Shown here piece after piece: positions 1 through 64,000 of a stretch of 64,000 bases of DNA. The stretch lies in IMG/VR virus record IMGVR_UViG_3300001200_000009; one strand, given 5' to 3'. The DNA is from a virus. The position numbers and the translations under genes were made by a program. The notes under the pieces were generated by a model. It worked only from the letters and a program-made list of their open reading frames with translations, was not told the origin of the DNA and ran no database searches. Positions within the stretch are counted from its first letter, which is position 1. Every line of letters starts with the position of its first letter.

Positions 1-1100
1 CCATGGTCAATCATACGGAAAGCTACAAGCGTGTTACCCTCTTGGGACAGTGCCAACTTCGCAATGAAATTAGTACGTGGCTTGTAATTGTTGAGAAATT
101 TAATCTCATCTTGGTATTTGATCTTGCCAAGACTCTTACGCAGCTCGTTAGGGTACTCGCATAGGAGAACTCCAATTTTCAGCTTAGCTACATATCCTTG
201 GTCCATCAGTTCCTTGGTAGAAACGATTTTTACGACCTCTCCAAACAGACCATTCAAATACATCTGATTGACCTTTGTCCCTTTTAAGGTACCGGTAAGA
301 CCAATTCTCCAGCTTGCATTTGTCATTCCATCCATAATAGATGTTAAGACCTTAGCAGCGAAGGTATGGGCTTCATCACCAATCATCCCATAGACTGTTT
401 TCTTGAATCCTTTTGGCATAGATTTAATGGACTGCCAGGTCGTTATGATGATTTCACAGTCAGTATGTTTATCCTTGCCTGAATAAATTCTGTGGCAATG
501 GTCTTCAACGTCCCAATTTTCGTCGTTCTTAGAATATTCCGCAAAATCGGTATACATTTGTTCGACCAACTGGGTACGAGGTACGATTAGCACAAACTTC
601 TGGTCATCCGGAAGCTCTCGTTGAATCCAACGAATGAGTAGATAAATGATGAGGGATTTACCAGACGCGGTAGGTGAGACCTCTAGGATTCTCTTATTGA
701 CAATTGCCTTATGGACCGCATCTAACTGGTAGTCACGAGGTTTAATTGTATTGCCGTCCCCGTCTGTAAGGACTATCGACTTAAAGAACTCTTTGACCTC
801 TTCTTTTGAAGGGACGTTCTTTTTACCAGGAGTACCGAATTCGTTTGCTTCAGTCTCGACAGTGTAGCCAAATCTTTTGGCGAAATTGCAGACCTCATTG
901 TAAAGGCCTGCAGGTAGGGTTCGTTTATAGTAATCCAATAGACGGATTTGGCCGTCCCAGCTGCCGTTCTTGTAGGCTGGCATGAATTTGTAACCATCAA
1001 CGAAGAAAGAAAAATGCTCACGCATTTCCATGATAACGCTATCGCTAGCAATTACCTTTACGTGAGCATGGTTCAGATATTTTAGAGTAATTATTTCCAC
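1..1100 (-). CDS. uvsW: UvsW SF2 DNA helicase (3' end runs off the window)
   Basis: Not in the ORF track. Manual translation from GTG at 1100 gives VEIITLKYLNHAHVKV...GYKFMPAYKNGSWDGQIRL...PRDYQ...SPTASGKS (Walker A)...GDEAH...LTGT. Confidence 0.93.
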   Translation of the reverse strand, partial: MEIITLKYLNHAHVKVIASDSVIMEMREHFSFFVDGYKFMPAYKNGSWDGQIRLLDYYKRTLPAGLYNEVCNFAKRFGYTVETEANEFGTPGKKNVPSKEEVKEFFKSIVLTDGDGNTIKPRDYQLDAVHKAIVNKRILEVSPTASGKSLIIYLLIRWIQRELPDDQKFVLIVPRTQLVEQMYTDFAEYSKNDENWDVEDHCHRIYSGKDKHTDCEIIITTWQSIKSMPKGFKKTVYGMIGDEAHTFAAKVLTSIMDGMTNASWRIGLTGTLKGTKVNQMYLNGLFGEVVKIVSTKELMDQGYVAKLKIGVLLCEYPNELRKSLGKIKYQDEIKFLNNYKPRTNFIAKLALSQEGNTLVAFRMIDH

Positions 1101-1104
1101 ATTG

Positions 1105-1112
1105 TATTTATA
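1105..1112 (-). promoter_or_regulatory. T4-type late promoter TATAAATA, 4 nt before the uvsW GTG, inside a 7-bp hairpin
   Basis: Minus strand reads TTTCCAC-TATAAATA-CAAT-GTGGAAA. Confidence 0.75.
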
Positions 1113-1128
1113 GTGGAAACGGGAGAGC

Positions 1129-1281
1129 TTATCTCAGCTGTGTATTAGTCCCTGGTTCAGTTGGGCGTCCACCGCCTCCTCCGCCACTGTTACTACCAGT
1201 AGAGGCAAGCTTGTTTTTAGCCTTCTTAACCACGAAAAATACAATTGCTGCGACAACTACGGCGAGTGCGAGAAATTCCAT
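1129..1281 (-). CDS. Small single-pass membrane protein, 50 aa
   Basis: Manual translation MEFLALAVVVAAIVFFVVKKAKNK...GGGGGGRPTEPGTNTQLR; TAATG-coupled to the upstream gene. Confidence 0.7.
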   Translation of the reverse strand: MEFLALAVVVAAIVFFVVKKAKNKLASTGSNSGGGGGGRPTEPGTNTQLR

Positions 1282-1655
1282 TACGTTTTTCCTTCTAATT
1301 TCCAATTTTTGATGACATCATAATTCAAGACTATGAAGGTATGGCCGTCGTACTTGTCATCTTGGTACTCGACCTGAACGATATCAATCTCTCGTTCAAT
1401 GAGATTTTTTCGAAGCTGAAGATAATGAACCTTCGATGCTTCAGATTCTAACTCTTCGATTGGGATGCTGAATAGATTTCCGGTAGCTGAAAACGTATAC
1501 AAGTTCGGACCAAAGATATCGAGCCAATCCTTACCAATCGAACACCACATACCGAGTACTCCATTGTCGTGCTTTGTCTTCGTTAGACTATGGATAAGAC
1601 CGTTATCATAGACAGGCCAATCGATAGTCTTATCAGTCGCATGGTATAGTTGCAT
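1281..1655 (-). CDS. Hypothetical protein, possible ADP-ribosyltransferase-like (ART-PolyVal-type) fold
   Basis: N-terminal LYHAT, central GVLGMWCS and C-terminal FIVLNYDVIK pattern; TAATG-coupled. Confidence 0.45.
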   Translation of the reverse strand: MQLYHATDKTIDWPVYDNGLIHSLTKTKHDNGVLGMWCSIGKDWLDIFGPNLYTFSATGNLFSIPIEELESEASKVHYLQLRKNLIEREIDIVQVEYQDDKYDGHTFIVLNYDVIKNWKLEGKT

Positions 1656-1990
1656 TAAAACAGGCTTTGAAGCGATAACTTTGCGGTGGCGACTAGAACA
1701 GGACGTTCTCCGTCTCTATTGTCCCTCATGGCAATGCCAAAATTATACGACCCTGGATGGCGTTCTCTTAGGTCATTGGCAATTCCGATTGGTAGATAAT
1801 GTACGCCGTTCAGTTTGTCATACCAATTCCGCTTATAACACGGTTTTAAAGACGCAACCTTCACAGTCTTTCCGTGTCGCTGTTCTTCACGATGCTCTAC
1901 CAGAAATTCTGAGTTGAATCTTGCGGGGTCTACCGGAAAGTAACCATCAATCATATCCATGAAGGTTCTTCTAAGATGCATTTCTTTCAT
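1655..1990 (-). CDS. Hypothetical protein, likely start MKEMHL at 1990
   Basis: ATG overlaps the uvsY stop (TAATG); TAATG-coupled at the other end too. Confidence 0.65.
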   Translation of the reverse strand: MKEMHLRRTFMDMIDGYFPVDPARFNSEFLVEHREEQRHGKTVKVASLKPCYKRNWYDKLNGVHYLPIGIANDLRERHPGSYNFGIAMRDNRDGERPVLVATAKLSLQSLF

Positions 1991-2436
1991 TAACTTCCAG
2001 CTTCGAACTTGGCCCAGTCTACTGCGATTCTCAAGTCCTGCCCTCTCCAATTGATTTTGTTTACGATGTCCATAACGGTGTCACGACAAATCTCTAGTTC
2101 GTCGATTTCTTTTTGAAGGGCAGAGATGTCAGGGTCGACCTTAACATAACTATCCACCTCGGATTTCATAACTCTTACACCGTCAGTTGGGTCGTATTTC
2201 CAACCAAATTGGTCCATTTGAAATTTAGGCATTTTGCCCGCCATCCACACCTTCTTATGGTGTTTAAGCGTTTCCATTTTACGCTTCTTACCCTTAAGAG
2301 AGACTTTAATCGCAGCCAGTATTTCGAGATACTTAGCATGCAGACCAGAGATTCTTATCGCTTCCTCGAAGATTTTGTTCTTGTCAATCTTCGAATCTTT
2401 TTTCCAATCAAGGAGAATGTCTTGTACTTTAATCAT
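1990..2436 (-). CDS. uvsY: UvsY recombination mediator
   Basis: WKKDSKID...LHAKYL...INWRGQDLRIAVDWAKFEAG motifs; lies next to uvsW. Confidence 0.9.
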   Translation of the reverse strand: MIKVQDILLDWKKDSKIDKNKIFEEAIRISGLHAKYLEILAAIKVSLKGKKRKMETLKHHKKVWMAGKMPKFQMDQFGWKYDPTDGVRVMKSEVDSYVKVDPDISALQKEIDELEICRDTVMDIVNKINWRGQDLRIAVDWAKFEAGS

Positions 2437-2441
2437 GTAAT

Positions 2442-2471
2442 ATTATATCACACCCGTGATGATAAGTAAAC
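2442..2471 (-). promoter_or_regulatory. T4-type early (sigma70) promoter for uvsY
   Basis: GTTTACT-N17-TATAAT with an extended TG; ATG 5 nt downstream. Confidence 0.8.
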
Positions 2472-2920
2472 TAAGCTTTTAACAGCTCAAACCGTGAGTA
2501 GGCGAATCCAGCAGTCAGAGAGATTAGAGGGTCATCAGAGGCAGTCGACTCAAACCTTAACTCTCCTAGCGTAATGGGAAACGCATCGTAATAGGCAATC
2601 TTGCGCTTTGGCTTACCAGAAACTGAATAGATTGTCAGTGTAATCGTTTTTGTCTTAGGCTCTCCTGCACAGTTGAGTAGCCAATCATGTAGAATATCGT
2701 ATGAGACCATTTCATCGTCTAGGTGCAGTTCTACGTTGAGGTCTCCGTAATCTGGCTTGGTACCAGTGTGGGGGAAATCAAGTCTTCGACCAGTCTGTTT
2801 GACTGGCCTGTTAGAAATAGTCGGATGAGCAAATCCCTTTACGCCTACCGATAAACCTTTCAGTCCTTCGATGGTAATGGAATAGTTGGTGCTAGTTAGA
2901 AATTCGTTAGATGTAGACAT
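2471..2920 (-). CDS. gp3: Tail tube terminator/completion protein (gp3-like, gp19 fold)
   Basis: YGDLNVELHLDDEMVSYDILHDWL...DAFPITLGELRF; late promoter TATAAATA 6 nt upstream. Confidence 0.75.
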   Translation of the reverse strand: MSTSNEFLTSTNYSITIEGLKGLSVGVKGFAHPTISNRPVKQTGRRLDFPHTGTKPDYGDLNVELHLDDEMVSYDILHDWLLNCAGEPKTKTITLTIYSVSGKPKRKIAYYDAFPITLGELRFESTASDDPLISLTAGFAYSRFELLKA

Positions 2921-2946
2921 TCATTGTATTTATACGGACACGACGC

Positions 2947-2970
2947 AAAGAAAAACCCGCTCAAGGCGGG
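2947..2970 (-). terminator. Intrinsic terminator after the major capsid gene
   Basis: CCCGC-5nt-GCGGG hairpin followed by a U-tract on the minus strand. Confidence 0.8.
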
Positions 2971-2995
2971 CTCTTCATATTTTGTAATCCTTGTA

Positions 2996-4300
2996 CTAGA
3001 CTAGGATGTTGTTAACCTTGAAGATACGGAAGTACGTATTCGCACGGTTTGCGCCTGTACCAGAAGCTGGTACTGAAGGAGAACCTTCGGCGAATGGGTT
3101 GGCTACCATTGCGTAACGAGTTTTGAATCCGATTTTAGGCTGGAACGTTTTCTCGTTGATCGCACGAACCATTGTTAGTGGAACGTAAGGGCAATAGAAT
3201 AGGCCAGCATCGTATGGGTTAGAACCGCGGTAACCGACTGTTGCGTAGTCTACAGTAGCGTAAGGGTCGATGTAGACCTTCATGCCATTATGAAGAGTAC
3301 CAGCGAATGTGTTACCAGTGTCATCAACGTTTAGTTTCTTAGCAAGAGCTGGAGCATAGTCTAGAAGACCGCTCATTCCAAGCGCAGAAGCGATGTTTGA
3401 AGAGCAAAGGATAAATGTAGCTTTACCACGACGAGTTTCTTTCGCCACAGCGTTCGCTTCAAATTCTAGTTGTAGCAAGAAGCCTTTGATTTTCTCTGCA
3501 GACCAACGACCATCAGCATCTGTTGATAGGTCAAATACACCAGGCGTCGCAACGTTAGGAGTTTGAGCACCAAGCTTAGCTTTAGTGTTGATTGTACGGA
3601 TAGTCTCACGGTTGATTTCAGCTAGGATTTCTGTAGACAAGATGTTAGAAAGCTCTGCCTCAGCGTCTAGGCCGTGGATAGCTTTAAGGTCTTGTGCAAG
3701 TTCCATTGTGAACTCAGCGCTTAGGCCACGAGTTTTGGCTTCAGCAACGGCTTTCTCGATTGAGAATCCCATTTGACCCCACTCGTTACCAGTCTCACCC
3801 AGCGTTTCGCCAAGTACTGTTGACATACCGATACCAACACCGAATGCGTCGTCAACACCATCAACTGGAGCAACGTCTGTACCAGGAAGACCAGAAGAGT
3901 CTCCAGCATGGGCATCAGCAGCGATTTTAGAACCAGAATGGTCTGTTTTAGCTTCGTCGAAGAATGCTTCGTCACCGCTCATGTTGTCATAGCGTGATTT
4001 CATAGCGAAGATTAGTCCAGTAGGACCACTCATAGCTTGAACGCCAGCGACGTCAAAGGCGATTAGGTTAGGCATAGCACGACGTACTAGGCTAATCAGA
4101 ATTGGGTCGAAACCTGCAACTCCGTTTTGTCCAACCGAAACGTTTTCGTTTAGTTGACGCTCTTCTTGTAGAGCGTTGTCTGTGTTCTCAAGAAGCTGAG
4201 CAATGACTGCTTTCTTGTATGATTCTTGAATTGGTGGAACGTCTGGCGCATTTAGAACTGGTGCCCAGCGGTCCATTTGGTGGTCGGAAGTCGACTGCAT
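2996..4300 (-). CDS. gp23: Major capsid protein
   Basis: GFDPILISLVRRAMPNLIAFD, ELAQDLKAIHGLDAEAEL and FQPKIGFKTRY motifs. Confidence 0.98.
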   Translation of the reverse strand: MQSTSDHQMDRWAPVLNAPDVPPIQESYKKAVIAQLLENTDNALQEERQLNENVSVGQNGVAGFDPILISLVRRAMPNLIAFDVAGVQAMSGPTGLIFAMKSRYDNMSGDEAFFDEAKTDHSGSKIAADAHAGDSSGLPGTDVAPVDGVDDAFGVGIGMSTVLGETLGETGNEWGQMGFSIEKAVAEAKTRGLSAEFTMELAQDLKAIHGLDAEAELSNILSTEILAEINRETIRTINTKAKLGAQTPNVATPGVFDLSTDADGRWSAEKIKGFLLQLEFEANAVAKETRRGKATFILCSSNIASALGMSGLLDYAPALAKKLNVDDTGNTFAGTLHNGMKVYIDPYATVDYATVGYRGSNPYDAGLFYCPYVPLTMVRAINEKTFQPKIGFKTRYAMVANPFAEGSPSVPASGTGANRANTYFRIFKVNNILV

Positions 4301-4367
4301 TGAATTTCTCCGTTTATACTTTTTATTTATTAAATCCGGTTTTTACCGTGACTTAGTTGAAGGGTTA

Positions 4368-5831
4368 TTACCTACGCTTTAGAGCTTTTGTATAGACATC
4401 CATACGTGTCTCTTGCTTAGGTGCTGCTGTCTCAATTAGAGTTTCAACAGGGCTTGGGTTAGTAGTTTTTGATTCGACGATCGTTCCAGCAAGGGATGAT
4501 ACCGCTTCCTTGAACTCATTTAGTGTTTTGCATGTCTGCTTCTCAGCAAGCGAGCGAACACGGTCTGCGTCAGAAACTGAAAGTCCTTCGGTCAGTTCAG
4601 TAAGGATGTTCTCCTTACGAGCTTTTACGAAATTGCTTTTGTATTTTCTAACGTCTTCAGCAAGAGCAGTTGCTTTGATTTTAAGAGCATCGTTGTCTGC
4701 TTCAAGTTTTTCGACTAGGCTTTCTTTGCCAGTCGGTACTTCAATAGACTCAGATTCATAAAGGGCTTTCATTCCCTGCATGAATGCGTTTGATACTTTA
4801 ACACCTTGAGCTTCTTCAATCACTGTTTTGTTTTCGTCGAAATAAGTCTCAACAACGTGGTCTAGATACGAGTCAACTTGTCCAATCATTCGCTCTTCGA
4901 TGGCAACAACTTCGTCAGCAACCATTAGGTTAATCTGAGGTACGATTGATTCCATGATAGATTTCAGTTTACGTTCAACTGCTTTTTCGAATACTGGGAC
5001 CATGCCTGTTTTAAAGTCGTCTGATAGGCCTTCATCAAGAGCTGCAATAGCTTTCAATGTACGTCCATCGACTTTGTATTCAACCTGGTCAAACGCTTCT
5101 TGTGTAAGAGTAGCGCCAGAATATACAGCTTGAATTAGCTTACCATTACCTGAAAGCATTTGCTTCACGACGTTTAGAACGTTATGAGCCGCTGGTAGGT
5201 TGGTTTTGCTAGTAGCATTAGTACCGGCTTTGGCTGCATCTTTATTGATTTCGTTAGGGTCTTCAACGCCTTCTTTACCAGTTGGCTTGCCTTTTCCTTT
5301 AATCGGAGCAGCTTTAGGACCGTTGGTTTTCATCTTCGCAGATTCATTACCACCAGATACAACTTTAGTATCTACAATTCCATCTTTATTCATTGCAGCA
5401 GGATTCTCAAGAGAGCCATTTGACTCTTCAAGCTCCTCGCCGTCAGTTTCTTTGGCTTCGCCCAGTTCGTCTTCCAACTCACCGTCCATTGGGGCTTCAG
5501 ATTCTCCACCTTCGCCATCAAGAGAAAACTCAGTGTCTCCTCCTTCAACATCTCCTTCGCCGCCAGTAATCATATCGCGTAGTTGCGACACAATAGTCTC
5601 AAGGCTTGCTAGAAGTTCAGTTTCGTCTCCGCCGTCCTCAATAGATTTACCATCAACTGCATCGTCATCTGTCGAGATGTCAAGGTCGTCGAGGTTATCG
5701 AAGTCCGTTTCGTCGTTACCATCTAGATCGTGCGAATCAACTGACTCATCGTCGTCAACACCATACACGTCTACATCATTTTTGTCGTTTTCTAATTCAG
5801 AATCGACACCGTCTTTATTTAAAGGGTCCAT
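4368..5831 (-). CDS. gp22: Prohead core scaffolding protein with a long acidic N-terminus
   Basis: VDSYLDHVVE motif, coiled-coil character, C-terminal MDVYTKAL; lies between gp21 and gp23. Confidence 0.88.
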   Translation of the reverse strand: MDPLNKDGVDSELENDKNDVDVYGVDDDESVDSHDLDGNDETDFDNLDDLDISTDDDAVDGKSIEDGGDETELLASLETIVSQLRDMITGGEGDVEGGDTEFSLDGEGGESEAPMDGELEDELGEAKETDGEELEESNGSLENPAAMNKDGIVDTKVVSGGNESAKMKTNGPKAAPIKGKGKPTGKEGVEDPNEINKDAAKAGTNATSKTNLPAAHNVLNVVKQMLSGNGKLIQAVYSGATLTQEAFDQVEYKVDGRTLKAIAALDEGLSDDFKTGMVPVFEKAVERKLKSIMESIVPQINLMVADEVVAIEERMIGQVDSYLDHVVETYFDENKTVIEEAQGVKVSNAFMQGMKALYESESIEVPTGKESLVEKLEADNDALKIKATALAEDVRKYKSNFVKARKENILTELTEGLSVSDADRVRSLAEKQTCKTLNEFKEAVSSLAGTIVESKTTNPSPVETLIETAAPKQETRMDVYTKALKRR

Positions 5832-5850
5832 TTATTTTTCTCTTATTTCT

Positions 5851-6483
5851 CTATAGTATAGAGAGGAACTTTTCAAACGAACCAATCGCCGCGCGATTAG
5901 ATTCAAACAGTTCGGTCTCAATTTTTTCAATGCTCTTAGGTTTCCAGTTGCCGGTCTTATCTTGTACCCACTCGGTATTCTCAATGATGCTATTAACGAA
6001 TGCATCATGAGCTGAGGGGTCCTGAACTACATCAACTGTACTTAATACGAAATCGTCTCCTACGTAGGAGGCTCCTTCTTGTTGCCTAAGGCTACCCATG
6101 CCACGACTTGAAACACCTAGTTGAACTCCTCCGCTTAGGAGGCCTTCAAGAATTTTCCCACATGGGGTATTCAATACTAGGGCCTTTCCGATCACATTGC
6201 TTCCCTCCCAACGGAGTTCTGTAATACGATGCGAAACTCTATCAAGGTTGATTGTGGGTTCAGCAGGATGGTCAAGTTCTCCTACCGCTCTACCAGCGTC
6301 AACCTTTTCTTTGAAGCTTTGGACAGCTTTCTCAAGGATAGGCTTTGTGTAAACCCGTCCGTTACGATTCTTCTTCTCAGCTTGCATGAAGATACCTTCG
6401 AGGTAAGTGTTTTTCTTACCATCCTTAGTATTCTCAGTCAGAACCTCGATAGATTCTTGAAGTTGTCCAATAAGCAGCTTCAT
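5851..6483 (-). CDS. gp21: Prohead protease
   Basis: EGIFMQAEKKNRNGRVY, GELDHP and GVSSRGMGSL motifs. Confidence 0.96.
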   Translation of the reverse strand: MKLLIGQLQESIEVLTENTKDGKKNTYLEGIFMQAEKKNRNGRVYTKPILEKAVQSFKEKVDAGRAVGELDHPAEPTINLDRVSHRITELRWEGSNVIGKALVLNTPCGKILEGLLSGGVQLGVSSRGMGSLRQQEGASYVGDDFVLSTVDVVQDPSAHDAFVNSIIENTEWVQDKTGNWKPKSIEKIETELFESNRAAIGSFEKFLSIL

Positions 6484-6618
6484 TTAATTAAACATTCTCT
6501 GTGCAACTTCCTTACGAACATCAGCCAGACGAGTGTCGATTTTAGAAGCCATAAGCTCCACACCTGCGCGGTCAGTCTTGTCTTCGTTGATAATTGCTTT
6601 AAGTAATTCTTTTGACAT
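6484..6618 (-). CDS. Small prohead core protein (gp67-like), 44 aa
   Basis: Manual translation MSKELLKAIINEDKTDRAGVELMASKIDTRLADVRKEVAQRMFN; GAGGA Shine-Dalgarno (SD); late promoter at 6636-6643. Confidence 0.65.
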   Translation of the reverse strand: MSKELLKAIINEDKTDRAGVELMASKIDTRLADVRKEVAQRMFN

Positions 6619-6653
6619 TATTGTCCTCTCGTGATTATTTATACTAAAAAACT

Positions 6654-8444
6654 TTAGACATCTTCGAATTCTTCAGCGTCGATACTGTCGAAATCTTCTT
6701 CGCCTTCAGCTCCTAGGTCAAGCGAAGCACCTTCAGGGTCATCAAAAGCTTCTTCGCCTTCGATATCACCCTCACCTTCGAGGTCTCCAAGGTCGCCTTC
6801 GAATCCAGCAGTGTCAGCTCCTCCGCCTTCTCCACCAACATCCGTTTCAGGGTCTGGTAGACTATCGCGGTAAAGCGCTTCTTGTCTGATTTGATGCTTG
6901 ATTTCTTCAATCTCTTGTTCGTTCTGCTTAAGGATATTCTTACGAACGAATTCCTTCGAGAAGTAAGTTCCAATTAGGTTATCAGCGCCCGCTGTCTGAG
7001 CAGTTTCAATACGCTCTCTTAGAATCTCAGCCTCTTTAAGCTCAGAGAAGAACGAGTCTTGGGCATAATCAAAGAAGATTTTCTCTTTGAGCGAGTCCCA
7101 TTCATTTTCGTTAATGATAGATTTAAGAATCAGCTGTTGCTTAAGCACCTGTTTGAACAGGTCACTGAACTTCATGCGTAGATGGTCAATATGCTTTTGG
7201 AAACGGATTTCATCTCGGTTAATCTCAGATGAGCGACCAATAGAGAATCCGTTCTCATTATCTAGGCGAGAGACTGGAACGTTCAGCGACTTATAAAGCT
7301 GAAGCTTGAAATATTCGATATCGTCGATTTGGCCAAGGTTCTGCCCACCTTGTAGGGTGGTAACATCTGTGCCCTTACCATCCGCAGACTTAGGGAACCA
7401 GAAGTCCTCTAGCATATGCATATGGTGTCTATCGGATGTCACTTCACCAGTCTGGGAGTTGTAAGTGACCTTATTTTTATACTTATTCATCAGACGGTTA
7501 ACGTACGATTCTGACGATTTAGGATTCATTTGCCCAACCGCGACGTTAAAGATACGACGCTCAGGAGCTCGTACCATACGATAGGTAATAAGCGCGTCTT
7601 CCATCATGCGAAGTTGGTTGACTGGTCTCATGGCCTTGTGAAGATATGAGAGCGTTACATTACGCGTTGGGTCTAGAATACCGGAAGACACGAATGTAAT
7701 TGAGTCAGCTGGAATCTTAACCCCTTGAGTTGTGTTCATATTTTGCGAGTTGACTTGACCTGTAAATCCATGCTCGGAATAGATGAAATACTCATCGTAT
7801 CCAGAGATTAGGTTAATACCAGTCCGCTTATCAGGCTCGGTTAGGAGCTCACGAATCCGACGAATTTTGTATGGGTTGATTGGTCGAAGTTCTTTGATTC
7901 CATCTTGAGGCTTCTTATTGTCGATAACGTTTGCATACGCAATACGCCCGTCAATATACCATCTCTTAAAGATGTCATGACCATATTTGCGGAAGTCCAT
8001 CATAGATAGAACACCGTCGAATTCTTCGGTAACTTTGGTTTTGAATCGCTCCGAGCCGTCAACCTCATCTAAGTTGATGGTCACTGGCATTTCATGCCCG
8101 TTTGAGACGATTGCCTCGTCAGCAATATCATCTACAGCACGGTCAACCTCTGGTTGTTGCGCCATTTGTCTGTACTTGGAGATAAGGTCAGCTTCGTTGG
8201 CAAACGCGTCTCCACGCGTGTCCATTGTGTAGGCCATAACACCTGCACCGCCATTTGCCATAATGACATGAGCTGATTCAGACTCTTCTGACGGAGGAAC
8301 GAAACTTTTGATTTGTTCTTCGTCTGAATTGTCTTGTTCTTTCTTGCGGATTTCATATCCGAGAAAGTCAAAACCCCTACGCTGACGCCTTTCTTCGGGC
8401 GTTTCATGGTAGGGATTCTGTTGGTTTACTTGACGTGGGTCCAT
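6654..8444 (-). CDS. gp20: Portal vertex protein
   Basis: NQLRMMEDALITYRMVRAPERRIF, MLEDFWFP and GGQNLGQIDD motifs; late promoter at 8465-8472. Confidence 0.97.
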   Translation of the reverse strand: MDPRQVNQQNPYHETPEERRQRRGFDFLGYEIRKKEQDNSDEEQIKSFVPPSEESESAHVIMANGGAGVMAYTMDTRGDAFANEADLISKYRQMAQQPEVDRAVDDIADEAIVSNGHEMPVTINLDEVDGSERFKTKVTEEFDGVLSMMDFRKYGHDIFKRWYIDGRIAYANVIDNKKPQDGIKELRPINPYKIRRIRELLTEPDKRTGINLISGYDEYFIYSEHGFTGQVNSQNMNTTQGVKIPADSITFVSSGILDPTRNVTLSYLHKAMRPVNQLRMMEDALITYRMVRAPERRIFNVAVGQMNPKSSESYVNRLMNKYKNKVTYNSQTGEVTSDRHHMHMLEDFWFPKSADGKGTDVTTLQGGQNLGQIDDIEYFKLQLYKSLNVPVSRLDNENGFSIGRSSEINRDEIRFQKHIDHLRMKFSDLFKQVLKQQLILKSIINENEWDSLKEKIFFDYAQDSFFSELKEAEILRERIETAQTAGADNLIGTYFSKEFVRKNILKQNEQEIEEIKHQIRQEALYRDSLPDPETDVGGEGGGADTAGFEGDLGDLEGEGDIEGEEAFDDPEGASLDLGAEGEEDFDSIDAEEFEDV

Positions 8445-8467
8445 AAATGACTACCTTTCAGGAGTAT

Positions 8468-8986
8468 TTATACCCTCTCAGGAAGAAGGTAGGAGAACGT
8501 CACGGGAAATTCTTCAATCGCGTTTGTAGTATCGTTGTTGAATTCGATTTGTCCTACATTCTCAGGCCATGCATCGACAAGCTTGTATCTTTTCAGAACT
8601 CGCTCATCTGAATCTAGCTGCTCAACAATGATGTCTGAATACCACTGAGACGGGTCAGCGTCAGGTGTATTTGACTTAACGTTGTTGATGCCTTCTTGCC
8701 AGTCCATCATTGCATCATGTACCGAGAATCCAGTATCATTGAAGAATGTTGCTGTCCATGGCTCATATTCAGGACGATCGCCTGGAAGAGAGAATGTACG
8801 CCCACGATAATTCAGTGGAATTTTACCCATTGGAGAGGCCGGAATCGAAGCACCTTTACAGAGCAATGAAGTGGTCTCAGCATCTCCTTGAACGAACGAA
8901 GGATAATTGATGATGATGCGGAATAGGTTATTACGTGCACCACCTCTAGGAAGCTTCGCTCGGAAGTTACGAATAGCTCGAGTCAT
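8468..8986 (-). CDS. gp19: Tail tube protein
   Basis: GGARNNLF, CKGASIPAS, WTATFFND and IEEFPVTF motifs. Confidence 0.95.
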   Translation of the reverse strand: MTRAIRNFRAKLPRGGARNNLFRIIINYPSFVQGDAETTSLLCKGASIPASPMGKIPLNYRGRTFSLPGDRPEYEPWTATFFNDTGFSVHDAMMDWQEGINNVKSNTPDADPSQWYSDIIVEQLDSDERVLKRYKLVDAWPENVGQIEFNNDTTNAIEEFPVTFSYLLPERV

Positions 8987-10686
8987 TATACTTGTACCCC
9001 TTCGGTTACATCTAAGTTAACACCGCTTCTTGTAGCAATCAGATTGATACGAACGAAGTTAATTGAATTTGGAATTTTGACATAGATGTCAGCGACGAAC
9101 TCTTGAGCGTCAACGACGTCCGGAGTATTGTTTGACGAATCACAGATAATGCGGTAGTCTGTTAGACCACGACGACCTTGGATTTGACGTAGAAGCGGTT
9201 CGATTAGATTCACGAATTCGTTTTGAGTAAACTCATCATTGAATTGGAATAGAACACTTTCACCTGCAATCTTAAGCGACTTACGAAGCAAGATAAGTAG
9301 GCGAACCGCATGAATTTGACGGAAAATCGATGGGCGTCCAATACGAGTACGGTCTCCAAGAATGAACGTTCCTTTGCCAGGCACAGTCACGATTGGGTTG
9401 ATACCATTCTTGTAAAGGTTTCCACGGTCTGTATCGTTTGGATTGTAGTAAAGTTCGGTTACACCAAATAATTGTCCGCGTTTCTGTCCTGCCGGAGAGA
9501 AGAACGGCCCGAAATTGCGATCAGCAAGTGCCATGGCCCCACCAACCTTACCAGAATCAGGAATGTTAACATATTGGTCATTATACTTATCATAAGCCTT
9601 AACGCGGCCAGAAGTAAGCTCATAATGTTTATCTGCAGATAGAGTAGCAGCGAACTCGTTTTGCGTAGTTTCATCGATATCTTCTGCACGAGGTGAAAGG
9701 ATAAGGAATAGGTCAGCGCGGGTAGCAGCAACCGTGATATACGCATTGGCTACTGTTGTCGCTGTCGGTCCAGTTAGGTTAGGACCGATAAGAATAGAAA
9801 CGTCTGCGCCTGAAGAACGATTGAAGTAGTCCAATCCGTTAGTATATTCTGCGGCTCCAATAGCTTCAGAATCGGTACCACCAGCGAGGCTGTATTCAAC
9901 AACACCAGTAGATTCTAGACCAATGTAGTCTACACCAGTGGCAGGAGCTACACCAGCTTGAGGAAGCGTAGATGTGTCATGGTCAGCGAACCATACGTAT
10001 TTCGAACGTAGGTTGATAACGTCTTTGTAGAATGAGTTTGTACCGTCGTCGTTCTTTGCGCCATCAGCTTGTGATAGGTAAGGGAACGTTTCTAGAACAG
10101 CACCAGGAGTACCTGTGAATAGGCCACCTTCGTCGATTACGGCAATGTGGATTTCATCATTGAGCGCTCCAAGAGAAGCAGCCGTAGCTGTTGTCCCAAC
10201 CGGCGTATCGAATGATGAAGCATATGTCCATGCATTGAAGTTTGAAGCAGTCGTAGCGGCATCAGCAGTAAATGAGAACACCGAAACTTTCAGTGAATTA
10301 CCTAATGCGCCAGGATATTTAGCAACGAAGCCACCAACATCGCTATAAACGAGTGTTTGAGCATCGTAGTCTTCGGAATTTTTAACTGTGACAGTTGAAG
10401 CACCATTAGTAGCATTCAGCGCATTTTTGACTGTGCGAACTACCTTAAGGTCTTGACTGTATTGGAGGAAAGAGGCTGCAGATAAGAAGTCAACCGCATT
10501 AGTGCGGGACGGAGCAGCAAACTTTGCGACTAGATCGTTTTCTGAGCTAACAGACGTTACTTTGTCTGCAGGACCCCAACGAAAATCTCCTACGATCGCA
10601 CCAGTCGATGTAGAAACGCCTGGTACTGAACCAGTTCTATCATCTTCGGTTACGATAACGCCAGGAGCGAGTAACGGTTGTACCAT
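8986..10686 (-). CDS. gp18: Tail sheath protein
   Basis: APGVIVTEDD, FRWGP, FSPAGQKRG and GRRGLTDYRIICDSSNNT motifs; late promoter at 10736-10743. Confidence 0.96.
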   Translation of the reverse strand: MVQPLLAPGVIVTEDDRTGSVPGVSTSTGAIVGDFRWGPADKVTSVSSENDLVAKFAAPSRTNAVDFLSAASFLQYSQDLKVVRTVKNALNATNGASTVTVKNSEDYDAQTLVYSDVGGFVAKYPGALGNSLKVSVFSFTADAATTASNFNAWTYASSFDTPVGTTATAASLGALNDEIHIAVIDEGGLFTGTPGAVLETFPYLSQADGAKNDDGTNSFYKDVINLRSKYVWFADHDTSTLPQAGVAPATGVDYIGLESTGVVEYSLAGGTDSEAIGAAEYTNGLDYFNRSSGADVSILIGPNLTGPTATTVANAYITVAATRADLFLILSPRAEDIDETTQNEFAATLSADKHYELTSGRVKAYDKYNDQYVNIPDSGKVGGAMALADRNFGPFFSPAGQKRGQLFGVTELYYNPNDTDRGNLYKNGINPIVTVPGKGTFILGDRTRIGRPSIFRQIHAVRLLILLRKSLKIAGESVLFQFNDEFTQNEFVNLIEPLLRQIQGRRGLTDYRIICDSSNNTPDVVDAQEFVADIYVKIPNSINFVRINLIATRSGVNLDVTEGVQV

Positions 10687-10760
10687 TTGATTTACCTTTT
10701 AATTTATAACAAGATTGAGCAATAACAAGTATTTGTATTTATACTTTTGAAGCTCACCGG

Positions 10761-12419
10761 TTAAAAGCCGAAGCTGACGTCCTGAGTTACCCAACCGAAG
10801 TCTTCGTCTACCTTGTAGCCCATATCTTTACGGGCGTCGTTTAATTCGAATTCGCTTTGTCCTGAATTTGTGATGATACCAAATGATGGAATCGATTCGT
10901 CAATCAATCGGGTCTTCTCGGCTGACATAAGACTGCGTAGTCCGTTAGTATTTATCTCTCCAAAGGCGGCAGTTTCTACGAACCATGCAAACATGACGAG
11001 AGTCATGACCATATCATCGTGGAATCCGTCTTTAGCCTGATAGGAATTCTTTTTGACCTCAAAGACACATAGTTCCTTGATGGTCTCAGGGTCTGTGATG
11101 TGAATCTTGCCTTGCTCTACAAGGTCCTTAAGGTGAGAGCAACCTAATCGCTTGACCTTCTGATTCATCTCTAGACCAAATGAGACTCCCTTTTTGATGG
11201 CTCCCATATACATATTTTCATACTCGTGGTCGTAAAAGAGGGCCTTAAAGACAGTCGCGCCTAGGTCATTGGATTCAATGATGAGAAACGCATTGTTGTA
11301 ATGCTGAGCAAACTTGTGGACAATATCCGGAAATACCATCGGGCTAATCTCATTGTCTCGATAAACACAGACCTGTTTGAATGGAACTTCGGTTACATCT
11401 ACAATAGAAAATGTCGAATAGTCCTGTCCACGACCTCTTGACGTATCGACTGACATTGTGTAGACATGCCCCTCTTTTGGTAGTTCGTACGCGGTCACAT
11501 CTCCAGCTACCTTAACTGGCTCTGCTGCCTGAAGCTTAAGAAGGTATTCACCATTGATTAAAGTTGACGAAGTATTCTGAAATGAGTTACCAAATTCCTG
11601 CTCAAATTGCTTTTGAGACGTGTTGGCGATTGTCTCTTTTTTCCAAGCCTCATCACGACCAGGCACGTCCCACCAGTCAACTCGATACGGTTGGAACTCA
11701 TTGGTTTTCTGAACAGCTCCCTCATACAGCTTATAGAACATATTGTTCACGCCGTTCGCGGTTGAGGTAATGATGATTTTTGTCTTCTTACCAGCCGCGA
11801 TAACCGGATAGGTTGAGGTATAGAATTCGCCATCATTTACAACGAACGCAAATTCGTCGAGGTATAGAAGACTAATTGAGAGACCACGAATCGAAGAACC
11901 AGACGTCGAATGAGCACCGATTACTGTGTTGTTTGAAAAATGAATCGAACCTTTGTTCAATGCCTTACAACCAGGCTGCAGGAAGAACGGAAGATTCTCC
12001 AGCATAAGCGTGATACGACCAAGCATTTCCTTTGAGGTCGAGCCCTTGTTGGCAAGAATAGCGAGCGTTTTTTCGGAGTTAAAGAGCGCGAAATGAAGAA
12101 GATAGGCGCATGAGCTGATAGATTTACCAGACTGACGACACGCTAGAACAATCGAGTGACGGTTCTTATCGAAATGCTTAATCATTTTCTTTTGATAAGG
12201 GTAAAGCTTGAATGGAACCAATCCTTTGTCAGGATGGATAACCTTGACATATGTCTCGCAGAAATACGTTAGGTCATTCTTACATTTTCGATATTCGTCC
12301 AACTCCCATTGTGTCCAAGGTTGGGCTACACCATGCTTCTTTACGAGAGCGTTGCCTAAATATGTCGGGAGGTTGTGAGGATTCTGGACTAGTTTAGTCG
12401 TCTTCGGTTTCCGTACCAT
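10761..12419 (-). CDS. gp17: Terminase large subunit (start probably MVRKPK at 12419; ORF extends to 12440)
   Basis: RQSGKS, LYLDEFAFV, STANG, FEQEF, DTSRGRGQDYS and HDDMVM motifs. Confidence 0.96.
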   Translation of the reverse strand: MVRKPKTTKLVQNPHNLPTYLGNALVKKHGVAQPWTQWELDEYRKCKNDLTYFCETYVKVIHPDKGLVPFKLYPYQKKMIKHFDKNRHSIVLACRQSGKSISSCAYLLHFALFNSEKTLAILANKGSTSKEMLGRITLMLENLPFFLQPGCKALNKGSIHFSNNTVIGAHSTSGSSIRGLSISLLYLDEFAFVVNDGEFYTSTYPVIAAGKKTKIIITSTANGVNNMFYKLYEGAVQKTNEFQPYRVDWWDVPGRDEAWKKETIANTSQKQFEQEFGNSFQNTSSTLINGEYLLKLQAAEPVKVAGDVTAYELPKEGHVYTMSVDTSRGRGQDYSTFSIVDVTEVPFKQVCVYRDNEISPMVFPDIVHKFAQHYNNAFLIIESNDLGATVFKALFYDHEYENMYMGAIKKGVSFGLEMNQKVKRLGCSHLKDLVEQGKIHITDPETIKELCVFEVKKNSYQAKDGFHDDMVMTLVMFAWFVETAAFGEINTNGLRSLMSAEKTRLIDESIPSFGIITNSGQSEFELNDARKDMGYKVDEDFGWVTQDVSFGF

Positions 12420-12783
12420 CTTCTTTGTCCTTGTTCTCAATTACCTTAAGCACCTCGGAAGTATCTCCGGTAAATACGATTGCCTTTGCAGAATCGGTTT
12501 CAATGTGCTCGATAAGAGTAGGGTCTTCTTTATTGCGTTTTGCCTGTAGGTCAAAATGCTTATCTTGTAGCTGAATCAATTTTTCATTGATGTCTGCCAT
12601 ATTTTTCATATAGCCCGAGAATACTTCAAAGGCTCTTGGATGTTCTGATTCCTTGGCCAATTCTTGAAGGTCTTCAAGCGATTCCATGCCAGTCTGTAGG
12701 AGCTTATAGAAGGTGACACGCGAGAACGTGTAGTCCTGAAGAATATCAGCACTTTCTTCGGCAGCTAGTAGGGGATTAGACAT
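12394..12783 (-). CDS. gp16: Terminase small subunit
   Basis: ESEHPRAFEV and FTGDTSE motifs; overlaps gp17. Confidence 0.88.
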   Translation of the reverse strand: MSNPLLAAEESADILQDYTFSRVTFYKLLQTGMESLEDLQELAKESEHPRAFEVFSGYMKNMADINEKLIQLQDKHFDLQAKRNKEDPTLIEHIETDSAKAIVFTGDTSEVLKVIENKDKEDGTETEDD

Positions 12784-12806
12784 GGGTAGTTTCCTTTCGA
12801 AACTAT

Positions 12807-13613
12807 TTATTCACAGACAATTTCAAATTCTTCGTTGGCTTCAGCCGATAAAGGATTGATTGTCAAAGTCATATCATCAAAGACTTCATCTTCTCCATCA
12901 ATATGATTGATGATAACTCTTTTGATTACTGGTCTTTCGGTAATATCCGAATCATATTCTCCAGTGCTGATACCTCCAGCACCTCCAATAGACCCATCAC
13001 CTGTAGCTCCAGAGCCTCTAAAATAATCGACGTTCTTGTATAGATTGATCGCGGCATCAAATGTTAGTGTGTAAATCAGAACTCTTTGCGTTGAGTCAGC
13101 CGCTCCCTCGTACTGGTCGTCTTTATTTGCCGACAAAAACGTGAATTTAAGGTTGTCGGTAAAGGTTTTACCTACCACAGGCTTAATGGTTACACCAACC
13201 GACGGGTTAAAATATGGTAGAATCTGCTCGATAATCTGAAGAGCTTCATCTTCGTTCTTAGTATAAATCGATAGCTCAAATGGAATACGGTAAGGAGCAG
13301 GATTCTTGATTTTGTCTCTACCCTCTTGAATGTAACCACGTTTTGAACGCTGTCTTTCCGGGTCATAAAGAGGAGTTGAGTAAGAGAAGCTCATACGTGG
13401 AAGTTTCATCGCGACCTTAGTATCTTCTAGGTCAGGACGTTGTCGAATACGCTCAAGAAATGACTGCTTTGGACCATAAGCAATAGGAACCCGTTTCTCG
13501 TTAGTTAACGAACCATCCGATTTTCTTCGAGCCACGTGGATATCATTGAACAGCGTACCAAATACTGCTGCAACTGAACGAATAGTTTTGTTATAATACC
13601 ATGGACCCCAAAT
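12807..13613 (-). CDS. gp15: Tail sheath stabilizer/completion protein; probable ATT start
   Basis: YYNKTIRS..FGTLFNDI, VPIAYGPK, LPRMSF and QIIEQILPYF motifs; AGGAG lies 8 nt before the in-frame ATT at 13613. Confidence 0.9.
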   Translation of the reverse strand: MWGPWYYNKTIRSVAAVFGTLFNDIHVARRKSDGSLTNEKRVPIAYGPKQSFLERIRQRPDLEDTKVAMKLPRMSFSYSTPLYDPERQRSKRGYIQEGRDKIKNPAPYRIPFELSIYTKNEDEALQIIEQILPYFNPSVGVTIKPVVGKTFTDNLKFTFLSANKDDQYEGAADSTQRVLIYTLTFDAAINLYKNVDYFRGSGATGDGSIGGAGGISTGEYDSDITERPVIKRVIINHIDGEDEVFDDMTLTINPLSAEANEEFEIVCE

Positions 13614-13694
13614 TTGGAACTCTCCTGTTATAAATACTTGGTAGTCGCGAAACGCCAATTTCCACTACTCTAGAGCTACAAGGAGCTGACCAGC

Positions 13695-14225
13695 ATGTAT
13701 ATTTATACGGTCTATAAGACAACAAATCTCATTAACGGCAAAATCTATATTGGAGTCCATAAGACCACCAATCCTGACGACTCGTATTTAGGTTCTGGGG
13801 TAGCTTTACGTAAGGCTATATTAAAATACGGAGTCCATAATTTCTCTAAGAGCATACTTCATGAATATGCTATCGAAGAATCTGCTTATATAAAAGAGTC
13901 AGCTTTAGTAGACAGAGCCTTCATCGCTCGTCGTGACACTTACAATATGAAAGTAGGAGGTATTGGAGGCTCAGGAAATTATGGTAGACCTCATTCAGAA
14001 GAGCACAAACGAAAAATTTCAGAAGCTCTTAAGGGAAAACCTGGTCCATTTGCTGGTAAAGCATTATCAGAAAGACATAAGAAAAGTTTATCAGCCGCGA
14101 AAAAAGGTAAATCTAACCACTTAAAGGGCTCTACCCAACCTAAGGTTGAATGTCCTCATTGTGGTAAAATTGGTGCAAAAACCGCTATGGGTAGATGGCA
14201 TTTCGATAACTGTAAATCGGCCTAA
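13695..14225 (+). mobile_element. Free-standing GIY-YIG homing endonuclease HEG1 (NUMOD3 plus C-terminal CPHC zinc finger)
   Basis: YTVYKTTNLINGKIYIGVH...YLGSG...YN; HSEEHKRKIS; CPHCGK..MGRWHFDNCK; antisense between gp15 and gp14. Confidence 0.9.
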
Positions 14226-15070
14226 AACGCTCCAAACGGATTATCTGGGTCGAATTCAATAATGTCTTCGGCCTCTAGTTCAATTTCATCGTTTGACTGG
14301 AATCTGTCATCAGTGTCAGCGATCATTAGAACCATACGCGATAGCTGAGTATCGCTTGAGACGATTGGAATGTCTTTTCTGAATGTAGCATATTCTCCAG
14401 ACTCGGATGTTACGTTCGCTACTTGAATTACAGTTCCATCGCTCTTAACTAATGTTCCGGTTACATTTCCATCTGGCTGAGTTTGCGAAATTGTCTCGCC
14501 AATCTTATAATTACCTGGCGAGTTAATCGTTAGGTCAACAGAGTTAGCCGATACGATGTTCGATACGTCAATATCCTCTTCAACGAAGTCCAGTTTCTCG
14601 TCATTATATTCGAACGCTGTCACGTTTAACTTGTAAACCGGCAGATTCTGTAACTGATAAAACGGCTCTTCATGCTCAACAAACGAAATAGTAAAGAGTG
14701 ACTTCGAGAATGGCACATAGATAAGGTCTCCCTCATGCGGTCTCTTCTGGTCCTCATGACAACCAACTGCGTCGTTCCAGCGCTTCTTTGAGACTACAAA
14801 GGTCGACTCGTCTTTAATCTCATATCCAAATTTTTGGAATAATTCTTCGCCATCATATCCAGCGACAGTCTCAACATACATCTCAATCTCATAAGATTGG
14901 TCAAAGTGAGACGCAATGTCCTCACCAAAGAGTTTATCGACGTTTACGACATTACGAGGGATGTAAAGAAAATCATGACCATAAATCTGTAGGGCCTCAA
15001 TGATAAGGTCCTCATACAGATTCTGTTCTGGCTCGTAGCCTTGTCTAGAGAAATGTGGGTTGGTTGACAT
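14222..15070 (-). CDS. gp14: Neck protein
   Basis: EQNLYEDLIIEALQIYG, RPHEGDLIY, EHEEPFYQL and NPFG motifs. Confidence 0.93.
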   Translation of the reverse strand: MSTNPHFSRQGYEPEQNLYEDLIIEALQIYGHDFLYIPRNVVNVDKLFGEDIASHFDQSYEIEMYVETVAGYDGEELFQKFGYEIKDESTFVVSKKRWNDAVGCHEDQKRPHEGDLIYVPFSKSLFTISFVEHEEPFYQLQNLPVYKLNVTAFEYNDEKLDFVEEDIDVSNIVSANSVDLTINSPGNYKIGETISQTQPDGNVTGTLVKSDGTVIQVANVTSESGEYATFRKDIPIVSSDTQLSRMVLMIADTDDRFQSNDEIELEAEDIIEFDPDNPFGAF

Positions 15071-15073
15071 GCG

Positions 15074-15841
15074 CTACCCCACAAAGAACATAGGAGGAGG
15101 TGTGTATCTGTCTTCTAGTTCTTGTTCAAGTTTTTCGATCGTTTCCTTGGCCTTTGCGATTATATCTTGTCCGTTAAACGTGACTCCACCAAGCATTTCG
15201 ACTCCGCTAAACTTAGATAGGTTCTGGCCCCACTGAAGTTCGATCAGAGCTGTTGCATATCTCTTAAGCCACGAGTCATTAAGGCCATAAGCGCCATCTT
15301 CTTCTGGGTCAACCGCAAGATTAACCACCATAACGATGTATTCGCCTTCGGCAATATCATTTTCCCAGTCCATTTGAATCTCTAGACGATTACGTCGGCG
15401 AGAGAACTCAACAATATTTCGACCATTTAGGGTGTCATTAAGAAAGTTGAGGTATTGTTTAGTCATAACGAAGTTTGAGATACCTCCACCTCGTCCGCTT
15501 AGACCGCCTGCACGTAGGTCAAAGATGTCATTAAGATGCAATTGATATTCGATATTGAACATACCAGAGCCTAGTCCGGTTGACCTAATAGGTAGAACAG
15601 ATTCGACCCTCAGAACATTTTGCGGAAGAACAATATAACCATTAGCCTTATCTGCTGCAGTGACCTGGTGTTTTACGACGGTCTCGTCTGAACCATCCAT
15701 GTGACGTTCATTCCATATTTGAATAGCTTCGTCAACCCGATCGTCTACTTGGGCAGGCGAAATGTTGATTTGAATCAATCCATGACCCAATTTACGAAGA
15801 CAATATTCTCCAAATTCTTTACGAGTTGTAATACTAGGCAT
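15074..15841 (-). CDS. gp13: Neck protein
   Basis: YCLRKLG, WLKRYATALIELQWGQNLSKF and PPMFFVG motifs. Confidence 0.93.
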   Translation of the reverse strand: MPSITTRKEFGEYCLRKLGHGLIQINISPAQVDDRVDEAIQIWNERHMDGSDETVVKHQVTAADKANGYIVLPQNVLRVESVLPIRSTGLGSGMFNIEYQLHLNDIFDLRAGGLSGRGGGISNFVMTKQYLNFLNDTLNGRNIVEFSRRRNRLEIQMDWENDIAEGEYIVMVVNLAVDPEEDGAYGLNDSWLKRYATALIELQWGQNLSKFSGVEMLGGVTFNGQDIIAKAKETIEKLEQELEDRYTPPPMFFVG

Positions 15842-18568
15842 TTGCTTCTAGTGCTTTAACCTTCTCATTTAGTTCTTTGAGTGAAGCCAGTAGGAGTGGA
15901 ACAAGCTTTTCATAAGAGACAGTTTTATAACCTTCCAGCTCCTGTCCAATAGCTTCAGGGAAATGCTCTTCAACTTCTTGAGCGATAACACCAACTTGTC
16001 TTTCTTTAGATACGATTCCAATTTCTTCGGCCTTGTCATTCCAATCATAATAGACTGGGTTAAGCTTTTCAATAGTATTTAGTCCTTCTATCGCCGCAAA
16101 ATCTTTCTTAAGATTTTTATCAGAGAAGGCTGTGATGTCACCGGTTGCAGTAAAGTTACCGGTTGCTTTAGCAAACGTAAATCTAGTAGTGGCATTATCT
16201 CTTACGAATAGATTTCCATTGTATAGGTCTACAAAATTAGATGAAGAGGTATGATGAATTCTCATGTCTGCAGAGTTACCAAGTCTAACTTGGAAACCAT
16301 CTTGCCATTCCGTATGTCCAAGCACATTGTCATCGGTATCAGAGCGAACAAAACTTCCAGCAGATTGTCCACCTAAGAAACCTGCATTGATGTTCTTAGT
16401 GTCCAAATAGGCAGTTGTGACAACAGCTTGAACTCTTGCTGTCGTATGATAAAGATTAGTACCTTCCGACAGATTTGAAGTAGAGAACCCGTTGATATTG
16501 GTGATATAGCCCTTCGACAGAATTCTGCTTTCGATAGCCGCCGCTGAAGCAAATACGCTATTTGACGTAGACCACGTCTCAGTCGATAATAGAACATCCG
16601 AAGCCAGAACCTTTTCAAATGTAATTGCCGGCAGTCTAGCGATGTTAAGGATTCCTGAAGTAATTTTTGAAGAATCAAGATTTGGAATACGGCTAGCGTT
16701 AAGAGTTCCTGAAGTAATTTGAGATGCTGGTAGAGCTGGAATTCTAGCAGCTGTTAAAACGCCCGAAGTAATCTTCGAAGCCGCAAGATTTGGAATACGA
16801 CCGGTTGCAAAAATCCCAGTAGTAGTTTTTCCTGCGTCTAAAGCTGGAATACGACCATCAGCAAAAGTCCCAGAAGTAATTTGAGTAGCCGGAAGCGCAG
16901 GAATTCTAGAGCTGATGGCGTAAATGTAGAAGGCTTGCCAGTGATATTAGCCCATGCTAGATAATATGCAGTTCCTTGCCCATTTAGAGTCGTAGCATTT
17001 ACTCCTCCAATGGTAGTAACCACCTCACCAGTAGTAGAGCCATTGAATACGAAAAACTTATCTTCCGATTCATCCCAATAAAATTGAGCATCAGTTAAAG
17101 AACCTCTACCGAATTTAATACCTGCATCAGTCGTTGGAGTACCTGTTTGGTCTTGGTTTAGATTAATAAAGCTGTCGCCAACATTGATTTCATTACTAGA
17201 TATGGCGTTAATTTCGCCTTGTACATTAAGGTCTCCCTGCACAGTGACATCATTAGCAAACGTTTGATTACCCGAGAGTCTTGCAAAAGAAGATGCATGC
17301 ACACCATCAACCGTATCTGCGTCTAGACCAGAGCCTGTTCCGTCATTTCCAGCATGCCAAACGATAAATCCATTTACGGAAATCGCATTTCCGGTAATTA
17401 CTGTGGTATCTCTTCCGGCCCATCCAGAAACCCAATTGTCTGGGGACGTGTTAATAGACATTCCAGATTCAGCATTAACATAGACCACTTCGGCGGTTTG
17501 ACCTACAGCGTGTGAATGCGATTCGCCAGCCGAAAGGATTAGATGATTACCATTACCCGTTCTCAGTTCTGAAGTAAGCATTTTACCAGTGGCTTGTAGG
17601 TCAGCACCTACGATATTGCCAGCAGCAGTTATATTTCCTGTGCCAGATAAGTCCGTTTTCACAGTCACAATCGAATTGCTAAGCTCTAGTCTTTCTTCGG
17701 TGGCGTTGTCGTCGATACCACGAGAAGTAAATGTGTTATTGAAAACAGCAGCACCGTCAACAGTTAAACTGCTTAAAGTCGTAAGGCCAGCTACGTCTAA
17801 CGTACCTGAAACCGTAGCGTTAGTAAAGTTTACAGTTGTGCCAGTCTGTAGATTGTAAATGTAGTTAATCGCCGCGACAATAGAATCATTATTTGAACCA
17901 AAAATTCCAGCATCAAGAGCAGTCAGTTCTCCAATTACTGTATTCGTATTAGACAAGTCCGCGGACAAATTGTTAAAGTCGGTTTTAACTTCATTCACAC
18001 CACCTCTAATCGTCTGAGAAGTAGTGATTAAAGTAGTTGATCGTCCTGACTGAATTCGATAATCATTCCATACATCTCTAAGACCGTCAGTAATATCTGT
18101 CGGAGAGGTTAAAAATCCATCGATAGTAAGATCGGATAAATTAGAATTTGGACCAACTCTAGTATCAAGAGCTACAGCAGCAGCATCGGTTTGAGCTAAA
18201 TCGGCTGACAAATCATTAACATCAGTCTTTAATTCATTAATGGCTGGAATTACTGATGTTGCGGCAGTAATAAACGTAGTGCCTCTACCCGTTACTGCAA
18301 CATAGTCACCCCAAAAGTTTCCAATGGCTTGAGTTACAATATCGCCCGTGACGATACCAGCAGTGTTCATTACATCAAAATTAGAATGCGGACCAACATA
18401 AATTTCGAGGTCATCGATACGTTGATCGTTAACATTAAGACCATCAATGATATCAGACGCAGTGTAAGAAAGCGAGCTAAAGTCGCCAATATCAGTAGCC
18501 AATAGGTTATATTTAGCAACCCATTGTTCTACTGTTTCGTAGTTATTTTCAATAATTCTAAGAGCCAT
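15834..18568 (-). pseudogene. Fibritin/fibre-like protein with C-terminal S74 intramolecular chaperone, interrupted by a frameshift near 16910
   Basis: Frame 1 (from 18568) reads ...ANITGKPSTFTPSA. The -1 frame is open from about 16946 to 15834 and reads SRIPALPATQITSG...SEGTNLYHT...TGDITAFSDK...GVIAQEVE...VSYEKLVPLL. Confidence 0.8.
16638..16907 (-). repeat. Five tandem 54-nt (18-aa) repeats RIPxLxAxxITSGxxxxx
   Basis: RIPALPATQITSGTFADG / RIPALDAGKTTTGIFATG / RIPNLAASKITSGVLTAA / RIPALPASQITSGTLNAS / RIPNLDSSKITSGILNIA. Confidence 0.9.
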
Positions 18569-18740
18569 TTATCAGTTTCTCTAGTCTGGCGATACGTTCT
18601 TCTAGTGTATTTATCTTATTATCCTTCTCTATCCGCATTCTAGCCGCTTTTTTTGCTCTCTTAAGAGCGGCATTGTCAACGCTGACGATTGCCCCGTTTA
18701 CAGTTTTTCGAAGAGAAGGATAGCCCTCAATTTTCTGCAT
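18558..18740 (-). CDS. Small conserved T4-like coiled-coil protein
   Basis: KIEGYPSLRK..NGAIVSVD motif; typical small gene following DUF4815/VrlC-like genes. Confidence 0.7.
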   Translation of the reverse strand: MQKIEGYPSLRKTVNGAIVSVDNAALKRAKKAARMRIEKDNKINTLEERIARLEKLINGS

Positions 18741-18741
18741 G

Positions 18742-20781
18742 TTAAGTACCTAATGCTATACCGCGGAAGTCTCTAACTCGAGGAACGGTTGAGTTGTTTT
18801 GCGATAGGAATACAATTTTGAATTGGAAGATGTCAAACGCTTCTAGTCCGTCAATTGTGTACTCATATTCTCTAAATACATTAGGGTCATCATCTGGCTG
18901 GATAATTTGATCGATGTCAGCCTTACTCCAGTCTAACTGTGAGATAACTGATGAAGAACCTGACGAGACAGTTCGATAGTATAATTCAACTTCAGAGAAC
19001 GGCGGACGGTTAACTCCCATTAGAACCTTTACACCCTCCGCTGGCTGTTCAAGAGTTACCGGCTCGAATAAATGCTTGCCAAGAGCTGACCCATCTTTTG
19101 AATCAGTTTCTGCGACAAAGTCATGCGGTACGTTGAAACCAAAGGTTTCAGTCGAAGCTGGATTATCCACACGATTTGCAATAAGATTCATCGACAATCT
19201 TGACAAATCAACGATAGGTGAAACATAATCCGAAGTCGTGGTAAAATCTACTCTTGTTGATAGACCCTTACTGCCATTTTCGTTTAGAGCAGATGCTACA
19301 ACCCTTGGTGAGCGAGTAAAGATATTATCATTGATGTCTACAGGCGCAAATCCTTGAGATGGCACATATGGAAGTTCTGAGCCAGCGTGCGATCGACCAG
19401 ACATCGTTTTAATGTTCCATCTAAGACCTGTTTGACTTAATACCAATTGGTTAGCATTAAGAAATCCTGTGTCCCATAAAATATTAGGACGATATACTAG
19501 ATTTGGTAAGGAAACTAATCCACCTAATGTTGATGTTCCAGCCGCTAATACGATTTCAAACGAGTCAGCCGACGAAACTTTATCAACAACATGTGTCGTG
19601 TTCCATTCAGCCGCAGTAATACCGAAAACAGTTTGTCCACGATCAAATTGCGTTGTAGAACCAGCGAATAATCCATGGTTTACTGCATGAACCCTAACGC
19701 GTGGGTTTGCACCAATCTCTAGAATTTCTATTTGAGCGCCCTTGCGATAAGGAACAGCAAGGTTTTCCATGAAAGCCGAACCGCTTGTTTGGAACTTTGC
19801 TCTATTGATTCTGAACATCATGTCTCTAGACTGGTCTGGAGTCCATGTAGAACCATTTTGAGATTTAAAGAACGATCCCATCGCTGGCTGTTTTGTAATA
19901 CGTCGACTAGTAGAACCAACAACATACTCGGTCGTCACAGCAGTCCAAATATTATAGTCATCAGATTCGGCAAGTACTACTACACAGTACTCAATAAATC
20001 CTTCTAGATATACCGGAGCTCGGAATGTACCTTTAGTCGCTGTTGCTGGATTGTTAACAGAAGGAGACTCAGATACGTTCACATCCGAAGATGGAATAAA
20101 CACTGCAGCGCCAGGAACAGGCGCATTTGTAGGGCTACCATTAATCATTGGTCTAATTTCAATCTGAAGAGGCACGGTCGCCGACTTTGACTGCATGTAC
20201 ACTTCAACCGAGGTAATGAATGCGCCTTCATTTTTCTCGATGATAAATGACTGAGCAACCGGGTCTCTTCGTCTAACAATAGGCGGAGGCGGAGGCGGTA
20301 ACGGTAAGATTGTGGTAATTGTAGTTTCTTGAGTCTCTAATGTTCCTTGTGCAGTAAAAGCAGCAAAGGCTTTAGAAAGCGCGGTAGCATCATTAAGAGA
20401 ATTCCAATCTAATACCTTGAATTCTCTACGGCCAGCACGAAATCTCAGAGTTGAGTTATTTGGGATAAACAAAGACCCTTCGATAACTCCATTGTTATCA
20501 GAAATAAGAGGAGTAGCTCCTTCTGGGTGAGAAGTCTCGTCTTGGGTTAGGTCATCATCAGAATCTACTTCCGAGATAAATTGAAATGGTTCTTCGCGAA
20601 CCCAATCGGATACGTCAACGCCGTCAAAGAAAGGACGGTGTCTCATGTTAGGTAATAGACCTTCCATGCGGAAATAAACCAACTGAGACCGAATGAATGG
20701 AAGCAAAACGCTATCCACTGTTCTAGTTTCAGTAGTTCTTCTAATACCTCCAGGGAGGTTAACTGATGTTGGTCTTAACAT
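18742..20781 (-). CDS. Virion structural protein, C-terminal half of a DUF4815/VrlC-like protein
   Basis: LPFIRSQ, RRDPVAQSF, GSFFKSQNGSTW, SPIVDLSR and FREYEY..VPRVRDFRGIAL motifs. Confidence 0.8.
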   Translation of the reverse strand: MLRPTSVNLPGGIRRTTETRTVDSVLLPFIRSQLVYFRMEGLLPNMRHRPFFDGVDVSDWVREEPFQFISEVDSDDDLTQDETSHPEGATPLISDNNGVIEGSLFIPNNSTLRFRAGRREFKVLDWNSLNDATALSKAFAAFTAQGTLETQETTITTILPLPPPPPPIVRRRDPVAQSFIIEKNEGAFITSVEVYMQSKSATVPLQIEIRPMINGSPTNAPVPGAAVFIPSSDVNVSESPSVNNPATATKGTFRAPVYLEGFIEYCVVVLAESDDYNIWTAVTTEYVVGSTSRRITKQPAMGSFFKSQNGSTWTPDQSRDMMFRINRAKFQTSGSAFMENLAVPYRKGAQIEILEIGANPRVRVHAVNHGLFAGSTTQFDRGQTVFGITAAEWNTTHVVDKVSSADSFEIVLAAGTSTLGGLVSLPNLVYRPNILWDTGFLNANQLVLSQTGLRWNIKTMSGRSHAGSELPYVPSQGFAPVDINDNIFTRSPRVVASALNENGSKGLSTRVDFTTTSDYVSPIVDLSRLSMNLIANRVDNPASTETFGFNVPHDFVAETDSKDGSALGKHLFEPVTLEQPAEGVKVLMGVNRPPFSEVELYYRTVSSGSSSVISQLDWSKADIDQIIQPDDDPNVFREYEYTIDGLEAFDIFQFKIVFLSQNNSTVPRVRDFRGIALGT

Positions 20782-20788
20782 TTATTGC

Positions 20789-23767
20789 CTAAAATATTTG
20801 AATGTTGCGAATGTCTTCTCGGAAATTGCCGCCAAAGGCACCACCTGTAGCTCCACCACCAAGCTGGAAACTTCCATCTAGGACAGGTGTCGTAGGTCTA
20901 CCGGCCCAGTTCCATGCCCAGTTACCCCAGTTACCGAATTGAATTGGGTTAACGCGCGTCGTGCCTTGAATTGTGGTTGTTACTGTTTGTGTTTCCACGT
21001 CTCTCCATTCATCTGTTTCTGGAGATATAGTGATACCACCGATACCCGTAATAACCGAATAAGGATTCACGTTAATCGATGATGACGCAAGTTCTTGTTG
21101 AATTTCTAGCTCTTCGGTATAATCAAGCATTAGCATATCACCGACTTGGGCCATATTAGAGCTTGTGCCATCGTTTGTCGCCGCCTTATACACCAATCGG
21201 ATGTTTTTCTCATCGAATGTAGGTCTAACTTCTCCAGCCACAGGGTCAATCGAAGAACGATACTCTGGAGATGTAAAGTCAGCAAATGCATGGTCATTAA
21301 AATTGTCAACAAAGAATCCAGACTTGAATCGATTGTTGCCGTTGTCGTCTAATACTTCGAACGCCGCAGTAGACGTCTCAAGAGCAGATAGTGTAGCAAA
21401 TTCTTCTAGTCTATCGACACGATTTTCGATTTTACCGATATCTCTCATCGTATAGCGTTTGTTCTCCACGAAAGAAAGGAAAATGTCTTGCTCATCTAGA
21501 GTACCAGCGTTCATAAAGATTTGGTAAATTGCCATTGCATTATCAGGATGAGGCGGAATAGTAGCATCTAAAGATGGATTACCTTCTGATATTCCAAATG
21601 TACCTTCTTCGTCCAAATAAAGAACGTCAACCCGAGGTAAGAAGTATGTTACATCGCCTTGAATAGACTCGTTCTGTTGAGGTAGCTCATTAACAAATGC
21701 TCCACTACCAGAAAATGACCCAGAGCTATTCTTACGAGGTCTAAAGTCGAAATATTCAGAAAGACTTTCAAATCTTCCATCCGCAAATCTGTGAACCGGA
21801 ATATCTTTATAGGTGTATTCTGGTAGGTCAACTAAAGAGTTGTATGAGTCAACCGAGAAATAGTCTCCAGTACCATGCGAGAAATATGAAAAATTCACAG
21901 TAACAGAACCACCAGGAACTGGGCTTCGGCCCGACTTAAGGATTAATTTACCTTCGTCATAATAGTTATCGCGTTGTCCATTGTCCAATCTATAATTATC
22001 AGTGATATCGTTACCACCACCATCAAGTACTTCATCTACCTTATAGATATCGAATTCGCCTAACTCAACAACACCGCCAACTTCTGATTTTATATCAGAC
22101 ACTTCATTAAGAGTTTTAGCTCTAGCAGTAGACGTTGCGGTAGTTTTATCAAGAATTGCAGCAATACGATATGTTTCCGAAGCATTTAGACCACTCAATG
22201 TAATAGTCTGCGCTCCAGTCCCTGTAGATGACGGTGTCACGACTGTACCATCATTTTGAGTGATTATCCATGAGTTATAGCTAGCCCATGTCTGTGTTGG
22301 AGCATTGGTATCAAGCGTAATTTCTCCAGAACCGTTTGAAGCCATAGAAATATATCTCTGAACTCTAACAGTAATATCCTGGATAGATTTAATACGTGAG
22401 TTGGGAACTCTAAACAATAGGCTATTCTGACGAGTGTCTTCAAGAATTGCATCGTTACTCGTTGGCGCGTTTGAAGCATTAATCAATGTTGCGCTAAAAT
22501 TAGTACCGTCGATCGTCTCTACCTGATTAAAGGCTCCACTAGTCATCTCAACTTCGAAGAGGTATAGTCTAAATCTGTCAGCAGCTTCGGCTTCGATATA
22601 TCGAATTCTAGCAGTACCGATTGTTACTCCACCATCTTTTAAGTTATATTGAGGGAATGTAGAAAGGTTAGGCACTCCAGACAAAGTGTTTACACGAATG
22701 TAGTTACCAAAGTATGTTGATGTCCGTCCGTTATTTTGAAGGTCAGTATCAAGAGCTCTACGAGTTTCAACTCTTGTTGCTAATGGCTTATCAATTTCAT
22801 AACCTCGAACATAGGCCTTACCAGTATCGACCACAAGGTCCAAAAGAGTTTCATCTGTTGGATGCTCTTGGGCGCGTACAATAAAAGGTTCAACCGTGTA
22901 ATTACCAGACTCGTCGAAAGTTCTTCGAGCAAGCTCTTGGCCAAGTAGGGCGTACTGCGAACGGGTAAGCTGTTCTACAATTTCTTGGTCTTTGATGGTA
23001 ACAATAGTGAAATACTCTTTAACAAGTAGACCATCTCCATCGACGGCCGCGTCTTTCTTAATAAGCGACAGAGTATTTTTTAAGCGATCAGCTCCAGGCG
23101 CGTTCTTGTTATTAGTACCATTAGCATTATCTAATAGAGATGGGTCATCATTTGAAGTAACCAACTCTTGGTCAAATATAAGACCAATTTCTTGAACGCC
23201 CGAAGGAATTCCATATTTCTCTATTAGGAGAGATTGAGAAACCGCGGCCACAAAGAAACCATTAACGAAATAGATACCTTTGTCCAAATCTACTTTAGTT
23301 CCAACTCCAGTACCTGAAGAAGTGTAAGACCCTGAGCCAGTTTCAGGGTTAGTCCATGTAACCGTCTCGCCTGTTTGGAAACGTCCACCATCTGAACCTC
23401 CACCACCTGTGTAACGAAGGTATAGAGTAACCGGATCGCCATTTTCGGCTGGAATAGCTTGAATGACCTCGGCAATCATGTTAGAAGTGTTACCGACTAG
23501 TGTAGCGCCAGAAATAACCCCACCTAATTCAGCGTCAGTGATCGTTAAGTATTCGTAATTGGTATCTACAGACACACCGCCCGGAACAACAACCGATCCG
23601 TCAAGAAAGATATTCTGTCCAAATCTAGTGATTTGGTTTTGAAGGATAGTTTGAAGTTGTGTTAGCTCTCGAGCTTGAACCGCCCTACCAGGTCGATAAA
23701 GAAGCCGAGCAAAGCCTTTATCTTCATCGTAATCGTCGTAATAAGGAGCTAGTGATGTGTCAACCAT
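20789..23767 (-). CDS. Virion structural protein, N-terminal half of a DUF4815/VrlC-like protein
   Basis: APYYDDY...PGRAVQARELTQLQ, APGADR, LARRTFDESGNY, RYTMRDIGKIE and RFKSGFFVDNF motifs. Confidence 0.85.
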   Translation of the reverse strand: MVDTSLAPYYDDYDEDKGFARLLYRPGRAVQARELTQLQTILQNQITRFGQNIFLDGSVVVPGGVSVDTNYEYLTITDAELGGVISGATLVGNTSNMIAEVIQAIPAENGDPVTLYLRYTGGGGSDGGRFQTGETVTWTNPETGSGSYTSSGTGVGTKVDLDKGIYFVNGFFVAAVSQSLLIEKYGIPSGVQEIGLIFDQELVTSNDDPSLLDNANGTNNKNAPGADRLKNTLSLIKKDAAVDGDGLLVKEYFTIVTIKDQEIVEQLTRSQYALLGQELARRTFDESGNYTVEPFIVRAQEHPTDETLLDLVVDTGKAYVRGYEIDKPLATRVETRRALDTDLQNNGRTSTYFGNYIRVNTLSGVPNLSTFPQYNLKDGGVTIGTARIRYIEAEAADRFRLYLFEVEMTSGAFNQVETIDGTNFSATLINASNAPTSNDAILEDTRQNSLLFRVPNSRIKSIQDITVRVQRYISMASNGSGEITLDTNAPTQTWASYNSWIITQNDGTVVTPSSTGTGAQTITLSGLNASETYRIAAILDKTTATSTARAKTLNEVSDIKSEVGGVVELGEFDIYKVDEVLDGGGNDITDNYRLDNGQRDNYYDEGKLILKSGRSPVPGGSVTVNFSYFSHGTGDYFSVDSYNSLVDLPEYTYKDIPVHRFADGRFESLSEYFDFRPRKNSSGSFSGSGAFVNELPQQNESIQGDVTYFLPRVDVLYLDEEGTFGISEGNPSLDATIPPHPDNAMAIYQIFMNAGTLDEQDIFLSFVENKRYTMRDIGKIENRVDRLEEFATLSALETSTAAFEVLDDNGNNRFKSGFFVDNFNDHAFADFTSPEYRSSIDPVAGEVRPTFDEKNIRLVYKAATNDGTSSNMAQVGDMLMLDYTEELEIQQELASSSINVNPYSVITGIGGITISPETDEWRDVETQTVTTTIQGTTRVNPIQFGNWGNWAWNWAGRPTTPVLDGSFQLGGGATGGAFGGNFREDIRNIQIF

Positions 23768-23976
23768 TATTCTATATTCCAATCAACAATTTGTTTGGCC
23801 TGTTTAAGCGACGAGCCGGTGTCAACACCATTACCTAAATCGTCATAAACATTCCAATTGCCAGTATCTTCGGTTTTTTGGATAATCCACCCTCTATAGA
23901 TGTATCTACCGTATTCCCCGCCTCTTTTAAGTTTGTGCTCACGAAGAATTTGTTCTGCAGCTTCAGATAAATTCAT
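23767..23976 (-). CDS. Hypothetical protein, 69 aa
   Basis: TAATG-coupled on both sides; N-terminus MNLSEAAEQILREH. Confidence 0.6.
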   Translation of the reverse strand: MNLSEAAEQILREHKLKRGGEYGRYIYRGWIIQKTEDTGNWNVYDDLGNGVDTGSSLKQAKQIVDWNIE

Positions 23977-24779
23977 TATATTTTACTCTTACAATTATCC
24001 ATATGATATTTATACATGGCTGGGCCAGAACCTTTCTTAGAACAGTAAGGACATATCACCTTTTTGAAATTCTTTTTCTTACCTTTTTGACATCCAACAT
24101 ATACCCCAGGGACTTTCTTTTTACCCTTCATAGCTACTGAAATTTTAGCTTTAGACTCTTCACTATGAGAACTATTGATATTAGCTTTAGCTTCTTTTAT
24201 AGCTTTACAATGAGCTTTAGATTTTGTTTTACCACTAAGGGCCTTTGAAATTTTTTGACCTATTTCTTCTGTTTTTCTTTCAGTTCTATTTTTGTGTACC
24301 GCCCTTAGAGATTTTGCCCTATCTTCAATTTGTTTTGAGGTTTTGTTTTTGTTGTATCGCCTTAATCCTTCGGAATGCTTGGTTTTCCATTCTTCCGATC
24401 TGTTCCTTTTTAGGTAGACAGAATTATCTCTCTGAGCGGCATGCAACTTCATTTTAGCTATAGACTTTGGGGTGTGTTTACCCGTAAAGCCTAATATATT
24501 TCCATTTGGGCCTCCCGGAACTAAATTATAATTGTTTTTTTCTAAGCAAAATTCTTTAGTTACAATTTCAGCTTCTTTATCATATGCCTCTTGTAAAGTG
24601 TCAAACTTGTAGAGAATTTTTTTAGAGAAATTACCTTTTCCATACTTCTTTATAGCTTTAGAAATAGCATTTCCGGACCCCATATAACTGTCTTCAGGAT
24701 TCTTGGTTTTATGAACTCCTATATAAATTTTGCCGTTTATAGTATTTGTTGTTTCATAGACTGTATAATATGTTTTCAT
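23976..24779 (-). mobile_element. GIY-YIG homing endonuclease HEG2 (co-oriented; NUMOD3 repeats plus zinc finger)
   Basis: YTVYETTNTINGKIYIGVH, YMGSG and CPYCSK..YHMDNCK motifs; TATAAATA at 24785-24792, 5 nt before ATG. Confidence 0.9.
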
Positions 24780-24797
24780 ACAGTTATTTATATAAAA

Positions 24798-26375
24798 TCA
24801 GACCTGAATTACGAGTTTGATGTCTTCTGTTTGGTCTGGAGCTCTTGAAACCGCGACACGATTTTCAAGATAAAGGACTGTACCTGAGTATTTATCGAAT
24901 TCGCCAGGAGTATTTGAAGTAGCAATTGTGCCAGCCGAAACGCCTGTTCCAGTTAAAGCCTCCCCATCAGAGAAATCTACAAATCCAGTGTCATCATTTT
25001 GATGATAATAAAGAGTTTCGGTATTTGCGTCATAGTAGTCTATGATAGCCTTCGCGCCTGATGAAGCACCAGTGATTACATCATCAAGAACCCATGTTCC
25101 AGATGGCTGAACTGTATGAGACTCAAGAGCAATACCGGTAGTTTCTGTGAATCCTGAAGCAGGAGAACCCTTAAGCGGATTCTTAATAATTGTTAACTGA
25201 CGATAGTTGTTTGCTGGAATAAAGTCACCATTGAATCCATCAACCGGATTTTCATCACCCTCTAGAACGATATTGAACATTAAGAAATAAGCGTTAAGTT
25301 CTAGAAGAGGATTATAGCCAAATCCACCTTTAGCTGTTGTATATTGAACATTGAGTTCAGCTTCGGTACCAGCAGTAGAAAATGTCGGAATAGCCTTCGC
25401 TTCAGTATAGCCATATCCTGGAGTATCGATTACTACAGAATTCTGAATCGATCCACCAACAACCGTTGCTGTAGCTGTAGCTCCAGTACCATCACCATTA
25501 ATATCTAAAGCCAATGAACCATTCGTGTATGACGACCCACCTGAGACTACCTCTACTCCTTCAATTTCTCTTCCTAGAGACGTAGGAGATACAACTGCAT
25601 TAGCAATAGCTGGGGTTGTGGGCGACCCACCTGAGATAGCAACCTTCGCGTAAGTATATCCTGAACCGTAGTTGGTTATCGCAATATTAGTTATTACGCC
25701 ACCAGAAATAGTAGCAGTAGCAGCCGCTCCTGTTCCGTTACCAGTGATCGAAATAGTTGGTGTAGAACCATATCCTGCGCCTTGTTCAGTTAAAACAACA
25801 TCAAAGATTTGTCCAGCTGTCGCATTGGCAGCCACGAATTCGTTTCTGAAAACTGGCATAAAGTCATTTGTTAGATATTTTTGAGCGTCAACAGCCGAAA
25901 TAGTGTATAGATATTTCCAAATGTAACCATCAGCTCCTAGAACGGGTTGTGCAATACCTTGGTCGGTTTGAACACCAGTTCCGTTATCGTCAACTCCAAG
26001 CGGCTCAACAGTCGAAGAACCAGCACCAGCCTTTAGACAGATGTAAACATTAAAGTTGTTTTGGTTAATGACATAATACTGTTTGGTATGAAGGTCTGCG
26101 TCTGCGTCGTCATAAGCTACAAAAGTTTCACCAGCTTTCCAGTTATATCTTGGAGCACAAGGCGTAACGTCAACAATTCTCTTAATCGATTGAAGTCCAT
26201 GACGAACTCTTAGAGAATCTTGTGGTGCAACAGTAGGTTGTGGTGGTTGAAGGTCATTCTCCCATGGCTCAGAACGGCCAATGCCAAGGTAATATAGGTC
26301 TTGGCCCAATGTTACTCGGTTGAAGATGCCTGATAGGTTATCGAATCTAAACCGATCGGTAATAATTGCTGTCAA
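24798..26375 (-). CDS. gp8: Baseplate wedge subunit (TTG start)
   Basis: TAIITDRFR, YLGIGRSEPW, DGYIWKYLYTI and QTEDIKLVI motifs. Confidence 0.9.
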   Translation of the reverse strand: MTAIITDRFRFDNLSGIFNRVTLGQDLYYLGIGRSEPWENDLQPPQPTVAPQDSLRVRHGLQSIKRIVDVTPCAPRYNWKAGETFVAYDDADADLHTKQYYVINQNNFNVYICLKAGAGSSTVEPLGVDDNGTGVQTDQGIAQPVLGADGYIWKYLYTISAVDAQKYLTNDFMPVFRNEFVAANATAGQIFDVVLTEQGAGYGSTPTISITGNGTGAAATATISGGVITNIAITNYGSGYTYAKVAISGGSPTTPAIANAVVSPTSLGREIEGVEVVSGGSSYTNGSLALDINGDGTGATATATVVGGSIQNSVVIDTPGYGYTEAKAIPTFSTAGTEAELNVQYTTAKGGFGYNPLLELNAYFLMFNIVLEGDENPVDGFNGDFIPANNYRQLTIIKNPLKGSPASGFTETTGIALESHTVQPSGTWVLDDVITGASSGAKAIIDYYDANTETLYYHQNDDTGFVDFSDGEALTGTGVSAGTIATSNTPGEFDKYSGTVLYLENRVAVSRAPDQTEDIKLVIQV

Positions 26376-26411
26376 AATTTTATCCTTATAAATATATTGA
26401 GGAGTTCATCT

Positions 26412-27020
26412 ATGTTTATTTATACGGTCTATAAGACAACAAATTTAGTAAACGGCAAAATTTATGTCGGGGTTCACAAAACTAAGAACCCTAATGACTC
26501 GTATTTAGGGTCTGGCAATCAAATCAAACGAGCAATTGAAAAATATGGCGCAGATTCATTCTCTAAAGAAATACTGTTTGAATATGCCGATAAAGATTTA
26601 GCGTATGCTAAAGAGGCTGAAATTGTAAACGAAGAATTTTTATTAAGAGATGACGTGTATAACCTTTGTCATGGTGGTAAAGCATTTAAAGGGATGTTAG
26701 GTAAGACTCATACTGAGGAACACAAACAATATCTCAGAGAATTGTCTACCGGTAAATTACATACCCAAGATGCCAAAGACAAAATGCGACAAAATGCTTC
26801 TAAACATTGGGAAGGTAAGAAATTTACTGAATCCCATAAAAGCAAAATGGCCAAGGCAAAACAAAAACGAGTTGAAATAGACGGAATTGAATTTGACTCA
26901 ATGACTGCTGCTGCCAAGCATTTTAATAGAGGCGGAGCTGCTATCCGATTCTGGATTAAGAAGGGTAGAGGAAAGTTTATCTTGGAAGAAGTAGATTTTC
27001 CCATCCTTTTCCATCTTTAG
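26412..27020 (+). mobile_element. GIY-YIG homing endonuclease HEG3 (NUMOD3 plus NUMOD1/HTH)
   Basis: MFIYTVYKTTNLVNGKIYVGVH; IDGIEFDSMTAAAKHF; GAGGAG SD; own promoter TATAAATA at 26387-26394. Confidence 0.9.
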
Positions 27021-27387
27021 ACTGAATTTTGTGCCACTTATAACCAAGCTTTCCATATGGCTCGATTCTCTCGTGGTTATTGTCAAGAACGTATGAACCG
27101 CCTTCGGTGTCAACCACCAGGACAGCGTGATATTCTTTATTTTCGGCCCAACAGGTAGCGAGTCTAAAGTCGTTTCTGTTGTCAGGAAATGCTTCGATTA
27201 GAAGAGCTCGTTTGGTTACTGCATAATCGTCGCAGTCTCCATACCCTTTGCCTCTTATAATTTCCCAATATTCAGGAATGTCAAGATTAGGATAACTCTC
27301 CTTGTCAGTCCTGTATTTTATATTCTTATTGACCTTCCTCTGGATTTTCTGAACTATCTTTCGATTTTCCGGTGTCCACTGTAACAT
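26977..27387 (-). CDS. Transglutaminase-like cysteine protease (BTLCP/LapG family), catalytic half
   Basis: VNKNIKYRTD..EYW...GDCDDYAVTKR...HAVLVV...VLDN gives an intact Cys-His-Asp triad. Confidence 0.85.
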   Translation of the reverse strand: MLQWTPENRKIVQKIQRKVNKNIKYRTDKESYPNLDIPEYWEIIRGKGYGDCDDYAVTKRALLIEAFPDNRNDFRLATCWAENKEYHAVLVVDTEGGSYVLDNNHERIEPYGKLGYKWHKIQSKDGKGWENLLLPR

Positions 27388-27553
27388 TTATAGCTGGTTC
27401 CCTGTCTGTTGAACATTGATCGGGTTCTCGCTTACAAAATTCCGTGTAGCCATAGGGTGCGCTCGTAGGAGCGCCAGAGGGAAAGTGTGGGTTTTGAGTT
27501 GAAGAACATGCTGCCAGAATAATGCATAAACTACTTACTATGAATCTTTTCAT
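27326..27553 (-). CDS. Lipoprotein corresponding to the BTLCP N-terminal segment
   Basis: Lipobox LAAC; PYGYTEFCKREPDQC matches the N-terminal P.G...FC.R.P..C motif of BTLCPs. Confidence 0.75.
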   Translation of the reverse strand: MKRFIVSSLCIILAACSSTQNPHFPSGAPTSAPYGYTEFCKREPDQCSTDREPAINVTVDTGKSKDSSENPEEGQ

Positions 27554-28500
27554 GTGATAATAATCCTTGCGCTTCTAGCTCTTGTGAAAGGAATTTCCTT
27601 TGCGTTATATTTATCAAAATCCTCAATTTTGAGGTGCTCGATAGAATAAATTGGATATACTGAAGACACCATATTTTTGCTGCCTTGGTCTAAATTACGT
27701 GCCGGTTCGGCGATGCATACGTCCCAGAACTTACGAATAATTTGACAGAATCCTTGCATTCTAAGCGCAGCAGGAGAAGCAACTTGTTCGTTGACTGCGA
27801 AGAATATAGCCGCTCCAAGAATAAGTAAATTAGTATCGCGTTCTTGGAATCCAGGTACGCATGTAGGAGACTTAGTGTTGTATTCAAATTGAGCTAGCTC
27901 GGTAAGCCTAACTTCTCCAAACAAATTCCATCCAGCGGGATGAGCAAGTTGTGTAAAGAGCGGTCCCCAGTCAGAGATCGATACGTCTGAGCGGACAAGA
28001 TAAGAGAAAATCTGGTAAAAGTTCGAGTCTTGAATGACCATAGTAGTCTCTGATAATCGGCCGCGGCTGTCTGTCCACCTTTGTCCTGCCTCGTCCCACT
28101 GTCCATCCGAGACTCTAAGCATATTATCCTTTGGATAGACCACCTCAGCTTCAGCATTTAGGAACAACTTAAAATATGCTTCCATGGCTCGCTGTGAACC
28201 CTTCGATTTAAACCAATACTCGAAAACCTTAAGGGCTGTAGAATCATCTAAGGCAGTATTGTTAGGAAACGACGGCGCGTATTCTTTCTTTAGCAACTCA
28301 AGAAAAGTATTTGAACCAACATCTACGTTTCGAATATCTCTTAGTTGAGCCAGAATCCCATCAATTCCATCTGATGAATCAATAAATTTGTAGTACACGT
28401 CCAAAAATTTGACAAAATCCGGGTACTCCTTAACGAAATGAGACGGCAAAACAGTCTCAATCGATGGTCTACGAAAATTGGATGGTGTAATAGCTCTCAT
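27550..28500 (-). CDS. gp7: Baseplate wedge initiator (short gp7-like)
   Basis: FVKFLDVYY, KSKGS, YPKDNMLRVSDG and IQDSNFYQIFSY..HPAG..LFGE motifs. Confidence 0.8.
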   Translation of the reverse strand: MRAITPSNFRRPSIETVLPSHFVKEYPDFVKFLDVYYKFIDSSDGIDGILAQLRDIRNVDVGSNTFLELLKKEYAPSFPNNTALDDSTALKVFEYWFKSKGSQRAMEAYFKLFLNAEAEVVYPKDNMLRVSDGQWDEAGQRWTDSRGRLSETTMVIQDSNFYQIFSYLVRSDVSISDWGPLFTQLAHPAGWNLFGEVRLTELAQFEYNTKSPTCVPGFQERDTNLLILGAAIFFAVNEQVASPAALRMQGFCQIIRKFWDVCIAEPARNLDQGSKNMVSSVYPIYSIEHLKIEDFDKYNAKEIPFTRARSARIIIT

Positions 28501-30287
28501 TATACCTGTTCAAATTCCTCGATAGCGTTAACAGCTGTACGAACCGGATCGATATCGATCAAAAGATTCTTCTGTGGATAGATAGCGTTTTCATCGGCCG
28601 GTTTAATAGAGAATCGAATACCCTCATTAATGTTCGGTACCGATGATGGTCTAAATGGAAGAAGAGTAACTGTGTTCGTTGCGGTGTCAATAAATCCAGC
28701 ATCGTCAACAACGATGATTTCTCCCGAAGCTCCAGCTCTGATAATTTCTAGACGAAGCGACTTCTTTTGGTTACGAAGAGTACATGGATACGAGATACCA
28801 TTAATGATATATTCAAAAGTGTCTGACGTAAGAATATGGTCACGAGAATCGATAGGTGCAAAGGGTAGCGAATATCTTAGGTCGTATCTACGAGCAACAT
28901 TGAGCTCAGGAATTAGACGTCGCTGTAGGCTTACTTGCGCGTCGACTGAAACAATAGCTTCGTCCGAATCGTCGATAAATCCAAGAAGTCTAGATTTTCT
29001 AAATAGCGCCTCAAACCCTACTAAACGCTCTTGAGAGAAGTCTTGAATCGTGTCTTTGATTCGATTTTCTAACTGAGATTTAGTGAATGGTGTTTTAGTG
29101 CCATCATATCGTGCATTGACCTTCACTTCGATATACTGAAATTCTGGAGCTACAAATCGAGGCTCGATAGTTAATACAGCCCGAGGTTCAAGAATGTCAT
29201 CCCGCACAAAGGCTTCTTCGATCGATGTCATTTCGACGCGATCGAATGGCTTGATCGAAATAAACACCGATCCATAGTCAGGCGGAGTATTGGTTTCTCC
29301 ACCCCATACATTCAAGGACTCGACAAACGAGGCTTCAGACTTGATAAACATTTTGTAATCATTTGGAGTCACCGCTCTATTCTGAGCTGCAAAGGCCTTT
29401 GGTGCATTAAACTTAATTGACGCGATCGATTCCTTTTCGGCCCCACCATAAGAAGCTTCAATCGTCGAAATCGAAATATTATGGCCATTAATTGTTTCAG
29501 CAGTTTTGAATTCAGTTATCCGATTTCCTTCAGTACCCGAAGCCTTAAGATATTCAATATCAATAACCGAACCTTCCGGCGGCTTGAACCCAATAAGATT
29601 GTCACCAAGCATAATCTCGTAATAGTTGTTGGCAGACTCATGGATAAAGTAGTTGCGACGCTCTGGTACCAACTCTTCGACTCCCTTTGGAATCTTATAA
29701 GCCTCTTGAACAGTAGCATTCAATCCGCCCTTGACGACTACTGTCATAGTTGTGGTGTCGATTTGATCGTCTGGAATTACATAAATTGGATATTCTTGTT
29801 GGTCTGAATCAACAATGAATCGCTTAAGGATTTTCTTACCTTCGTAAACAAAAATATCGGCTGTGTAGTTATTTGCAACATTCAAAGAATACTCGTCAAG
29901 AGTATAGAATGTGAAGATTTTGTTTTCGGAAGCAGCGGTAAATCTAAGATATCGTGGAAGAACAAGATCGCCAGACGGGCTTCCTTGTAACGTCACTCGC
30001 ACAAGAGCTCTAGAAGAACGAACAGAACGAGGAACATAATTAAGTGGCTTGGCGTGCGACACAACCGAACTACGAAGTTGGGCGGTATCTAGAAACGACT
30101 CATTAACCGCGAAGTTAGCATACATAGCTTGAAGGTGAGTGTTATACGATAGAACATCCATCATAGTGTTCATGCCTGAACCTTCAAAGTCGTAGTCGTT
30201 ATACTCTCCGGTATTTTTGAAATAGGTCTTCAAAGACTCTTTAATGTCTTCGAAATTAAGTTTTGACGGGGTAAAATTATCCGACAT
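28500..30287 (-). CDS. gp6: Baseplate wedge subunit
   Basis: DYDFEGSGM..LSYNTH, NESFLDTA and AQNRAVT..DY motifs. Confidence 0.94.
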   Translation of the reverse strand: MSDNFTPSKLNFEDIKESLKTYFKNTGEYNDYDFEGSGMNTMMDVLSYNTHLQAMYANFAVNESFLDTAQLRSSVVSHAKPLNYVPRSVRSSRALVRVTLQGSPSGDLVLPRYLRFTAASENKIFTFYTLDEYSLNVANNYTADIFVYEGKKILKRFIVDSDQQEYPIYVIPDDQIDTTTMTVVVKGGLNATVQEAYKIPKGVEELVPERRNYFIHESANNYYEIMLGDNLIGFKPPEGSVIDIEYLKASGTEGNRITEFKTAETINGHNISISTIEASYGGAEKESIASIKFNAPKAFAAQNRAVTPNDYKMFIKSEASFVESLNVWGGETNTPPDYGSVFISIKPFDRVEMTSIEEAFVRDDILEPRAVLTIEPRFVAPEFQYIEVKVNARYDGTKTPFTKSQLENRIKDTIQDFSQERLVGFEALFRKSRLLGFIDDSDEAIVSVDAQVSLQRRLIPELNVARRYDLRYSLPFAPIDSRDHILTSDTFEYIINGISYPCTLRNQKKSLRLEIIRAGASGEIIVVDDAGFIDTATNTVTLLPFRPSSVPNINEGIRFSIKPADENAIYPQKNLLIDIDPVRTAVNAIEEFEQV

Positions 30288-30727
30288 TATCTGACTCTCT
30301 CAATTGCGAGGTTAAGTGTGACAATCTCTTCGGTTGCGACGATCACGAATTCTACAAGTATATTTATGACTTGGCTCTCCTGACCTCGTATTTTTATCGA
30401 AGTAATTCTTGCTCTTGGTTCATAATTCTCAATCACTCTTCTAATGGAATCTTCAATTTCAACCGATGTAAAGGTGTCATTGAGTTCAAACAAGAAGTCA
30501 GAAAGATTTCCACCAATATTTGAATTGAATGGTCTCTCATATGAGTTTGTTAGAATAAGATTCTTAACTGATTGAAGAACCGCTTTTGCGTCAACAACTT
30601 TAAAAAGGTCTTTGTTGCCCATACGAGGTTTGAAGAGCAGATTAAAGTCCGAATAGTCACGCGACCTTGATGTAACAATCGAGGCTCTGTTTAGAATAGC
30701 ATCATCTTGCGCGAAGTTTCTAGTCAT
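30287..30727 (-). CDS. gp25: Baseplate wedge subunit
   Basis: SVKNLILTNSYERPF..LFE..NYEPR motifs. Confidence 0.9.
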   Translation of the reverse strand: MTRNFAQDDAILNRASIVTSRSRDYSDFNLLFKPRMGNKDLFKVVDAKAVLQSVKNLILTNSYERPFNSNIGGNLSDFLFELNDTFTSVEIEDSIRRVIENYEPRARITSIKIRGQESQVINILVEFVIVATEEIVTLNLAIERVR

Positions 30728-32750
30728 CTGATAGGTCCAAAATGTTATCACCTAAAGAGCGGTGGTTAAATTCAGTTTTTACTTTTCTTTCGTTATTTTT
30801 CAAGTCAATCGAAATTAGAATTGTCGGCTCATTGATTCCAGAGGGGTCATAATCCAAATAGCTTAGAGTTAACTCATCATAGGTCAGATGGTTTCTCATC
30901 CATTGAGCTGCCTCAAAATAATTAGAGTTGGGTAGAGAAGGAAATTGAATACCAACTGCAAGCCCTTGGACAGCTTTGGCGGTTACGGTGCCGCTACCGA
31001 TTTTTTCTTCTTCGAACGGACAGTACAGACCTTCTGAAATAGTCCACGTATCCTTGAATTTTTCTCTCAGTGGCTCCAGGATATTGTAGGCCAGGTATTG
31101 CATATTATCAAACAGTTGAGACCGTGATAGTCCTCCCTGTTCACAGAGATTCACAGAAAGACCGTCTCCGGCTAACATATGCGATACTCTGAAGTTTGGC
31201 GATAACATTGTGCTTCGAGCAATACGTTTAGGTTTCATATGCTTTGGAATAGATTCGATTCTAAGGCGGTTAGACTGAGCAATTTTATATGAGCTCAGAC
31301 CAGTCTGAGAAATGCTAGTGTCGCCATATGAGACATCAGTCTCTGACCCTTCTCTTATTGTACGAGGAGGCGAACCACCAGTAATAGATGAATTTACCGA
31401 CCCTTGGTTGACTTGGTCGGACACCCAATCTTGATCGTTGCGTAGCCAATCATTACGAGCTCTGGCAATAACCTCTCCAGTATTTAGGATACGAGAATTG
31501 AATTTGCTTTCGGGTTTACGGTCTAGATTCAGAATAAAGGCGTCACTAGTCTCTATTACATCAGTAACTCCTTCAGAAGAAGTTGGGTTTTCTTCACGAT
31601 CTTCTGGATCGTCTCCACTTGAAGGAGACGAAGGATTCGGAATCTTAGGAATCGGAGTACCCAATGAAGCCTTTGCGGCAGTGTCAGCAAACTCAGCTTT
31701 AACAGCAGTTCCTTGTAATTTCGAAGTATGTATATCTCCACCAGCCTTGATAGTCCCATCCACATCAAGCGTCGAATTTATTTTAACAGCCCCACCTATG
31801 TCAACACCAGAGGCTGTTCTTACCACGCCTTTAATATCAGCAGTTCCTTCAAGCTTAATATTATCGAAATGTAAGTCAGTCCCGTAAACCGTCTTGACTA
31901 CGAGATTGCCCTCTCCTTCGGTTCCTTCCTTATCAAATCCGTTCCATGTTACGGTTCCGCCAAAATAAGACCCATTAAACTCACCATACGATCGTTGTGC
32001 GATAGACCCTTCGGTGGTCAATCTCCAGTTACCTCCGAATTCTTGAGTATGGTCTCCAAGAGTCCGTTCTATGACATTTGATAGATTCCGCCTGATAGTG
32101 TTACCACGGGTTTCAGTAAGCCTTCCACCAGTAACGCTATCTTCAGAGTTACCATGGACACGTTCTTTTTTGTCTCCTTGAACTTCAAGATTATAATCTC
32201 CTTGGACTAACTGATTAAGGTCACCGTCAACCTGCATAGTTGCATCGCCTTGGACGCGGATATCGGCGTTTGATTCAATAACCACAAGACATTGACCTCT
32301 TACAACTAGTTCAGAGTCTGAAGCTACAACTTGATAGGACCTATTCTGAGATTTGAGAAACACCGAACCGTCTGGCAACATTTCAATTCTAGAACCAGTG
32401 CGGTGCTGAAAATTTAATCGCTCATTGCCAGGCGTATCGTCATATTCTATTAAATGACCTGATCGAGTTTCGATCGTCTGGTTTTTTGGATATGTCGAAC
32501 GAGCTGACTGTTGAGGCTCAGAAACCAGCTTTGCAGAAGTCTGAGAGTCTTTTGAAGCTTTACGTGCAGTACGAGTACCGAGTGTTGTCTTCTTAACATC
32601 TGTCTGAAATGTACCTCGATTGTTAACATCCGAAGTTTTGTCATAGTCACGCTTCGGATAAACTCCATCCTTGTCTTGGAATCCCCCTCTAACCGGATTC
32701 CCGGGTCTTTGGGTTAAATTAAGGTCAAAATCTTCGGCGTCTCGACTCAT
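30720..32750 (-). CDS. gp5 C-terminal part (beta-helix spike) with a C-terminal degenerate M15-peptidase-like domain
   Basis: GFQDKDGVYP...YPKNQTIETRSGHLIEYDDTPGNER, VxG beta-helix repeats, LSPNF...ILEPLREKF. Confidence 0.8.
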   Translation of the reverse strand: MSRDAEDFDLNLTQRPGNPVRGGFQDKDGVYPKRDYDKTSDVNNRGTFQTDVKKTTLGTRTARKASKDSQTSAKLVSEPQQSARSTYPKNQTIETRSGHLIEYDDTPGNERLNFQHRTGSRIEMLPDGSVFLKSQNRSYQVVASDSELVVRGQCLVVIESNADIRVQGDATMQVDGDLNQLVQGDYNLEVQGDKKERVHGNSEDSVTGGRLTETRGNTIRRNLSNVIERTLGDHTQEFGGNWRLTTEGSIAQRSYGEFNGSYFGGTVTWNGFDKEGTEGEGNLVVKTVYGTDLHFDNIKLEGTADIKGVVRTASGVDIGGAVKINSTLDVDGTIKAGGDIHTSKLQGTAVKAEFADTAAKASLGTPIPKIPNPSSPSSGDDPEDREENPTSSEGVTDVIETSDAFILNLDRKPESKFNSRILNTGEVIARARNDWLRNDQDWVSDQVNQGSVNSSITGGSPPRTIREGSETDVSYGDTSISQTGLSSYKIAQSNRLRIESIPKHMKPKRIARSTMLSPNFRVSHMLAGDGLSVNLCEQGGLSRSQLFDNMQYLAYNILEPLREKFKDTWTISEGLYCPFEEEKIGSGTVTAKAVQGLAVGIQFPSLPNSNYFEAAQWMRNHLTYDELTLSYLDYDPSGINEPTILISIDLKNNERKVKTEFNHRSLGDNILDLSDD

Positions 32751-33253
32751 TAACTAAAGTCACTCGCTGTCAATGCTACTGAAACGTTGGCTGAATAGAC
32801 CACATCGCTGTTATTGTCGGTAACCTTACATCTCCAAATCGCGGTCCAAGTCGTTTCTCCTCCAGGAGGAGGCTCCGGGATACCAGCCGAGAATCCAGTA
32901 GAGTTGGAACTAGGGGTGTTTGCACTTATACCATTATGACCAGAAACGAATTCCCATAAGAAGCTAACTGGTGATTGCGCTCCCGAAGAAGTCACAGTAG
33001 CATTTGTATTAGTCGTTACAAGAACAGTACCACCAACAGCGCTTGATGCCGCCCCTGTTAGAATAGTAGGTGTTACGCTAACAGTAAATGGAGGTCCGGA
33101 TGCAGTGCCATGAAAGTCTGACCAGCTGATAGCTCCTGAAGCAGGCACTCCAGTATCAGCAGCGTAATATTCGCTGATTGAAATTGGATTAGAGCCTCCA
33201 AATTCCGTTTGAATTTCAGAAGCCTTAATAGTACCTGATGCAGGTAATGCCAT
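32750..33253 (-). CDS. Tail-fibre-associated adhesin-like protein
   Basis: MALPASGTIKASEIQTEFGGSNPISISEYY N-terminus, typical of genes after S74-containing fibres. Confidence 0.7.
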   Translation of the reverse strand: MALPASGTIKASEIQTEFGGSNPISISEYYAADTGVPASGAISWSDFHGTASGPPFTVSVTPTILTGAASSAVGGTVLVTTNTNATVTSSGAQSPVSFLWEFVSGHNGISANTPSSNSTGFSAGIPEPPPGGETTWTAIWRCKVTDNNSDVVYSANVSVALTASDFS

Positions 33254-33579
33254 TATTTAGCCTTTGTAGTTTTCTTACGTGTTTTACGTTTCTTTGGTTC
33301 TTTTACCTCTTCAACAGGTTCGACCTTACGTTTGAAACGCTTCATGCCATGTTCGGTTGCAGTTTTTTTCTTACGCTTTTCACGACGCTTGATTTGCATT
33401 TTAACTTCAATGCCTCGACCAACCTCTTCAGCACGAGTCATTGTAGCATCTGTGTCAACCGCCCCGTCTTCTTTAAGGATTGGGTTTACCCCACGCTCGA
33501 CATCTTCGCCATCTTTATTTTCAAAATTATACATGACTAGACCAGTGTCTTCATCATATCCTAGTAGTGTAATCTTCAT
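33253..33579 (-). CDS. Hypothetical fibre-cassette protein with a basic C-terminus
   Basis: RGVNPILKEDGAVDTDATMTRAEEVGRG; GGAG SD. Confidence 0.65.
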   Translation of the reverse strand: MKITLLGYDEDTGLVMYNFENKDGEDVERGVNPILKEDGAVDTDATMTRAEEVGRGIEVKMQIKRREKRKKKTATEHGMKRFKRKVEPVEEVKEPKKRKTRKKTTKAK

Positions 33580-33588
33580 ATGAAGCTC

Positions 33589-36500
33589 CTATTTCTTTAA
33601 TGTATTTATAAGCTGTCTGAGCTCTTTTAGCTCTTCATGAAGCCTATTGATTTGACTATCTGAATTTTTCTTTTGAGCTGCGATTGCAGCAATAGCTAGT
33701 TTCGCATAGTTAACCGAGAGAATTCCATCTTCAGATTCAATAACTGCTTCTGGAAAATATTCTTGAACTTCTTGAGCGATAATACCGACATCTTCTTTAT
33801 TATCCAAATCTGTTCGCTTAAACCGCTTTACTTCAAGTTTAGAGATGTCAAAGTTCTCATATGGTTTAATGTCTGTTTTAAGACTCTTATCCGAGAAGGC
33901 TGTGATGTCACCAGTTGCGGTAATACTTCCAGTGACTGTCAATGCAGTCGCAGTAAGTTGCATTTTGTCTGAAACACCGCCATCAGCAACATTGCCTACG
34001 TACCATCTATGATTTTGATGAGCTCTATAATACATCGTACTAGACTCAATGCCGATAGCATAACTAGTAGCAGAATCTTTAGTGCCGTAAACAGCAATTC
34101 TGTCGCCAAGAAGGTTTGACATCTGAATGTCGCCAGATAAAGTTCTAGAACCATTAGCTCTAAATAAAGAGGTCTCTTGGATTCCATCGAGTAAATCGGC
34201 ATCAAGTCCAGAACCAGAACCATCGTTACCTTCATGAAAAACTTTATAGACATTAGCACCCATTGACCACCCGCCCACAGAAAGTTGGTTGGTTCCTCCG
34301 TCAATTCCAAAATAAACAGCATAATCACCAGCCACATGGAAAGCCATATATGCGTCTTGACCAGCAGTCTGCTGTTGAACCTGTAAATGATTACCTGGGG
34401 CTGTAAAACTAGAACCGGCAGTGTTATAAAATGTATGAGTTCCAGTATGAGTGTCTGAGGCATCGGACCTAGCATATGAAGAACCTTGAACTCCATCTAA
34501 CAGGTCAGCATCTAATCCTGAGCCAGACCCATCATTACCAGCATGGAAAATCTTGTAATAGGTTCCCCAACTAGTAGCATCCCAATTGCTCTGTATAAAA
34601 CCAAGCGAATTACCTGTTTTACCAAATACTAAAGCGTTAGACGTTTTAACATCTGCGCCAGTATAAGAACTCATCCATAAAACGTCGTTCCAAGTATCTG
34701 GAGAGCCAGTGTTTACTCCGCTAGACCCTCTTAACATTTGAAGTCTTAATCTACCGCTGCCAAATACATTTGGTTTTTCGAGTCCACCTGAAGTATATCC
34801 GGCACCGAGATAATTAGATGTGTTATACGATTTATGGTCTAAGGCCGCTCCCTGATAACCATCAAGTAAATCAGCATCTAGACCAGAGCCGGAACCGTCA
34901 TTACCAGCATGCCATGCAATATTAGGGCCCTGCATATAAATCGGTCTAGATTGCGCATAATTGTTTAGATACATTGCACCATCTGTAGACGAATCAATAT
35001 GAAGATTCGATGACACGCCGATTGAAGCTCTTGTCGCGGTATTCTGATTGTAGTTACCAATCCATAGTTCGTCTGTTCCAGCTTGGAAAACCGCATTATC
35101 TTTAAATCGTACTTTATTATCGCCATCTCCGACAGAAAAAATCTCTATTTCTCCGCCTGCACCGACGTTATTGTTATAGAATCTTACGCCGCCATAATTC
35201 CAATATGCGCCAATTTTTATACCAGTATGGTAGTTGATAATCAAATCAGGATAAGGGTGCGACCAAGGACCGGATTCTTGATACATTGCATAACCATAAT
35301 GCCCAACCCCACTATCCCCGCCAACGCCTTTTGGCGTTAGTTGATAATAAATGTCAGAAGCATCGCTTCGTAAATAAGAAGAACCTTGAACACCATCTAA
35401 CAGGTCAGCATCTAATCCAGAGCCAGACCCATCATTACCTGCATGCCAAGCTGTATTGCCGTCGATTGTTAAACTAGAACCATTAAATAATAGAGATTGT
35501 GTAACTCCACTCCAATTGTAGTCTATAGAAATACCGCTTGGAGTATTTTCAATTCTATCATATCTACCATTTGTCCTAAGATGAATTGAAGGGTTGCCAG
35601 TTTGACCGGCATCTCTAATAATGTCAAGAACAGGACTGTTTTTGTAAATCGTAACATTGTTAGAAAATGTTTTCGCGCCACCTATAGTTTCATTACCTGT
35701 AAGACCAACTTTATTATTTAATGCTGTTTGAGTAGCCGTAGAAATAGGTTTAGCTAAGTCTGATGTATTATTGACATTTCCTAATCCTACATCTGAGGAT
35801 GAAAGAGTAACCACACCTGTTTGCCCAGCAACCGAGGTTACCTGACCTGGAGAACTCATCTCTCTCCATACTGCTCCATCATATACAAATGAACCAGTGA
35901 ATCCGCTTCCAGTGTCTGCTACAATAGCTACATCGCCTGTTTCTACCGTTAAAGCATTTCTAGCCGTAATATCTGCTACTGGAAATACGTTGACAATAGC
36001 TAGAGCAGGCACTTGAGACGACAGCAATTTACCATTAGCGTCTAGAGTCGCAACTCCGTTGGCTACAGCTTTTTCTGTTGTAGGAATGTACGGAAGAGTC
36101 GGAATTCTAGCTGCTAAAAGTACTCCAGAATTTATCTTAGCAGCATCTAAATTTGGAATTCTGTCGACGTGTAGTATACCGGTAGTGATGTCATTACCAT
36201 CATGCGTATGAGCTGACGGAGTAAATGAAGTTGGAACACCTGTAATGTTAGCGTAATCTAAATAGAAAGAACCTTGTTGTCCATCTAGTAAATCTGCGTC
36301 AAGTCCAGAACCAGAACCGTCGTTACCAGCATGCCAAACATTATTGCTGTTGACAGTTGGAACATTACTAAAGTCCCATGTACCGGTCATAGTGTAATTG
36401 CCGCTTGTATCAAATCCGCCCGCAAGGTCATTTAAAGTAGCAAGGTCAACACCATTGAATTGTGGTCTTGCAGTAAAGTTAGACACAACACTTTTTTCGG

Positions 36501-38280
36501 CATAATCTGAATGGTCAGGAATAGTAGGAATTTCAGAACTTAGAGCGTATCCAGATAAGTCTACCGGAGCAGGTAAATCTTCAATTAGTAGATATGCGCC
36601 GAGAGCCCCACCCAACGCGCTAGTAATAAGCTGTTGAATAATAGTGGTAGGTACTTGAGTAGCAAACGTCAGAGGATTTTGCTGACCTGCAATAGTAGAA
36701 ACAGGGTCTTCAAACGGACTTGGAACGACCGATGAAACTTCGGCAGGTTTAATTTCAAACGGAACTGGTTGAACTTCTTCGAATAAATCTTCATTAACCG
36801 AAGCGACTACAACAGGTTCGGCGTCAATAATAGCCGGAGTTTCGGCCGGATTCAAAGCTTCTCTTGGAGCAGAATCATCTTCGGCTTGAACAACTTCTTC
36901 GATAGTTTGAGAAGGAGATGGTTCGATAGTCGATACCCACATCGGCTTCTTGCTTCGAACATAATCCTTTACATCGAATTCTGGGTCAGTACGTCTTTCA
37001 GGGTCTACATCTCTATGACCAAGTAGATTTGAATTTGGATACGCATGTAGGAATACGCCAATAAATTTGTCAAAGGTTTTCCATTGAGCATCGGTAAACG
37101 TGTCTGCCGAACGAATAAGACCCTTCTCATTGCTATGACCTCTACGTCCGCCGATAAAGGCGATACCAATAGACTTCTCATTACGTCCACGTGCATGAGC
37201 ACCTGGTGTATTGACATTACGCCCAACCTGAATACGACCGTCTCTTCGAATAATGAAGTGATAGCCGATTTGGTCAAATGGTTGCTGACCCTTTGGGGGA
37301 TTTTTATGCCAGCTGTCGATGTCTTCGACATTCGTGTCCATATTTTCATAGGTGTCGGCATGGTGGACAATAAGCTCAGAGATGTCACGTGATGAAGAAA
37401 TTAGAAGAGCATAGAGTTGCTCATTAGATGTAATATGGCTACCAAAGTTAATCTCTTGTGGAGGAACTCTTAAAGGTAGACGTGTTTTACCGCCTGTAGA
37501 ACCATATGCGGCTTGAACCTCGGAAGCTTTCTTTTTAACCGATGCTTTCGAAGAGTCAGTGTCTAGGTTATAATAGCCTTGAATAAAAGCGGTCGCTGCT
37601 TCAGGCGCTGTCGTAGGAGTGATTGTCTTACCAGACTTGGTAAGGAAGTTTGGCCATCCTCTTAGAGAAAGTGTGTCAACAAGAAATTCAAGTTGTGTTT
37701 CAAGGTCTTCGATGGTCGAATTCTGACGTAGAACATACTCACGATAAGCTCTAAGTTGATTATCATCCCATAGACCTAATCCAAATCGTTGGTTAAGATA
37801 GAACTGGCCTGGGTCTAGCTTTTCACCAAGATATTCAATCATCCCAGCTACAATACCGGTAGCTTCAAATTCCTCAAAACCTTTATTGCGAAGGTAATTG
37901 AATACGATTTCTGGGTTAGAATTGCCTTGAAGAGTCGGTTCGCCTTGAATCTCGCCTTGTACTCGTGTACGCTTGTTGAGGCCAATGATGACACCCTCAA
38001 CTAAGAAATTCTGTTTAGACATACCGTCCATGAATTTACCATGGACTAACGAGCCTTTAACAAGCCCAATCGGAGCTTTACCTAGGCCTGAAATACCGGC
38101 ATTGGTTGCATCGATCGCGATTTGAGACCATGGGAGGTCTGACGTAGGAAGGATATTATCATCTTCAGAATGAAGACCATAGATTCTTACGCGTACGCGT
38201 CCTGCGCGTGATGGGTCATTGATGTCTTCGACAACACCGATGCCCCAAACTGTTGTGTCACCGTAAAATGAGTGCTTCAT
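33589..38280 (-). CDS. gp5: gp5 N-terminal OB-fold fused to phage-tail-lysozyme-like, Zn amidase, tail-fibre and S74 chaperone domains (1563 aa)
   Basis: GVVEDINDPSRAGRVRVRIYGLH (OB); NYLRNKGF..ATGIVA (lysozyme-like); IVHH..IGYHFIIRRDG..GAHARG.N..SIGI..GHRDV (amidase); WHAGNDGSGSGLDADLLDG repeats; FSDK..GIIAQEVQ (S74). Confidence 0.85.
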   Translation of the reverse strand: MKHSFYGDTTVWGIGVVEDINDPSRAGRVRVRIYGLHSEDDNILPTSDLPWSQIAIDATNAGISGLGKAPIGLVKGSLVHGKFMDGMSKQNFLVEGVIIGLNKRTRVQGEIQGEPTLQGNSNPEIVFNYLRNKGFEEFEATGIVAGMIEYLGEKLDPGQFYLNQRFGLGLWDDNQLRAYREYVLRQNSTIEDLETQLEFLVDTLSLRGWPNFLTKSGKTITPTTAPEAATAFIQGYYNLDTDSSKASVKKKASEVQAAYGSTGGKTRLPLRVPPQEINFGSHITSNEQLYALLISSSRDISELIVHHADTYENMDTNVEDIDSWHKNPPKGQQPFDQIGYHFIIRRDGRIQVGRNVNTPGAHARGRNEKSIGIAFIGGRRGHSNEKGLIRSADTFTDAQWKTFDKFIGVFLHAYPNSNLLGHRDVDPERRTDPEFDVKDYVRSKKPMWVSTIEPSPSQTIEEVVQAEDDSAPREALNPAETPAIIDAEPVVVASVNEDLFEEVQPVPFEIKPAEVSSVVPSPFEDPVSTIAGQQNPLTFATQVPTTIIQQLITSALGGALGAYLLIEDLPAPVDLSGYALSSEIPTIPDHSDYAEKSVVSNFTARPQFNGVDLATLNDLAGGFDTSGNYTMTGTWDFSNVPTVNSNNVWHAGNDGSGSGLDADLLDGQQGSFYLDYANITGVPTSFTPSAHTHDGNDITTGILHVDRIPNLDAAKINSGVLLAARIPTLPYIPTTEKAVANGVATLDANGKLLSSQVPALAIVNVFPVADITARNALTVETGDVAIVADTGSGFTGSFVYDGAVWREMSSPGQVTSVAGQTGVVTLSSSDVGLGNVNNTSDLAKPISTATQTALNNKVGLTGNETIGGAKTFSNNVTIYKNSPVLDIIRDAGQTGNPSIHLRTNGRYDRIENTPSGISIDYNWSGVTQSLLFNGSSLTIDGNTAWHAGNDGSGSGLDADLLDGVQGSSYLRSDASDIYYQLTPKGVGGDSGVGHYGYAMYQESGPWSHPYPDLIINYHTGIKIGAYWNYGGVRFYNNNVGAGGEIEIFSVGDGDNKVRFKDNAVFQAGTDELWIGNYNQNTATRASIGVSSNLHIDSSTDGAMYLNNYAQSRPIYMQGPNIAWHAGNDGSGSGLDADLLDGYQGAALDHKSYNTSNYLGAGYTSGGLEKPNVFGSGRLRLQMLRGSSGVNTGSPDTWNDVLWMSSYTGADVKTSNALVFGKTGNSLGFIQSNWDATSWGTYYKIFHAGNDGSGSGLDADLLDGVQGSSYARSDASDTHTGTHTFYNTAGSSFTAPGNHLQVQQQTAGQDAYMAFHVAGDYAVYFGIDGGTNQLSVGGWSMGANVYKVFHEGNDGSGSGLDADLLDGIQETSLFRANGSRTLSGDIQMSNLLGDRIAVYGTKDSATSYAIGIESSTMYYRAHQNHRWYVGNVADGGVSDKMQLTATALTVTGSITATGDITAFSDKSLKTDIKPYENFDISKLEVKRFKRTDLDNKEDVGIIAQEVQEYFPEAVIESEDGILSVNYAKLAIAAIAAQKKNSDSQINRLHEELKELRQLINTLKK
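34184..36340 (-). repeat. Five dispersed (W/F)H(A/E)GNDGSGSGLDADLLDG fibre-joint repeats; a sixth copy lies near 17305-17360
   Basis: Visible in translation; copies at 34478-34545 and 35378-35445 differ at only 3 of 68 nt. Confidence 0.9.
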
Positions 38281-39612
38281 CTACCTTGGTCTCTTTTCAC
38301 TGTCTTCGCGTGTTTCTTCATTGATATTATCCGGACTCTCGGTTCTTGCGACCGATAGAGACACTCGATAATTGCCATCTACGTCGAAAATATGTCTGGC
38401 ATTTGTGATGAGAAATTTACCAGACCGTTTCTTATCTTCTATTCTACTTATATCCGTTTCCGAATAGGCAGGCTGGTCCTTTGGTACCGAAATATTGATG
38501 ATAGTTCCAACAGTCGTATCATCTTCATGCGCGAGAGCGTGGTAGCCTGGAATCAGAATCTCAAATCGTTCTCGATTCAGTAAAACCAAGTCGCTATAAC
38601 GAGAAAGCTTGTGCTTTTGACTGAAGAGCTTATCTTCATCATAGGCATTGATGTCCTTATACATTTGCGACGTGTTGACCTGTGTTACATATCTTGACTC
38701 AGCGTTTGAAATGACTTCACCATCGATTGAAAAATTCTTATCAAACAAGGTCTGGTCGTATAAAACCTTTGCATTGTCCTTCTTTGTTTCAAAATAGTCA
38801 GCAGCCGAGAAATCGACGTGATCGACCGATCGAGTGAAGGTGTCAATGCTGAAATAGCGAGACCTTACAGCCCCTGTCTTAGCTACGTCGAGAATATTAT
38901 CCTGCTCTGGGATGTTCATGTTGTAGATAACCGAAGCTTCGTGTAGGAATCTCGATTCGAGGTTAGGGTACGGTACTTGCGTATATCTAAATGTCGTGTC
39001 TGGTAGTGGTTCACGACCAAGCATTTCTCCAAGAGAGGTGAAGGCCAATCCGCTGTTCAAAGTAGAATACAAGAACATCGGTTCACCAATATCGGAGGTT
39101 GCTCTGTCTGTTAACCAAAATGATATTTCAATTGGAGTTCGATTGACACCAAGAACTTTAACTGTCTGGTCTGACCCTTCACGAACAGTAATTTCTTCTT
39201 CAAAGACTTGGGCTAGGATGTCTTCGATTTTACCAGAATATGAACCTCTTAGGCGTCTAAATGCTCCAGTATAACCGCGCTTTTCAATGAAGTCAAGGAC
39301 ATATGAAGATGACCCATCGGCTAATGATTTAACCGATGATGGCACCGCAAAGATAATGAAGTCTTTTGCAATAATTCTGTCTCCAACCTCAAATTCGATT
39401 GTGAGTTCTTCTTGGCCTTGAAAGTTAATCATCGAGGCAAGAGCAGAGGTGTCAGCGATAGCCAAAGACCCTGTCACGTAGGGAATGTAGATACTCTCAT
39501 AGAAATTGAATTCGGCTACAGCGCGTGTAACGTCATATGCGGGTGATTCAATATTCTCATATCGATTCCGGCGAATCTCTACCTTACGGATTTTATAATC
39601 TGTTGCGTTCAT
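38281..39612 (-). CDS. Baseplate hub protein (gp27-like)
   Basis: FYESIYIPYVTGSLAIAD and SGKFLITNARH motifs; lies between gp53 and gp5. Confidence 0.7.
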   Translation of the reverse strand: MNATDYKIRKVEIRRNRYENIESPAYDVTRAVAEFNFYESIYIPYVTGSLAIADTSALASMINFQGQEELTIEFEVGDRIIAKDFIIFAVPSSVKSLADGSSSYVLDFIEKRGYTGAFRRLRGSYSGKIEDILAQVFEEEITVREGSDQTVKVLGVNRTPIEISFWLTDRATSDIGEPMFLYSTLNSGLAFTSLGEMLGREPLPDTTFRYTQVPYPNLESRFLHEASVIYNMNIPEQDNILDVAKTGAVRSRYFSIDTFTRSVDHVDFSAADYFETKKDNAKVLYDQTLFDKNFSIDGEVISNAESRYVTQVNTSQMYKDINAYDEDKLFSQKHKLSRYSDLVLLNRERFEILIPGYHALAHEDDTTVGTIINISVPKDQPAYSETDISRIEDKKRSGKFLITNARHIFDVDGNYRVSLSVARTESPDNINEETREDSEKRPR

Positions 39613-40469
39613 TATCTGTCTAGTGAATTTGCTCTAAGCTTAACGAATTCGCCAATAAGTCCTGGCTTTACGATTTTGATATTCGATAGGTCTTGATTCT
39701 GATTCTGGTACCATTCTTTCCATGTTACCGTGTTATAAGGAGCTGTTAATGCGTATGGGTCAGGCGTGACAAGGTCTCCAACAACCCCGCCAATAATGTT
39801 GGTTTCGCCTTCATTGCCTCTTCCACGAAAATCAAGGGCATAGTCAACATCGACATTGTCTCCATCGCCATCTTCAAAATGATGAACCGCAAGATAAGCT
39901 GGATTATGAACGATACGAGCAATCAATTGAGAATCGGGAGCTCCTTCAAAGACATCAACCACTGATTCGTTACGAAGGAATGGAATATCATTCGTCTTTC
40001 GTACGAATAGTTGTCCAAGGTCTACATTACGAGCATAGACAACTCCACTGGCTCCAGAAATTTGTCCAAAGATATTTGACCCAACCGGAAAGGCGTCAAT
40101 CATAGCATGCTGAAGATAATCAGTGTTGTCACCAACATCAACTCCGTCTTGTGGTAAAAATACTAAACACTCGCCTGGCAATTGTTCATTCATCAGCTTG
40201 TTTAGATTTTCTACTGATTGAGGCCAGCCTTTTTCTCTTAGGTCTGGATTTAGCATGAAGAACGTCCAATAATAGTCACTTGTTCCATACAGTCGTTCAG
40301 ACACAATATCTGGTCTCTCGCCATCGGTCACGCTAAAGAAGCTGTAAACGCTTGTCGCATCTACGACTTGGTCAAACACATCAGAGTACGTAGTCATGTT
40401 AGTGAACTTGACTTTTTTACCGTTTTTGAAGGTATAAGGAACCTCTTTGAATTTGTCGAAGTATGTCAT
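39612..40469 (-). CDS. gp53: Baseplate wedge subunit
   Basis: YFDKF, DGERPDIVSERLYG..YYW and WPQS motifs. Confidence 0.9.
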   Translation of the reverse strand: MTYFDKFKEVPYTFKNGKKVKFTNMTTYSDVFDQVVDATSVYSFFSVTDGERPDIVSERLYGTSDYYWTFFMLNPDLREKGWPQSVENLNKLMNEQLPGECLVFLPQDGVDVGDNTDYLQHAMIDAFPVGSNIFGQISGASGVVYARNVDLGQLFVRKTNDIPFLRNESVVDVFEGAPDSQLIARIVHNPAYLAVHHFEDGDGDNVDVDYALDFRGRGNEGETNIIGGVVGDLVTPDPYALTAPYNTVTWKEWYQNQNQDLSNIKIVKPGLIGEFVKLRANSLDR

Positions 40470-41417
40470 CTAGAATCCTTTTTCGATTTCTGCTTTCGAT
40501 AGAGTTCTATCTTCGGTAATAGACACTGAAAGCTTAGTCGCGATAGGTTGACCGTCAGCGTGCCATGACATTGTACTCTCTGGGTCAAGGGTCGTTTGAA
40601 TGTCAGTGATATACGAATATTGTAGACGAGGACCAATACGAATCATACCGTTGTTCTTGTCGATACCGTCAACCCCATATTGTTCTTCGATTTGCTGCTC
40701 AATAACTGGATTCGAGTTAAGGATGTCAAGAGCATCATCGTTCAACTGATAGAACATATCGACTTTAAGCATCGATGGAAACTTATAGACAAGATTTCGA
40801 GTAAGCTCATTGTTTGAGGTCTCATACTCTGGATAGGCGATAAGACGGAAGAACTTAACGATTTTTTCGATTTGTTCAGCCTCTTGACGGTTTGTAGGAA
40901 CCATGTCAAAATCAAATCCAAACGAACGAATCTTAACCTGATCGAATACTGATCGGGTATGCGGATTGGCGGTATAACGTAATCCTGAGCGAACTGCAGT
41001 ACCGGCTTGGGTGTTTTCTAGATTGAATCGCTGAAGAACCTTTGTTACCAACGAAGCGTTAATCTTCTCTCCACTGATAAAGTCCTTACCAGTTTTGATG
41101 GCGTCAACAAAAGATGAAGACGCGAAGTCTAGAGCGGCAGCAGTACGTTTACCTACATCTCCAACCGGACCAGCTGCTCCAGCCAAAATAGCCTTTTCAA
41201 GAACTCGACCAGAAAAGTCAAGGTCTTTCTCATTGTAGCTCAGTCCGTCTGAAAAGTTAATAGCTCCAGGCAGATAGAGGTAAACGGCTGGCGTATTAGC
41301 TCCCTTAATGCGAGTAATATTGCGGTCATCGAGCTCAAAGTCTAGCTGTTTGAATCGAATCCATGTACGATTCTTCGACGATTTCTCAAATGGGTAACGA
41401 TAAACTTGATTTGCCAT
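40470..41417 (-). CDS. gp48: Baseplate tail tube cap
   Basis: LYLPG, NPH..F..RSFGFDFDMVP...E and I..G.P motifs. Confidence 0.85.
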   Translation of the reverse strand: MANQVYRYPFEKSSKNRTWIRFKQLDFELDDRNITRIKGANTPAVYLYLPGAINFSDGLSYNEKDLDFSGRVLEKAILAGAAGPVGDVGKRTAAALDFASSSFVDAIKTGKDFISGEKINASLVTKVLQRFNLENTQAGTAVRSGLRYTANPHTRSVFDQVKIRSFGFDFDMVPTNRQEAEQIEKIVKFFRLIAYPEYETSNNELTRNLVYKFPSMLKVDMFYQLNDDALDILNSNPVIEQQIEEQYGVDGIDKNNGMIRIGPRLQYSYITDIQTTLDPESTMSWHADGQPIATKLSVSITEDRTLSKAEIEKGF

Positions 41418-41424
41418 TTGGCTC

Positions 41425-41874
41425 CTAAAACTTCAAAATCTTCTTGGCCTTTAGAATCTTCTCGGTCCAGACCTGAAAATCCCAGCCACGGTCTGCAGCA
41501 TAGTTTTCTGCTGCTTTCCATTTACACTGATTGGTTATGTACGTTCTGCCTTCTTTGAGGTAACGCTGACGATTCCTGTTCTTACCCTTACGAGGCGGCT
41601 TTGTTTCCTTATGAGGCTTAATTTCGATAAGAGTAGTCTTACCGTTAGCCCATACTACCTTTGCATCCATAAAGTAACGACGAGTTCTATTTGTAGTCTT
41701 ATCGAAATAAGGCACAATGGTTTCTTCGGCTTCCCAAAAAGCTACTTCCGAAGACTTATCACACCAAAGAAAGAATGCGCGCTCCCAAGATGAACGATAA
41801 ACTACCTTCGTCGGGTCTCCAAGATACTTCTCTGGTTTCTTAAGCTTATAGGTCCCTTTGTGGTATTTGGCCAT
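41425..41874 (-). CDS. gp4: Head completion nuclease
   Basis: PEKYLGDP..YRSSWE, RRYFMD, IEIKP and NQCKW motifs; start MAKYHKG. Confidence 0.93.
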   Translation of the reverse strand: MAKYHKGTYKLKKPEKYLGDPTKVVYRSSWERAFFLWCDKSSEVAFWEAEETIVPYFDKTTNRTRRYFMDAKVVWANGKTTLIEIKPHKETKPPRKGKNRNRQRYLKEGRTYITNQCKWKAAENYAADRGWDFQVWTEKILKAKKILKF

Positions 41875-41882
41875 TATAATCC

Positions 41883-41911
41883 TATAAATACTTTCATGCA
41901 ATGTATTTATA
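41883..41911. promoter_or_regulatory. Interlocked face-to-face late promoters (+ 41883-41890, - 41904-41911)
   Basis: TATAAATA on both strands between the divergent gp4 and gp2-like genes. Confidence 0.8.
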
Positions 41912-41917
41912 TCACAT

Positions 41918-42316
41918 GTGAGACCGATGAACTATAAAGAGTGGATTTCTAGACGTCTTGGTCAATCAAAGGGCCGTGCCGAACTGAAATTTGGTGGTAT
42001 CTATTTGTTTGACGTACGTAGACAATTGCCGCCTGTCATGATCGTAACAAGAGCCTATACGCACGCCATATACGGATTTGACCTGTCAAAGATGAGTAAT
42101 AATCTTAGACGAGCAGTGATGTCTGAATATAAAAAAGCCATGGCCGAAACGAACGAACTTCGTCGTAACGGTAAGCTTTTCAATATTGAGCGTAGACTGA
42201 AAAATTATCGAGTGTCTAAAGATTCGGTAGTTTCGTACAAGACAAGAGATATACTCAGTCGTGTCGTAGAATTAACACCTACAGAAATTGATGAATTCAT
42301 AAGGATGTCAAAGTAA
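41918..42316 (+). CDS. Possible divergent DNA end protector (gp2-like)
   Basis: Position divergent from gp4; GGIYLF...P.MIV...GFDL..M....R pattern resembles gp2 only weakly. Confidence 0.45.
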   Translation: MRPMNYKEWISRRLGQSKGRAELKFGGIYLFDVRRQLPPVMIVTRAYTHAIYGFDLSKMSNNLRRAVMSEYKKAMAETNELRRNGKLFNIERRLKNYRVSKDSVVSYKTRDILSRVVELTPTEIDEFIRMSK

Positions 42317-42957
42317 TGGTCGCAATCGGACCTAAAATAGCTAAATCGATCATTAACTTTAATGGCGGAGTCGCTAAAGAAAACAAATATCGTGTTGTGA
42401 TGCCCACTCTCTTTATCGGCGGAGACGCTATCACGATGGATGTCCTATGTCGTTCAACAAGTCTTCCAGGTAAGGTGATTGCTACGGCCGATCGTAAGAC
42501 GAACATGAAGAAGATCGCTGTGCCCACTGGTTATGAGGTCGCGGACATTGAGATAACCTTTACCGAGCCTGCTAATCGAAATGTTTCAAGATATTTCGAT
42601 ATCTGGTTGGATAGAATCGTCGACAAAAAAAATTACAACATTGCCTATAAGGACGATATCGTACGCGATATTCTAGTCATGTCGACCGACGATAACGGAA
42701 TTCCAAATTATATCGTAACTCTTCGCAACGCCTTTCCTGTTATTAAGACCCCAATACCGCTAACCGACAAATCTGAAAATGCAATCAGCGAGGTGAGCGT
42801 AACATTCTCTTATGAAGACTTCAAAGTTCACGACAGTACTCTTCTTTCGGGTGCGTCTGACTTATCAAGGCAAATATCCGCCAATAGCTTTGTGGTTCCA
42901 ACAAATATTCTACGCGGCATTACAAGTGGAATCAATATTGATCGAGGTATTCTATAA
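42316..42957 (+). CDS. gp54: Baseplate tail tube initiator (gp54-like)
   Basis: GGVAKENKYRV, LCRSTSLPG, YFDIW and NAFP motifs. Confidence 0.8.
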   Translation: MVAIGPKIAKSIINFNGGVAKENKYRVVMPTLFIGGDAITMDVLCRSTSLPGKVIATADRKTNMKKIAVPTGYEVADIEITFTEPANRNVSRYFDIWLDRIVDKKNYNIAYKDDIVRDILVMSTDDNGIPNYIVTLRNAFPVIKTPIPLTDKSENAISEVSVTFSYEDFKVHDSTLLSGASDLSRQISANSFVVPTNILRGITSGINIDRGIL

Positions 42958-44624
42958 TGGCTGACCTTGGAACTATTGCTGGACTGATTCGAGAACAAAC
43001 TGAGATAAATGAACTTAGTACCGAAATGGTACGTGACGAAATCGCCGAAACAAATGACAACATCCAAGAGATGATTGGATTCCTAGTTTCTGACCGTAGA
43101 GAACAACGTGAAGCTAGAAGAGAAGAGCGCGATGATCGTCTTGACAAAGACCTCAAAGACAAGATTAAGCAGAAAGATAAATCTGAACTTCCTCCACAGC
43201 GTATCAGAGGAGGCATTAGTCCATTAGGTGCTGCTGCCGGATTTCTTGGAATTTCGACTGGGCTATTAGGCGGACTTCTTGGCATTCTTGCTCGTTGGGA
43301 ACAGAAAAAAGATGAAATCGACCAGTCTATTCAAGGCGCACTTACATCTATTAATGGTATCGTAGCAGCGCCTGTGATTACTTCCTTTCTTGGCAAAGTC
43401 CGCGGACTTACAAAGGGTGCAATATCAAGCGTGATAAAGTTCTTTAGCCTTGGATTCAATAAGATTGCTATTCCTATTACTGCTGCTATTCAAGCCGAAC
43501 TGGCTGTACTAAGAGCTGGTGGAGCAACGCTTAAACCCGGATGGGCAAAAACCTTCAAATTGATTGGTGGTTTATGGAATGGATTAAAGGGAATTTCAGG
43601 TTTCCTTTCAAAGGTAGTTTCTACTGGCTCAAAATTTATCAAACCTTTCTTTAAATTCGCGGGTGGTTTTCTAAGTTTCTTCGGTCGTTTATCTGGTGTG
43701 TTCACAATTGCCATCGCTTTCTTCGATGGAATCAGAGCTTTCTGGAAAGAATGGGAAACTGGAGAGCGTAACATCTTTAGACTGTTTAGAGTAGGTGTTG
43801 AAGGCGCTCTTAAAGGTTTCTTATCCCTAATAGGAGATGTTGGTGGAGTATTTGGCTGGATGGCTGAAAAGTTTCTAACATTCATCGGTGTTTCTGAAGA
43901 AAAGTCAGCTGCAATCAGAGGAATCATTACATCTTCATTTGAAGTCATCGAAGCTATCCTAACTAGAGTTGTTGGAATCTTTGGTGACATATTTGAATAT
44001 GTTGGAAATGTGATAACCAATCTTTGGGGTATTTTCTCGAATAGCGACACAACTCTAAAAGAAAAGGGTTCAGCATTCCTTGGAATGATTGGTGCCGGCC
44101 TTGGTAATTTGGTTGGTGTTGTCAAGGGATTCTTTAAAGGTCTTCTTAGTCCGATTACAAGCTCTAAAAATTTAGTAAAGAAATTTACAGGCGGGTCTGA
44201 TAATGAAGACGGTCAAGCAATCATCAAAGCGTTCAAGGGTCTGCGGGACAATATGAATAAGCTCTTAAAGAAAATGACTGACGGTATTGTCAAGAGATGG
44301 GAAGGCGTGAAGGCTTGGTTTGGTAAGCAAAAAGCAAAGCACTTCCAGCGCCTTACGACTGAAGAGGCTATAAGACAGGGTTATATTCCACCGTCTGATG
44401 AGCGCACTCAAGTTATGTCTACTCCGGTTAGAGCTACTGGCATGAAGCTAAAATCAGCTAGTCAAACTATTGCTCAGCATGAGACTCGACAGGCCGTTGC
44501 AATTTCTGCCCCAAGTGTTACACAAAATTCTTCGAGCGTTAACGTAAGCTCTAATTCTCAGTTGGTAAGTATTCCACCATCTGCTTCTAATCGTGCTGAC
44601 CCGCACGCATACGGCATACGGTAA
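42957..44624 (+). CDS. Tail tape-measure/baseplate hub protein (gp29-like)
   Basis: Long amphipathic, G/F/K-rich helical protein ending in a N/S-rich tail; follows gp54. Confidence 0.7.
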   Translation: MADLGTIAGLIREQTEINELSTEMVRDEIAETNDNIQEMIGFLVSDRREQREARREERDDRLDKDLKDKIKQKDKSELPPQRIRGGISPLGAAAGFLGISTGLLGGLLGILARWEQKKDEIDQSIQGALTSINGIVAAPVITSFLGKVRGLTKGAISSVIKFFSLGFNKIAIPITAAIQAELAVLRAGGATLKPGWAKTFKLIGGLWNGLKGISGFLSKVVSTGSKFIKPFFKFAGGFLSFFGRLSGVFTIAIAFFDGIRAFWKEWETGERNIFRLFRVGVEGALKGFLSLIGDVGGVFGWMAEKFLTFIGVSEEKSAAIRGIITSSFEVIEAILTRVVGIFGDIFEYVGNVITNLWGIFSNSDTTLKEKGSAFLGMIGAGLGNLVGVVKGFFKGLLSPITSSKNLVKKFTGGSDNEDGQAIIKAFKGLRDNMNKLLKKMTDGIVKRWEGVKAWFGKQKAKHFQRLTTEEAIRQGYIPPSDERTQVMSTPVRATGMKLKSASQTIAQHETRQAVAISAPSVTQNSSSVNVSSNSQLVSIPPSASNRADPHAYGIR

Positions 44625-44634
44625 TTTCACAAAA

Positions 44635-44657
44635 TAAAAGGGACCATGTCCCTTTTA
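44635..44657. terminator. Bidirectional intrinsic terminator between convergent blocks
   Basis: TAAAAGGGAC-CAT-GTCCCTTTTA perfect 10-bp stem. Confidence 0.85.
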
Positions 44658-44715
44658 CCGACCAGCTAGGCTGACCCATGGGCGTTGCCCTAAAATTGTG
44701 TACCGGTGCCGTGCA

Positions 44716-45015
44716 TTATTTTTTTGATAGCCATTTCTCAACTCCAAAGAATGTAGCAATAATACCAAACATTCCGACATAGAAGAATCCAAGGACTACT
44801 CCATACGCCTGAAGAAGGGCAATTGAAACAACTCCAGCAGCTGGAGCAATGAGTAGAAATGCAGTTACCAGCAAAATAGCAACAAAAGCGCCGATAGTTA
44901 ATCTACGGCGCGATTTGAATTTCATGAAAAAGACAGTGTGTTCGTCCTCAGTTACGTGACCATCGTTATCTAGGTCTTCGCCAGGCTGATGGATGTGGTC
45001 ATCATCGTGCATCAT
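44716..45015 (-). CDS. Two-TM membrane protein with an EF-hand-like N-terminus (holin-like candidate)
   Basis: DLDNDGHVTEDE loop followed by two hydrophobic segments. Confidence 0.6.
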   Translation of the reverse strand: MMHDDDHIHQPGEDLDNDGHVTEDEHTVFFMKFKSRRRLTIGAFVAILLVTAFLLIAPAAGVVSIALLQAYGVVLGFFYVGMFGIIATFFGVEKWLSKK

Positions 45016-45169
45016 TTTCTTCCATTTCTCTTGCTCGCTCTTCTACAAGGGCGATGTGAATTTCTCTTTCCCAAGGTACCCAAGCCTCTTGAACGTCGAT
45101 TGGATAGTTGAAATCTTGGTGTAATTGAAATTGAGTTCGATAGAAATTCTCAAGATCGTTATAGGACAT
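45002..45169 (-). CDS. gp51: Small baseplate hub assembly catalyst (gp51-like), 55 aa
   Basis: Manual translation MSYNDLENFYRTQFQLHQDFNYPIDVQEAWVPWEREIHIAL; TAATG-coupled to gp26. Confidence 0.8.
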   Translation of the reverse strand: MSYNDLENFYRTQFQLHQDFNYPIDVQEAWVPWEREIHIALVEERAREMEENDAR

Positions 45170-45891
45170 TAAGACCCGAAAAAATTTTCGATGCCTTCCA
45201 ACCTCCGGTCTTTGTTATCTTCTCCACAGCTTTTACAAACGAACGGCACCTCTAAATAAGCAGTAGGTGTACCATCAATAAATTCTCTTAGCTTTTGATG
45301 AGTTGGCGAAGATAAAGAATCTAAAAAGTTTTCTCTATCGGCCTTTGATTCATCCGAGAATTTCATGATATCGTCAGTCGTTTGGACTGTATCAACAACA
45401 ACGTCGAGAACCTCGTAATAGAGACTCGCTTCCTTATTGTTATTTATAAGCTTCGGATTTTTCAGCACATCTCCGAGTGTTAATTCTCTTAAACCGATAT
45501 GAATATTGTCTGCAACTTCGATAGTCGCGGCTTCACCAGTACGAGGTTCTCCACTGAATTTAATTGCTTCAAGGTCTGCTGTAATCTTATGTGGATGCTC
45601 ACACTTCTTACATAGAACTTGCAGCTCTTGGTCTTCTCCAACAGACTTACCGCGAATTTGGCTTAAAGCATATTCAGTATAATATAGAGGTTGGTCATTG
45701 AAGGTAAAATTCTCGACGCAAGCGTTTGTCACGTCGAGAATAGCTTTTGCTAGACTAATCGAGTCGTTTGACTCAATTGATAATAGGAGTACCTTCTCTT
45801 CCTTACCGGTAAAAGGCCGATAGTTCAGATTTACATTGCCCGGAAGGGTCATACTGTGGGTAAACCCAGTCTGGATAATAGGTAACGCCAT
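45169..45891 (-). CDS. gp26: Baseplate hub assembly protein
   Basis: MALPII, YRPFTGKEEKVLL, IRGKSVGE, two CxxC pairs and LEGIENFF motifs. Confidence 0.92.
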   Translation of the reverse strand: MALPIIQTGFTHSMTLPGNVNLNYRPFTGKEEKVLLLSIESNDSISLAKAILDVTNACVENFTFNDQPLYYTEYALSQIRGKSVGEDQELQVLCKKCEHPHKITADLEAIKFSGEPRTGEAATIEVADNIHIGLRELTLGDVLKNPKLINNNKEASLYYEVLDVVVDTVQTTDDIMKFSDESKADRENFLDSLSSPTHQKLREFIDGTPTAYLEVPFVCKSCGEDNKDRRLEGIENFFGS

Positions 45892-45894
45892 TGA

Positions 45895-46209
45895 TTAGTC
45901 CTCTTTGTTTTCGTCTGCTTCGACACCAGGGTCTTGCGAACGGTCTTCATCAGCTCCGACTGGATTTGGAGCTACTCCTTCTTGAGGCTTAGGTAACCAT
46001 GCTAGATGGACCCAACCTTGAGGGATAAGATGATGGATGCCTTGCGCGTCAAGTACGAAATGACCGTTTGGTCCTTCGTGAATTCCGACTGGGGCATTGA
46101 TTTGAACCTTAGCGCCAGATGAGGCTGTGTAGACACGCCACGCTTCATGACGAAGGTCTTGGAGCTGAACTCCTTGCTGACCTTGCGGTTCTTGAGTTTT
46201 TTCGGTCAT
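45895..46209 (-). CDS. Hypothetical protein, start MTEKTQ
   Basis: AAGGA SD; EAWRVY...HFVLDAQGIHHLIPQGWVHLAW. Confidence 0.65.
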   Translation of the reverse strand: MTEKTQEPQGQQGVQLQDLRHEAWRVYTASSGAKVQINAPVGIHEGPNGHFVLDAQGIHHLIPQGWVHLAWLPKPQEGVAPNPVGADEDRSQDPGVEADENKED

Positions 46210-46224
46210 TGAATTCCTTAAAGT

Positions 46225-46246
46225 GGCGGTGGAATTAACCACCGCC
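46225..46246 (-). terminator. GC-rich hairpin after gp32 (terminator or mRNA stabilizer)
   Basis: GGCGGTGG-6nt-CCACCGCC with a short U-tract. Confidence 0.6.
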
Positions 46247-46255
46247 TAGTTGCGA

Positions 46256-47161
46256 CTAGTCTTCGTTAGCCATGTCTTGGAAGTAGCTTAGCGACTCTTC
46301 GGACGCTTCATTTTCTACTGTCGTTTCGTCAGTAGACTCTTCTTCCGCGGTTTGGTCGCTACGAGGTTCGGCTGTACGCTCATTGTCCGAGTAGGACGTT
46401 GCGGCTCCAGCTGAGATACCCATAACGCGATTGAACTTCGTTTTCAGTTCATCGTAAGATTTGAACTTGTCAGCCGAGATTAGGTCTTCGATGTTTTCCA
46501 TCTCATTGTAAACTCGTTCCAATTCGCCTTCGTCACCAGCTAGAAGCGGAGAGACTTTGTCGAATGTTGAACTGTCATAGTTCGCCCATCCTTCTACTTT
46601 CTTACGACGCAGCTTGAAGTTAGCACCGTCCCAGAAGTCGAATGGGTTGATTGGCTCATCACCGTCAAACTCAGGAGACATAGCGTCTTTGATTTTGCCG
46701 AAGATTTTCTTACCGAACTTGTATTTGAAGACCTTACCATTGTCCTCTGGATTCGACGGATGGTCGATTACCAGGATGTTGGTAACATAGTTGAGATTAC
46801 GGGTCATGCCCAAATCACGAACTCGCTTCTGTCCTGCTTCGCCAGTATTCCAAAGCTCAGATGAGTATTCACCAACTGGGTCAGGTTGTCCTAGAGTAGA
46901 CAAAGCCTTCTCTACGTAGTATTGACCATTTTTCGGATTTTTGAAGAAGTAGTCCCAATACTGAATCCAGAACTTAGCGTCCGGTCCTTTAGCTGGGAGG
47001 AAGCGGATAACGGCTTGGCCATTACCAGTCTTTTTGTCATAACCTAATTTCCAGAACTCGTCGTTCTTGTAATTTTTCTTGCCTTCGTAAGCTTCAGTAG
47101 CTTGTTTAGCGAGCGAGTCTAGGTCCTTGACGCGATTTTTTTTCATAGTTGCAAATGACAT
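46256..47161 (-). CDS. gp32: Single-stranded DNA-binding protein
   Basis: GNGQAVIRFLP, KFGKKIF, PFDFWDGANFKL, NYDSSTF and FKSYDELK motifs; acidic tail. Confidence 0.96.
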   Translation of the reverse strand: MSFATMKKNRVKDLDSLAKQATEAYEGKKNYKNDEFWKLGYDKKTGNGQAVIRFLPAKGPDAKFWIQYWDYFFKNPKNGQYYVEKALSTLGQPDPVGEYSSELWNTGEAGQKRVRDLGMTRNLNYVTNILVIDHPSNPEDNGKVFKYKFGKKIFGKIKDAMSPEFDGDEPINPFDFWDGANFKLRRKKVEGWANYDSSTFDKVSPLLAGDEGELERVYNEMENIEDLISADKFKSYDELKTKFNRVMGISAGAATSYSDNERTAEPRSDQTAEEESTDETTVENEASEESLSYFQDMANED

Positions 47162-47223
47162 TGTATGCTTTCGTTATGTTTGTTGTTTTTGAATTATCCA
47201 CGCTAGCATGATATAGATGTTAT

Positions 47224-47252
47224 ATTGTAACATAAAGGATTCACATTGTAAA
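47224..47252 (-). promoter_or_regulatory. Early promoter for gp32
   Basis: TTTACA-N17-TACAAT with an extended TG. Confidence 0.75.
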
Positions 47253-47267
47253 TAGCTTTATGCAGAT

Positions 47268-47858
47268 TTATTTATATGCGTTTTGGAGTGCTTTTTCGAC
47301 TTTTTTCGTGAGGTCATCTCTATCGATTTTGATGAATGACCCATATTTCAGCAGCTTTAAACGCGTTGCTGGCCATAGGAGTTGGTCGAACTCTGGCATT
47401 TTGTTGACATTGCCGGTTAGCTTATTGAACATCACGACAGTTTCAATCGAGATTTCTTCGGCTAACAGGCAAGTGATGATGTACGGCTTTTGGTCTTCGC
47501 CTAAGAAGACCTCATTGAACTTCTTACCGCTCGACAATAGGAACTTAATGTCCTTCTCGAATTGATAAGACCGCCGCTCAAATCTGGCTTCCCACTCATT
47601 ATAGATAAATGGGTCGTGTTCGAACATGTCGCCAATCCATGAATGGTCCTCAATAAGGGACGCTAGACAGAATCGGATAAAATCTTTTTCGTTGGGATAT
47701 TTGTCACAAGCCTTGTGGAAGTGCCATTGGTCTCGACGTTTTAAGAAGGAGCCCTCAGATGCACCGGTTTTGAAGCCGTATTTTGGGGCATTAAAACCTT
47801 CAGATGAGAAGTGAAGCTTCATCGAGAGGTAAATTTGAAAGGCGCGAAATGGTGTCAA
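47268..47858 (-). CDS. gp59: Helicase loader
   Basis: AFQIYLSMKLHF, FLKRRD, ISIETV and KLLKY motifs; upstream of gp32. Confidence 0.88.
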   Translation of the reverse strand: MTPFRAFQIYLSMKLHFSSEGFNAPKYGFKTGASEGSFLKRRDQWHFHKACDKYPNEKDFIRFCLASLIEDHSWIGDMFEHDPFIYNEWEARFERRSYQFEKDIKFLLSSGKKFNEVFLGEDQKPYIITCLLAEEISIETVVMFNKLTGNVNKMPEFDQLLWPATRLKLLKYGSFIKIDRDDLTKKVEKALQNAYK

Positions 47859-47998
47859 GTACTATTTTCTTCAACAAGTAGGACAATCAATCCAATGGTC
47901 ATTATTATGGCAGCAGTGAAATACGCCTGAAACGCAAATAGTATTGCGCCAAATCCGAAGTTTATACCTCCTAGAAAGCAATGGAGATTACTATTCAC
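47855..47998 (-). CDS. Small hydrophobic membrane protein, 47 aa
   Basis: Manual translation from GTG: MNSNLHCFLGGINFGFGAILFAFQAYFTAAIIMTIGLIVLLVEENST; stop overlaps the gp59 start. Confidence 0.5.
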   Translation of the reverse strand: MNSNLHCFLGGINFGFGAILFAFQAYFTAAIIMTIGLIVLLVEENST

Positions 47999-48125
47999 AT
48001 GCCATCCAATTTGCTAGAAGACCGCCTAAAATCAAGGCTAATCCTAATGGACCTAACCCGCCAAGAATGCAGATAAATCCTGTGATAATAATCGCACTTA
48101 CGTTATTTCCAAATCGTCTTGTCAA
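47991..48125 (-). CDS. Small hydrophobic membrane protein, 44 aa
   Basis: Manual translation from TTG: MTRRFGNNVSAIIITGFICILGGLGPLGLALILGGLLANWMACE. Confidence 0.45.
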   Translation of the reverse strand: MTRRFGNNVSAIIITGFICILGGLGPLGLALILGGLLANWMACE

Positions 48126-48432
48126 TTAGAATGCCTTGCATAGAATGCAATAGAGGCAGCAAATAATTAAAAAGCTCAGCGTTTAGTCTAAGAGCTTCTG
48201 TAAGAGCTTGAGAAATAGTCCCAAAGGTTCCATGAGAGGTACACACTCTGTCCCAAACTTCAACAGTTAGAGAATGGGCTTCAGGAATATCAGCCGGACC
48301 AAGGCCCTCTTCAGTGAGAGGCATTTCAATAACGAAATATGGCCATTTTCTCGGGTCTAATGGGTCGTACCAATTCTTCACAAATTCGTCGACGTTACCG
48401 TCTTTGTCTAGGTATAAAGAATGGTCTGTCAT
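48103..48432 (-). CDS. Hypothetical protein
   Basis: ORF overlapping the gp33 stop (ATGA). Confidence 0.6.
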   Translation of the reverse strand: MTDHSLYLDKDGNVDEFVKNWYDPLDPRKWPYFVIEMPLTEEGLGPADIPEAHSLTVEVWDRVCTSHGTFGTISQALTEALRLNAELFNYLLPLLHSMQGILIDKTIWK

Positions 48433-48659
48433 AGGAAATCCGAAAGGGTAGTTTCAGGAGCGCCTTTAAGCATGTGTTTGCCTTGGGCCTCCGCTTCAAT
48501 TTTGTCTTTGATGACTCCCTTTACGAGAGATTTGACATCTTCAGGTTCTACTCCTTTGTCTTCACAGACTTGGAGTACTGCTTCCATGTAGGTGTGGCCA
48601 CTCTTAACGTAACCAAGCACCATTTCATTGAAGTCAGCGATTTTGATAAATTTGCTCAT
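48429..48659 (-). CDS. gp33: Late transcription coactivator
   Basis: TYMEAVLQVCEDKGVEPEDV..L....IKDKIEAEA; start MSKFIK. Confidence 0.88.
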   Translation of the reverse strand: MSKFIKIADFNEMVLGYVKSGHTYMEAVLQVCEDKGVEPEDVKSLVKGVIKDKIEAEAQGKHMLKGAPETTLSDFL

Positions 48660-48665
48660 AATGTT

Positions 48666-48695
48666 ATTATATAACAACTCCAATAGATTGTAAAC
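48666..48695 (-). promoter_or_regulatory. Early promoter for gp33 (leaderless), back-to-back with the HEG4 late promoter at 48697-48704 (+)
   Basis: GTTTACA-N17-TATAAT, ATG 6 nt downstream. Confidence 0.8.
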
Positions 48696-48710
48696 GTATA
48701 AATAAAATAA

Positions 48711-49280
48711 ATGAGATATACAGTTTACAGAACGACGAATTTGGCCACCGCTAAAATTTATATAGGCGTCCATAAGACGCTGGACCCGAATGATGCATAT
48801 CTCGGGTCGGGGTCTACCATGCTTTCCGCTATTGCCAAATACGGTAGAAGCCAGTTTTCGAAAGAAATTCTGTTTGATTTCGAAACTTCAGAAGAGGCTT
48901 ATGCTAAAGAAGCGGAGCTCGTAACTGAAGATTTTGTAGCTCGAGACGATAATTACAACATAAAACTAGGTGGCGGAAGTCTATCTAGACATTCCAAAGC
49001 AACAAGGGCTAAAATGTCTAAGGCTAAACTGGGCAATAAGAACTCTTTAGGGCATAGACATTCCGTTGAATCCAAGAAACTTATGTCTCAGGTTAAAATT
49101 GGTAATACATTCGCCTCTGGAAATTTAGGCAATAAGCGCTCTAAAGCAACCAAAGACGCCATATCAAGGGCAAATTCTAAATCAACAATCGTTAAAGGGC
49201 TTCAGTTCAAATCTAGAACTGAAGCCGCAAAGCATTTTAACGTATCTCCAACAACTATTGGTAGATGGCTTAAAGCCTAA
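48711..49280 (+). mobile_element. GIY-YIG homing endonuclease HEG4 (NUMOD3 plus HTH)
   Basis: YTVYRTTNLATAKIYIGVH, YLGSG and FKSRTEAAKHFNVSPTTIGRWLK motifs. Confidence 0.9.
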
Positions 49281-49847
49281 CTACTTTTTCTTGGGGATAA
49301 TCGGATGCTTGACGAGCATATACTCGTGAGCTCCAATCGTTTTGCGATTAACGCCGTGCTTGGACCAACCGGGATTTACGGCAGTTGTATGATAATGGTC
49401 AGCGCCTTGTGTTTGGTCTGCCGAATAATCCTTTAGAACCATAAAGGCCACGAATTGGGCTACCAACCACGCTTCAGTTTCGTATGGTCGGTCTGATTTA
49501 CCGTCATGTGTCCATGAGAATTGCTTTGGTTGCCAAACGACACCACAGATAGAATCTCTAAATCCTGCAGCATCTCGTCTGTTAAGAACTACATGTGCAG
49601 TCGAGGACATATCATAATATGTCGAACTTCGAGCTTCGTGATAGATATTGACCGCTAGACAAAGAGCTTCGTCATAGTCTTTACCTTCAAAATGCTCTGA
49701 AAGAATTGTTGGGGTTTCTTGTTCAATCCACTCGTGGAGGGTTGTCCACTCATAGCTATAAACAGTGTCTTTGGTTTGGGCCTCAGCTGTACCGCAAATT
49801 GCAGCTAAAGATAAGGCAATACTCGTTAGAATTTTCTTCATAATCAT
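49281..49847 (-). CDS. SleB-like cell wall hydrolase (Hydrolase_2) with signal peptide
   Basis: CLAVNIYHEAR, VVLNR, ICGVVWQPKQFSW and GADHYH..PGW..IGAH motifs; early promoter at 49884-49912. Confidence 0.9.
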   Translation of the reverse strand: MIMKKILTSIALSLAAICGTAEAQTKDTVYSYEWTTLHEWIEQETPTILSEHFEGKDYDEALCLAVNIYHEARSSTYYDMSSTAHVVLNRRDAAGFRDSICGVVWQPKQFSWTHDGKSDRPYETEAWLVAQFVAFMVLKDYSADQTQGADHYHTTAVNPGWSKHGVNRKTIGAHEYMLVKHPIIPKKK

Positions 49848-49915
49848 TCTCCTTATCGTGATAATATCACAACTTAGTTAAAGATTATATAATGTTCGGA
49901 GTAAAAGTAAACTGC

Positions 49916-50296
49916 CTAAGCAGCTTTTTTGAAGCTGCTTAGCACCTTAGCGCTATAGGTTCTGTATTCGGGGACGTATTCGCGCTTGACAGCTGCTCTG
50001 AAATCCTCAAAGGAGTCATAAACGTTTGGCGTAGTGTTGGTAACATAGTCGACTTCTTGGTCAAGACCTATCACTGATTCTTCGTCTAGGTCAATGAACT
50101 CAGAAATGACACCATCTTCATCTACTTGGATGGCACAGATTACATCTTCATAGGTGTAATTCACCACCTGGTCACGCTCGTTTCCGGTGATTGATAAGCT
50201 TACACCCATAAACAATTCGAACCACTGAGCCACATCGAGCGCCGAGTAGCTATTGATGCTTAGCACTCTTGATAAAGCTGGGATAATACTACCCAT
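49916..50296 (-). CDS. Hypothetical protein
   Basis: ORF within a coupled minus-strand run. Confidence 0.6.
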   Translation of the reverse strand: MGSIIPALSRVLSINSYSALDVAQWFELFMGVSLSITGNERDQVVNYTYEDVICAIQVDEDGVISEFIDLDEESVIGLDQEVDYVTNTTPNVYDSFEDFRAAVKREYVPEYRTYSAKVLSSFKKAA

Positions 50297-50417
50297 TGAG
50301 TTGAACCTTAGTCCTTAATCCAACCGGAGTTTCGGTCTTCTTAGAGTCAGCAATAAGTTTTGCTTGCTCTTCCTCGGTCAGTTCGCCGACCTCGGCTAAC
50401 ATGATTTTTTCAGTCAT
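50289..50417 (-). CDS. Small hypothetical protein, 42 aa
   Basis: Manual translation MTEKIMLAEVGELTEEEQAKLIADSKKTETPVGLRTKVQLNG; TAATG-coupled. Confidence 0.55.
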   Translation of the reverse strand: MTEKIMLAEVGELTEEEQAKLIADSKKTETPVGLRTKVQLNG

Positions 50418-50848
50418 TAGTTGTCCTTAAATGCTCGTGAGATGCCAAAGTATTTTTGGCGGCCAGCCACTTTAAAGGCAGACCATTTAGCAATATAACC
50501 AGCAGGTCGATACTTACGTTGACCTACATCGATATGCATTCCAGCTTGGGGTTTCCAGTCTGGGTAAATTCCTATTCCCGTAGCTCCTGCTGCCATTGCG
50601 GTCTCGTAGCCACGTCGAAAGTCTTCGGTTGTAACGAAGTTAGATGGCATAATATCCACAGCCTTAACGCTACCATGTTTTTTGTAATTGTGGAAGCCAT
50701 TTCCAGTTGTCCTTGCGATAGCGTCTGGGTGAGGTGAAATCGTTACAGGCGAGCCCCATAGCTCTCTGAATTTGTCCAACATCTTCTTAAGTTCGGGGTC
50801 AAGACGCTTATAATGTCCGCCAAACTCTTTTGCTCTAAAATATTTCAT
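50417..50848 (-). CDS. Peptidase M15A-type endolysin
   Basis: MKYFRAKEF, LDKFRELWGSPVTIS, H..AVDI and GIGIY...HIDV motifs. Confidence 0.85.
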   Translation of the reverse strand: MKYFRAKEFGGHYKRLDPELKKMLDKFRELWGSPVTISPHPDAIARTTGNGFHNYKKHGSVKAVDIMPSNFVTTEDFRRGYETAMAAGATGIGIYPDWKPQAGMHIDVGQRKYRPAGYIAKWSAFKVAGRQKYFGISRAFKDN

Positions 50849-50867
50849 TGAAATCCTTGGTAAAATA

Positions 50868-51207
50868 GAGGTTTCTGTTGCTAGGTACCTCAGGACCCCT
50901 GGTGGAACTAAGCTACTCGAGCTAGTTCTCCAAATGCGAAGTTATCGTTCGCTGCGTATACTGTTTTTGCAGTTACAAGTTTTGATTTTATGTCGCTATC
51001 ACGCGGTACTTCTACTACTCATCGCTTTTGTCAGTCGATACCTGTCGCCCCCATCAGAAGAACAGAAGACCTTTTTTCTAGAACATTGCAGAGCTTAAGG
51101 TGCAATCTTGCGGCTTAGTCAAGCCGGGTTATTTTCTGTTCTTGTGGTGGAGGCGGAGGGAATCGAACCCTCGTCCTGTCCAACTATAACTCGTTATCAA
51201 CGAAATA
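50868..51207 (-). ncRNA. ssrA: Circularly permuted two-piece tmRNA
   Basis: Acceptor piece ending GAGGGTTCGATTCCCTCCGCCTCCACCA (51145) precedes the coding piece starting GGGGGCGACAGGTATCGAC (51052). Acceptor stem has G3.U70. Tag frame 50970-50908 reads AKTVYAANDNFAFGELARVA*. The alphaproteobacterial-style CCTAGCAACAGAA motif is at the 3' end. Confidence 0.92.
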
Positions 51208-51212
51208 CAAGA

Positions 51213-51243
51213 TATTTATATCATACTGGTCTGAAATGTAAAC
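51213..51243 (-). promoter_or_regulatory. Composite early plus late promoter for the tmRNA
   Basis: GTTTACA-N16-TATAAA, where the -10 element is also a perfect late TATAAATA. Confidence 0.7.
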
Positions 51244-51245
51244 GA

Positions 51246-51692
51246 CTAATATAGCCCTTCGGAATATAAAGTCGTTGTTGACCCACCACAACCTCTGATA
51301 CAAATTGTTTGACCAGCTTCTTTAGCGACTTTCATCGCCTCTTCCCTGGTCAGGAAGTTATACCGATTGTCAACGAATCCCTGTTCTTGAAAACCTAGGA
51401 CATCATGCCAATTGCCTCCGTCAGCGTTTACCACCGCTTTCATTTGGCTTATCATAAACCCATCGCCGTGTCTTACGCCACAAAAGACTGTATCAATTTT
51501 GGCGCATCGAATGGCAGCCGAAACTACGACTGTTTTGGTGTGAATTCTTACATCGTCATGGTCTGGAAGAGGTGTATGGTCTATTCCATCCTTTGACTTT
51601 GGCTCATCACCGCACGTAGCAGTTCCATGTCTTGGACTTCCTCCGCATTCGATGCATAAACCATTATGAGGATGAACTTTACACTCAGCCAT
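51246..51692 (-). CDS. Conserved phage hypothetical protein
   Basis: SAAIR..CGVRH...QGFVD...FLTREEA...LYSE motif; Cys-rich N-terminus. Confidence 0.7.
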   Translation of the reverse strand: MAECKVHPHNGLCIECGGSPRHGTATCGDEPKSKDGIDHTPLPDHDDVRIHTKTVVVSAAIRCAKIDTVFCGVRHGDGFMISQMKAVVNADGGNWHDVLGFQEQGFVDNRYNFLTREEAMKVAKEAGQTICIRGCGGSTTTLYSEGLY

Positions 51693-51888
51693 TCTTAATC
51701 TCCTGATACCGGTCGAACATTTCGATAGCTTCAGGCGTGCAGCTTCCGCATTGTTCTACAGTGCGTCTAGATATATGGGGACCCTTGATTTGTGCAAGTT
51801 CCCATTCTGTTTGAATACCAAGAGCCTCGACTAGAGTCGAGAAAGAATTATCGGCCATACATTTCCTTATATTTAGCACGGGTTTCAA
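51685..51888 (-). CDS. Small hypothetical protein (start uncertain)
   Basis: ORF overlapping both neighbours. Confidence 0.5.
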   Translation of the reverse strand: MKPVLNIRKCMADNSFSTLVEALGIQTEWELAQIKGPHISRRTVEQCGSCTPEAIEMFDRYQEIKNG

Positions 51889-52522
51889 GAAGTGGTTTTA
51901 CCCAATTATCTCGTTTTTCAATAAAGACCTGAGCCTTTGGTGAATCGTCGCACGCAATGACAACCGCTAATTGAGGAACGGCGAGGCCAGTTCTCTCTTC
52001 GAACGCAATAGCATTTGCACATGTCTGCATGAAATATGAGTCAATCCACTCTTTCTTTTTCTGCTTTCCAGACGTCTTAGCATCGAACGAAGTTCGAATA
52101 CCGTCCCACCGAAGAATAGAGTCGCATCGCATTCCAAGTTCAAGGTGATGAGAATATAAGGCTTTCTCAACCGCGAATACCTCGGTTACGTGCTCATCAA
52201 GCTCAGCCTTTAAAGAGGCATATCCGGCTTGAATGAGCGGAGAGTTAATGGTTGGCGTGATATTTTGGAGATACATTTCCACTGCTTCGTGGACTTGAGT
52301 TCCTCTCCATGCAGCGGCTTTACCTACACGGGCAGCTTCTTCCTCACCAACTCTAGCTTTCCATTCAGCAATAGAGTCAGCCGAAAGGATTGAAAGAACA
52401 GTGGTAATGGAAGGGTATTTTACGCCAGGTTTATCGTGCGCTTCGTAGAGTCGCATGTTGTCGGTATGTTCAACATTAAGGTCGCCGTATCCAAGCTCGG
52501 CGGGCTTTTGAATGAATGTCAT
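51848..52522 (-). CDS. PD-(D/E)XK exonuclease (Cas4/RecB-like)
   Basis: YPSITTVL, WKARVGEEEA, RGTQVH and DAKTS..YFMQ motifs. Confidence 0.88.
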   Translation of the reverse strand: MTFIQKPAELGYGDLNVEHTDNMRLYEAHDKPGVKYPSITTVLSILSADSIAEWKARVGEEEAARVGKAAAWRGTQVHEAVEMYLQNITPTINSPLIQAGYASLKAELDEHVTEVFAVEKALYSHHLELGMRCDSILRWDGIRTSFDAKTSGKQKKKEWIDSYFMQTCANAIAFEERTGLAVPQLAVVIACDDSPKAQVFIEKRDNWVKPLLETRAKYKEMYGR

Positions 52523-52758
52523 TTAGTGTTTATCGTGCAGCCTTTACCTGATTTCTTTTTGATGTCCTTGAGAATGTCATTGAACCCATCATCTAGCTTT
52601 CGTAAACCGGTAGACTTACCAGAGATAACGTTTACTGACCATACTCGGTCAAACCCGTCGATGTCCATTTGATGTTCAAGTTCATCGTAGTTTGCGACGG
52701 TGTCGTGTCTGTCGACGACTTCACCAGTCTCACGGTGTTGAAATGTGTAAAGTGGCAT
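52519..52758 (-). CDS. FmdB-like regulatory protein lacking the cysteines
   Basis: MPLYTF...TGEV and KLDDGFNDILKDIKK motifs. Confidence 0.7.
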   Translation of the reverse strand: MPLYTFQHRETGEVVDRHDTVANYDELEHQMDIDGFDRVWSVNVISGKSTGLRKLDDGFNDILKDIKKKSGKGCTINTK

Positions 52759-53006
52759 TATTTGCGGTTACGAAACGCGTCGATTAATGCAGCAATGCCG
52801 ATAAGAATTCCTGCGCCAACGCCGAAAAACAGAAGAATACCAAGCACTAAAGCAAGTCCGCCGTAAAACGGTAGAAGTACCAACCACCATGACCAGGTTG
52901 CGACCGCACCCCAACCCATGACTTTCATTACTACGAAGATGATACCAAGAATACCAAACACAGGAAATACCCGTGTGACGTTTGGTACTGAGCTAGAGTC
53001 AGCCAT
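52758..53006 (-). CDS. Membrane protein
   Basis: LGIIFVVMKVMG..ATWSWWLVLLP motif; early promoter GTTTACA-N17-TATTAT at 53032-53061. Confidence 0.75.
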   Translation of the reverse strand: MADSSSVPNVTRVFPVFGILGIIFVVMKVMGWGAVATWSWWLVLLPFYGGLALVLGILLFFGVGAGILIGIAALIDAFRNRK

Positions 53007-53152
53007 AAAATTTTCCTTTTCAATTTTGTCTATAATAAACTATAGACGCTCAAATGTAAACGTTTATTTTCCAAATACTGCTTTGATTCCGTTCCAACAG
53101 GCCATGACAAACGGAGTGCCAAAGACTAATAGACCTATTGCAGCGAGTTCCA

Positions 53153-53791
53153 TTATCTGTTACGATTCTTTTGGGCTTCGAGGTCACGCTTTGCTTCATC
53201 AGCTCGAACAGCCTCTTGTAACCACATACGGTCAGCAGCATCTTTGGTTTTCTTAGCGAGCGCGAAGCATTTCTTAATAGTCATGGCTTGGGCAATTGCA
53301 TCTGATTCGCCGTCATGTTTAGTGGCGGGTACGACCTTTTCAACAGGCCATTGTTCTAGCATGGTGCGCATGTCGCGAACTTTCCAGAAGACGTATGGCG
53401 TATGAGCATTCATCGTCTCTTCTAGCATTGAGCGTAAAAGAGTTTCATCAAATGATGAACCATTACCCCAAACTCGACAGCCTTTAGCGGCAAATTCAGC
53501 GTATGTATTGCGGAAAAGTATAGCTCCATCTTCCATCGAATAAGTACCAGATTTCAGATTTTCAAATAGTGCCTGGTCTTCGCGTTCCCAAAAGGTCTTA
53601 GTGCCTTCCGATACATGACGACCTTTAGCTGCTTGTTCGGTCTGGTCTAGCTTAAATTCAGCTGAGGCATATTGTTCAGTTTCGTCTTCGGCATCGAAGA
53701 AGCACATGCCCAATTGCAAGAGGGCTGCGTTGGTTTGAGTTGACATGGTTTCCCAGTCAATCATCAAATCCGTGTATTTTTTATTCAGCAT
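53153..53791 (-). CDS. dexA: DEDDh 3'-5' exonuclease (DexA-like)
   Basis: MIDWETM, VWGNGSSFD, FWKVRDMRT and HDGESD motifs. Confidence 0.88.
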   Translation of the reverse strand: MLNKKYTDLMIDWETMSTQTNAALLQLGMCFFDAEDETEQYASAEFKLDQTEQAAKGRHVSEGTKTFWEREDQALFENLKSGTYSMEDGAILFRNTYAEFAAKGCRVWGNGSSFDETLLRSMLEETMNAHTPYVFWKVRDMRTMLEQWPVEKVVPATKHDGESDAIAQAMTIKKCFALAKKTKDAADRMWLQEAVRADEAKRDLEAQKNRNR

Positions 53792-54230
53792 TAATGAGGC
53801 TTTCGTTTAATTTTTTCGTGTAGGATTTCGGATAATTTTTCATGATTTGAAGCATTTCAGCCGAGCCAGGGCTAAACTGAAGTACTTTGACTTCACCATC
53901 CTGTCTATGAGCGGCTGCCCAAGTGTGGTGACCATCCATGATTCGATTATCACCAGAAATCATGATGCGTTTGTTACGATAATTGCCTGATTGGGCCATA
54001 CCGATAATTTTCTGTTTGTTGAACTCAGCCTGAGTAGGTATTAAGCTCTTTGTTGGAAGAGTTAGCTTCTTAGGCTGTTCGATGAGCCCTTGCTTCATAG
54101 CCCATTTGATAAAGTCTTGTTGGTCTGCTTTGTCGATTTGAGGCATAGCATATCGCTTTTTGCCCTTTGACATGCTCAGATTTGGAATGTCCATAAATTC
54201 CGAGAACTGCTTAAATGTTAATCGTCCCAC
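53781..54230 (-). CDS. ParB/Srx-like domain protein, possible internal head protein
   Basis: RYAMPQI, LIPTQAEF and ISGDNRIMDGHHTWAA motifs; N-terminal LTFKQFSE. Confidence 0.75.
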   Translation of the reverse strand: MGRLTFKQFSEFMDIPNLSMSKGKKRYAMPQIDKADQQDFIKWAMKQGLIEQPKKLTLPTKSLIPTQAEFNKQKIIGMAQSGNYRNKRIMISGDNRIMDGHHTWAAAHRQDGEVKVLQFSPGSAEMLQIMKNYPKSYTKKLNESLINAE

Positions 54231-54757
54231 CAGTCAGGTACCCCGTTTCTCTTAAATGTTGCGAATCGAGATTTATCCTGCCGATAGAAATTTCGATATG
54301 ACTCTGTGATAGAGTCTACATGATATTCGTCAGGCATGCATTTCGGTAATGGTGTTTGACCGATAAAGTATTGCTTATTAGGCGGCTCTTTGAGCGCGGT
54401 CAAAAGCTTTACGATAGTTGCATGTTGCCGTCCAGACGTAGCTTCATATATTTTGCCAAGTTCATCAAAGACGTCGAAGAGCCATTGATAATTTTCGGCT
54501 GATTTGCGTAGCCATACATTTGAAGGATGGTTAGCGTGAGTAGGTTTGTATAAGAGGGTTTCCATTTCTTGAGAGGGATGGACCCAATATTTCATTCGCC
54601 TACCAGTTTTAGACCTACGGATAATTTCAGTGCCATCGATAATTCGATGGGCGGTTGACATCATCTGAGCGTATTCGACCAGCATTTTAACGACGTGCTG
54701 GTCACAATGCATCCTAGCAGATTCTATTGGGTCATCGTGGAGCCAGAAGACATTCAT
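54218..54757 (-). CDS. Pyrimidine-dimer DNA glycosylase (DenV-family)-like protein
   Basis: MNVFWLH..P...A..HCDQHVVKM..EYAQ, LYKPTHANHP and YRNFY motifs. Confidence 0.85.
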   Translation of the reverse strand: MNVFWLHDDPIESARMHCDQHVVKMLVEYAQMMSTAHRIIDGTEIIRRSKTGRRMKYWVHPSQEMETLLYKPTHANHPSNVWLRKSAENYQWLFDVFDELGKIYEATSGRQHATIVKLLTALKEPPNKQYFIGQTPLPKCMPDEYHVDSITESYRNFYRQDKSRFATFKRNGVPDWWDD

Positions 54758-54993
54758 AAAGTTCTCTCGACTATTAGACTATCACCCAGACCGGTTAAAG
54801 TTACTATGCCGTCAGTTTCCTTGACGGATTTAACGAAGAATGGTAACTTGTAGTCATGATAGATACTCATACCAGGGACAATACATAACTGACGATGCCC
54901 CATGTCGAATGTAATCATTTTGTCGGTGTCTTTGACCCGCTCGATAGACTTACCTATCAGGTCAGCGAACTGATTTTCTGTTTCATTAAGCAT
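54754..54993 (-). CDS. Hypothetical protein, leaderless early gene
   Basis: GTTTACA-N17-TATATT at 55001-55030, 7 nt before ATG. Confidence 0.7.
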   Translation of the reverse strand: MLNETENQFADLIGKSIERVKDTDKMITFDMGHRQLCIVPGMSIYHDYKLPFFVKSVKETDGIVTLTGLGDSLIVERTL

Positions 54994-55032
54994 ATTGCGT
55001 AATATAACACATCTTCAGTCAAATGTAAACGA

Positions 55033-55401
55033 CTAAAGTAACTTTTTTATGCTCTTAAGATTACGAATTGCTTCGGCGTATTCTTCGATTGTCGCATCGT
55101 CCGAAGAATCTAAACGCTCGACCGTGATATCGAGAATTTTACGTTCGAACATCTCAATCATTTCGTCAATGAAAGCGTATTTCTCAGGGTCTACACAATT
55201 TTCTTGACCTTCTTCTTGGTCAATCTCAAAGGCCTTCTTAAAAGCCTTGGTCAAATCTTCGATATCTTGAGGTGTAGCTTCCTTGGGAGGAGTTGTAGGA
55301 ATCAATGGCTCAATTTCAGGCCAACGTTTATGAGGATTCCATGGCTGCTCCCATGGCGGTGTTTGTCGATAATGGTCGCCCACTGCAGATACTATGCACA
55401 T
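55033..55401 (-). CDS. Hypothetical protein
   Basis: MCIVSAVGDHY...A..ID...GQENCVDPEK motif; TAATG-coupled. Confidence 0.7.
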   Translation of the reverse strand: MCIVSAVGDHYRQTPPWEQPWNPHKRWPEIEPLIPTTPPKEATPQDIEDLTKAFKKAFEIDQEEGQENCVDPEKYAFIDEMIEMFERKILDITVERLDSSDDATIEEYAEAIRNLKSIKKLL

Positions 55402-55847
55402 TAGGATTTGTCCTTCTTAGGTAGAAGGTCAGGAAATGCTTTACGCACTTGTGAAGCCGTTACCCGCGGGTATAGCGCCTTAACGTGATATTCCTTACAC
55501 TCTTTGTTTGTTTTAGTAGACGCCGCAATTAGAAGCGCAGCATCTTTAGGATGGATAGCTTCCAGCATTCCAAGAAATCTTCGTTCTCTTGCTGGGGCGT
55601 TTAAACGAGATTCGCCGATAAAGATGCCCATCCCTTTGACTTTGCGATGGTATGATTCGGCAAATAGGTCTTTGTCCATTGGAATAAACGGCGGGGGCGT
55701 GTCTGGCAAATTCATTACCATATCGTCGTTAAATAGGAGAACCAGCATTTGCTGTAGTCCTATGCAGTCGTGTTCTTTTAGAACTTCGGCTGGCTTCTTT
55801 GCGGCTTGTGCGAGTTCAAATATCTCGCAAACTTCTTTACGGCTCAT
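55401..55847 (-). CDS. Conserved T4-like hypothetical protein
   Basis: LPDTPPPF, RERRFLGMLEAIHPKDA and AFPDLL motifs; typically follows rnh. Confidence 0.8.
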   Translation of the reverse strand: MSRKEVCEIFELAQAAKKPAEVLKEHDCIGLQQMLVLLFNDDMVMNLPDTPPPFIPMDKDLFAESYHRKVKGMGIFIGESRLNAPARERRFLGMLEAIHPKDAALLIAASTKTNKECKEYHVKALYPRVTASQVRKAFPDLLPKKDKS

Positions 55848-56725
55848 TAAAGCGTTCCTTGTTTAAAGTCATTCATATCGTTCAGCAGATTGCCAGCACG
55901 ATTTTTGATTAGGTAATTCATGACACCTCCAAAGTTTGGAAGCTCGTACTCATCGTACTGCTTCATGACTTCGGCTTGGATTTCGTCAGGAATCATTGTG
56001 AAATCCATCAGCTTTTTATTTCGCATAAATGCAGACCACTGTTCAGGCGGTAGATAGGATTCGAGATTGTTACGATTTTCCCACAGGTCAGCAAGTCGCT
56101 TCTTTGAGACCGCTTTTTGACGACCAACATCCTCACCGTCTACTTTGCGCTTATAGAAATCATGAGGTGAGAAGATGTTTGGAACACCATCTTTACCTTG
56201 GCCCTTAACGCACTGTTCGAATAGCCATAGATGAGGGTTCTTTTCCTTCACCATTTTCTTTGTCAGTGTAGAGATTTGTTTAACGTTCGAATGAACTTGA
56301 AGCTGTTTGTAATCTCCATCGGAAGCCACGATAAGAACAGGCTCAGATTTTCCAAGCTCCTGTGTAGACTGAGCAAGGGTTGCAATGATGTCATCAGCTT
56401 CAGCTCCTTTATGTTGGATTACTTTCCAAGGAATATAGGTGCGAATTTCGTCAGTAACCTTATTGACGATTTTGAACATCTCTTCCCAGTTGATTGAAGA
56501 CTCATCGCGACCTTTCTTACGAGAGTATTTGTAGAACTCGTAATAGGTCTTGCGCCATGAAGAGTGGTCGCAACAGATAACCATTTGGCCATACTTGTCA
56601 CGATTTTTCTTGTTGTACGCGCGAAGGGAGTTTAGTATCATGTGACGAAGTAGATTTTCGTCTGGTGGGAGCCTTTGGGATGCTATATTACCTATAGAAA
56701 TTGCGGAAAAATCTACCAATATCAC
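55847..56725 (-). CDS. rnh: T4 RNase H (5'-3' exonuclease), GTG start MILVDF
   Basis: LRHMILNS, WRK..YK, EADDII, SDGDYKQLQ and DGVPN motifs. Confidence 0.93.
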   Translation of the reverse strand: MILVDFSAISIGNIASQRLPPDENLLRHMILNSLRAYNKKNRDKYGQMVICCDHSSWRKTYYEFYKYSRKKGRDESSINWEEMFKIVNKVTDEIRTYIPWKVIQHKGAEADDIIATLAQSTQELGKSEPVLIVASDGDYKQLQVHSNVKQISTLTKKMVKEKNPHLWLFEQCVKGQGKDGVPNIFSPHDFYKRKVDGEDVGRQKAVSKKRLADLWENRNNLESYLPPEQWSAFMRNKKLMDFTMIPDEIQAEVMKQYDEYELPNFGGVMNYLIKNRAGNLLNDMNDFKQGTL

Positions 56726-56796
56726 TGTTACGTTCCTATTCTTATAAATAATTTTACCTATGGACAACTATTTATAATCAAAAAGAAGCCATCTTA

Positions 56797-57525
56797 ATGT
56801 ATATTATATACCGAACCACCAATAATGTAAACGATAAAATTTATATAGGAGTTCATTTCAGAGTCGAGAATGATGATAAGTATTTAGGCTCTGGAACTCT
56901 CCTTAACAAAGCTATCAAAAAATATGGCCGTAAAAATTTCTCAAGAAAAACATTGTTCGAATTTGAAACTGAAGAAGAAGCTTATCTAAAAGAAAAAGAA
57001 ATTGTTAACTCAGAGTTTGTAAAAAGACCTGACACTTATAATCTATGCGAAGGTGGCAAATATAATGGAGTTCCTAGTAAGGAAACTAGAGCTAAAATGT
57101 CTGAATATGCCAGAAACAGACCCAAATCACACAATCTTTCCATATCAGAAACTAAAAAATTATCAGGTTCTGCGCGGGGCAAAAACAACGGAATGTACGG
57201 TAAATCGCATTCTGAAGAAGCTAAGGCGGCGATGTCCAGAGCTCGCAAGGGGAGAAAGCTCACTAAAAAATGGAAAGAAAATATTAGTAGAGCGTCTACT
57301 GGGCGATATCACTCTGAAGAGACTAAACGACTAATGAAAGAAAATGCGACAAAGCCATGGCTAGGAAAAAACCTTTCTGTGTCTCATAAAGCCGCGATTT
57401 CAAAAGCTCAAACAGGAAAAACACTTATTCGGAAAGAACGAACTTGTCCTCATTGTGGAAAAGTCGGTAAGGGAGGTAACATGGCCAGGTATCATTTTAA
57501 GAACTGTCATTTGCTGCGAGAATAG
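56797..57525 (+). mobile_element. GIY-YIG homing endonuclease HEG5 (NUMOD3 repeats plus zinc finger)
   Basis: YIIYRTTNNVNDKIYIGVH, NNGMYGKSHSEE and CPHCGK..MARYHF motifs; own promoter TATAAATA at 56743-56750. Confidence 0.9.
56803..56832 (-). promoter_or_regulatory. Consensus early promoter embedded antisense in HEG5 codons 3-12, pointing at rnh
   Basis: GTTTACA-ttattggtggttcggta(17)-TATAAT. Confidence 0.75.
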
Positions 57526-57727
57526 CTGGGTGATTAGTGTTTACCATACCAGATTCAATCCATTGCTCTAGTGGAATGAGAGGTTCTAGTCCTGGTTGTG
57601 CTTCGTATTCCTCGATGACTTCATCAGGAATTACAGCAGCTACTCGTGAAAATCCAGGCTTCTCAAGTTCGATGATTGTATTTTCAGCTTTGTGCCGTCT
57701 CATAATGTAAGTCATACAATCTCGCAT
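57497..57727 (-). CDS. Hypothetical protein
   Basis: Preceded by an early promoter at 57748-57777. Confidence 0.6.
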   Translation of the reverse strand: MRDCMTYIMRRHKAENTIIELEKPGFSRVAAVIPDEVIEEYEAQPGLEPLIPLEQWIESGMVNTNHPAILAANDSS

Positions 57728-57731
57728 AAAA

Positions 57732-57777
57732 AATCCGATTATGAGATATTATATCATAATCGGATTGCGTTGTAAAC
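57732..57777 (-). promoter_or_regulatory. Early promoter whose -10 sits in the loop of a 13-bp terminator-like inverted repeat
   Basis: AATCCGATTATGA-TATAATATC-TCATAATCGGATT-TTTT; GTTTACA lies 17 nt upstream of TATAAT. Confidence 0.8.
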
Positions 57778-57791
57778 TGTTTATTTTGCTA

Positions 57792-58238
57792 TTACGAGAG
57801 GCCAGACATGAAATCGCCGTGCGCCGAGGATACTGATTTCATAGACTTTTTATGGTCTATTTTCTGCCTCTTAGCCCGTTGCGCGTCTACATATCTTTGA
57901 TCCTCTATTTTGACCTTGTCCAGTCGAGCAAAAATTTCAGTTTTAGGAGATACGATAAAGTTTTTCTTTGCTAATCCCTTAAAGCGCCGCTTTAAGTCTT
58001 GTAAGTCTCTGATGGCTGAACCTTTCCTATAGCCAGGAGAAGCCGCTAATGTCTCGTCGCTTAGCGGCTTCCAAGTCAAAAGACCCATGTAAATCTTCGG
58101 GTTGGTTGCTGTCCGCCATCTTCCATTTGACGTAGTTGCCTCATCTGTAAGGTCATATCTTACGATGGCATATTCTTTTGAAGATTCGACTATTTGTTTA
58201 TAAGCTTCGGCAATTGTTCTATGTGTATTACTTGGCAT
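57792..58238 (-). CDS. Putative internal head protein, start MPSNTHR
   Basis: N-terminal HRTIAEAYKQIVE motif shared with neighbouring genes. Confidence 0.6.
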   Translation of the reverse strand: MPSNTHRTIAEAYKQIVESSKEYAIVRYDLTDEATTSNGRWRTATNPKIYMGLLTWKPLSDETLAASPGYRKGSAIRDLQDLKRRFKGLAKKNFIVSPKTEIFARLDKVKIEDQRYVDAQRAKRQKIDHKKSMKSVSSAHGDFMSGLS

Positions 58239-58806
58239 TGAGATAATCCTTAAATCCATAACTTACTTCGTATAATACAACAGTATGGGCGTTTTGTAAA
58301 CTCTCTTTTAAACTTTCTTTTACATCTCCGTCGTCACCTAGTTCTGGGATATCGTCAATCTCAGGGTTAGCGTCTTGAGCTGCAATGGCTGCGTTAGTCT
58401 CATCGTCTCTGTCGTCCGGATGAGTATCATTTGGCTGTAGGTCTAATTGAGCGGTACCAGGCTTTTGGTCTTTGGTGTATTTTCTACGACGAAGAACACG
58501 AGTAAGGAACGATAGTTTCTTAGGCTCAGCTCTTAGGACTCTATTAACTCTAAATGAGCGCCAATCCTTTTTAACGAGGTCGAATACGGCAAGGTTACCT
58601 GGTGGAATGTTTGAAGGACCACCCTTAGGATGATTCTTTTTTGGAATCATGTCCATGCGTCTTGTGCAATACATGATTCGGTCTTTTTCGGTTGATACCT
58701 TACGGAAGGAAACAACTACAGTCCCCTTAGCCAATAGTCTACGCAATTGGCTCACAGTATATCCTTCGAGAATATACTCGACTGAACCTTCCGTAAGGGT
58801 AATCAT
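58228..58806 (-). CDS. WYL_2/Sm-like (DUF2693-type) domain protein
   Basis: VVSFRK...RIMYCT...VFDLVKKDWRSFR motif. Confidence 0.75.
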   Translation of the reverse strand: MITLTEGSVEYILEGYTVSQLRRLLAKGTVVVSFRKVSTEKDRIMYCTRRMDMIPKKNHPKGGPSNIPPGNLAVFDLVKKDWRSFRVNRVLRAEPKKLSFLTRVLRRRKYTKDQKPGTAQLDLQPNDTHPDDRDDETNAAIAAQDANPEIDDIPELGDDGDVKESLKESLQNAHTVVLYEVSYGFKDYLNAK

Positions 58807-58807
58807 T

Positions 58808-59218
58808 TTATCGGCGCGGCTCAGAATCAGCTACACGAGGTCCGTTAGGTCCTCTTCGTGCATGAATATCGTCATTGGTAAGGTCTAGCCATTCGTTTAG
58901 TTTCGCATCTTTTTTAGCGCCAGAATTGTCATTTCCTTCAGCGTCTTTTTGGAAGCCTTCTTCCATTTCTTCTTTGTCCTTATCGGCTGGTTTATCGTCT
59001 CCGCCATCATCAGCTTTTGGCTCTTTGAATGCTTTTTTAACGGCACGCTCTAGGCTATCGGCTTTCTTGACAAGGTCTTTGGTTTTGTCATTACCTTCTA
59101 GCATGTCGCCAAGTTCGTTAATGCATGAAAGCATTTGACGCATCGAGGCAGCTGCTGTTTCTTCGGTAATCATTGTTGTGTAAGCCTCAGTAAGGCTACG
59201 GTGTGCTTTGTTGTCCAT
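58808..59218 (-). CDS. Putative internal head/scaffold-like protein
   Basis: HRSLTEAYTTMITEE N-terminus; highly charged. Confidence 0.6.
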   Translation of the reverse strand: MDNKAHRSLTEAYTTMITEETAAASMRQMLSCINELGDMLEGNDKTKDLVKKADSLERAVKKAFKEPKADDGGDDKPADKDKEEMEEGFQKDAEGNDNSGAKKDAKLNEWLDLTNDDIHARRGPNGPRVADSEPRR

Positions 59219-59240
59219 TGTGTTTTCCTTAACTTAAGAC

Positions 59241-59879
59241 TTATTGTGTTGAATTTGGAAGATTTTTAAACATTTGTTTAGAGCCTCCACTTAGTTCGTG
59301 GGCTAGACCTAAAAGAGCTGGCCAGACTTCCAAGCCAGCAGCTTCTTTATTACTGGTTTGGTAAATTTCTTTTCCGTTTAAATTAAACCTATAAGAACCA
59401 CCAACACTTTTAACTTCTAATTTTCCAATAGAATATTCTTTTGTGGCGACAATTTTCTCTTCAGTAAAATTTTTACCCGGTTCTTCCATTACTGTTGAAG
59501 GAGTTTGATGATTGTAATCTTTTCCGTTTTTACCTCCAAGCATATAAGCTGCTCCAAGAGCATCATGTAATTTTGGCGGAAGCTCTTCAACTCCCATATA
59601 TTTGCGAGCAATATTTAAAAGCGCCTGCTCGAACGGAATAGGCTTATTAGACTTACGCGGTCTTTGTCGCATTGTATTTCTAGCTGTTTGACGAGCTTCC
59701 ATATCTCTTGGAGCTTCTTTAACTACTGGTGCTGGTCGTCTAGACCGATAAGCTTTACGCCTACCTCTAGCGCTTTCGGTTGACCGGCCGTAGTAGCCTT
59801 CATTTAGAGTTTTATCGGCGTTTCTTTCTTCTTGAAGAGCACGATAAGCATTTACGATGCCAACATGATTTTTACCCAT
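59241..59879 (-). CDS. Putative internal head protein, basic
   Basis: HVGIVNAYRALQEE...LNE N-terminus followed by an Arg-rich region. Confidence 0.6.
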   Translation of the reverse strand: MGKNHVGIVNAYRALQEERNADKTLNEGYYGRSTESARGRRKAYRSRRPAPVVKEAPRDMEARQTARNTMRQRPRKSNKPIPFEQALLNIARKYMGVEELPPKLHDALGAAYMLGGKNGKDYNHQTPSTVMEEPGKNFTEEKIVATKEYSIGKLEVKSVGGSYRFNLNGKEIYQTSNKEAAGLEVWPALLGLAHELSGGSKQMFKNLPNSTQ

Positions 59880-59919
59880 TGATAGTGTACCTTTAGATTT
59901 ATTAAAGTATAAATACTTT

Positions 59920-60546
59920 ATGATTCAATATATTTATAAGACTACTAACTTAATAAACGGCAAAATATATGTCGGAAAACATCAGGCCGAAACGCTAGAT
60001 AATTCCTATTTAGGCTCTGGTGACCTTATCAAAAAGGCTATCAGAAAATACGGAAGAAAATCTTTCAAAAAAGAAATTCTTGAAATTTGTAATTCTTCGA
60101 TTGAAGCCTATGACAGAGAAGCTAAAATAGTTAACGAAGAATTTATCGATAGAACCGATACATACAACTTAAAAATTGGAGGCGAAGGCGGTTCGGGAAT
60201 TACTCCATGGAATAAAGGAAAAACACTACCTCAAGAAATGAAAGATAAAATTTCCAAAACATTAACCGGTAGAGTTCAGCCCAAAGAAGAAATAGATAGA
60301 AGAGCTGCAGCTATGATTGGAAGAACTCATTCAAACGAAACAAAGCTTAAGATGTCTAGAGCTAAGTTAGGAAAAAAATTTACTGAATCACATAAAAATA
60401 AGTTGTCACTGGCCGCAAAAAATAGAAAATCACATGGAAATCAGGGCAAGAAAAATAAAGTCGTCGAATGTCCTCATTGTAAAGTTAAAGGAGGGGCAGG
60501 AGTTATGAAGAGATGGCATTTTGATAATTGCAAAACTCTTCCTTAA
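59920..60546 (+). mobile_element. GIY-YIG homing endonuclease HEG6 (NUMOD3 plus zinc finger)
   Basis: YIYKTTNLINGKIYVGKH, PWNKG and CPHCK..MKRWHFDNCK motifs; TATAAATA at 59908-59915. Confidence 0.9.
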
Positions 60547-60949
60547 GTAGAGAAATATGCCTTGAGTGTATCTTTACCCCGATAAATTCATTATAATAAT
60601 CGTCTTTGAAGAGAACTTCGCGGTCGATTTGTTCCTTAAGTTCGATGTAAGACATCTCACCCTTGGCTTTACAGAGCCTCAAAATATCTCGACGATATCT
60701 TTCAGCTCCGTTGGTCTCGATGTCCTCTTGAAGGGACTTTGACGAGCCGTAATACTTTGGCCAATCAGAAGGAACCCGTGTTTTGATTCTTCTTTTACGT
60801 CTAGAATTCTTTGGGAGTATTTTTGGCTTCCAAAAAAGTTTCTTGCCAACATATTTCTTGTCTGTGACAGTGTCCGTGATTAGATAAACAAATCCGACAA
60901 ATTCTTCCGGTGTTTCAGTGAACACCTTATCCTCATAGTACCATGTCAT
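60503..60949 (-). CDS. Conserved T4-like GIY-YIG nuclease (resident gene, not a member of the HEG family)
   Basis: GFVYLIT...KKYVGKK, SDWPKYYGSS and YYN..I motifs; leaderless late promoter at 60956-60963. Confidence 0.85.
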   Translation of the reverse strand: MTWYYEDKVFTETPEEFVGFVYLITDTVTDKKYVGKKLFWKPKILPKNSRRKRRIKTRVPSDWPKYYGSSKSLQEDIETNGAERYRRDILRLCKAKGEMSYIELKEQIDREVLFKDDYYNEFIGVKIHSRHISLLKEEFCNYQNAISS

Positions 60950-60958
60950 ACGATTTAT

Positions 60959-61435
60959 TTATACGTCCGAATACGTGAAACGGGTAGGTACCGTACGCAG
61001 CTTAAGGTCCATTGCAATAAGCAATCTGTGATTACCTTCATCTAACCAAGCCTCGGTGTCACCAGTCTGCTTGTTTCGCGACATATGAATAGTCACGGCT
61101 TCTTTAATTCCATTAGCTTGTATGTCTTTCTTAAGCCTAGCAACTTCGTCGTCAGACCTATTGCTTCGCTCTGAACGGTCGAATTCGCGGTATGGATAAA
61201 TAGTGGCTGGTTTAGCTTTGATAACAGTTCGTTCAGACAAGGAAATTTGATGATATGAATACATTTCGATGATAGTCTCAAGGTCAAATTTTCGACCCGG
61301 CCATATACTGTTGACTGACTTCATAAACGGTCTGAGATTTTGCACATCCTTAAAATCGTCAACCCGTTGGCCTTTGAATTTAACTCTAGGCCTACGACCT
61401 CCAGTCTTTTCTGTGAAGAATTCTCTAAAGCTCAT
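60959..61435 (-). CDS. ParB/Srx-like domain protein, possible internal head protein
   Basis: LKKDIQANGIKEAV...EGNHRL...VP; N-terminal MSFREFFTE. Confidence 0.75.
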   Translation of the reverse strand: MSFREFFTEKTGGRRPRVKFKGQRVDDFKDVQNLRPFMKSVNSIWPGRKFDLETIIEMYSYHQISLSERTVIKAKPATIYPYREFDRSERSNRSDDEVARLKKDIQANGIKEAVTIHMSRNKQTGDTEAWLDEGNHRLLIAMDLKLRTVPTRFTYSDV

Positions 61436-61484
61436 TTAATGTTACCTAGTCACACATGTTAATAATTACCAGTATAAATACTAT

Positions 61485-62108
61485 ATGCTTATTTATACCG
61501 TCTACAGAACTACAAATTTAGTTAATGGAAATATATACATAGGGGTTCACAAAACTTCTGACCCAAACGACTCATATTTAGGTTCAGGTAAACTTATTTC
61601 TAAGGCTGTTAAAATTTATGGCAGAGAAAATTTCGCAAAAGAAATACTTTTTGAATTTGACAATAAATCAGACGCTTATGCTAAAGAAGCAGAGCTCGTA
61701 ACTCCCGATTTTATAAAAGAAAGAACCAATTATAATATAGCTCCTGGCGGCAAAGGAGGAATATTATGGAATTGTGATAATCATCCGACTAAAGGTAAAA
61801 AACACTCTCCTCAAGCGATAAAAAATATGTCCATTGGTTCTATTGGTCAAACATCTGGATTAGAGAATTATCAGTTTAAGGGATATTACAAACTTCCTAA
61901 TTGCGACATTTTGTTTGAAACTTCTGGTAAAGCTGCTGAATATTGTGGTATGGCTTCAAGCAATATTAGAAGAATTTGCAAAGATAAACTAGACCTAAAG
62001 GTTACACCAGTGTCTTATCGGTCAAACAGATATATAACCTCCTTAGGCAATAAAGAAAATGTCGTCGGTAAAACTCATAGAGAATTAGGATTTGATTTTA
62101 AAATTTAG
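61485..62108 (+). mobile_element. GIY-YIG homing endonuclease HEG7
   Basis: MLIYTVYRTTNLVNGNIYIGVH, YLGSG and FETSGKAAEYCG motifs; TATAAATA at 61473-61480. Confidence 0.9.
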
Positions 62109-63838
62109 TCGCACATCCGACAGTCACCAGTTGAAGGAGCGATTCCTTTTTCGCTGTAGAGATAGTAGAGCGATAGAACATTTTCATTGTTGAACGCTTC
62201 CTGATGGACTTTGGCGATATAAACCGGGTCTTCATCACCAGAGAAGAACAAATTGATTGATTGTCCTTGACAGATGAAGGGTTGCCTACTAGCCGACAGT
62301 CTTACCAATATCTCTTGAGGGATTTCAAAAGCTGTCTTAAAGACTCTTAATTCATGGGCAGTAAAGAAGTCGAGATGCTGGATTGAACCACCGTTTTCTC
62401 GTATAGATTTCCTTACCTCATGAGTATATTTATTGTACCGTTTCAGGTGAGGTATTAACGCAGGGTTAATGCGATTGATATCAGGACCGGCGCCTTCATG
62501 AGTGTAGGCATTTTTATAGAATGGTGAAACACCAGGCGAAACTGAATAGCAGATAAGAGAAGTCGTCATCGTTGGTGCAATTGCGGTTCGATGCGAATTG
62601 CGGTAACCTAAACCTTTACACCACTTCGGTTCACCGGCTATTCCAGCCATCCATTGAGACGCTGCAAGAGACTGTTCATCGATAAGCTTAAAGATGTCTC
62701 GATTAAGCTTGTTCAGACGAGAGTATTCCATGACATCTTGCGGGTCCATCGAAATCATGTTGTTCTGCAGATAGGTATGGAATCCAAATACGCCTAACCC
62801 AAGAGCACGGAAGTCTTCGGTAAATTTGACGGCCTTCTCAAGACCTACTAGCTTCTTGCCTTTACGAATAAAGTCTTCGGCCACACAGTCAAGGAAGACT
62901 GTTGAGATGTGGACCGCGTCGGTGTCTTTCCATTCGTCAAACAGAACTAGGTTCAGTGACGATAAAACACAGGTGAATGTATAATTTTCGTCACATGGCA
63001 ACATAATCTCGGTGCACAGGTTTGAATTCTTGATGCTGATACCTGAAGCCTTAACTGCAGGAGGAGCCTGTCTGTTGGCCTTGTCTGGGAAGAAGTAGTA
63101 ACCTTTGCCTCGAACAAGCTTCAAGTATTGGGCTTCTTGCAGATGTTTGTTGGTCTTCTTGTGTCCCTTACGGAGATTTTCGATATCCTTGTCGTAGACA
63201 TTCCAACCGATATTGTATTTCTTAGGCTTTTTCCATACCATATTCCAGATATCATCAAAGTCTCTTGTCATTAGGTCAGTGTACCATGCACCAGAACCTC
63301 TACGTCCTGGTTGTCGCACTTGTTCTACTGCTCTGGCTTGTTGGTCGATAACCGGCCCTTGTCCATCAGCCTTACCACCACCAGCAAAACTCTTGCCGCG
63401 CGTACGTACGTCGCCAACATAACCACTAGTTCCAAATCCATTCTTTGAAAGTAGAGCTACTTCTCTGGCGTGATTGAAGAACCCATCAACCGAGTCAGGC
63501 ACATACCCACCTGAGCAGGAAACTGAACAGCCCTTATCGGTCCCGGTATTCATCATGACTGGAGTCGATGGTGCAAGCCAACCCTTCCAAAGGATATCGA
63601 AGAAATGCTTCTTCCAAGATTCACCTTTGTATTCACCATAAAGGTCATCGCCAACCGCTCCAAGCGTATCGGAGATACGGGTCAGTTGTTCTTTGTAGGT
63701 GTCACAATCATAGAGGTATTGCTCCATAAAGGTCATGTACCCGATTGTTGTCATCCATTTTGGAATGTCACCATTTTTCTGAGCTTCCCGTCTCTCAGTA
63801 CCCCATTTGTAAAGTTCGCTGTCTTTATTCTTAGTCAT
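62105..63838 (-). CDS. nrdA: Class I ribonucleotide reductase alpha subunit (short, no ATP cone)
   Basis: PSTPV..N, SCS, SNLCTEI, CVLSSLN, AIAPT, ICQGQSINLF, SLYY and C-terminal CRMCD motifs. Confidence 0.93.
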   Translation of the reverse strand: MTKNKDSELYKWGTERREAQKNGDIPKWMTTIGYMTFMEQYLYDCDTYKEQLTRISDTLGAVGDDLYGEYKGESWKKHFFDILWKGWLAPSTPVMMNTGTDKGCSVSCSGGYVPDSVDGFFNHAREVALLSKNGFGTSGYVGDVRTRGKSFAGGGKADGQGPVIDQQARAVEQVRQPGRRGSGAWYTDLMTRDFDDIWNMVWKKPKKYNIGWNVYDKDIENLRKGHKKTNKHLQEAQYLKLVRGKGYYFFPDKANRQAPPAVKASGISIKNSNLCTEIMLPCDENYTFTCVLSSLNLVLFDEWKDTDAVHISTVFLDCVAEDFIRKGKKLVGLEKAVKFTEDFRALGLGVFGFHTYLQNNMISMDPQDVMEYSRLNKLNRDIFKLIDEQSLAASQWMAGIAGEPKWCKGLGYRNSHRTAIAPTMTTSLICYSVSPGVSPFYKNAYTHEGAGPDINRINPALIPHLKRYNKYTHEVRKSIRENGGSIQHLDFFTAHELRVFKTAFEIPQEILVRLSASRQPFICQGQSINLFFSGDEDPVYIAKVHQEAFNNENVLSLYYLYSEKGIAPSTGDCRMCD

Positions 63839-63890
63839 TAGGATTTATTCCTTATAAATATAATATCTATTGGTTCATCAAGGAGATGAA

Positions 63891-64000
63891 ATGTTTATCG
63901 TTTACGAAACTACAAATCTTGTTAACAATAAGATTTATATTGGCGTTTCTGGTACTGGGGACCCTAAATATTTAGGGTCCGGTATTGCCTTAAATAAAGC
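63891..64000 (+). mobile_element. GIY-YIG homing endonuclease HEG8, 5' part only (runs off the window)
   Basis: Manual translation MFIVYETTNLVNNKIYIGVSGTGDPKYLGSGIALNK; AGGAG SD; TATAAATA at 63853-63860. Confidence 0.85.

Follow-up and report, generated by a model that had tools for sequence, protein, structure and literature searches.

The window, a 64,000-nucleotide stretch of viral DNA (IMGVR_UViG_3300001200_000009), carries eight GIY-YIG homing endonuclease genes (HEG1 to HEG8), seven of them on the plus strand amid blocks of minus-strand genes; HEG2 is the exception and is co-oriented (Table 1). The seven complete ORFs (HEG1 to HEG7) all matched PHROG 314, homing endonuclease, with E values of 2e-36 or better. 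HEG8, truncated by the window edge, fits the GIY-YIG motif pattern. Residues Y7, Y18, G20, E68 and N84 were invariant in the window HEGs, which indicates an N-terminal GIY-YIG domain, and NUMOD3 was present in four of the seven HEGs scanned with Pfam. Each HEG is preceded, at 12-66 nt, by its own late box, TATAAATA. In number, orientation and own promoters, the HEGs agree with an earlier reading of this DNA (the sequence-only reading). The single backwards homing endonuclease gene of T4 is regarded as an oddity, whereas 64 kb of this phage contain seven. PHROG searches confirmed gp15, a gp8-type wedge gene, gp33, an rnh-type exonuclease and nrdA as neighbours, the first four as previously named. 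No PHROG family was found for the 59879 gene, and the matches of the 61435 gene were weak; these two neighbours are thus late genes only putatively.

The first codons of HEG1, HEG3, HEG6 and HEG7 contain a reverse late box, TATTTATA, and those of HEG5 contain an early promoter consensus. All five embedded promoters lie on the strand opposite to the HEG, and all five were found where the sequence-only reading had placed them. Late transcripts of T4 start approximately 5 nt past the box. With start sites predicted from this spacing, the facing transcripts would overlap by 55 nt at HEG1, 14 nt at HEG3 and 42 nt at HEG5 (early promoter), and by just 7 nt at HEG6 and 1 nt at HEG7, where the two predicted start sites coincide. 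The predicted overlap at HEG3 includes the HEG3 ribosome site. The spacings of the facing boxes at the HEGs (17-30 nt) resemble those of native facing pairs, such as the boxes 15-21 nt apart at gp53/gp4. HEG4 lacks a reverse box and gp33 has an intergenic early promoter, as had been noted. HEG2 likewise lacks a reverse motif; a late box reading forward within its final codons had been missed. A C-terminal late box of this kind was absent from the homologous C-terminal motifs (0/25). Further, no promoter directed at nrdA was found in the gap or in HEG8.

Table 1. Genes and predicted control elements in the window (start sites and promoters predicted)
Feature	Position	Strand	Assignment or remark
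gp15 tail sheath stabiliser	12807..13613	-	PHROG 227; homologue starts
HEG1 control cassette with a predicted outward RNA of two hairpins, flanked by facing late boxes	13626..13708	-	covariance model R1
HEG1 own late box TATAAATA	13629..13636	+	adjoins gp15 ribosome site
HEG1, GIY-YIG-type nuclease with NUMOD3	13695..14225	+	PHROG 314, E 6e-52; Pfam NUMOD3
HEG1 reverse late box	13700..13707	-	codons 2-5
HEG2, co-oriented	23976..24779	-	likely leaderless; own late box 24792-24785
Forward late box in HEG2 last codons	24007..24014	-	T4 segG-like
gp8-type baseplate wedge gene	24798..26375	-	PHROG 438; probable UUG start
HEG3 facing late boxes	26387-26394; 26424-26417	+; -	minus box in codons 2-5
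HEG3	26412..27020	+	PHROG 314
Native facing late boxes, divergent gp4/plus-strand pair	41883..41911	both	geometry as in short-leader HEG pairs
gp33 intergenic early promoter	48695-48666	-	
HEG4 own late box	48697-48704	+	
HEG4	48711..49280	+	PHROG 314; no reverse box
rnh-type 5' exonuclease	55847..56725	-	PHROG 107; probable GUG start
Facing late boxes, both inside rnh/HEG5 gap	56743; 56776-56769	+; -	
HEG5	56797..57525	+	PHROG 314
HEG5 early (sigma70-type) promoter GTTTACA-N17-TATAAT	56832-56803	-	codons 3-12
Next early promoter upstream of HEG5	57748..57777	-	could serve rnh via read-through
HEG6 facing late boxes	59908; 59938-59931	+; -	minus box in GIY-motif codons
HEG6	59920..60546	+	PHROG 314; likely leaderless
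HEG7 facing late boxes	61473; 61497-61490	+; -	
HEG7	61485..62108	+	PHROG 314; likely leaderless
nrdA, neighbour of HEG8	62105-63838	-	
HEG8 with own late box 63853-63860	63853..64000	+	ORF from 63891, runs off window

To estimate how often such boxes arise by chance, we held the proteins fixed and resampled codons from HEG codon usage. The probability of a late box in at least four of eight HEG starts was 0.018, and single late-box cases had probabilities of 0.25-0.34 each; for the HEG5 early promoter, it was 0.065 when scored as hexamers and 0.012 with the exact codons. Within the window alone, the signal of embedded promoters is modest. The motifs of HEG3, HEG5, HEG6 and HEG7 might be by-products of Ile-Tyr-rich N-termini in AT-rich DNA, with only that of HEG1 functional. 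Besides the single-case probabilities, the background is consistent with this, as 31 of 106 relatives of the Y-I-Y-K type carry the box, mostly in co-oriented or unassigned copies, so that the HEG6 box alone is uninformative. Further, the amino acid motif I-[IV]-Y-x-T-T-N-x-V-N by itself sets the 17-nt register of the HEG5 promoter. However, the product of the single-site probabilities for HEG3, HEG6 and HEG7 is 0.006, only one of ten eligible non-cassette x-I-Y relatives carries the box and that one is divergent, the 372 distinct HEG starts examined in relatives include 2 with an exact reverse sigma70 pair, and the box spacings are those of native pairs. We consider the by-product explanation very unlikely. 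Counting against the dual role proposed below, the exact late box was present in only 1/4 (set A) and 1/3 (set B) of the non-cassette divergent relatives, and an embedded late box was absent in two cultured phages whose HEG of this family lies backwards.

The early promoter in HEG5 is of the same class as the other minus-strand TTTACA-N17 sites of the window. In three cases (the window, L015 and L058), rnh combines an early with a late signal, and the signal that would otherwise be missing lies in the HEG. The exact late box for rnh in the gap had been overlooked in the sequence-only reading.

The covariance model R1 matched the HEG1 leader with 52.3 bits (E 7.6e-13), and the leader taken singly folded no better than shuffles (z about 1). 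The hairpin RNA was not found in HEG3, HEG5, HEG6 or HEG7; the match at HEG3 (15 bits, E 0.15) was not significant. The sequence-only reading had not noted that the HEG1 box belongs to this cassette, which is widespread. In relatives, the cassette of approximately 83 nt opens with the HEG's own late promoter, followed by two covarying hairpins that fold on the antisense strand and then by the ribosome site, the start codon and the reverse box. The own late box precedes the first stem by 3-5 nt in 88 of the 100 cassettes; in 87, the reverse box is 4-6 nt away from the end of the RNA. A reverse hexamer, TA[TC]TTA, was present inside the first 16 nt of 94 of the 100 parsed cassettes and in none of 56 control ORFs, and the box is distributed across all three reading frames (74/10/10), which clearly illustrates how an opposite-strand promoter can limit codon choice. 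The proteins behind the cassette have GIY-YIG, HNH and TnsA-like domains, that is, at least three unrelated nuclease folds. Counting sequences rather than independent events, the reverse box was present in 61 of 74 hairpin-leader HEGs and in 1 of 34 other HEGs, which supports selection on the cassette-type boxes and, in part, the earlier interpretation. By the same count, 31 of 42 hairpin-leader HEGs were divergent and 21 of 25 others co-oriented (p=5e-6, uncorrected for kinship; a quick-method tree of 149 N-terminal domains was poorly resolved, also as to a descent of HEG3, HEG5, HEG6 and HEG7 from cassette-bearing ancestors).

Retention of the box was nearly complete among divergent (27/28) and co-oriented (17/18) cassettes alike, and seven neighbours of co-oriented cassettes have PHROG matches on that strand. 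The box is therefore not solely the neighbour's promoter, contrary to the role assigned to it by the sequence-only reading, which had itself named equal frequency in co-oriented HEGs as a refutation.

The leader RNA is a family absent from Rfam: there was no match at the gathering score for seven loci and the window, and none at E up to 1 for ten loci. Rfam thus gave no support to a ribozyme or another known type of RNA. Neither a search of cultured phage records with a cassette copy nor the R1 model in five cultured-phage loci and around seg43(25) of Aeromonas phage 25 gave a match. The leader was not described in the literature searched, although the candidate-RNA lists of PMC10690425 or the motif figure of PMC2677866 may include it. 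The same search, largely confined to non-subscription papers, turned up no account of backwards phage nuclease genes whose first codons contain a reverse promoter.

On the outward strand, 99.8% of 1003 cells of the cassette alignment were paired. Two-sided changes occurred in 9 of 17 pairs, with a covariation of 0.50 versus 0.16 in shuffles, and in two stems, 83 pairs were G-U when read on the outward strand, compared with 0 when read on the sense strand. The outward strand gave the more stable fold in 64 of 64 cassettes, and one feature, the loop-closing pair of the inner stem, favoured the sense strand (15 versus 6). By covariation and G-U asymmetry, the predicted cassette fold belongs to the outward strand. 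The bases complementary to the ribosome site lie in a loop of the predicted outward RNA. The bases of the bulge and linker are conserved beyond what pairing needs, as would be expected if the RNA were a scaffold bound by the nuclease or the inverted repeats a DNA operator. However, nucleases of at least three unrelated folds share this leader, and the G-U asymmetry points to RNA of one strand, not to a DNA palindrome; we regard a scaffold or operator as extremely improbable.

No strong terminator was found after the hairpin. The U-content 3' of the hairpin did not differ between orientations (p=0.65), and stronger hairpin termination in co-oriented copies was accordingly not supported. Any gp15 transcript from the HEG1 locus must traverse the cassette on the minus strand. 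Because no strong terminator was found, and because an efficient one would silence the essential gp15, gp8 and gp6, the outward RNA probably enters the neighbour.

The start of gp15 is probably an AUU codon 8 nt past GGAG, as indicated by frames, context and homologue starts. Without the HEG1 box, the nearest exact late box for gp15 would be 10.4 kb upstream, and without the HEG3 box, that for gp8 would be 7.2 kb upstream. At HEG-free loci, all from relatives with 47% identity or less, an exact late box was found within 100 nt of gp15 in 0/64 and a 7-mer of it in 10/64, and gp15 directly abutted the upstream gene (normally gp14) in 55/64. Thus, the claimed displacement of a promoter by the insertion is not supported at gp15, and precise loss of HEG1 would restore the ancestral gp14-gp15 junction and with it read-through. 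Contigs of three DNA runs from one sample containing this stretch showed no HEG-free allele and no sequence change within 12000-16890 or 55500-64000, and no close relative of rnh was found.

At divergent loci with structural neighbours (PHROG-labelled tally), 7 of 13 had the sole neighbour-directed late box inside the HEG codons; there was no late box in the gap at four gp15 loci split by a HEG, at gp8, at gp6 and at one tail-tube locus. Reverse late boxes are also aimed at rnh, ssb, DNA polymerase, DnaB and UvsY. Embedded sigma70-type promoters faced 4 of 17 replication versus 0 of 13 structural neighbours (p=0.11). The match between the class of the embedded promoter and that of its neighbour is weak, and temporal matching is not supported as a rule.

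These data bear on persistence by dependence, in which the neighbour would need a class-matched promoter carried by the HEG; losing the 5' end of the HEG would then be lethal, so that the element persists. The 7 of 13 structural neighbours and the complementary signals at rnh are consistent with this, as are the paired early and late promoters that drive middle genes in motA-less T4-like phages, according to PMC2984593. Further, good sigma70-type sites lay in the gap at 13 loci and in the HEG at nine, never in both, among 83 divergent loci; however, this zero coincidence is not significant (about 1.4 expected). That embedded promoters favour HEG retention was already argued in PMC2988022 for co-oriented T4 genes, and the logic is accepted there for segG and others. 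Against dependence, the box is kept in co-oriented copies, whose neighbour cannot use it, and the neighbours lie in same-strand operons, with no terminator-like site found on the minus strand within HEG1, HEG3, HEG5 or HEG6. A clean deletion would rejoin the operon, and nrdA has no such promoter. We therefore judge addiction of this kind unlikely.

Alternatively, the boxes may serve self-restraint only, through antisense RNA or occlusion of the HEG promoter, with the neighbours fed by upstream read-through. Retention of the box in either orientation and the antisense-strand fold with its anti-ribosome-site loop fit this, as do five loci (L306, L315, L321, L323 and L329) whose neighbour has its own sigma70-type promoter in the gap and still faces a reverse late box. 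Pure self-restraint is nevertheless decidedly unlikely, since there is no strong terminator to keep the outward RNA from the essential genes and cassettes are enriched in divergent insertions.

We propose instead, with a probability of roughly 0.55, that the outward promoters in the first HEG codons both restart the split operon and restrain the nuclease, as IS10 pOUT does. The promoter sequence in the first codons faces the HEG's own late promoter, and its outward transcript would restart the operon split by the backwards insertion. At HEG1, HEG3 and HEG5, this transcript would also pair with the ribosome site of the nuclease; at HEG6 and HEG7, restraint may come from competition for the same DNA. 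Firing of the boxes, transcript starts, repression and supply of the neighbour are all predicted from the sequence. On this view, the arrangement would serve tolerance and not addiction: a backwards insertion would cost the phage little, which would explain how such insertions are tolerated in tightly packed operons. More tentatively, and at somewhat less than even odds, the cassette may be a portable RNA-OUT system of uncultured T4-like phages, shared by at least three unrelated nuclease folds, whose RNA silences the nuclease, leads essential genes and permits backwards insertion, with GIY codons adding an early promoter for replication neighbours.

Promoters within HEG coding regions are known from T4, in which host promoters lie inside the free-standing endonuclease genes segG, segA, segE, mobB and mobC, as described in PMC2988022. 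The forward box of HEG2 has the segG arrangement; segG carries TATAAATA 103 nt before its end. The reverse boxes would also provide a phage-gene promoter inside a HEG. However, the T4 promoters are co-oriented with their seg and mob genes, whereas here the predicted promoter sits antisense within the first codons and faces the HEG's own promoter, and the HEG1 box heads a conserved RNA that folds on the antisense strand. T4 segD is, according to PMC2988022, a GIY-YIG gene inserted backwards, as are those described here, between essential late genes. It differs in having no late box of its own, in the late box of gene 24 lying in the gap, and in having no exact late box in its codons (NC_000866).

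Hairpins that sequester the ribosome site and contain a late promoter are described for I-TevI, I-TevII, I-TevIII, segB, Aeh1 mobE and the GOS fractured-gene nucleases (PMC2988022; PMC2677866). There, as here, a late promoter with a hairpin leader travels with more than one endonuclease family. In contrast to those mRNA folds with the promoter inside the hairpin, the leader described here lies wholly downstream of its promoter and its G-U pattern favours the strand opposite to the mRNA. CfrI of cyanophage S-PM2, as summarised in PMC2984593, is an expressed antisense RNA overlapping a HEG in a T4-like phage; the likeness is by description, and CfrI differs in its length of about 225 nt and in linking psbA and the nuclease gene.

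In IS10 (pIN/pOUT with RNA-OUT) and IS481 (Pout), an outward promoter faces the inward one with overlaps of 35 and 19 nt, respectively; the outward RNA prevents translation, with possible read-through effects on neighbours, according to PMC1994261 and PMC11774165. The HEGs differ from these elements in that late promoters of the phage replace host promoters and homing nucleases with several folds replace a transposase, and the likeness is one of predicted layout. As in IS10 and IS481, predicted facing promoters lie at the start of the enzyme gene with an overlap that spans the ribosome site (HEG1, HEG3 and HEG5), and the HEG1-type cassette alone would add a structured antisense RNA as in IS10. 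If this reading is true, phage nucleases would have the two-way control used by IS10.

The window comes from a T4-like phage and has 42% G+C. In it, seven complete ORFs matched PHROG 314 (homing endonuclease) and have the GIY-YIG Tyr, Glu and Asn in common; with HEG8 there are eight such endonuclease genes (HEG1-HEG8). Seven HEGs lie on the plus strand within minus-strand gene blocks, HEG2 being co-oriented with its neighbours, and every HEG is preceded by its own late promoter motif (late box), TATAAATA. The late box-to-start spacing in T4 is 5 nt; by this measure HEG2, 4, 6 and 7, with their own box only 12-14 nt before the start codon, are probably leaderless. Leaderless mRNAs are suggested by these spacings and by the gp33 early promoter, which lies 7 nt upstream of the likely gp33 start; the same box-to-start spacing recurs in many related HEGs.

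The sequence-only reading had held that backwards HEGs carry in their first codons the promoter of the neighbour they displaced, matched to its temporal class: a late box on the opposite, outward strand (reverse box) in HEG1, 3, 6 and 7, and an early promoter in HEG5. All five motifs were found where it placed them. Two features escaped it: the rnh/HEG5 gap contains an exact late box aimed at rnh, and HEG2's last codons contain a forward late box. HEG2's C-terminal motif is M-Y-K-Y-H, with Lys where 24 of 25 homologues have Arg; this difference creates the forward box, which precedes a structural block of 10 kb. Overlapping the end of HEG6 is a ninth, shorter ORF of GIY-YIG-like type (PHROG 447 and 7363), which has its own late box, and short HEG-start matches elsewhere on the long contigs of runs X1-X3 (three DNA runs of one sample) suggest at least three further family members outside the window. 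The window also holds a permuted, alphaproteobacterial-type tmRNA (Rfam RF01849, RF04321), whose type hints at the host group and which contains an exact late box. A 50-base stretch at twice the flank assembly depth in all three runs probably recurs at other places in the genome.

Positions of features in the window (own-box distances and predicted transcript overlaps in nt; 25-54 is a range shared by HEG3, 5 and 8)
Feature	Position	Strand	Gene behind	Own late box upstream	Predicted overlap
HEG1 reverse box	13700-13707	minus	gp15	66	55
HEG1 leader, match to R1	13708-13626				
gp15 apparent start, AUU	13611-13613	minus			
Doubled-depth stretch	16861-16909				
HEG2 forward late box	24014-24007	minus			
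HEG2 own late box	24785			12-14	
HEG3 reverse box	26417-26424	minus	gp8-type wedge gene	25-54	14, over ribosome site
gp8 apparent start, UUG	26375				
Native divergent late-box pair	41883/41904				
HEG4 own late box	48697		gp33	12-14	
gp33 early promoter	48666				
gp33 likely start	48659				
tmRNA	50864-51246	minus			
Late box inside tmRNA	51213				
HEG5 reverse early promoter	56832-56803	minus	rnh	25-54	42 (early)
rnh late box in gap	56776-56769				
rnh apparent start, GUG	56725				
HEG6 reverse box	59931-59938	minus	59879 gene (no PHROG family)	12-14	7
HEG6 own late box	59908				
Ninth GIY-YIG-like ORF	60503-60949	minus			
Its late box	60956				
HEG7 reverse box	61490-61497	minus	61435 gene (weak PHROG hits)	12-14	1
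HEG7 own late box	61473				
HEG8 start; continues past window end	63891		nrdA	25-54	

Chance was assessed in 20,000 draws that kept each HEG protein unchanged and resampled its codons according to HEG usage. A late box in at least four of the eight HEG starts arose in 1.8% of draws, and each single case had a probability of 0.25-0.34; the early hexamer pair of HEG5 arose in 6.5% of draws and its exact codons in 1.2%. This within-window excess is suggestive, the test being post hoc and the genes paralogues, and the case needs relatives.

Searching for I-Y-x-[VI]-Y GIY-YIG starts with a codon-neutral pattern recovered 70 stretches from viral and 93 from metagenome sequences, 108 of them distinct; both scans ran to completion. 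The exact box was present in 61 of 74 starts with a long hairpin leader versus 1 of 34 others; many of these 34 have amino acids that preclude it, and among the 10 able to hold it the single carrier is the divergent one. In the hairpin-leader set, the Tyr codon was TAT in 68/74 at the box versus 40/74 at the Tyr three codons later. Orientation was called by the longest upstream ORF or tRNA, with 32 of the 74 left without assignment; retention was 27/31 in divergent versus 7/11 in co-oriented starts (p=0.17), a count that keeps three of the four co-oriented misses although they look misclassed as cassettes. Y-I-Y-K starts, which resemble HEG6, provide the background: among the matches listed, 31/106 had the box, three of the 31 being called divergent. 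A large share of the HEG family lies directly behind tRNA genes, nearly always co-oriented (e.g. loci L009, L013, L026 and L086 of relatives).

The box in HEG1 belongs to a leader unit (cassette) that opens with the own late box, followed by a stem bearing a 3-nt bulge and by an inner stem-loop; after a short linker come a second stem, which encloses the ribosome site, then the start codon and finally the reverse box. A leader-only pattern, blind to promoters and coding sequence, matched an estimated 670 stretches; those listed gave 126 loci (109 distinct), of which 100 were parsed and 9 non-matching ones dropped. Among these 100, TA[TC]TTA occurred within the first 16 nt in 94, in all three reading frames (74, 10, 10), and 4-6 nt from the leader end in 87, versus 0/56 other ORFs of the cassette loci. 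Of 55 available downstream proteins 44 were scanned with Pfam; about half were HNH, GIY-YIG, TnsA-like, NUMOD3 or zinc-finger proteins, and the remainder had no Pfam domain. Further, in the 64 copies with enough flank, the box was retained in 27/28 divergent, 17/18 co-oriented and 15/18 unassigned cases. The box is thus retained whichever way the neighbour is oriented, and so belongs to the element, not the neighbour.

The leader folds on the outward strand. When 60 of the 100 copies, 59 of them distinct, were aligned as the outward strand (helix 1 partly fixed by the search pattern, the other two helices free), 99.8% of cells were paired, 9 of 17 pairs had two-sided changes, and covariation was 0.50 versus 0.16 in shuffles and at most 0.12 in slid controls. 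G-U pairs in the two main stems numbered 83 on the outward strand versus 0 on the sense strand; the long stem contributed 13, spread over four columns, and the ribosome-site stem 70, mostly from a single column. One column that closes a loop favoured the sense strand (15 vs 6). The outward fold was the more stable in 64/64. A covariance model of the cassette leader (R1), built from these aligned copies, matched the HEG1 leader (52.3 bits, E 7.6e-13), with no other significant match in the window, and 20 of 47 other loci tested; the leader had no match in Rfam.

The neighbour probably needs the HEG-embedded box in some cases. Of 83 divergent loci, 13 had a structural neighbour (by PHROG or record); by our own tally the late box was only in the HEG in seven (four gp15, gp8, gp6, one tail tube), in both HEG and gap in three, and in the gap in three. 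One gap case is T4 segD, whose codons include a relaxed hexamer but lack the exact box. In the window, gp15 and gp8 lie 10.4 and 7.2 kb, respectively, from the next exact late box, with relaxed variants nearer. The minus strand within HEG1, 3, 5 and 6 showed no terminator-like site, so read-through is possible there; HEG7 has a weak one. Further, rnh has a second early promoter 1 kb upstream, nrdA has no promoter in its gap or in HEG8, and the embedded late box is absent in two cultured phages that have a backwards member of the same HEG family. That the promoter was displaced does not hold for gp15, which abuts its upstream gene in 55/64 distinct HEG-free loci, with an exact box within 100 nt in 0/64; the insertion instead broke a coupled junction, where the cassette would supply a new start. 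Apparent non-AUG starts occur in three of the seven genes behind backwards HEGs, with the same letters in same-sample contigs; gp15 has no in-frame AUG where expected, and its AUU, 8 nt after GGAG, aligns with the homologues' Met.

Temporal matching was not borne out as a rule: early and late genes are equally often faced by late boxes. The reverse sigma70-type promoter in HEG5 has counterparts: one occurred in 19 of 372 distinct HEG starts at ≤1 mismatch (two exact). Most share the same register, since the 17-nt spacing of the hexamers follows from the motif I-[IV]-Y-x-T-T-N-x-V-N, and most belong to one clade, hence few events. Such promoters face 4/17 replication or metabolism neighbours (DnaB, UvsY, rnh) versus 0/13 structural ones (p=0.11; our tally). 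The best matching case is rnh: in the window its gap carries the late signal and HEG5 the early one, and in relatives L015 and L058 the two are swapped. This complement is in line with the paired early and late promoters that serve middle genes in motA-less phages (PMC2984593). In one clade of backwards HEGs, with starts of the form M-S/P-E-S (L292, L300, L308, L310, L317, L334, L348, L509), the first codons contain two reverse promoters, a late box and TTGACA-N17-TA[CT]AAT, and are preceded by a single long, perfect hairpin; for several of the neighbours the gap is too short to hold a promoter.

Facing boxes are 17, 23, 26 and 30 nt apart in the short-leader HEG pairs, 21 nt in the native divergent pair, and 15 and 19 nt in gp53/gp4 pairs of two cultured phages. 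Where the HEG is leaderless, the facing box necessarily falls in its first codons. The predicted overlaps make RNA pairing plausible for HEG1, 5 and 3, and promoter competition for HEG6 and 7.

Half of the sequence-only reading stands: the reverse promoters are likely to be real and to serve the neighbour in many cases. They are, however, the element's built-in outward promoter rather than a displaced, class-matched hostage. As for persistence by dependence, losing the HEG precisely would rejoin the operon, and the lock therefore guards at most against partial decay. Beyond the motifs, geometry, cassette membership, fold strand and orientation-independent retention, which the sequences show, we propose that both facing late boxes fire late in infection. 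The outward RNA would cover the HEG ribosome site, restraining the DNA-cutting enzyme, and, lacking a strong terminator, would continue into the divergent neighbour, making up expression lost by the operon split, so that backwards insertion becomes tolerable. We give this whole mechanism slightly better than even odds (about 0.55). Tolerable backwards insertion fits the divergent excess among cassette HEGs (31/42 versus 4/25 others, counts uncorrected for kinship).

Our literature search found no description of the reverse-promoter or cassette arrangement, and term searches of PMC10690425 and PMC10448857 turned up nothing relevant to it. The persistence-by-embedded-promoter argument is already published: PMC2988022 states it for T4 segG, segA, segE, mobB and mobC, and singles out segD as the sole HEG inserted backwards. 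For T-even and ocean-metagenome nucleases, leaders that combine hairpins with late promoters have been described, but those fold on the mRNA. In S-PM2 an antisense RNA overlaps a HEG (PMC2984593). The working analogue is the outward promoter of insertion sequences, IS10 pOUT/RNA-OUT (PMC1994261) and IS481 Pout (PMC11774165).
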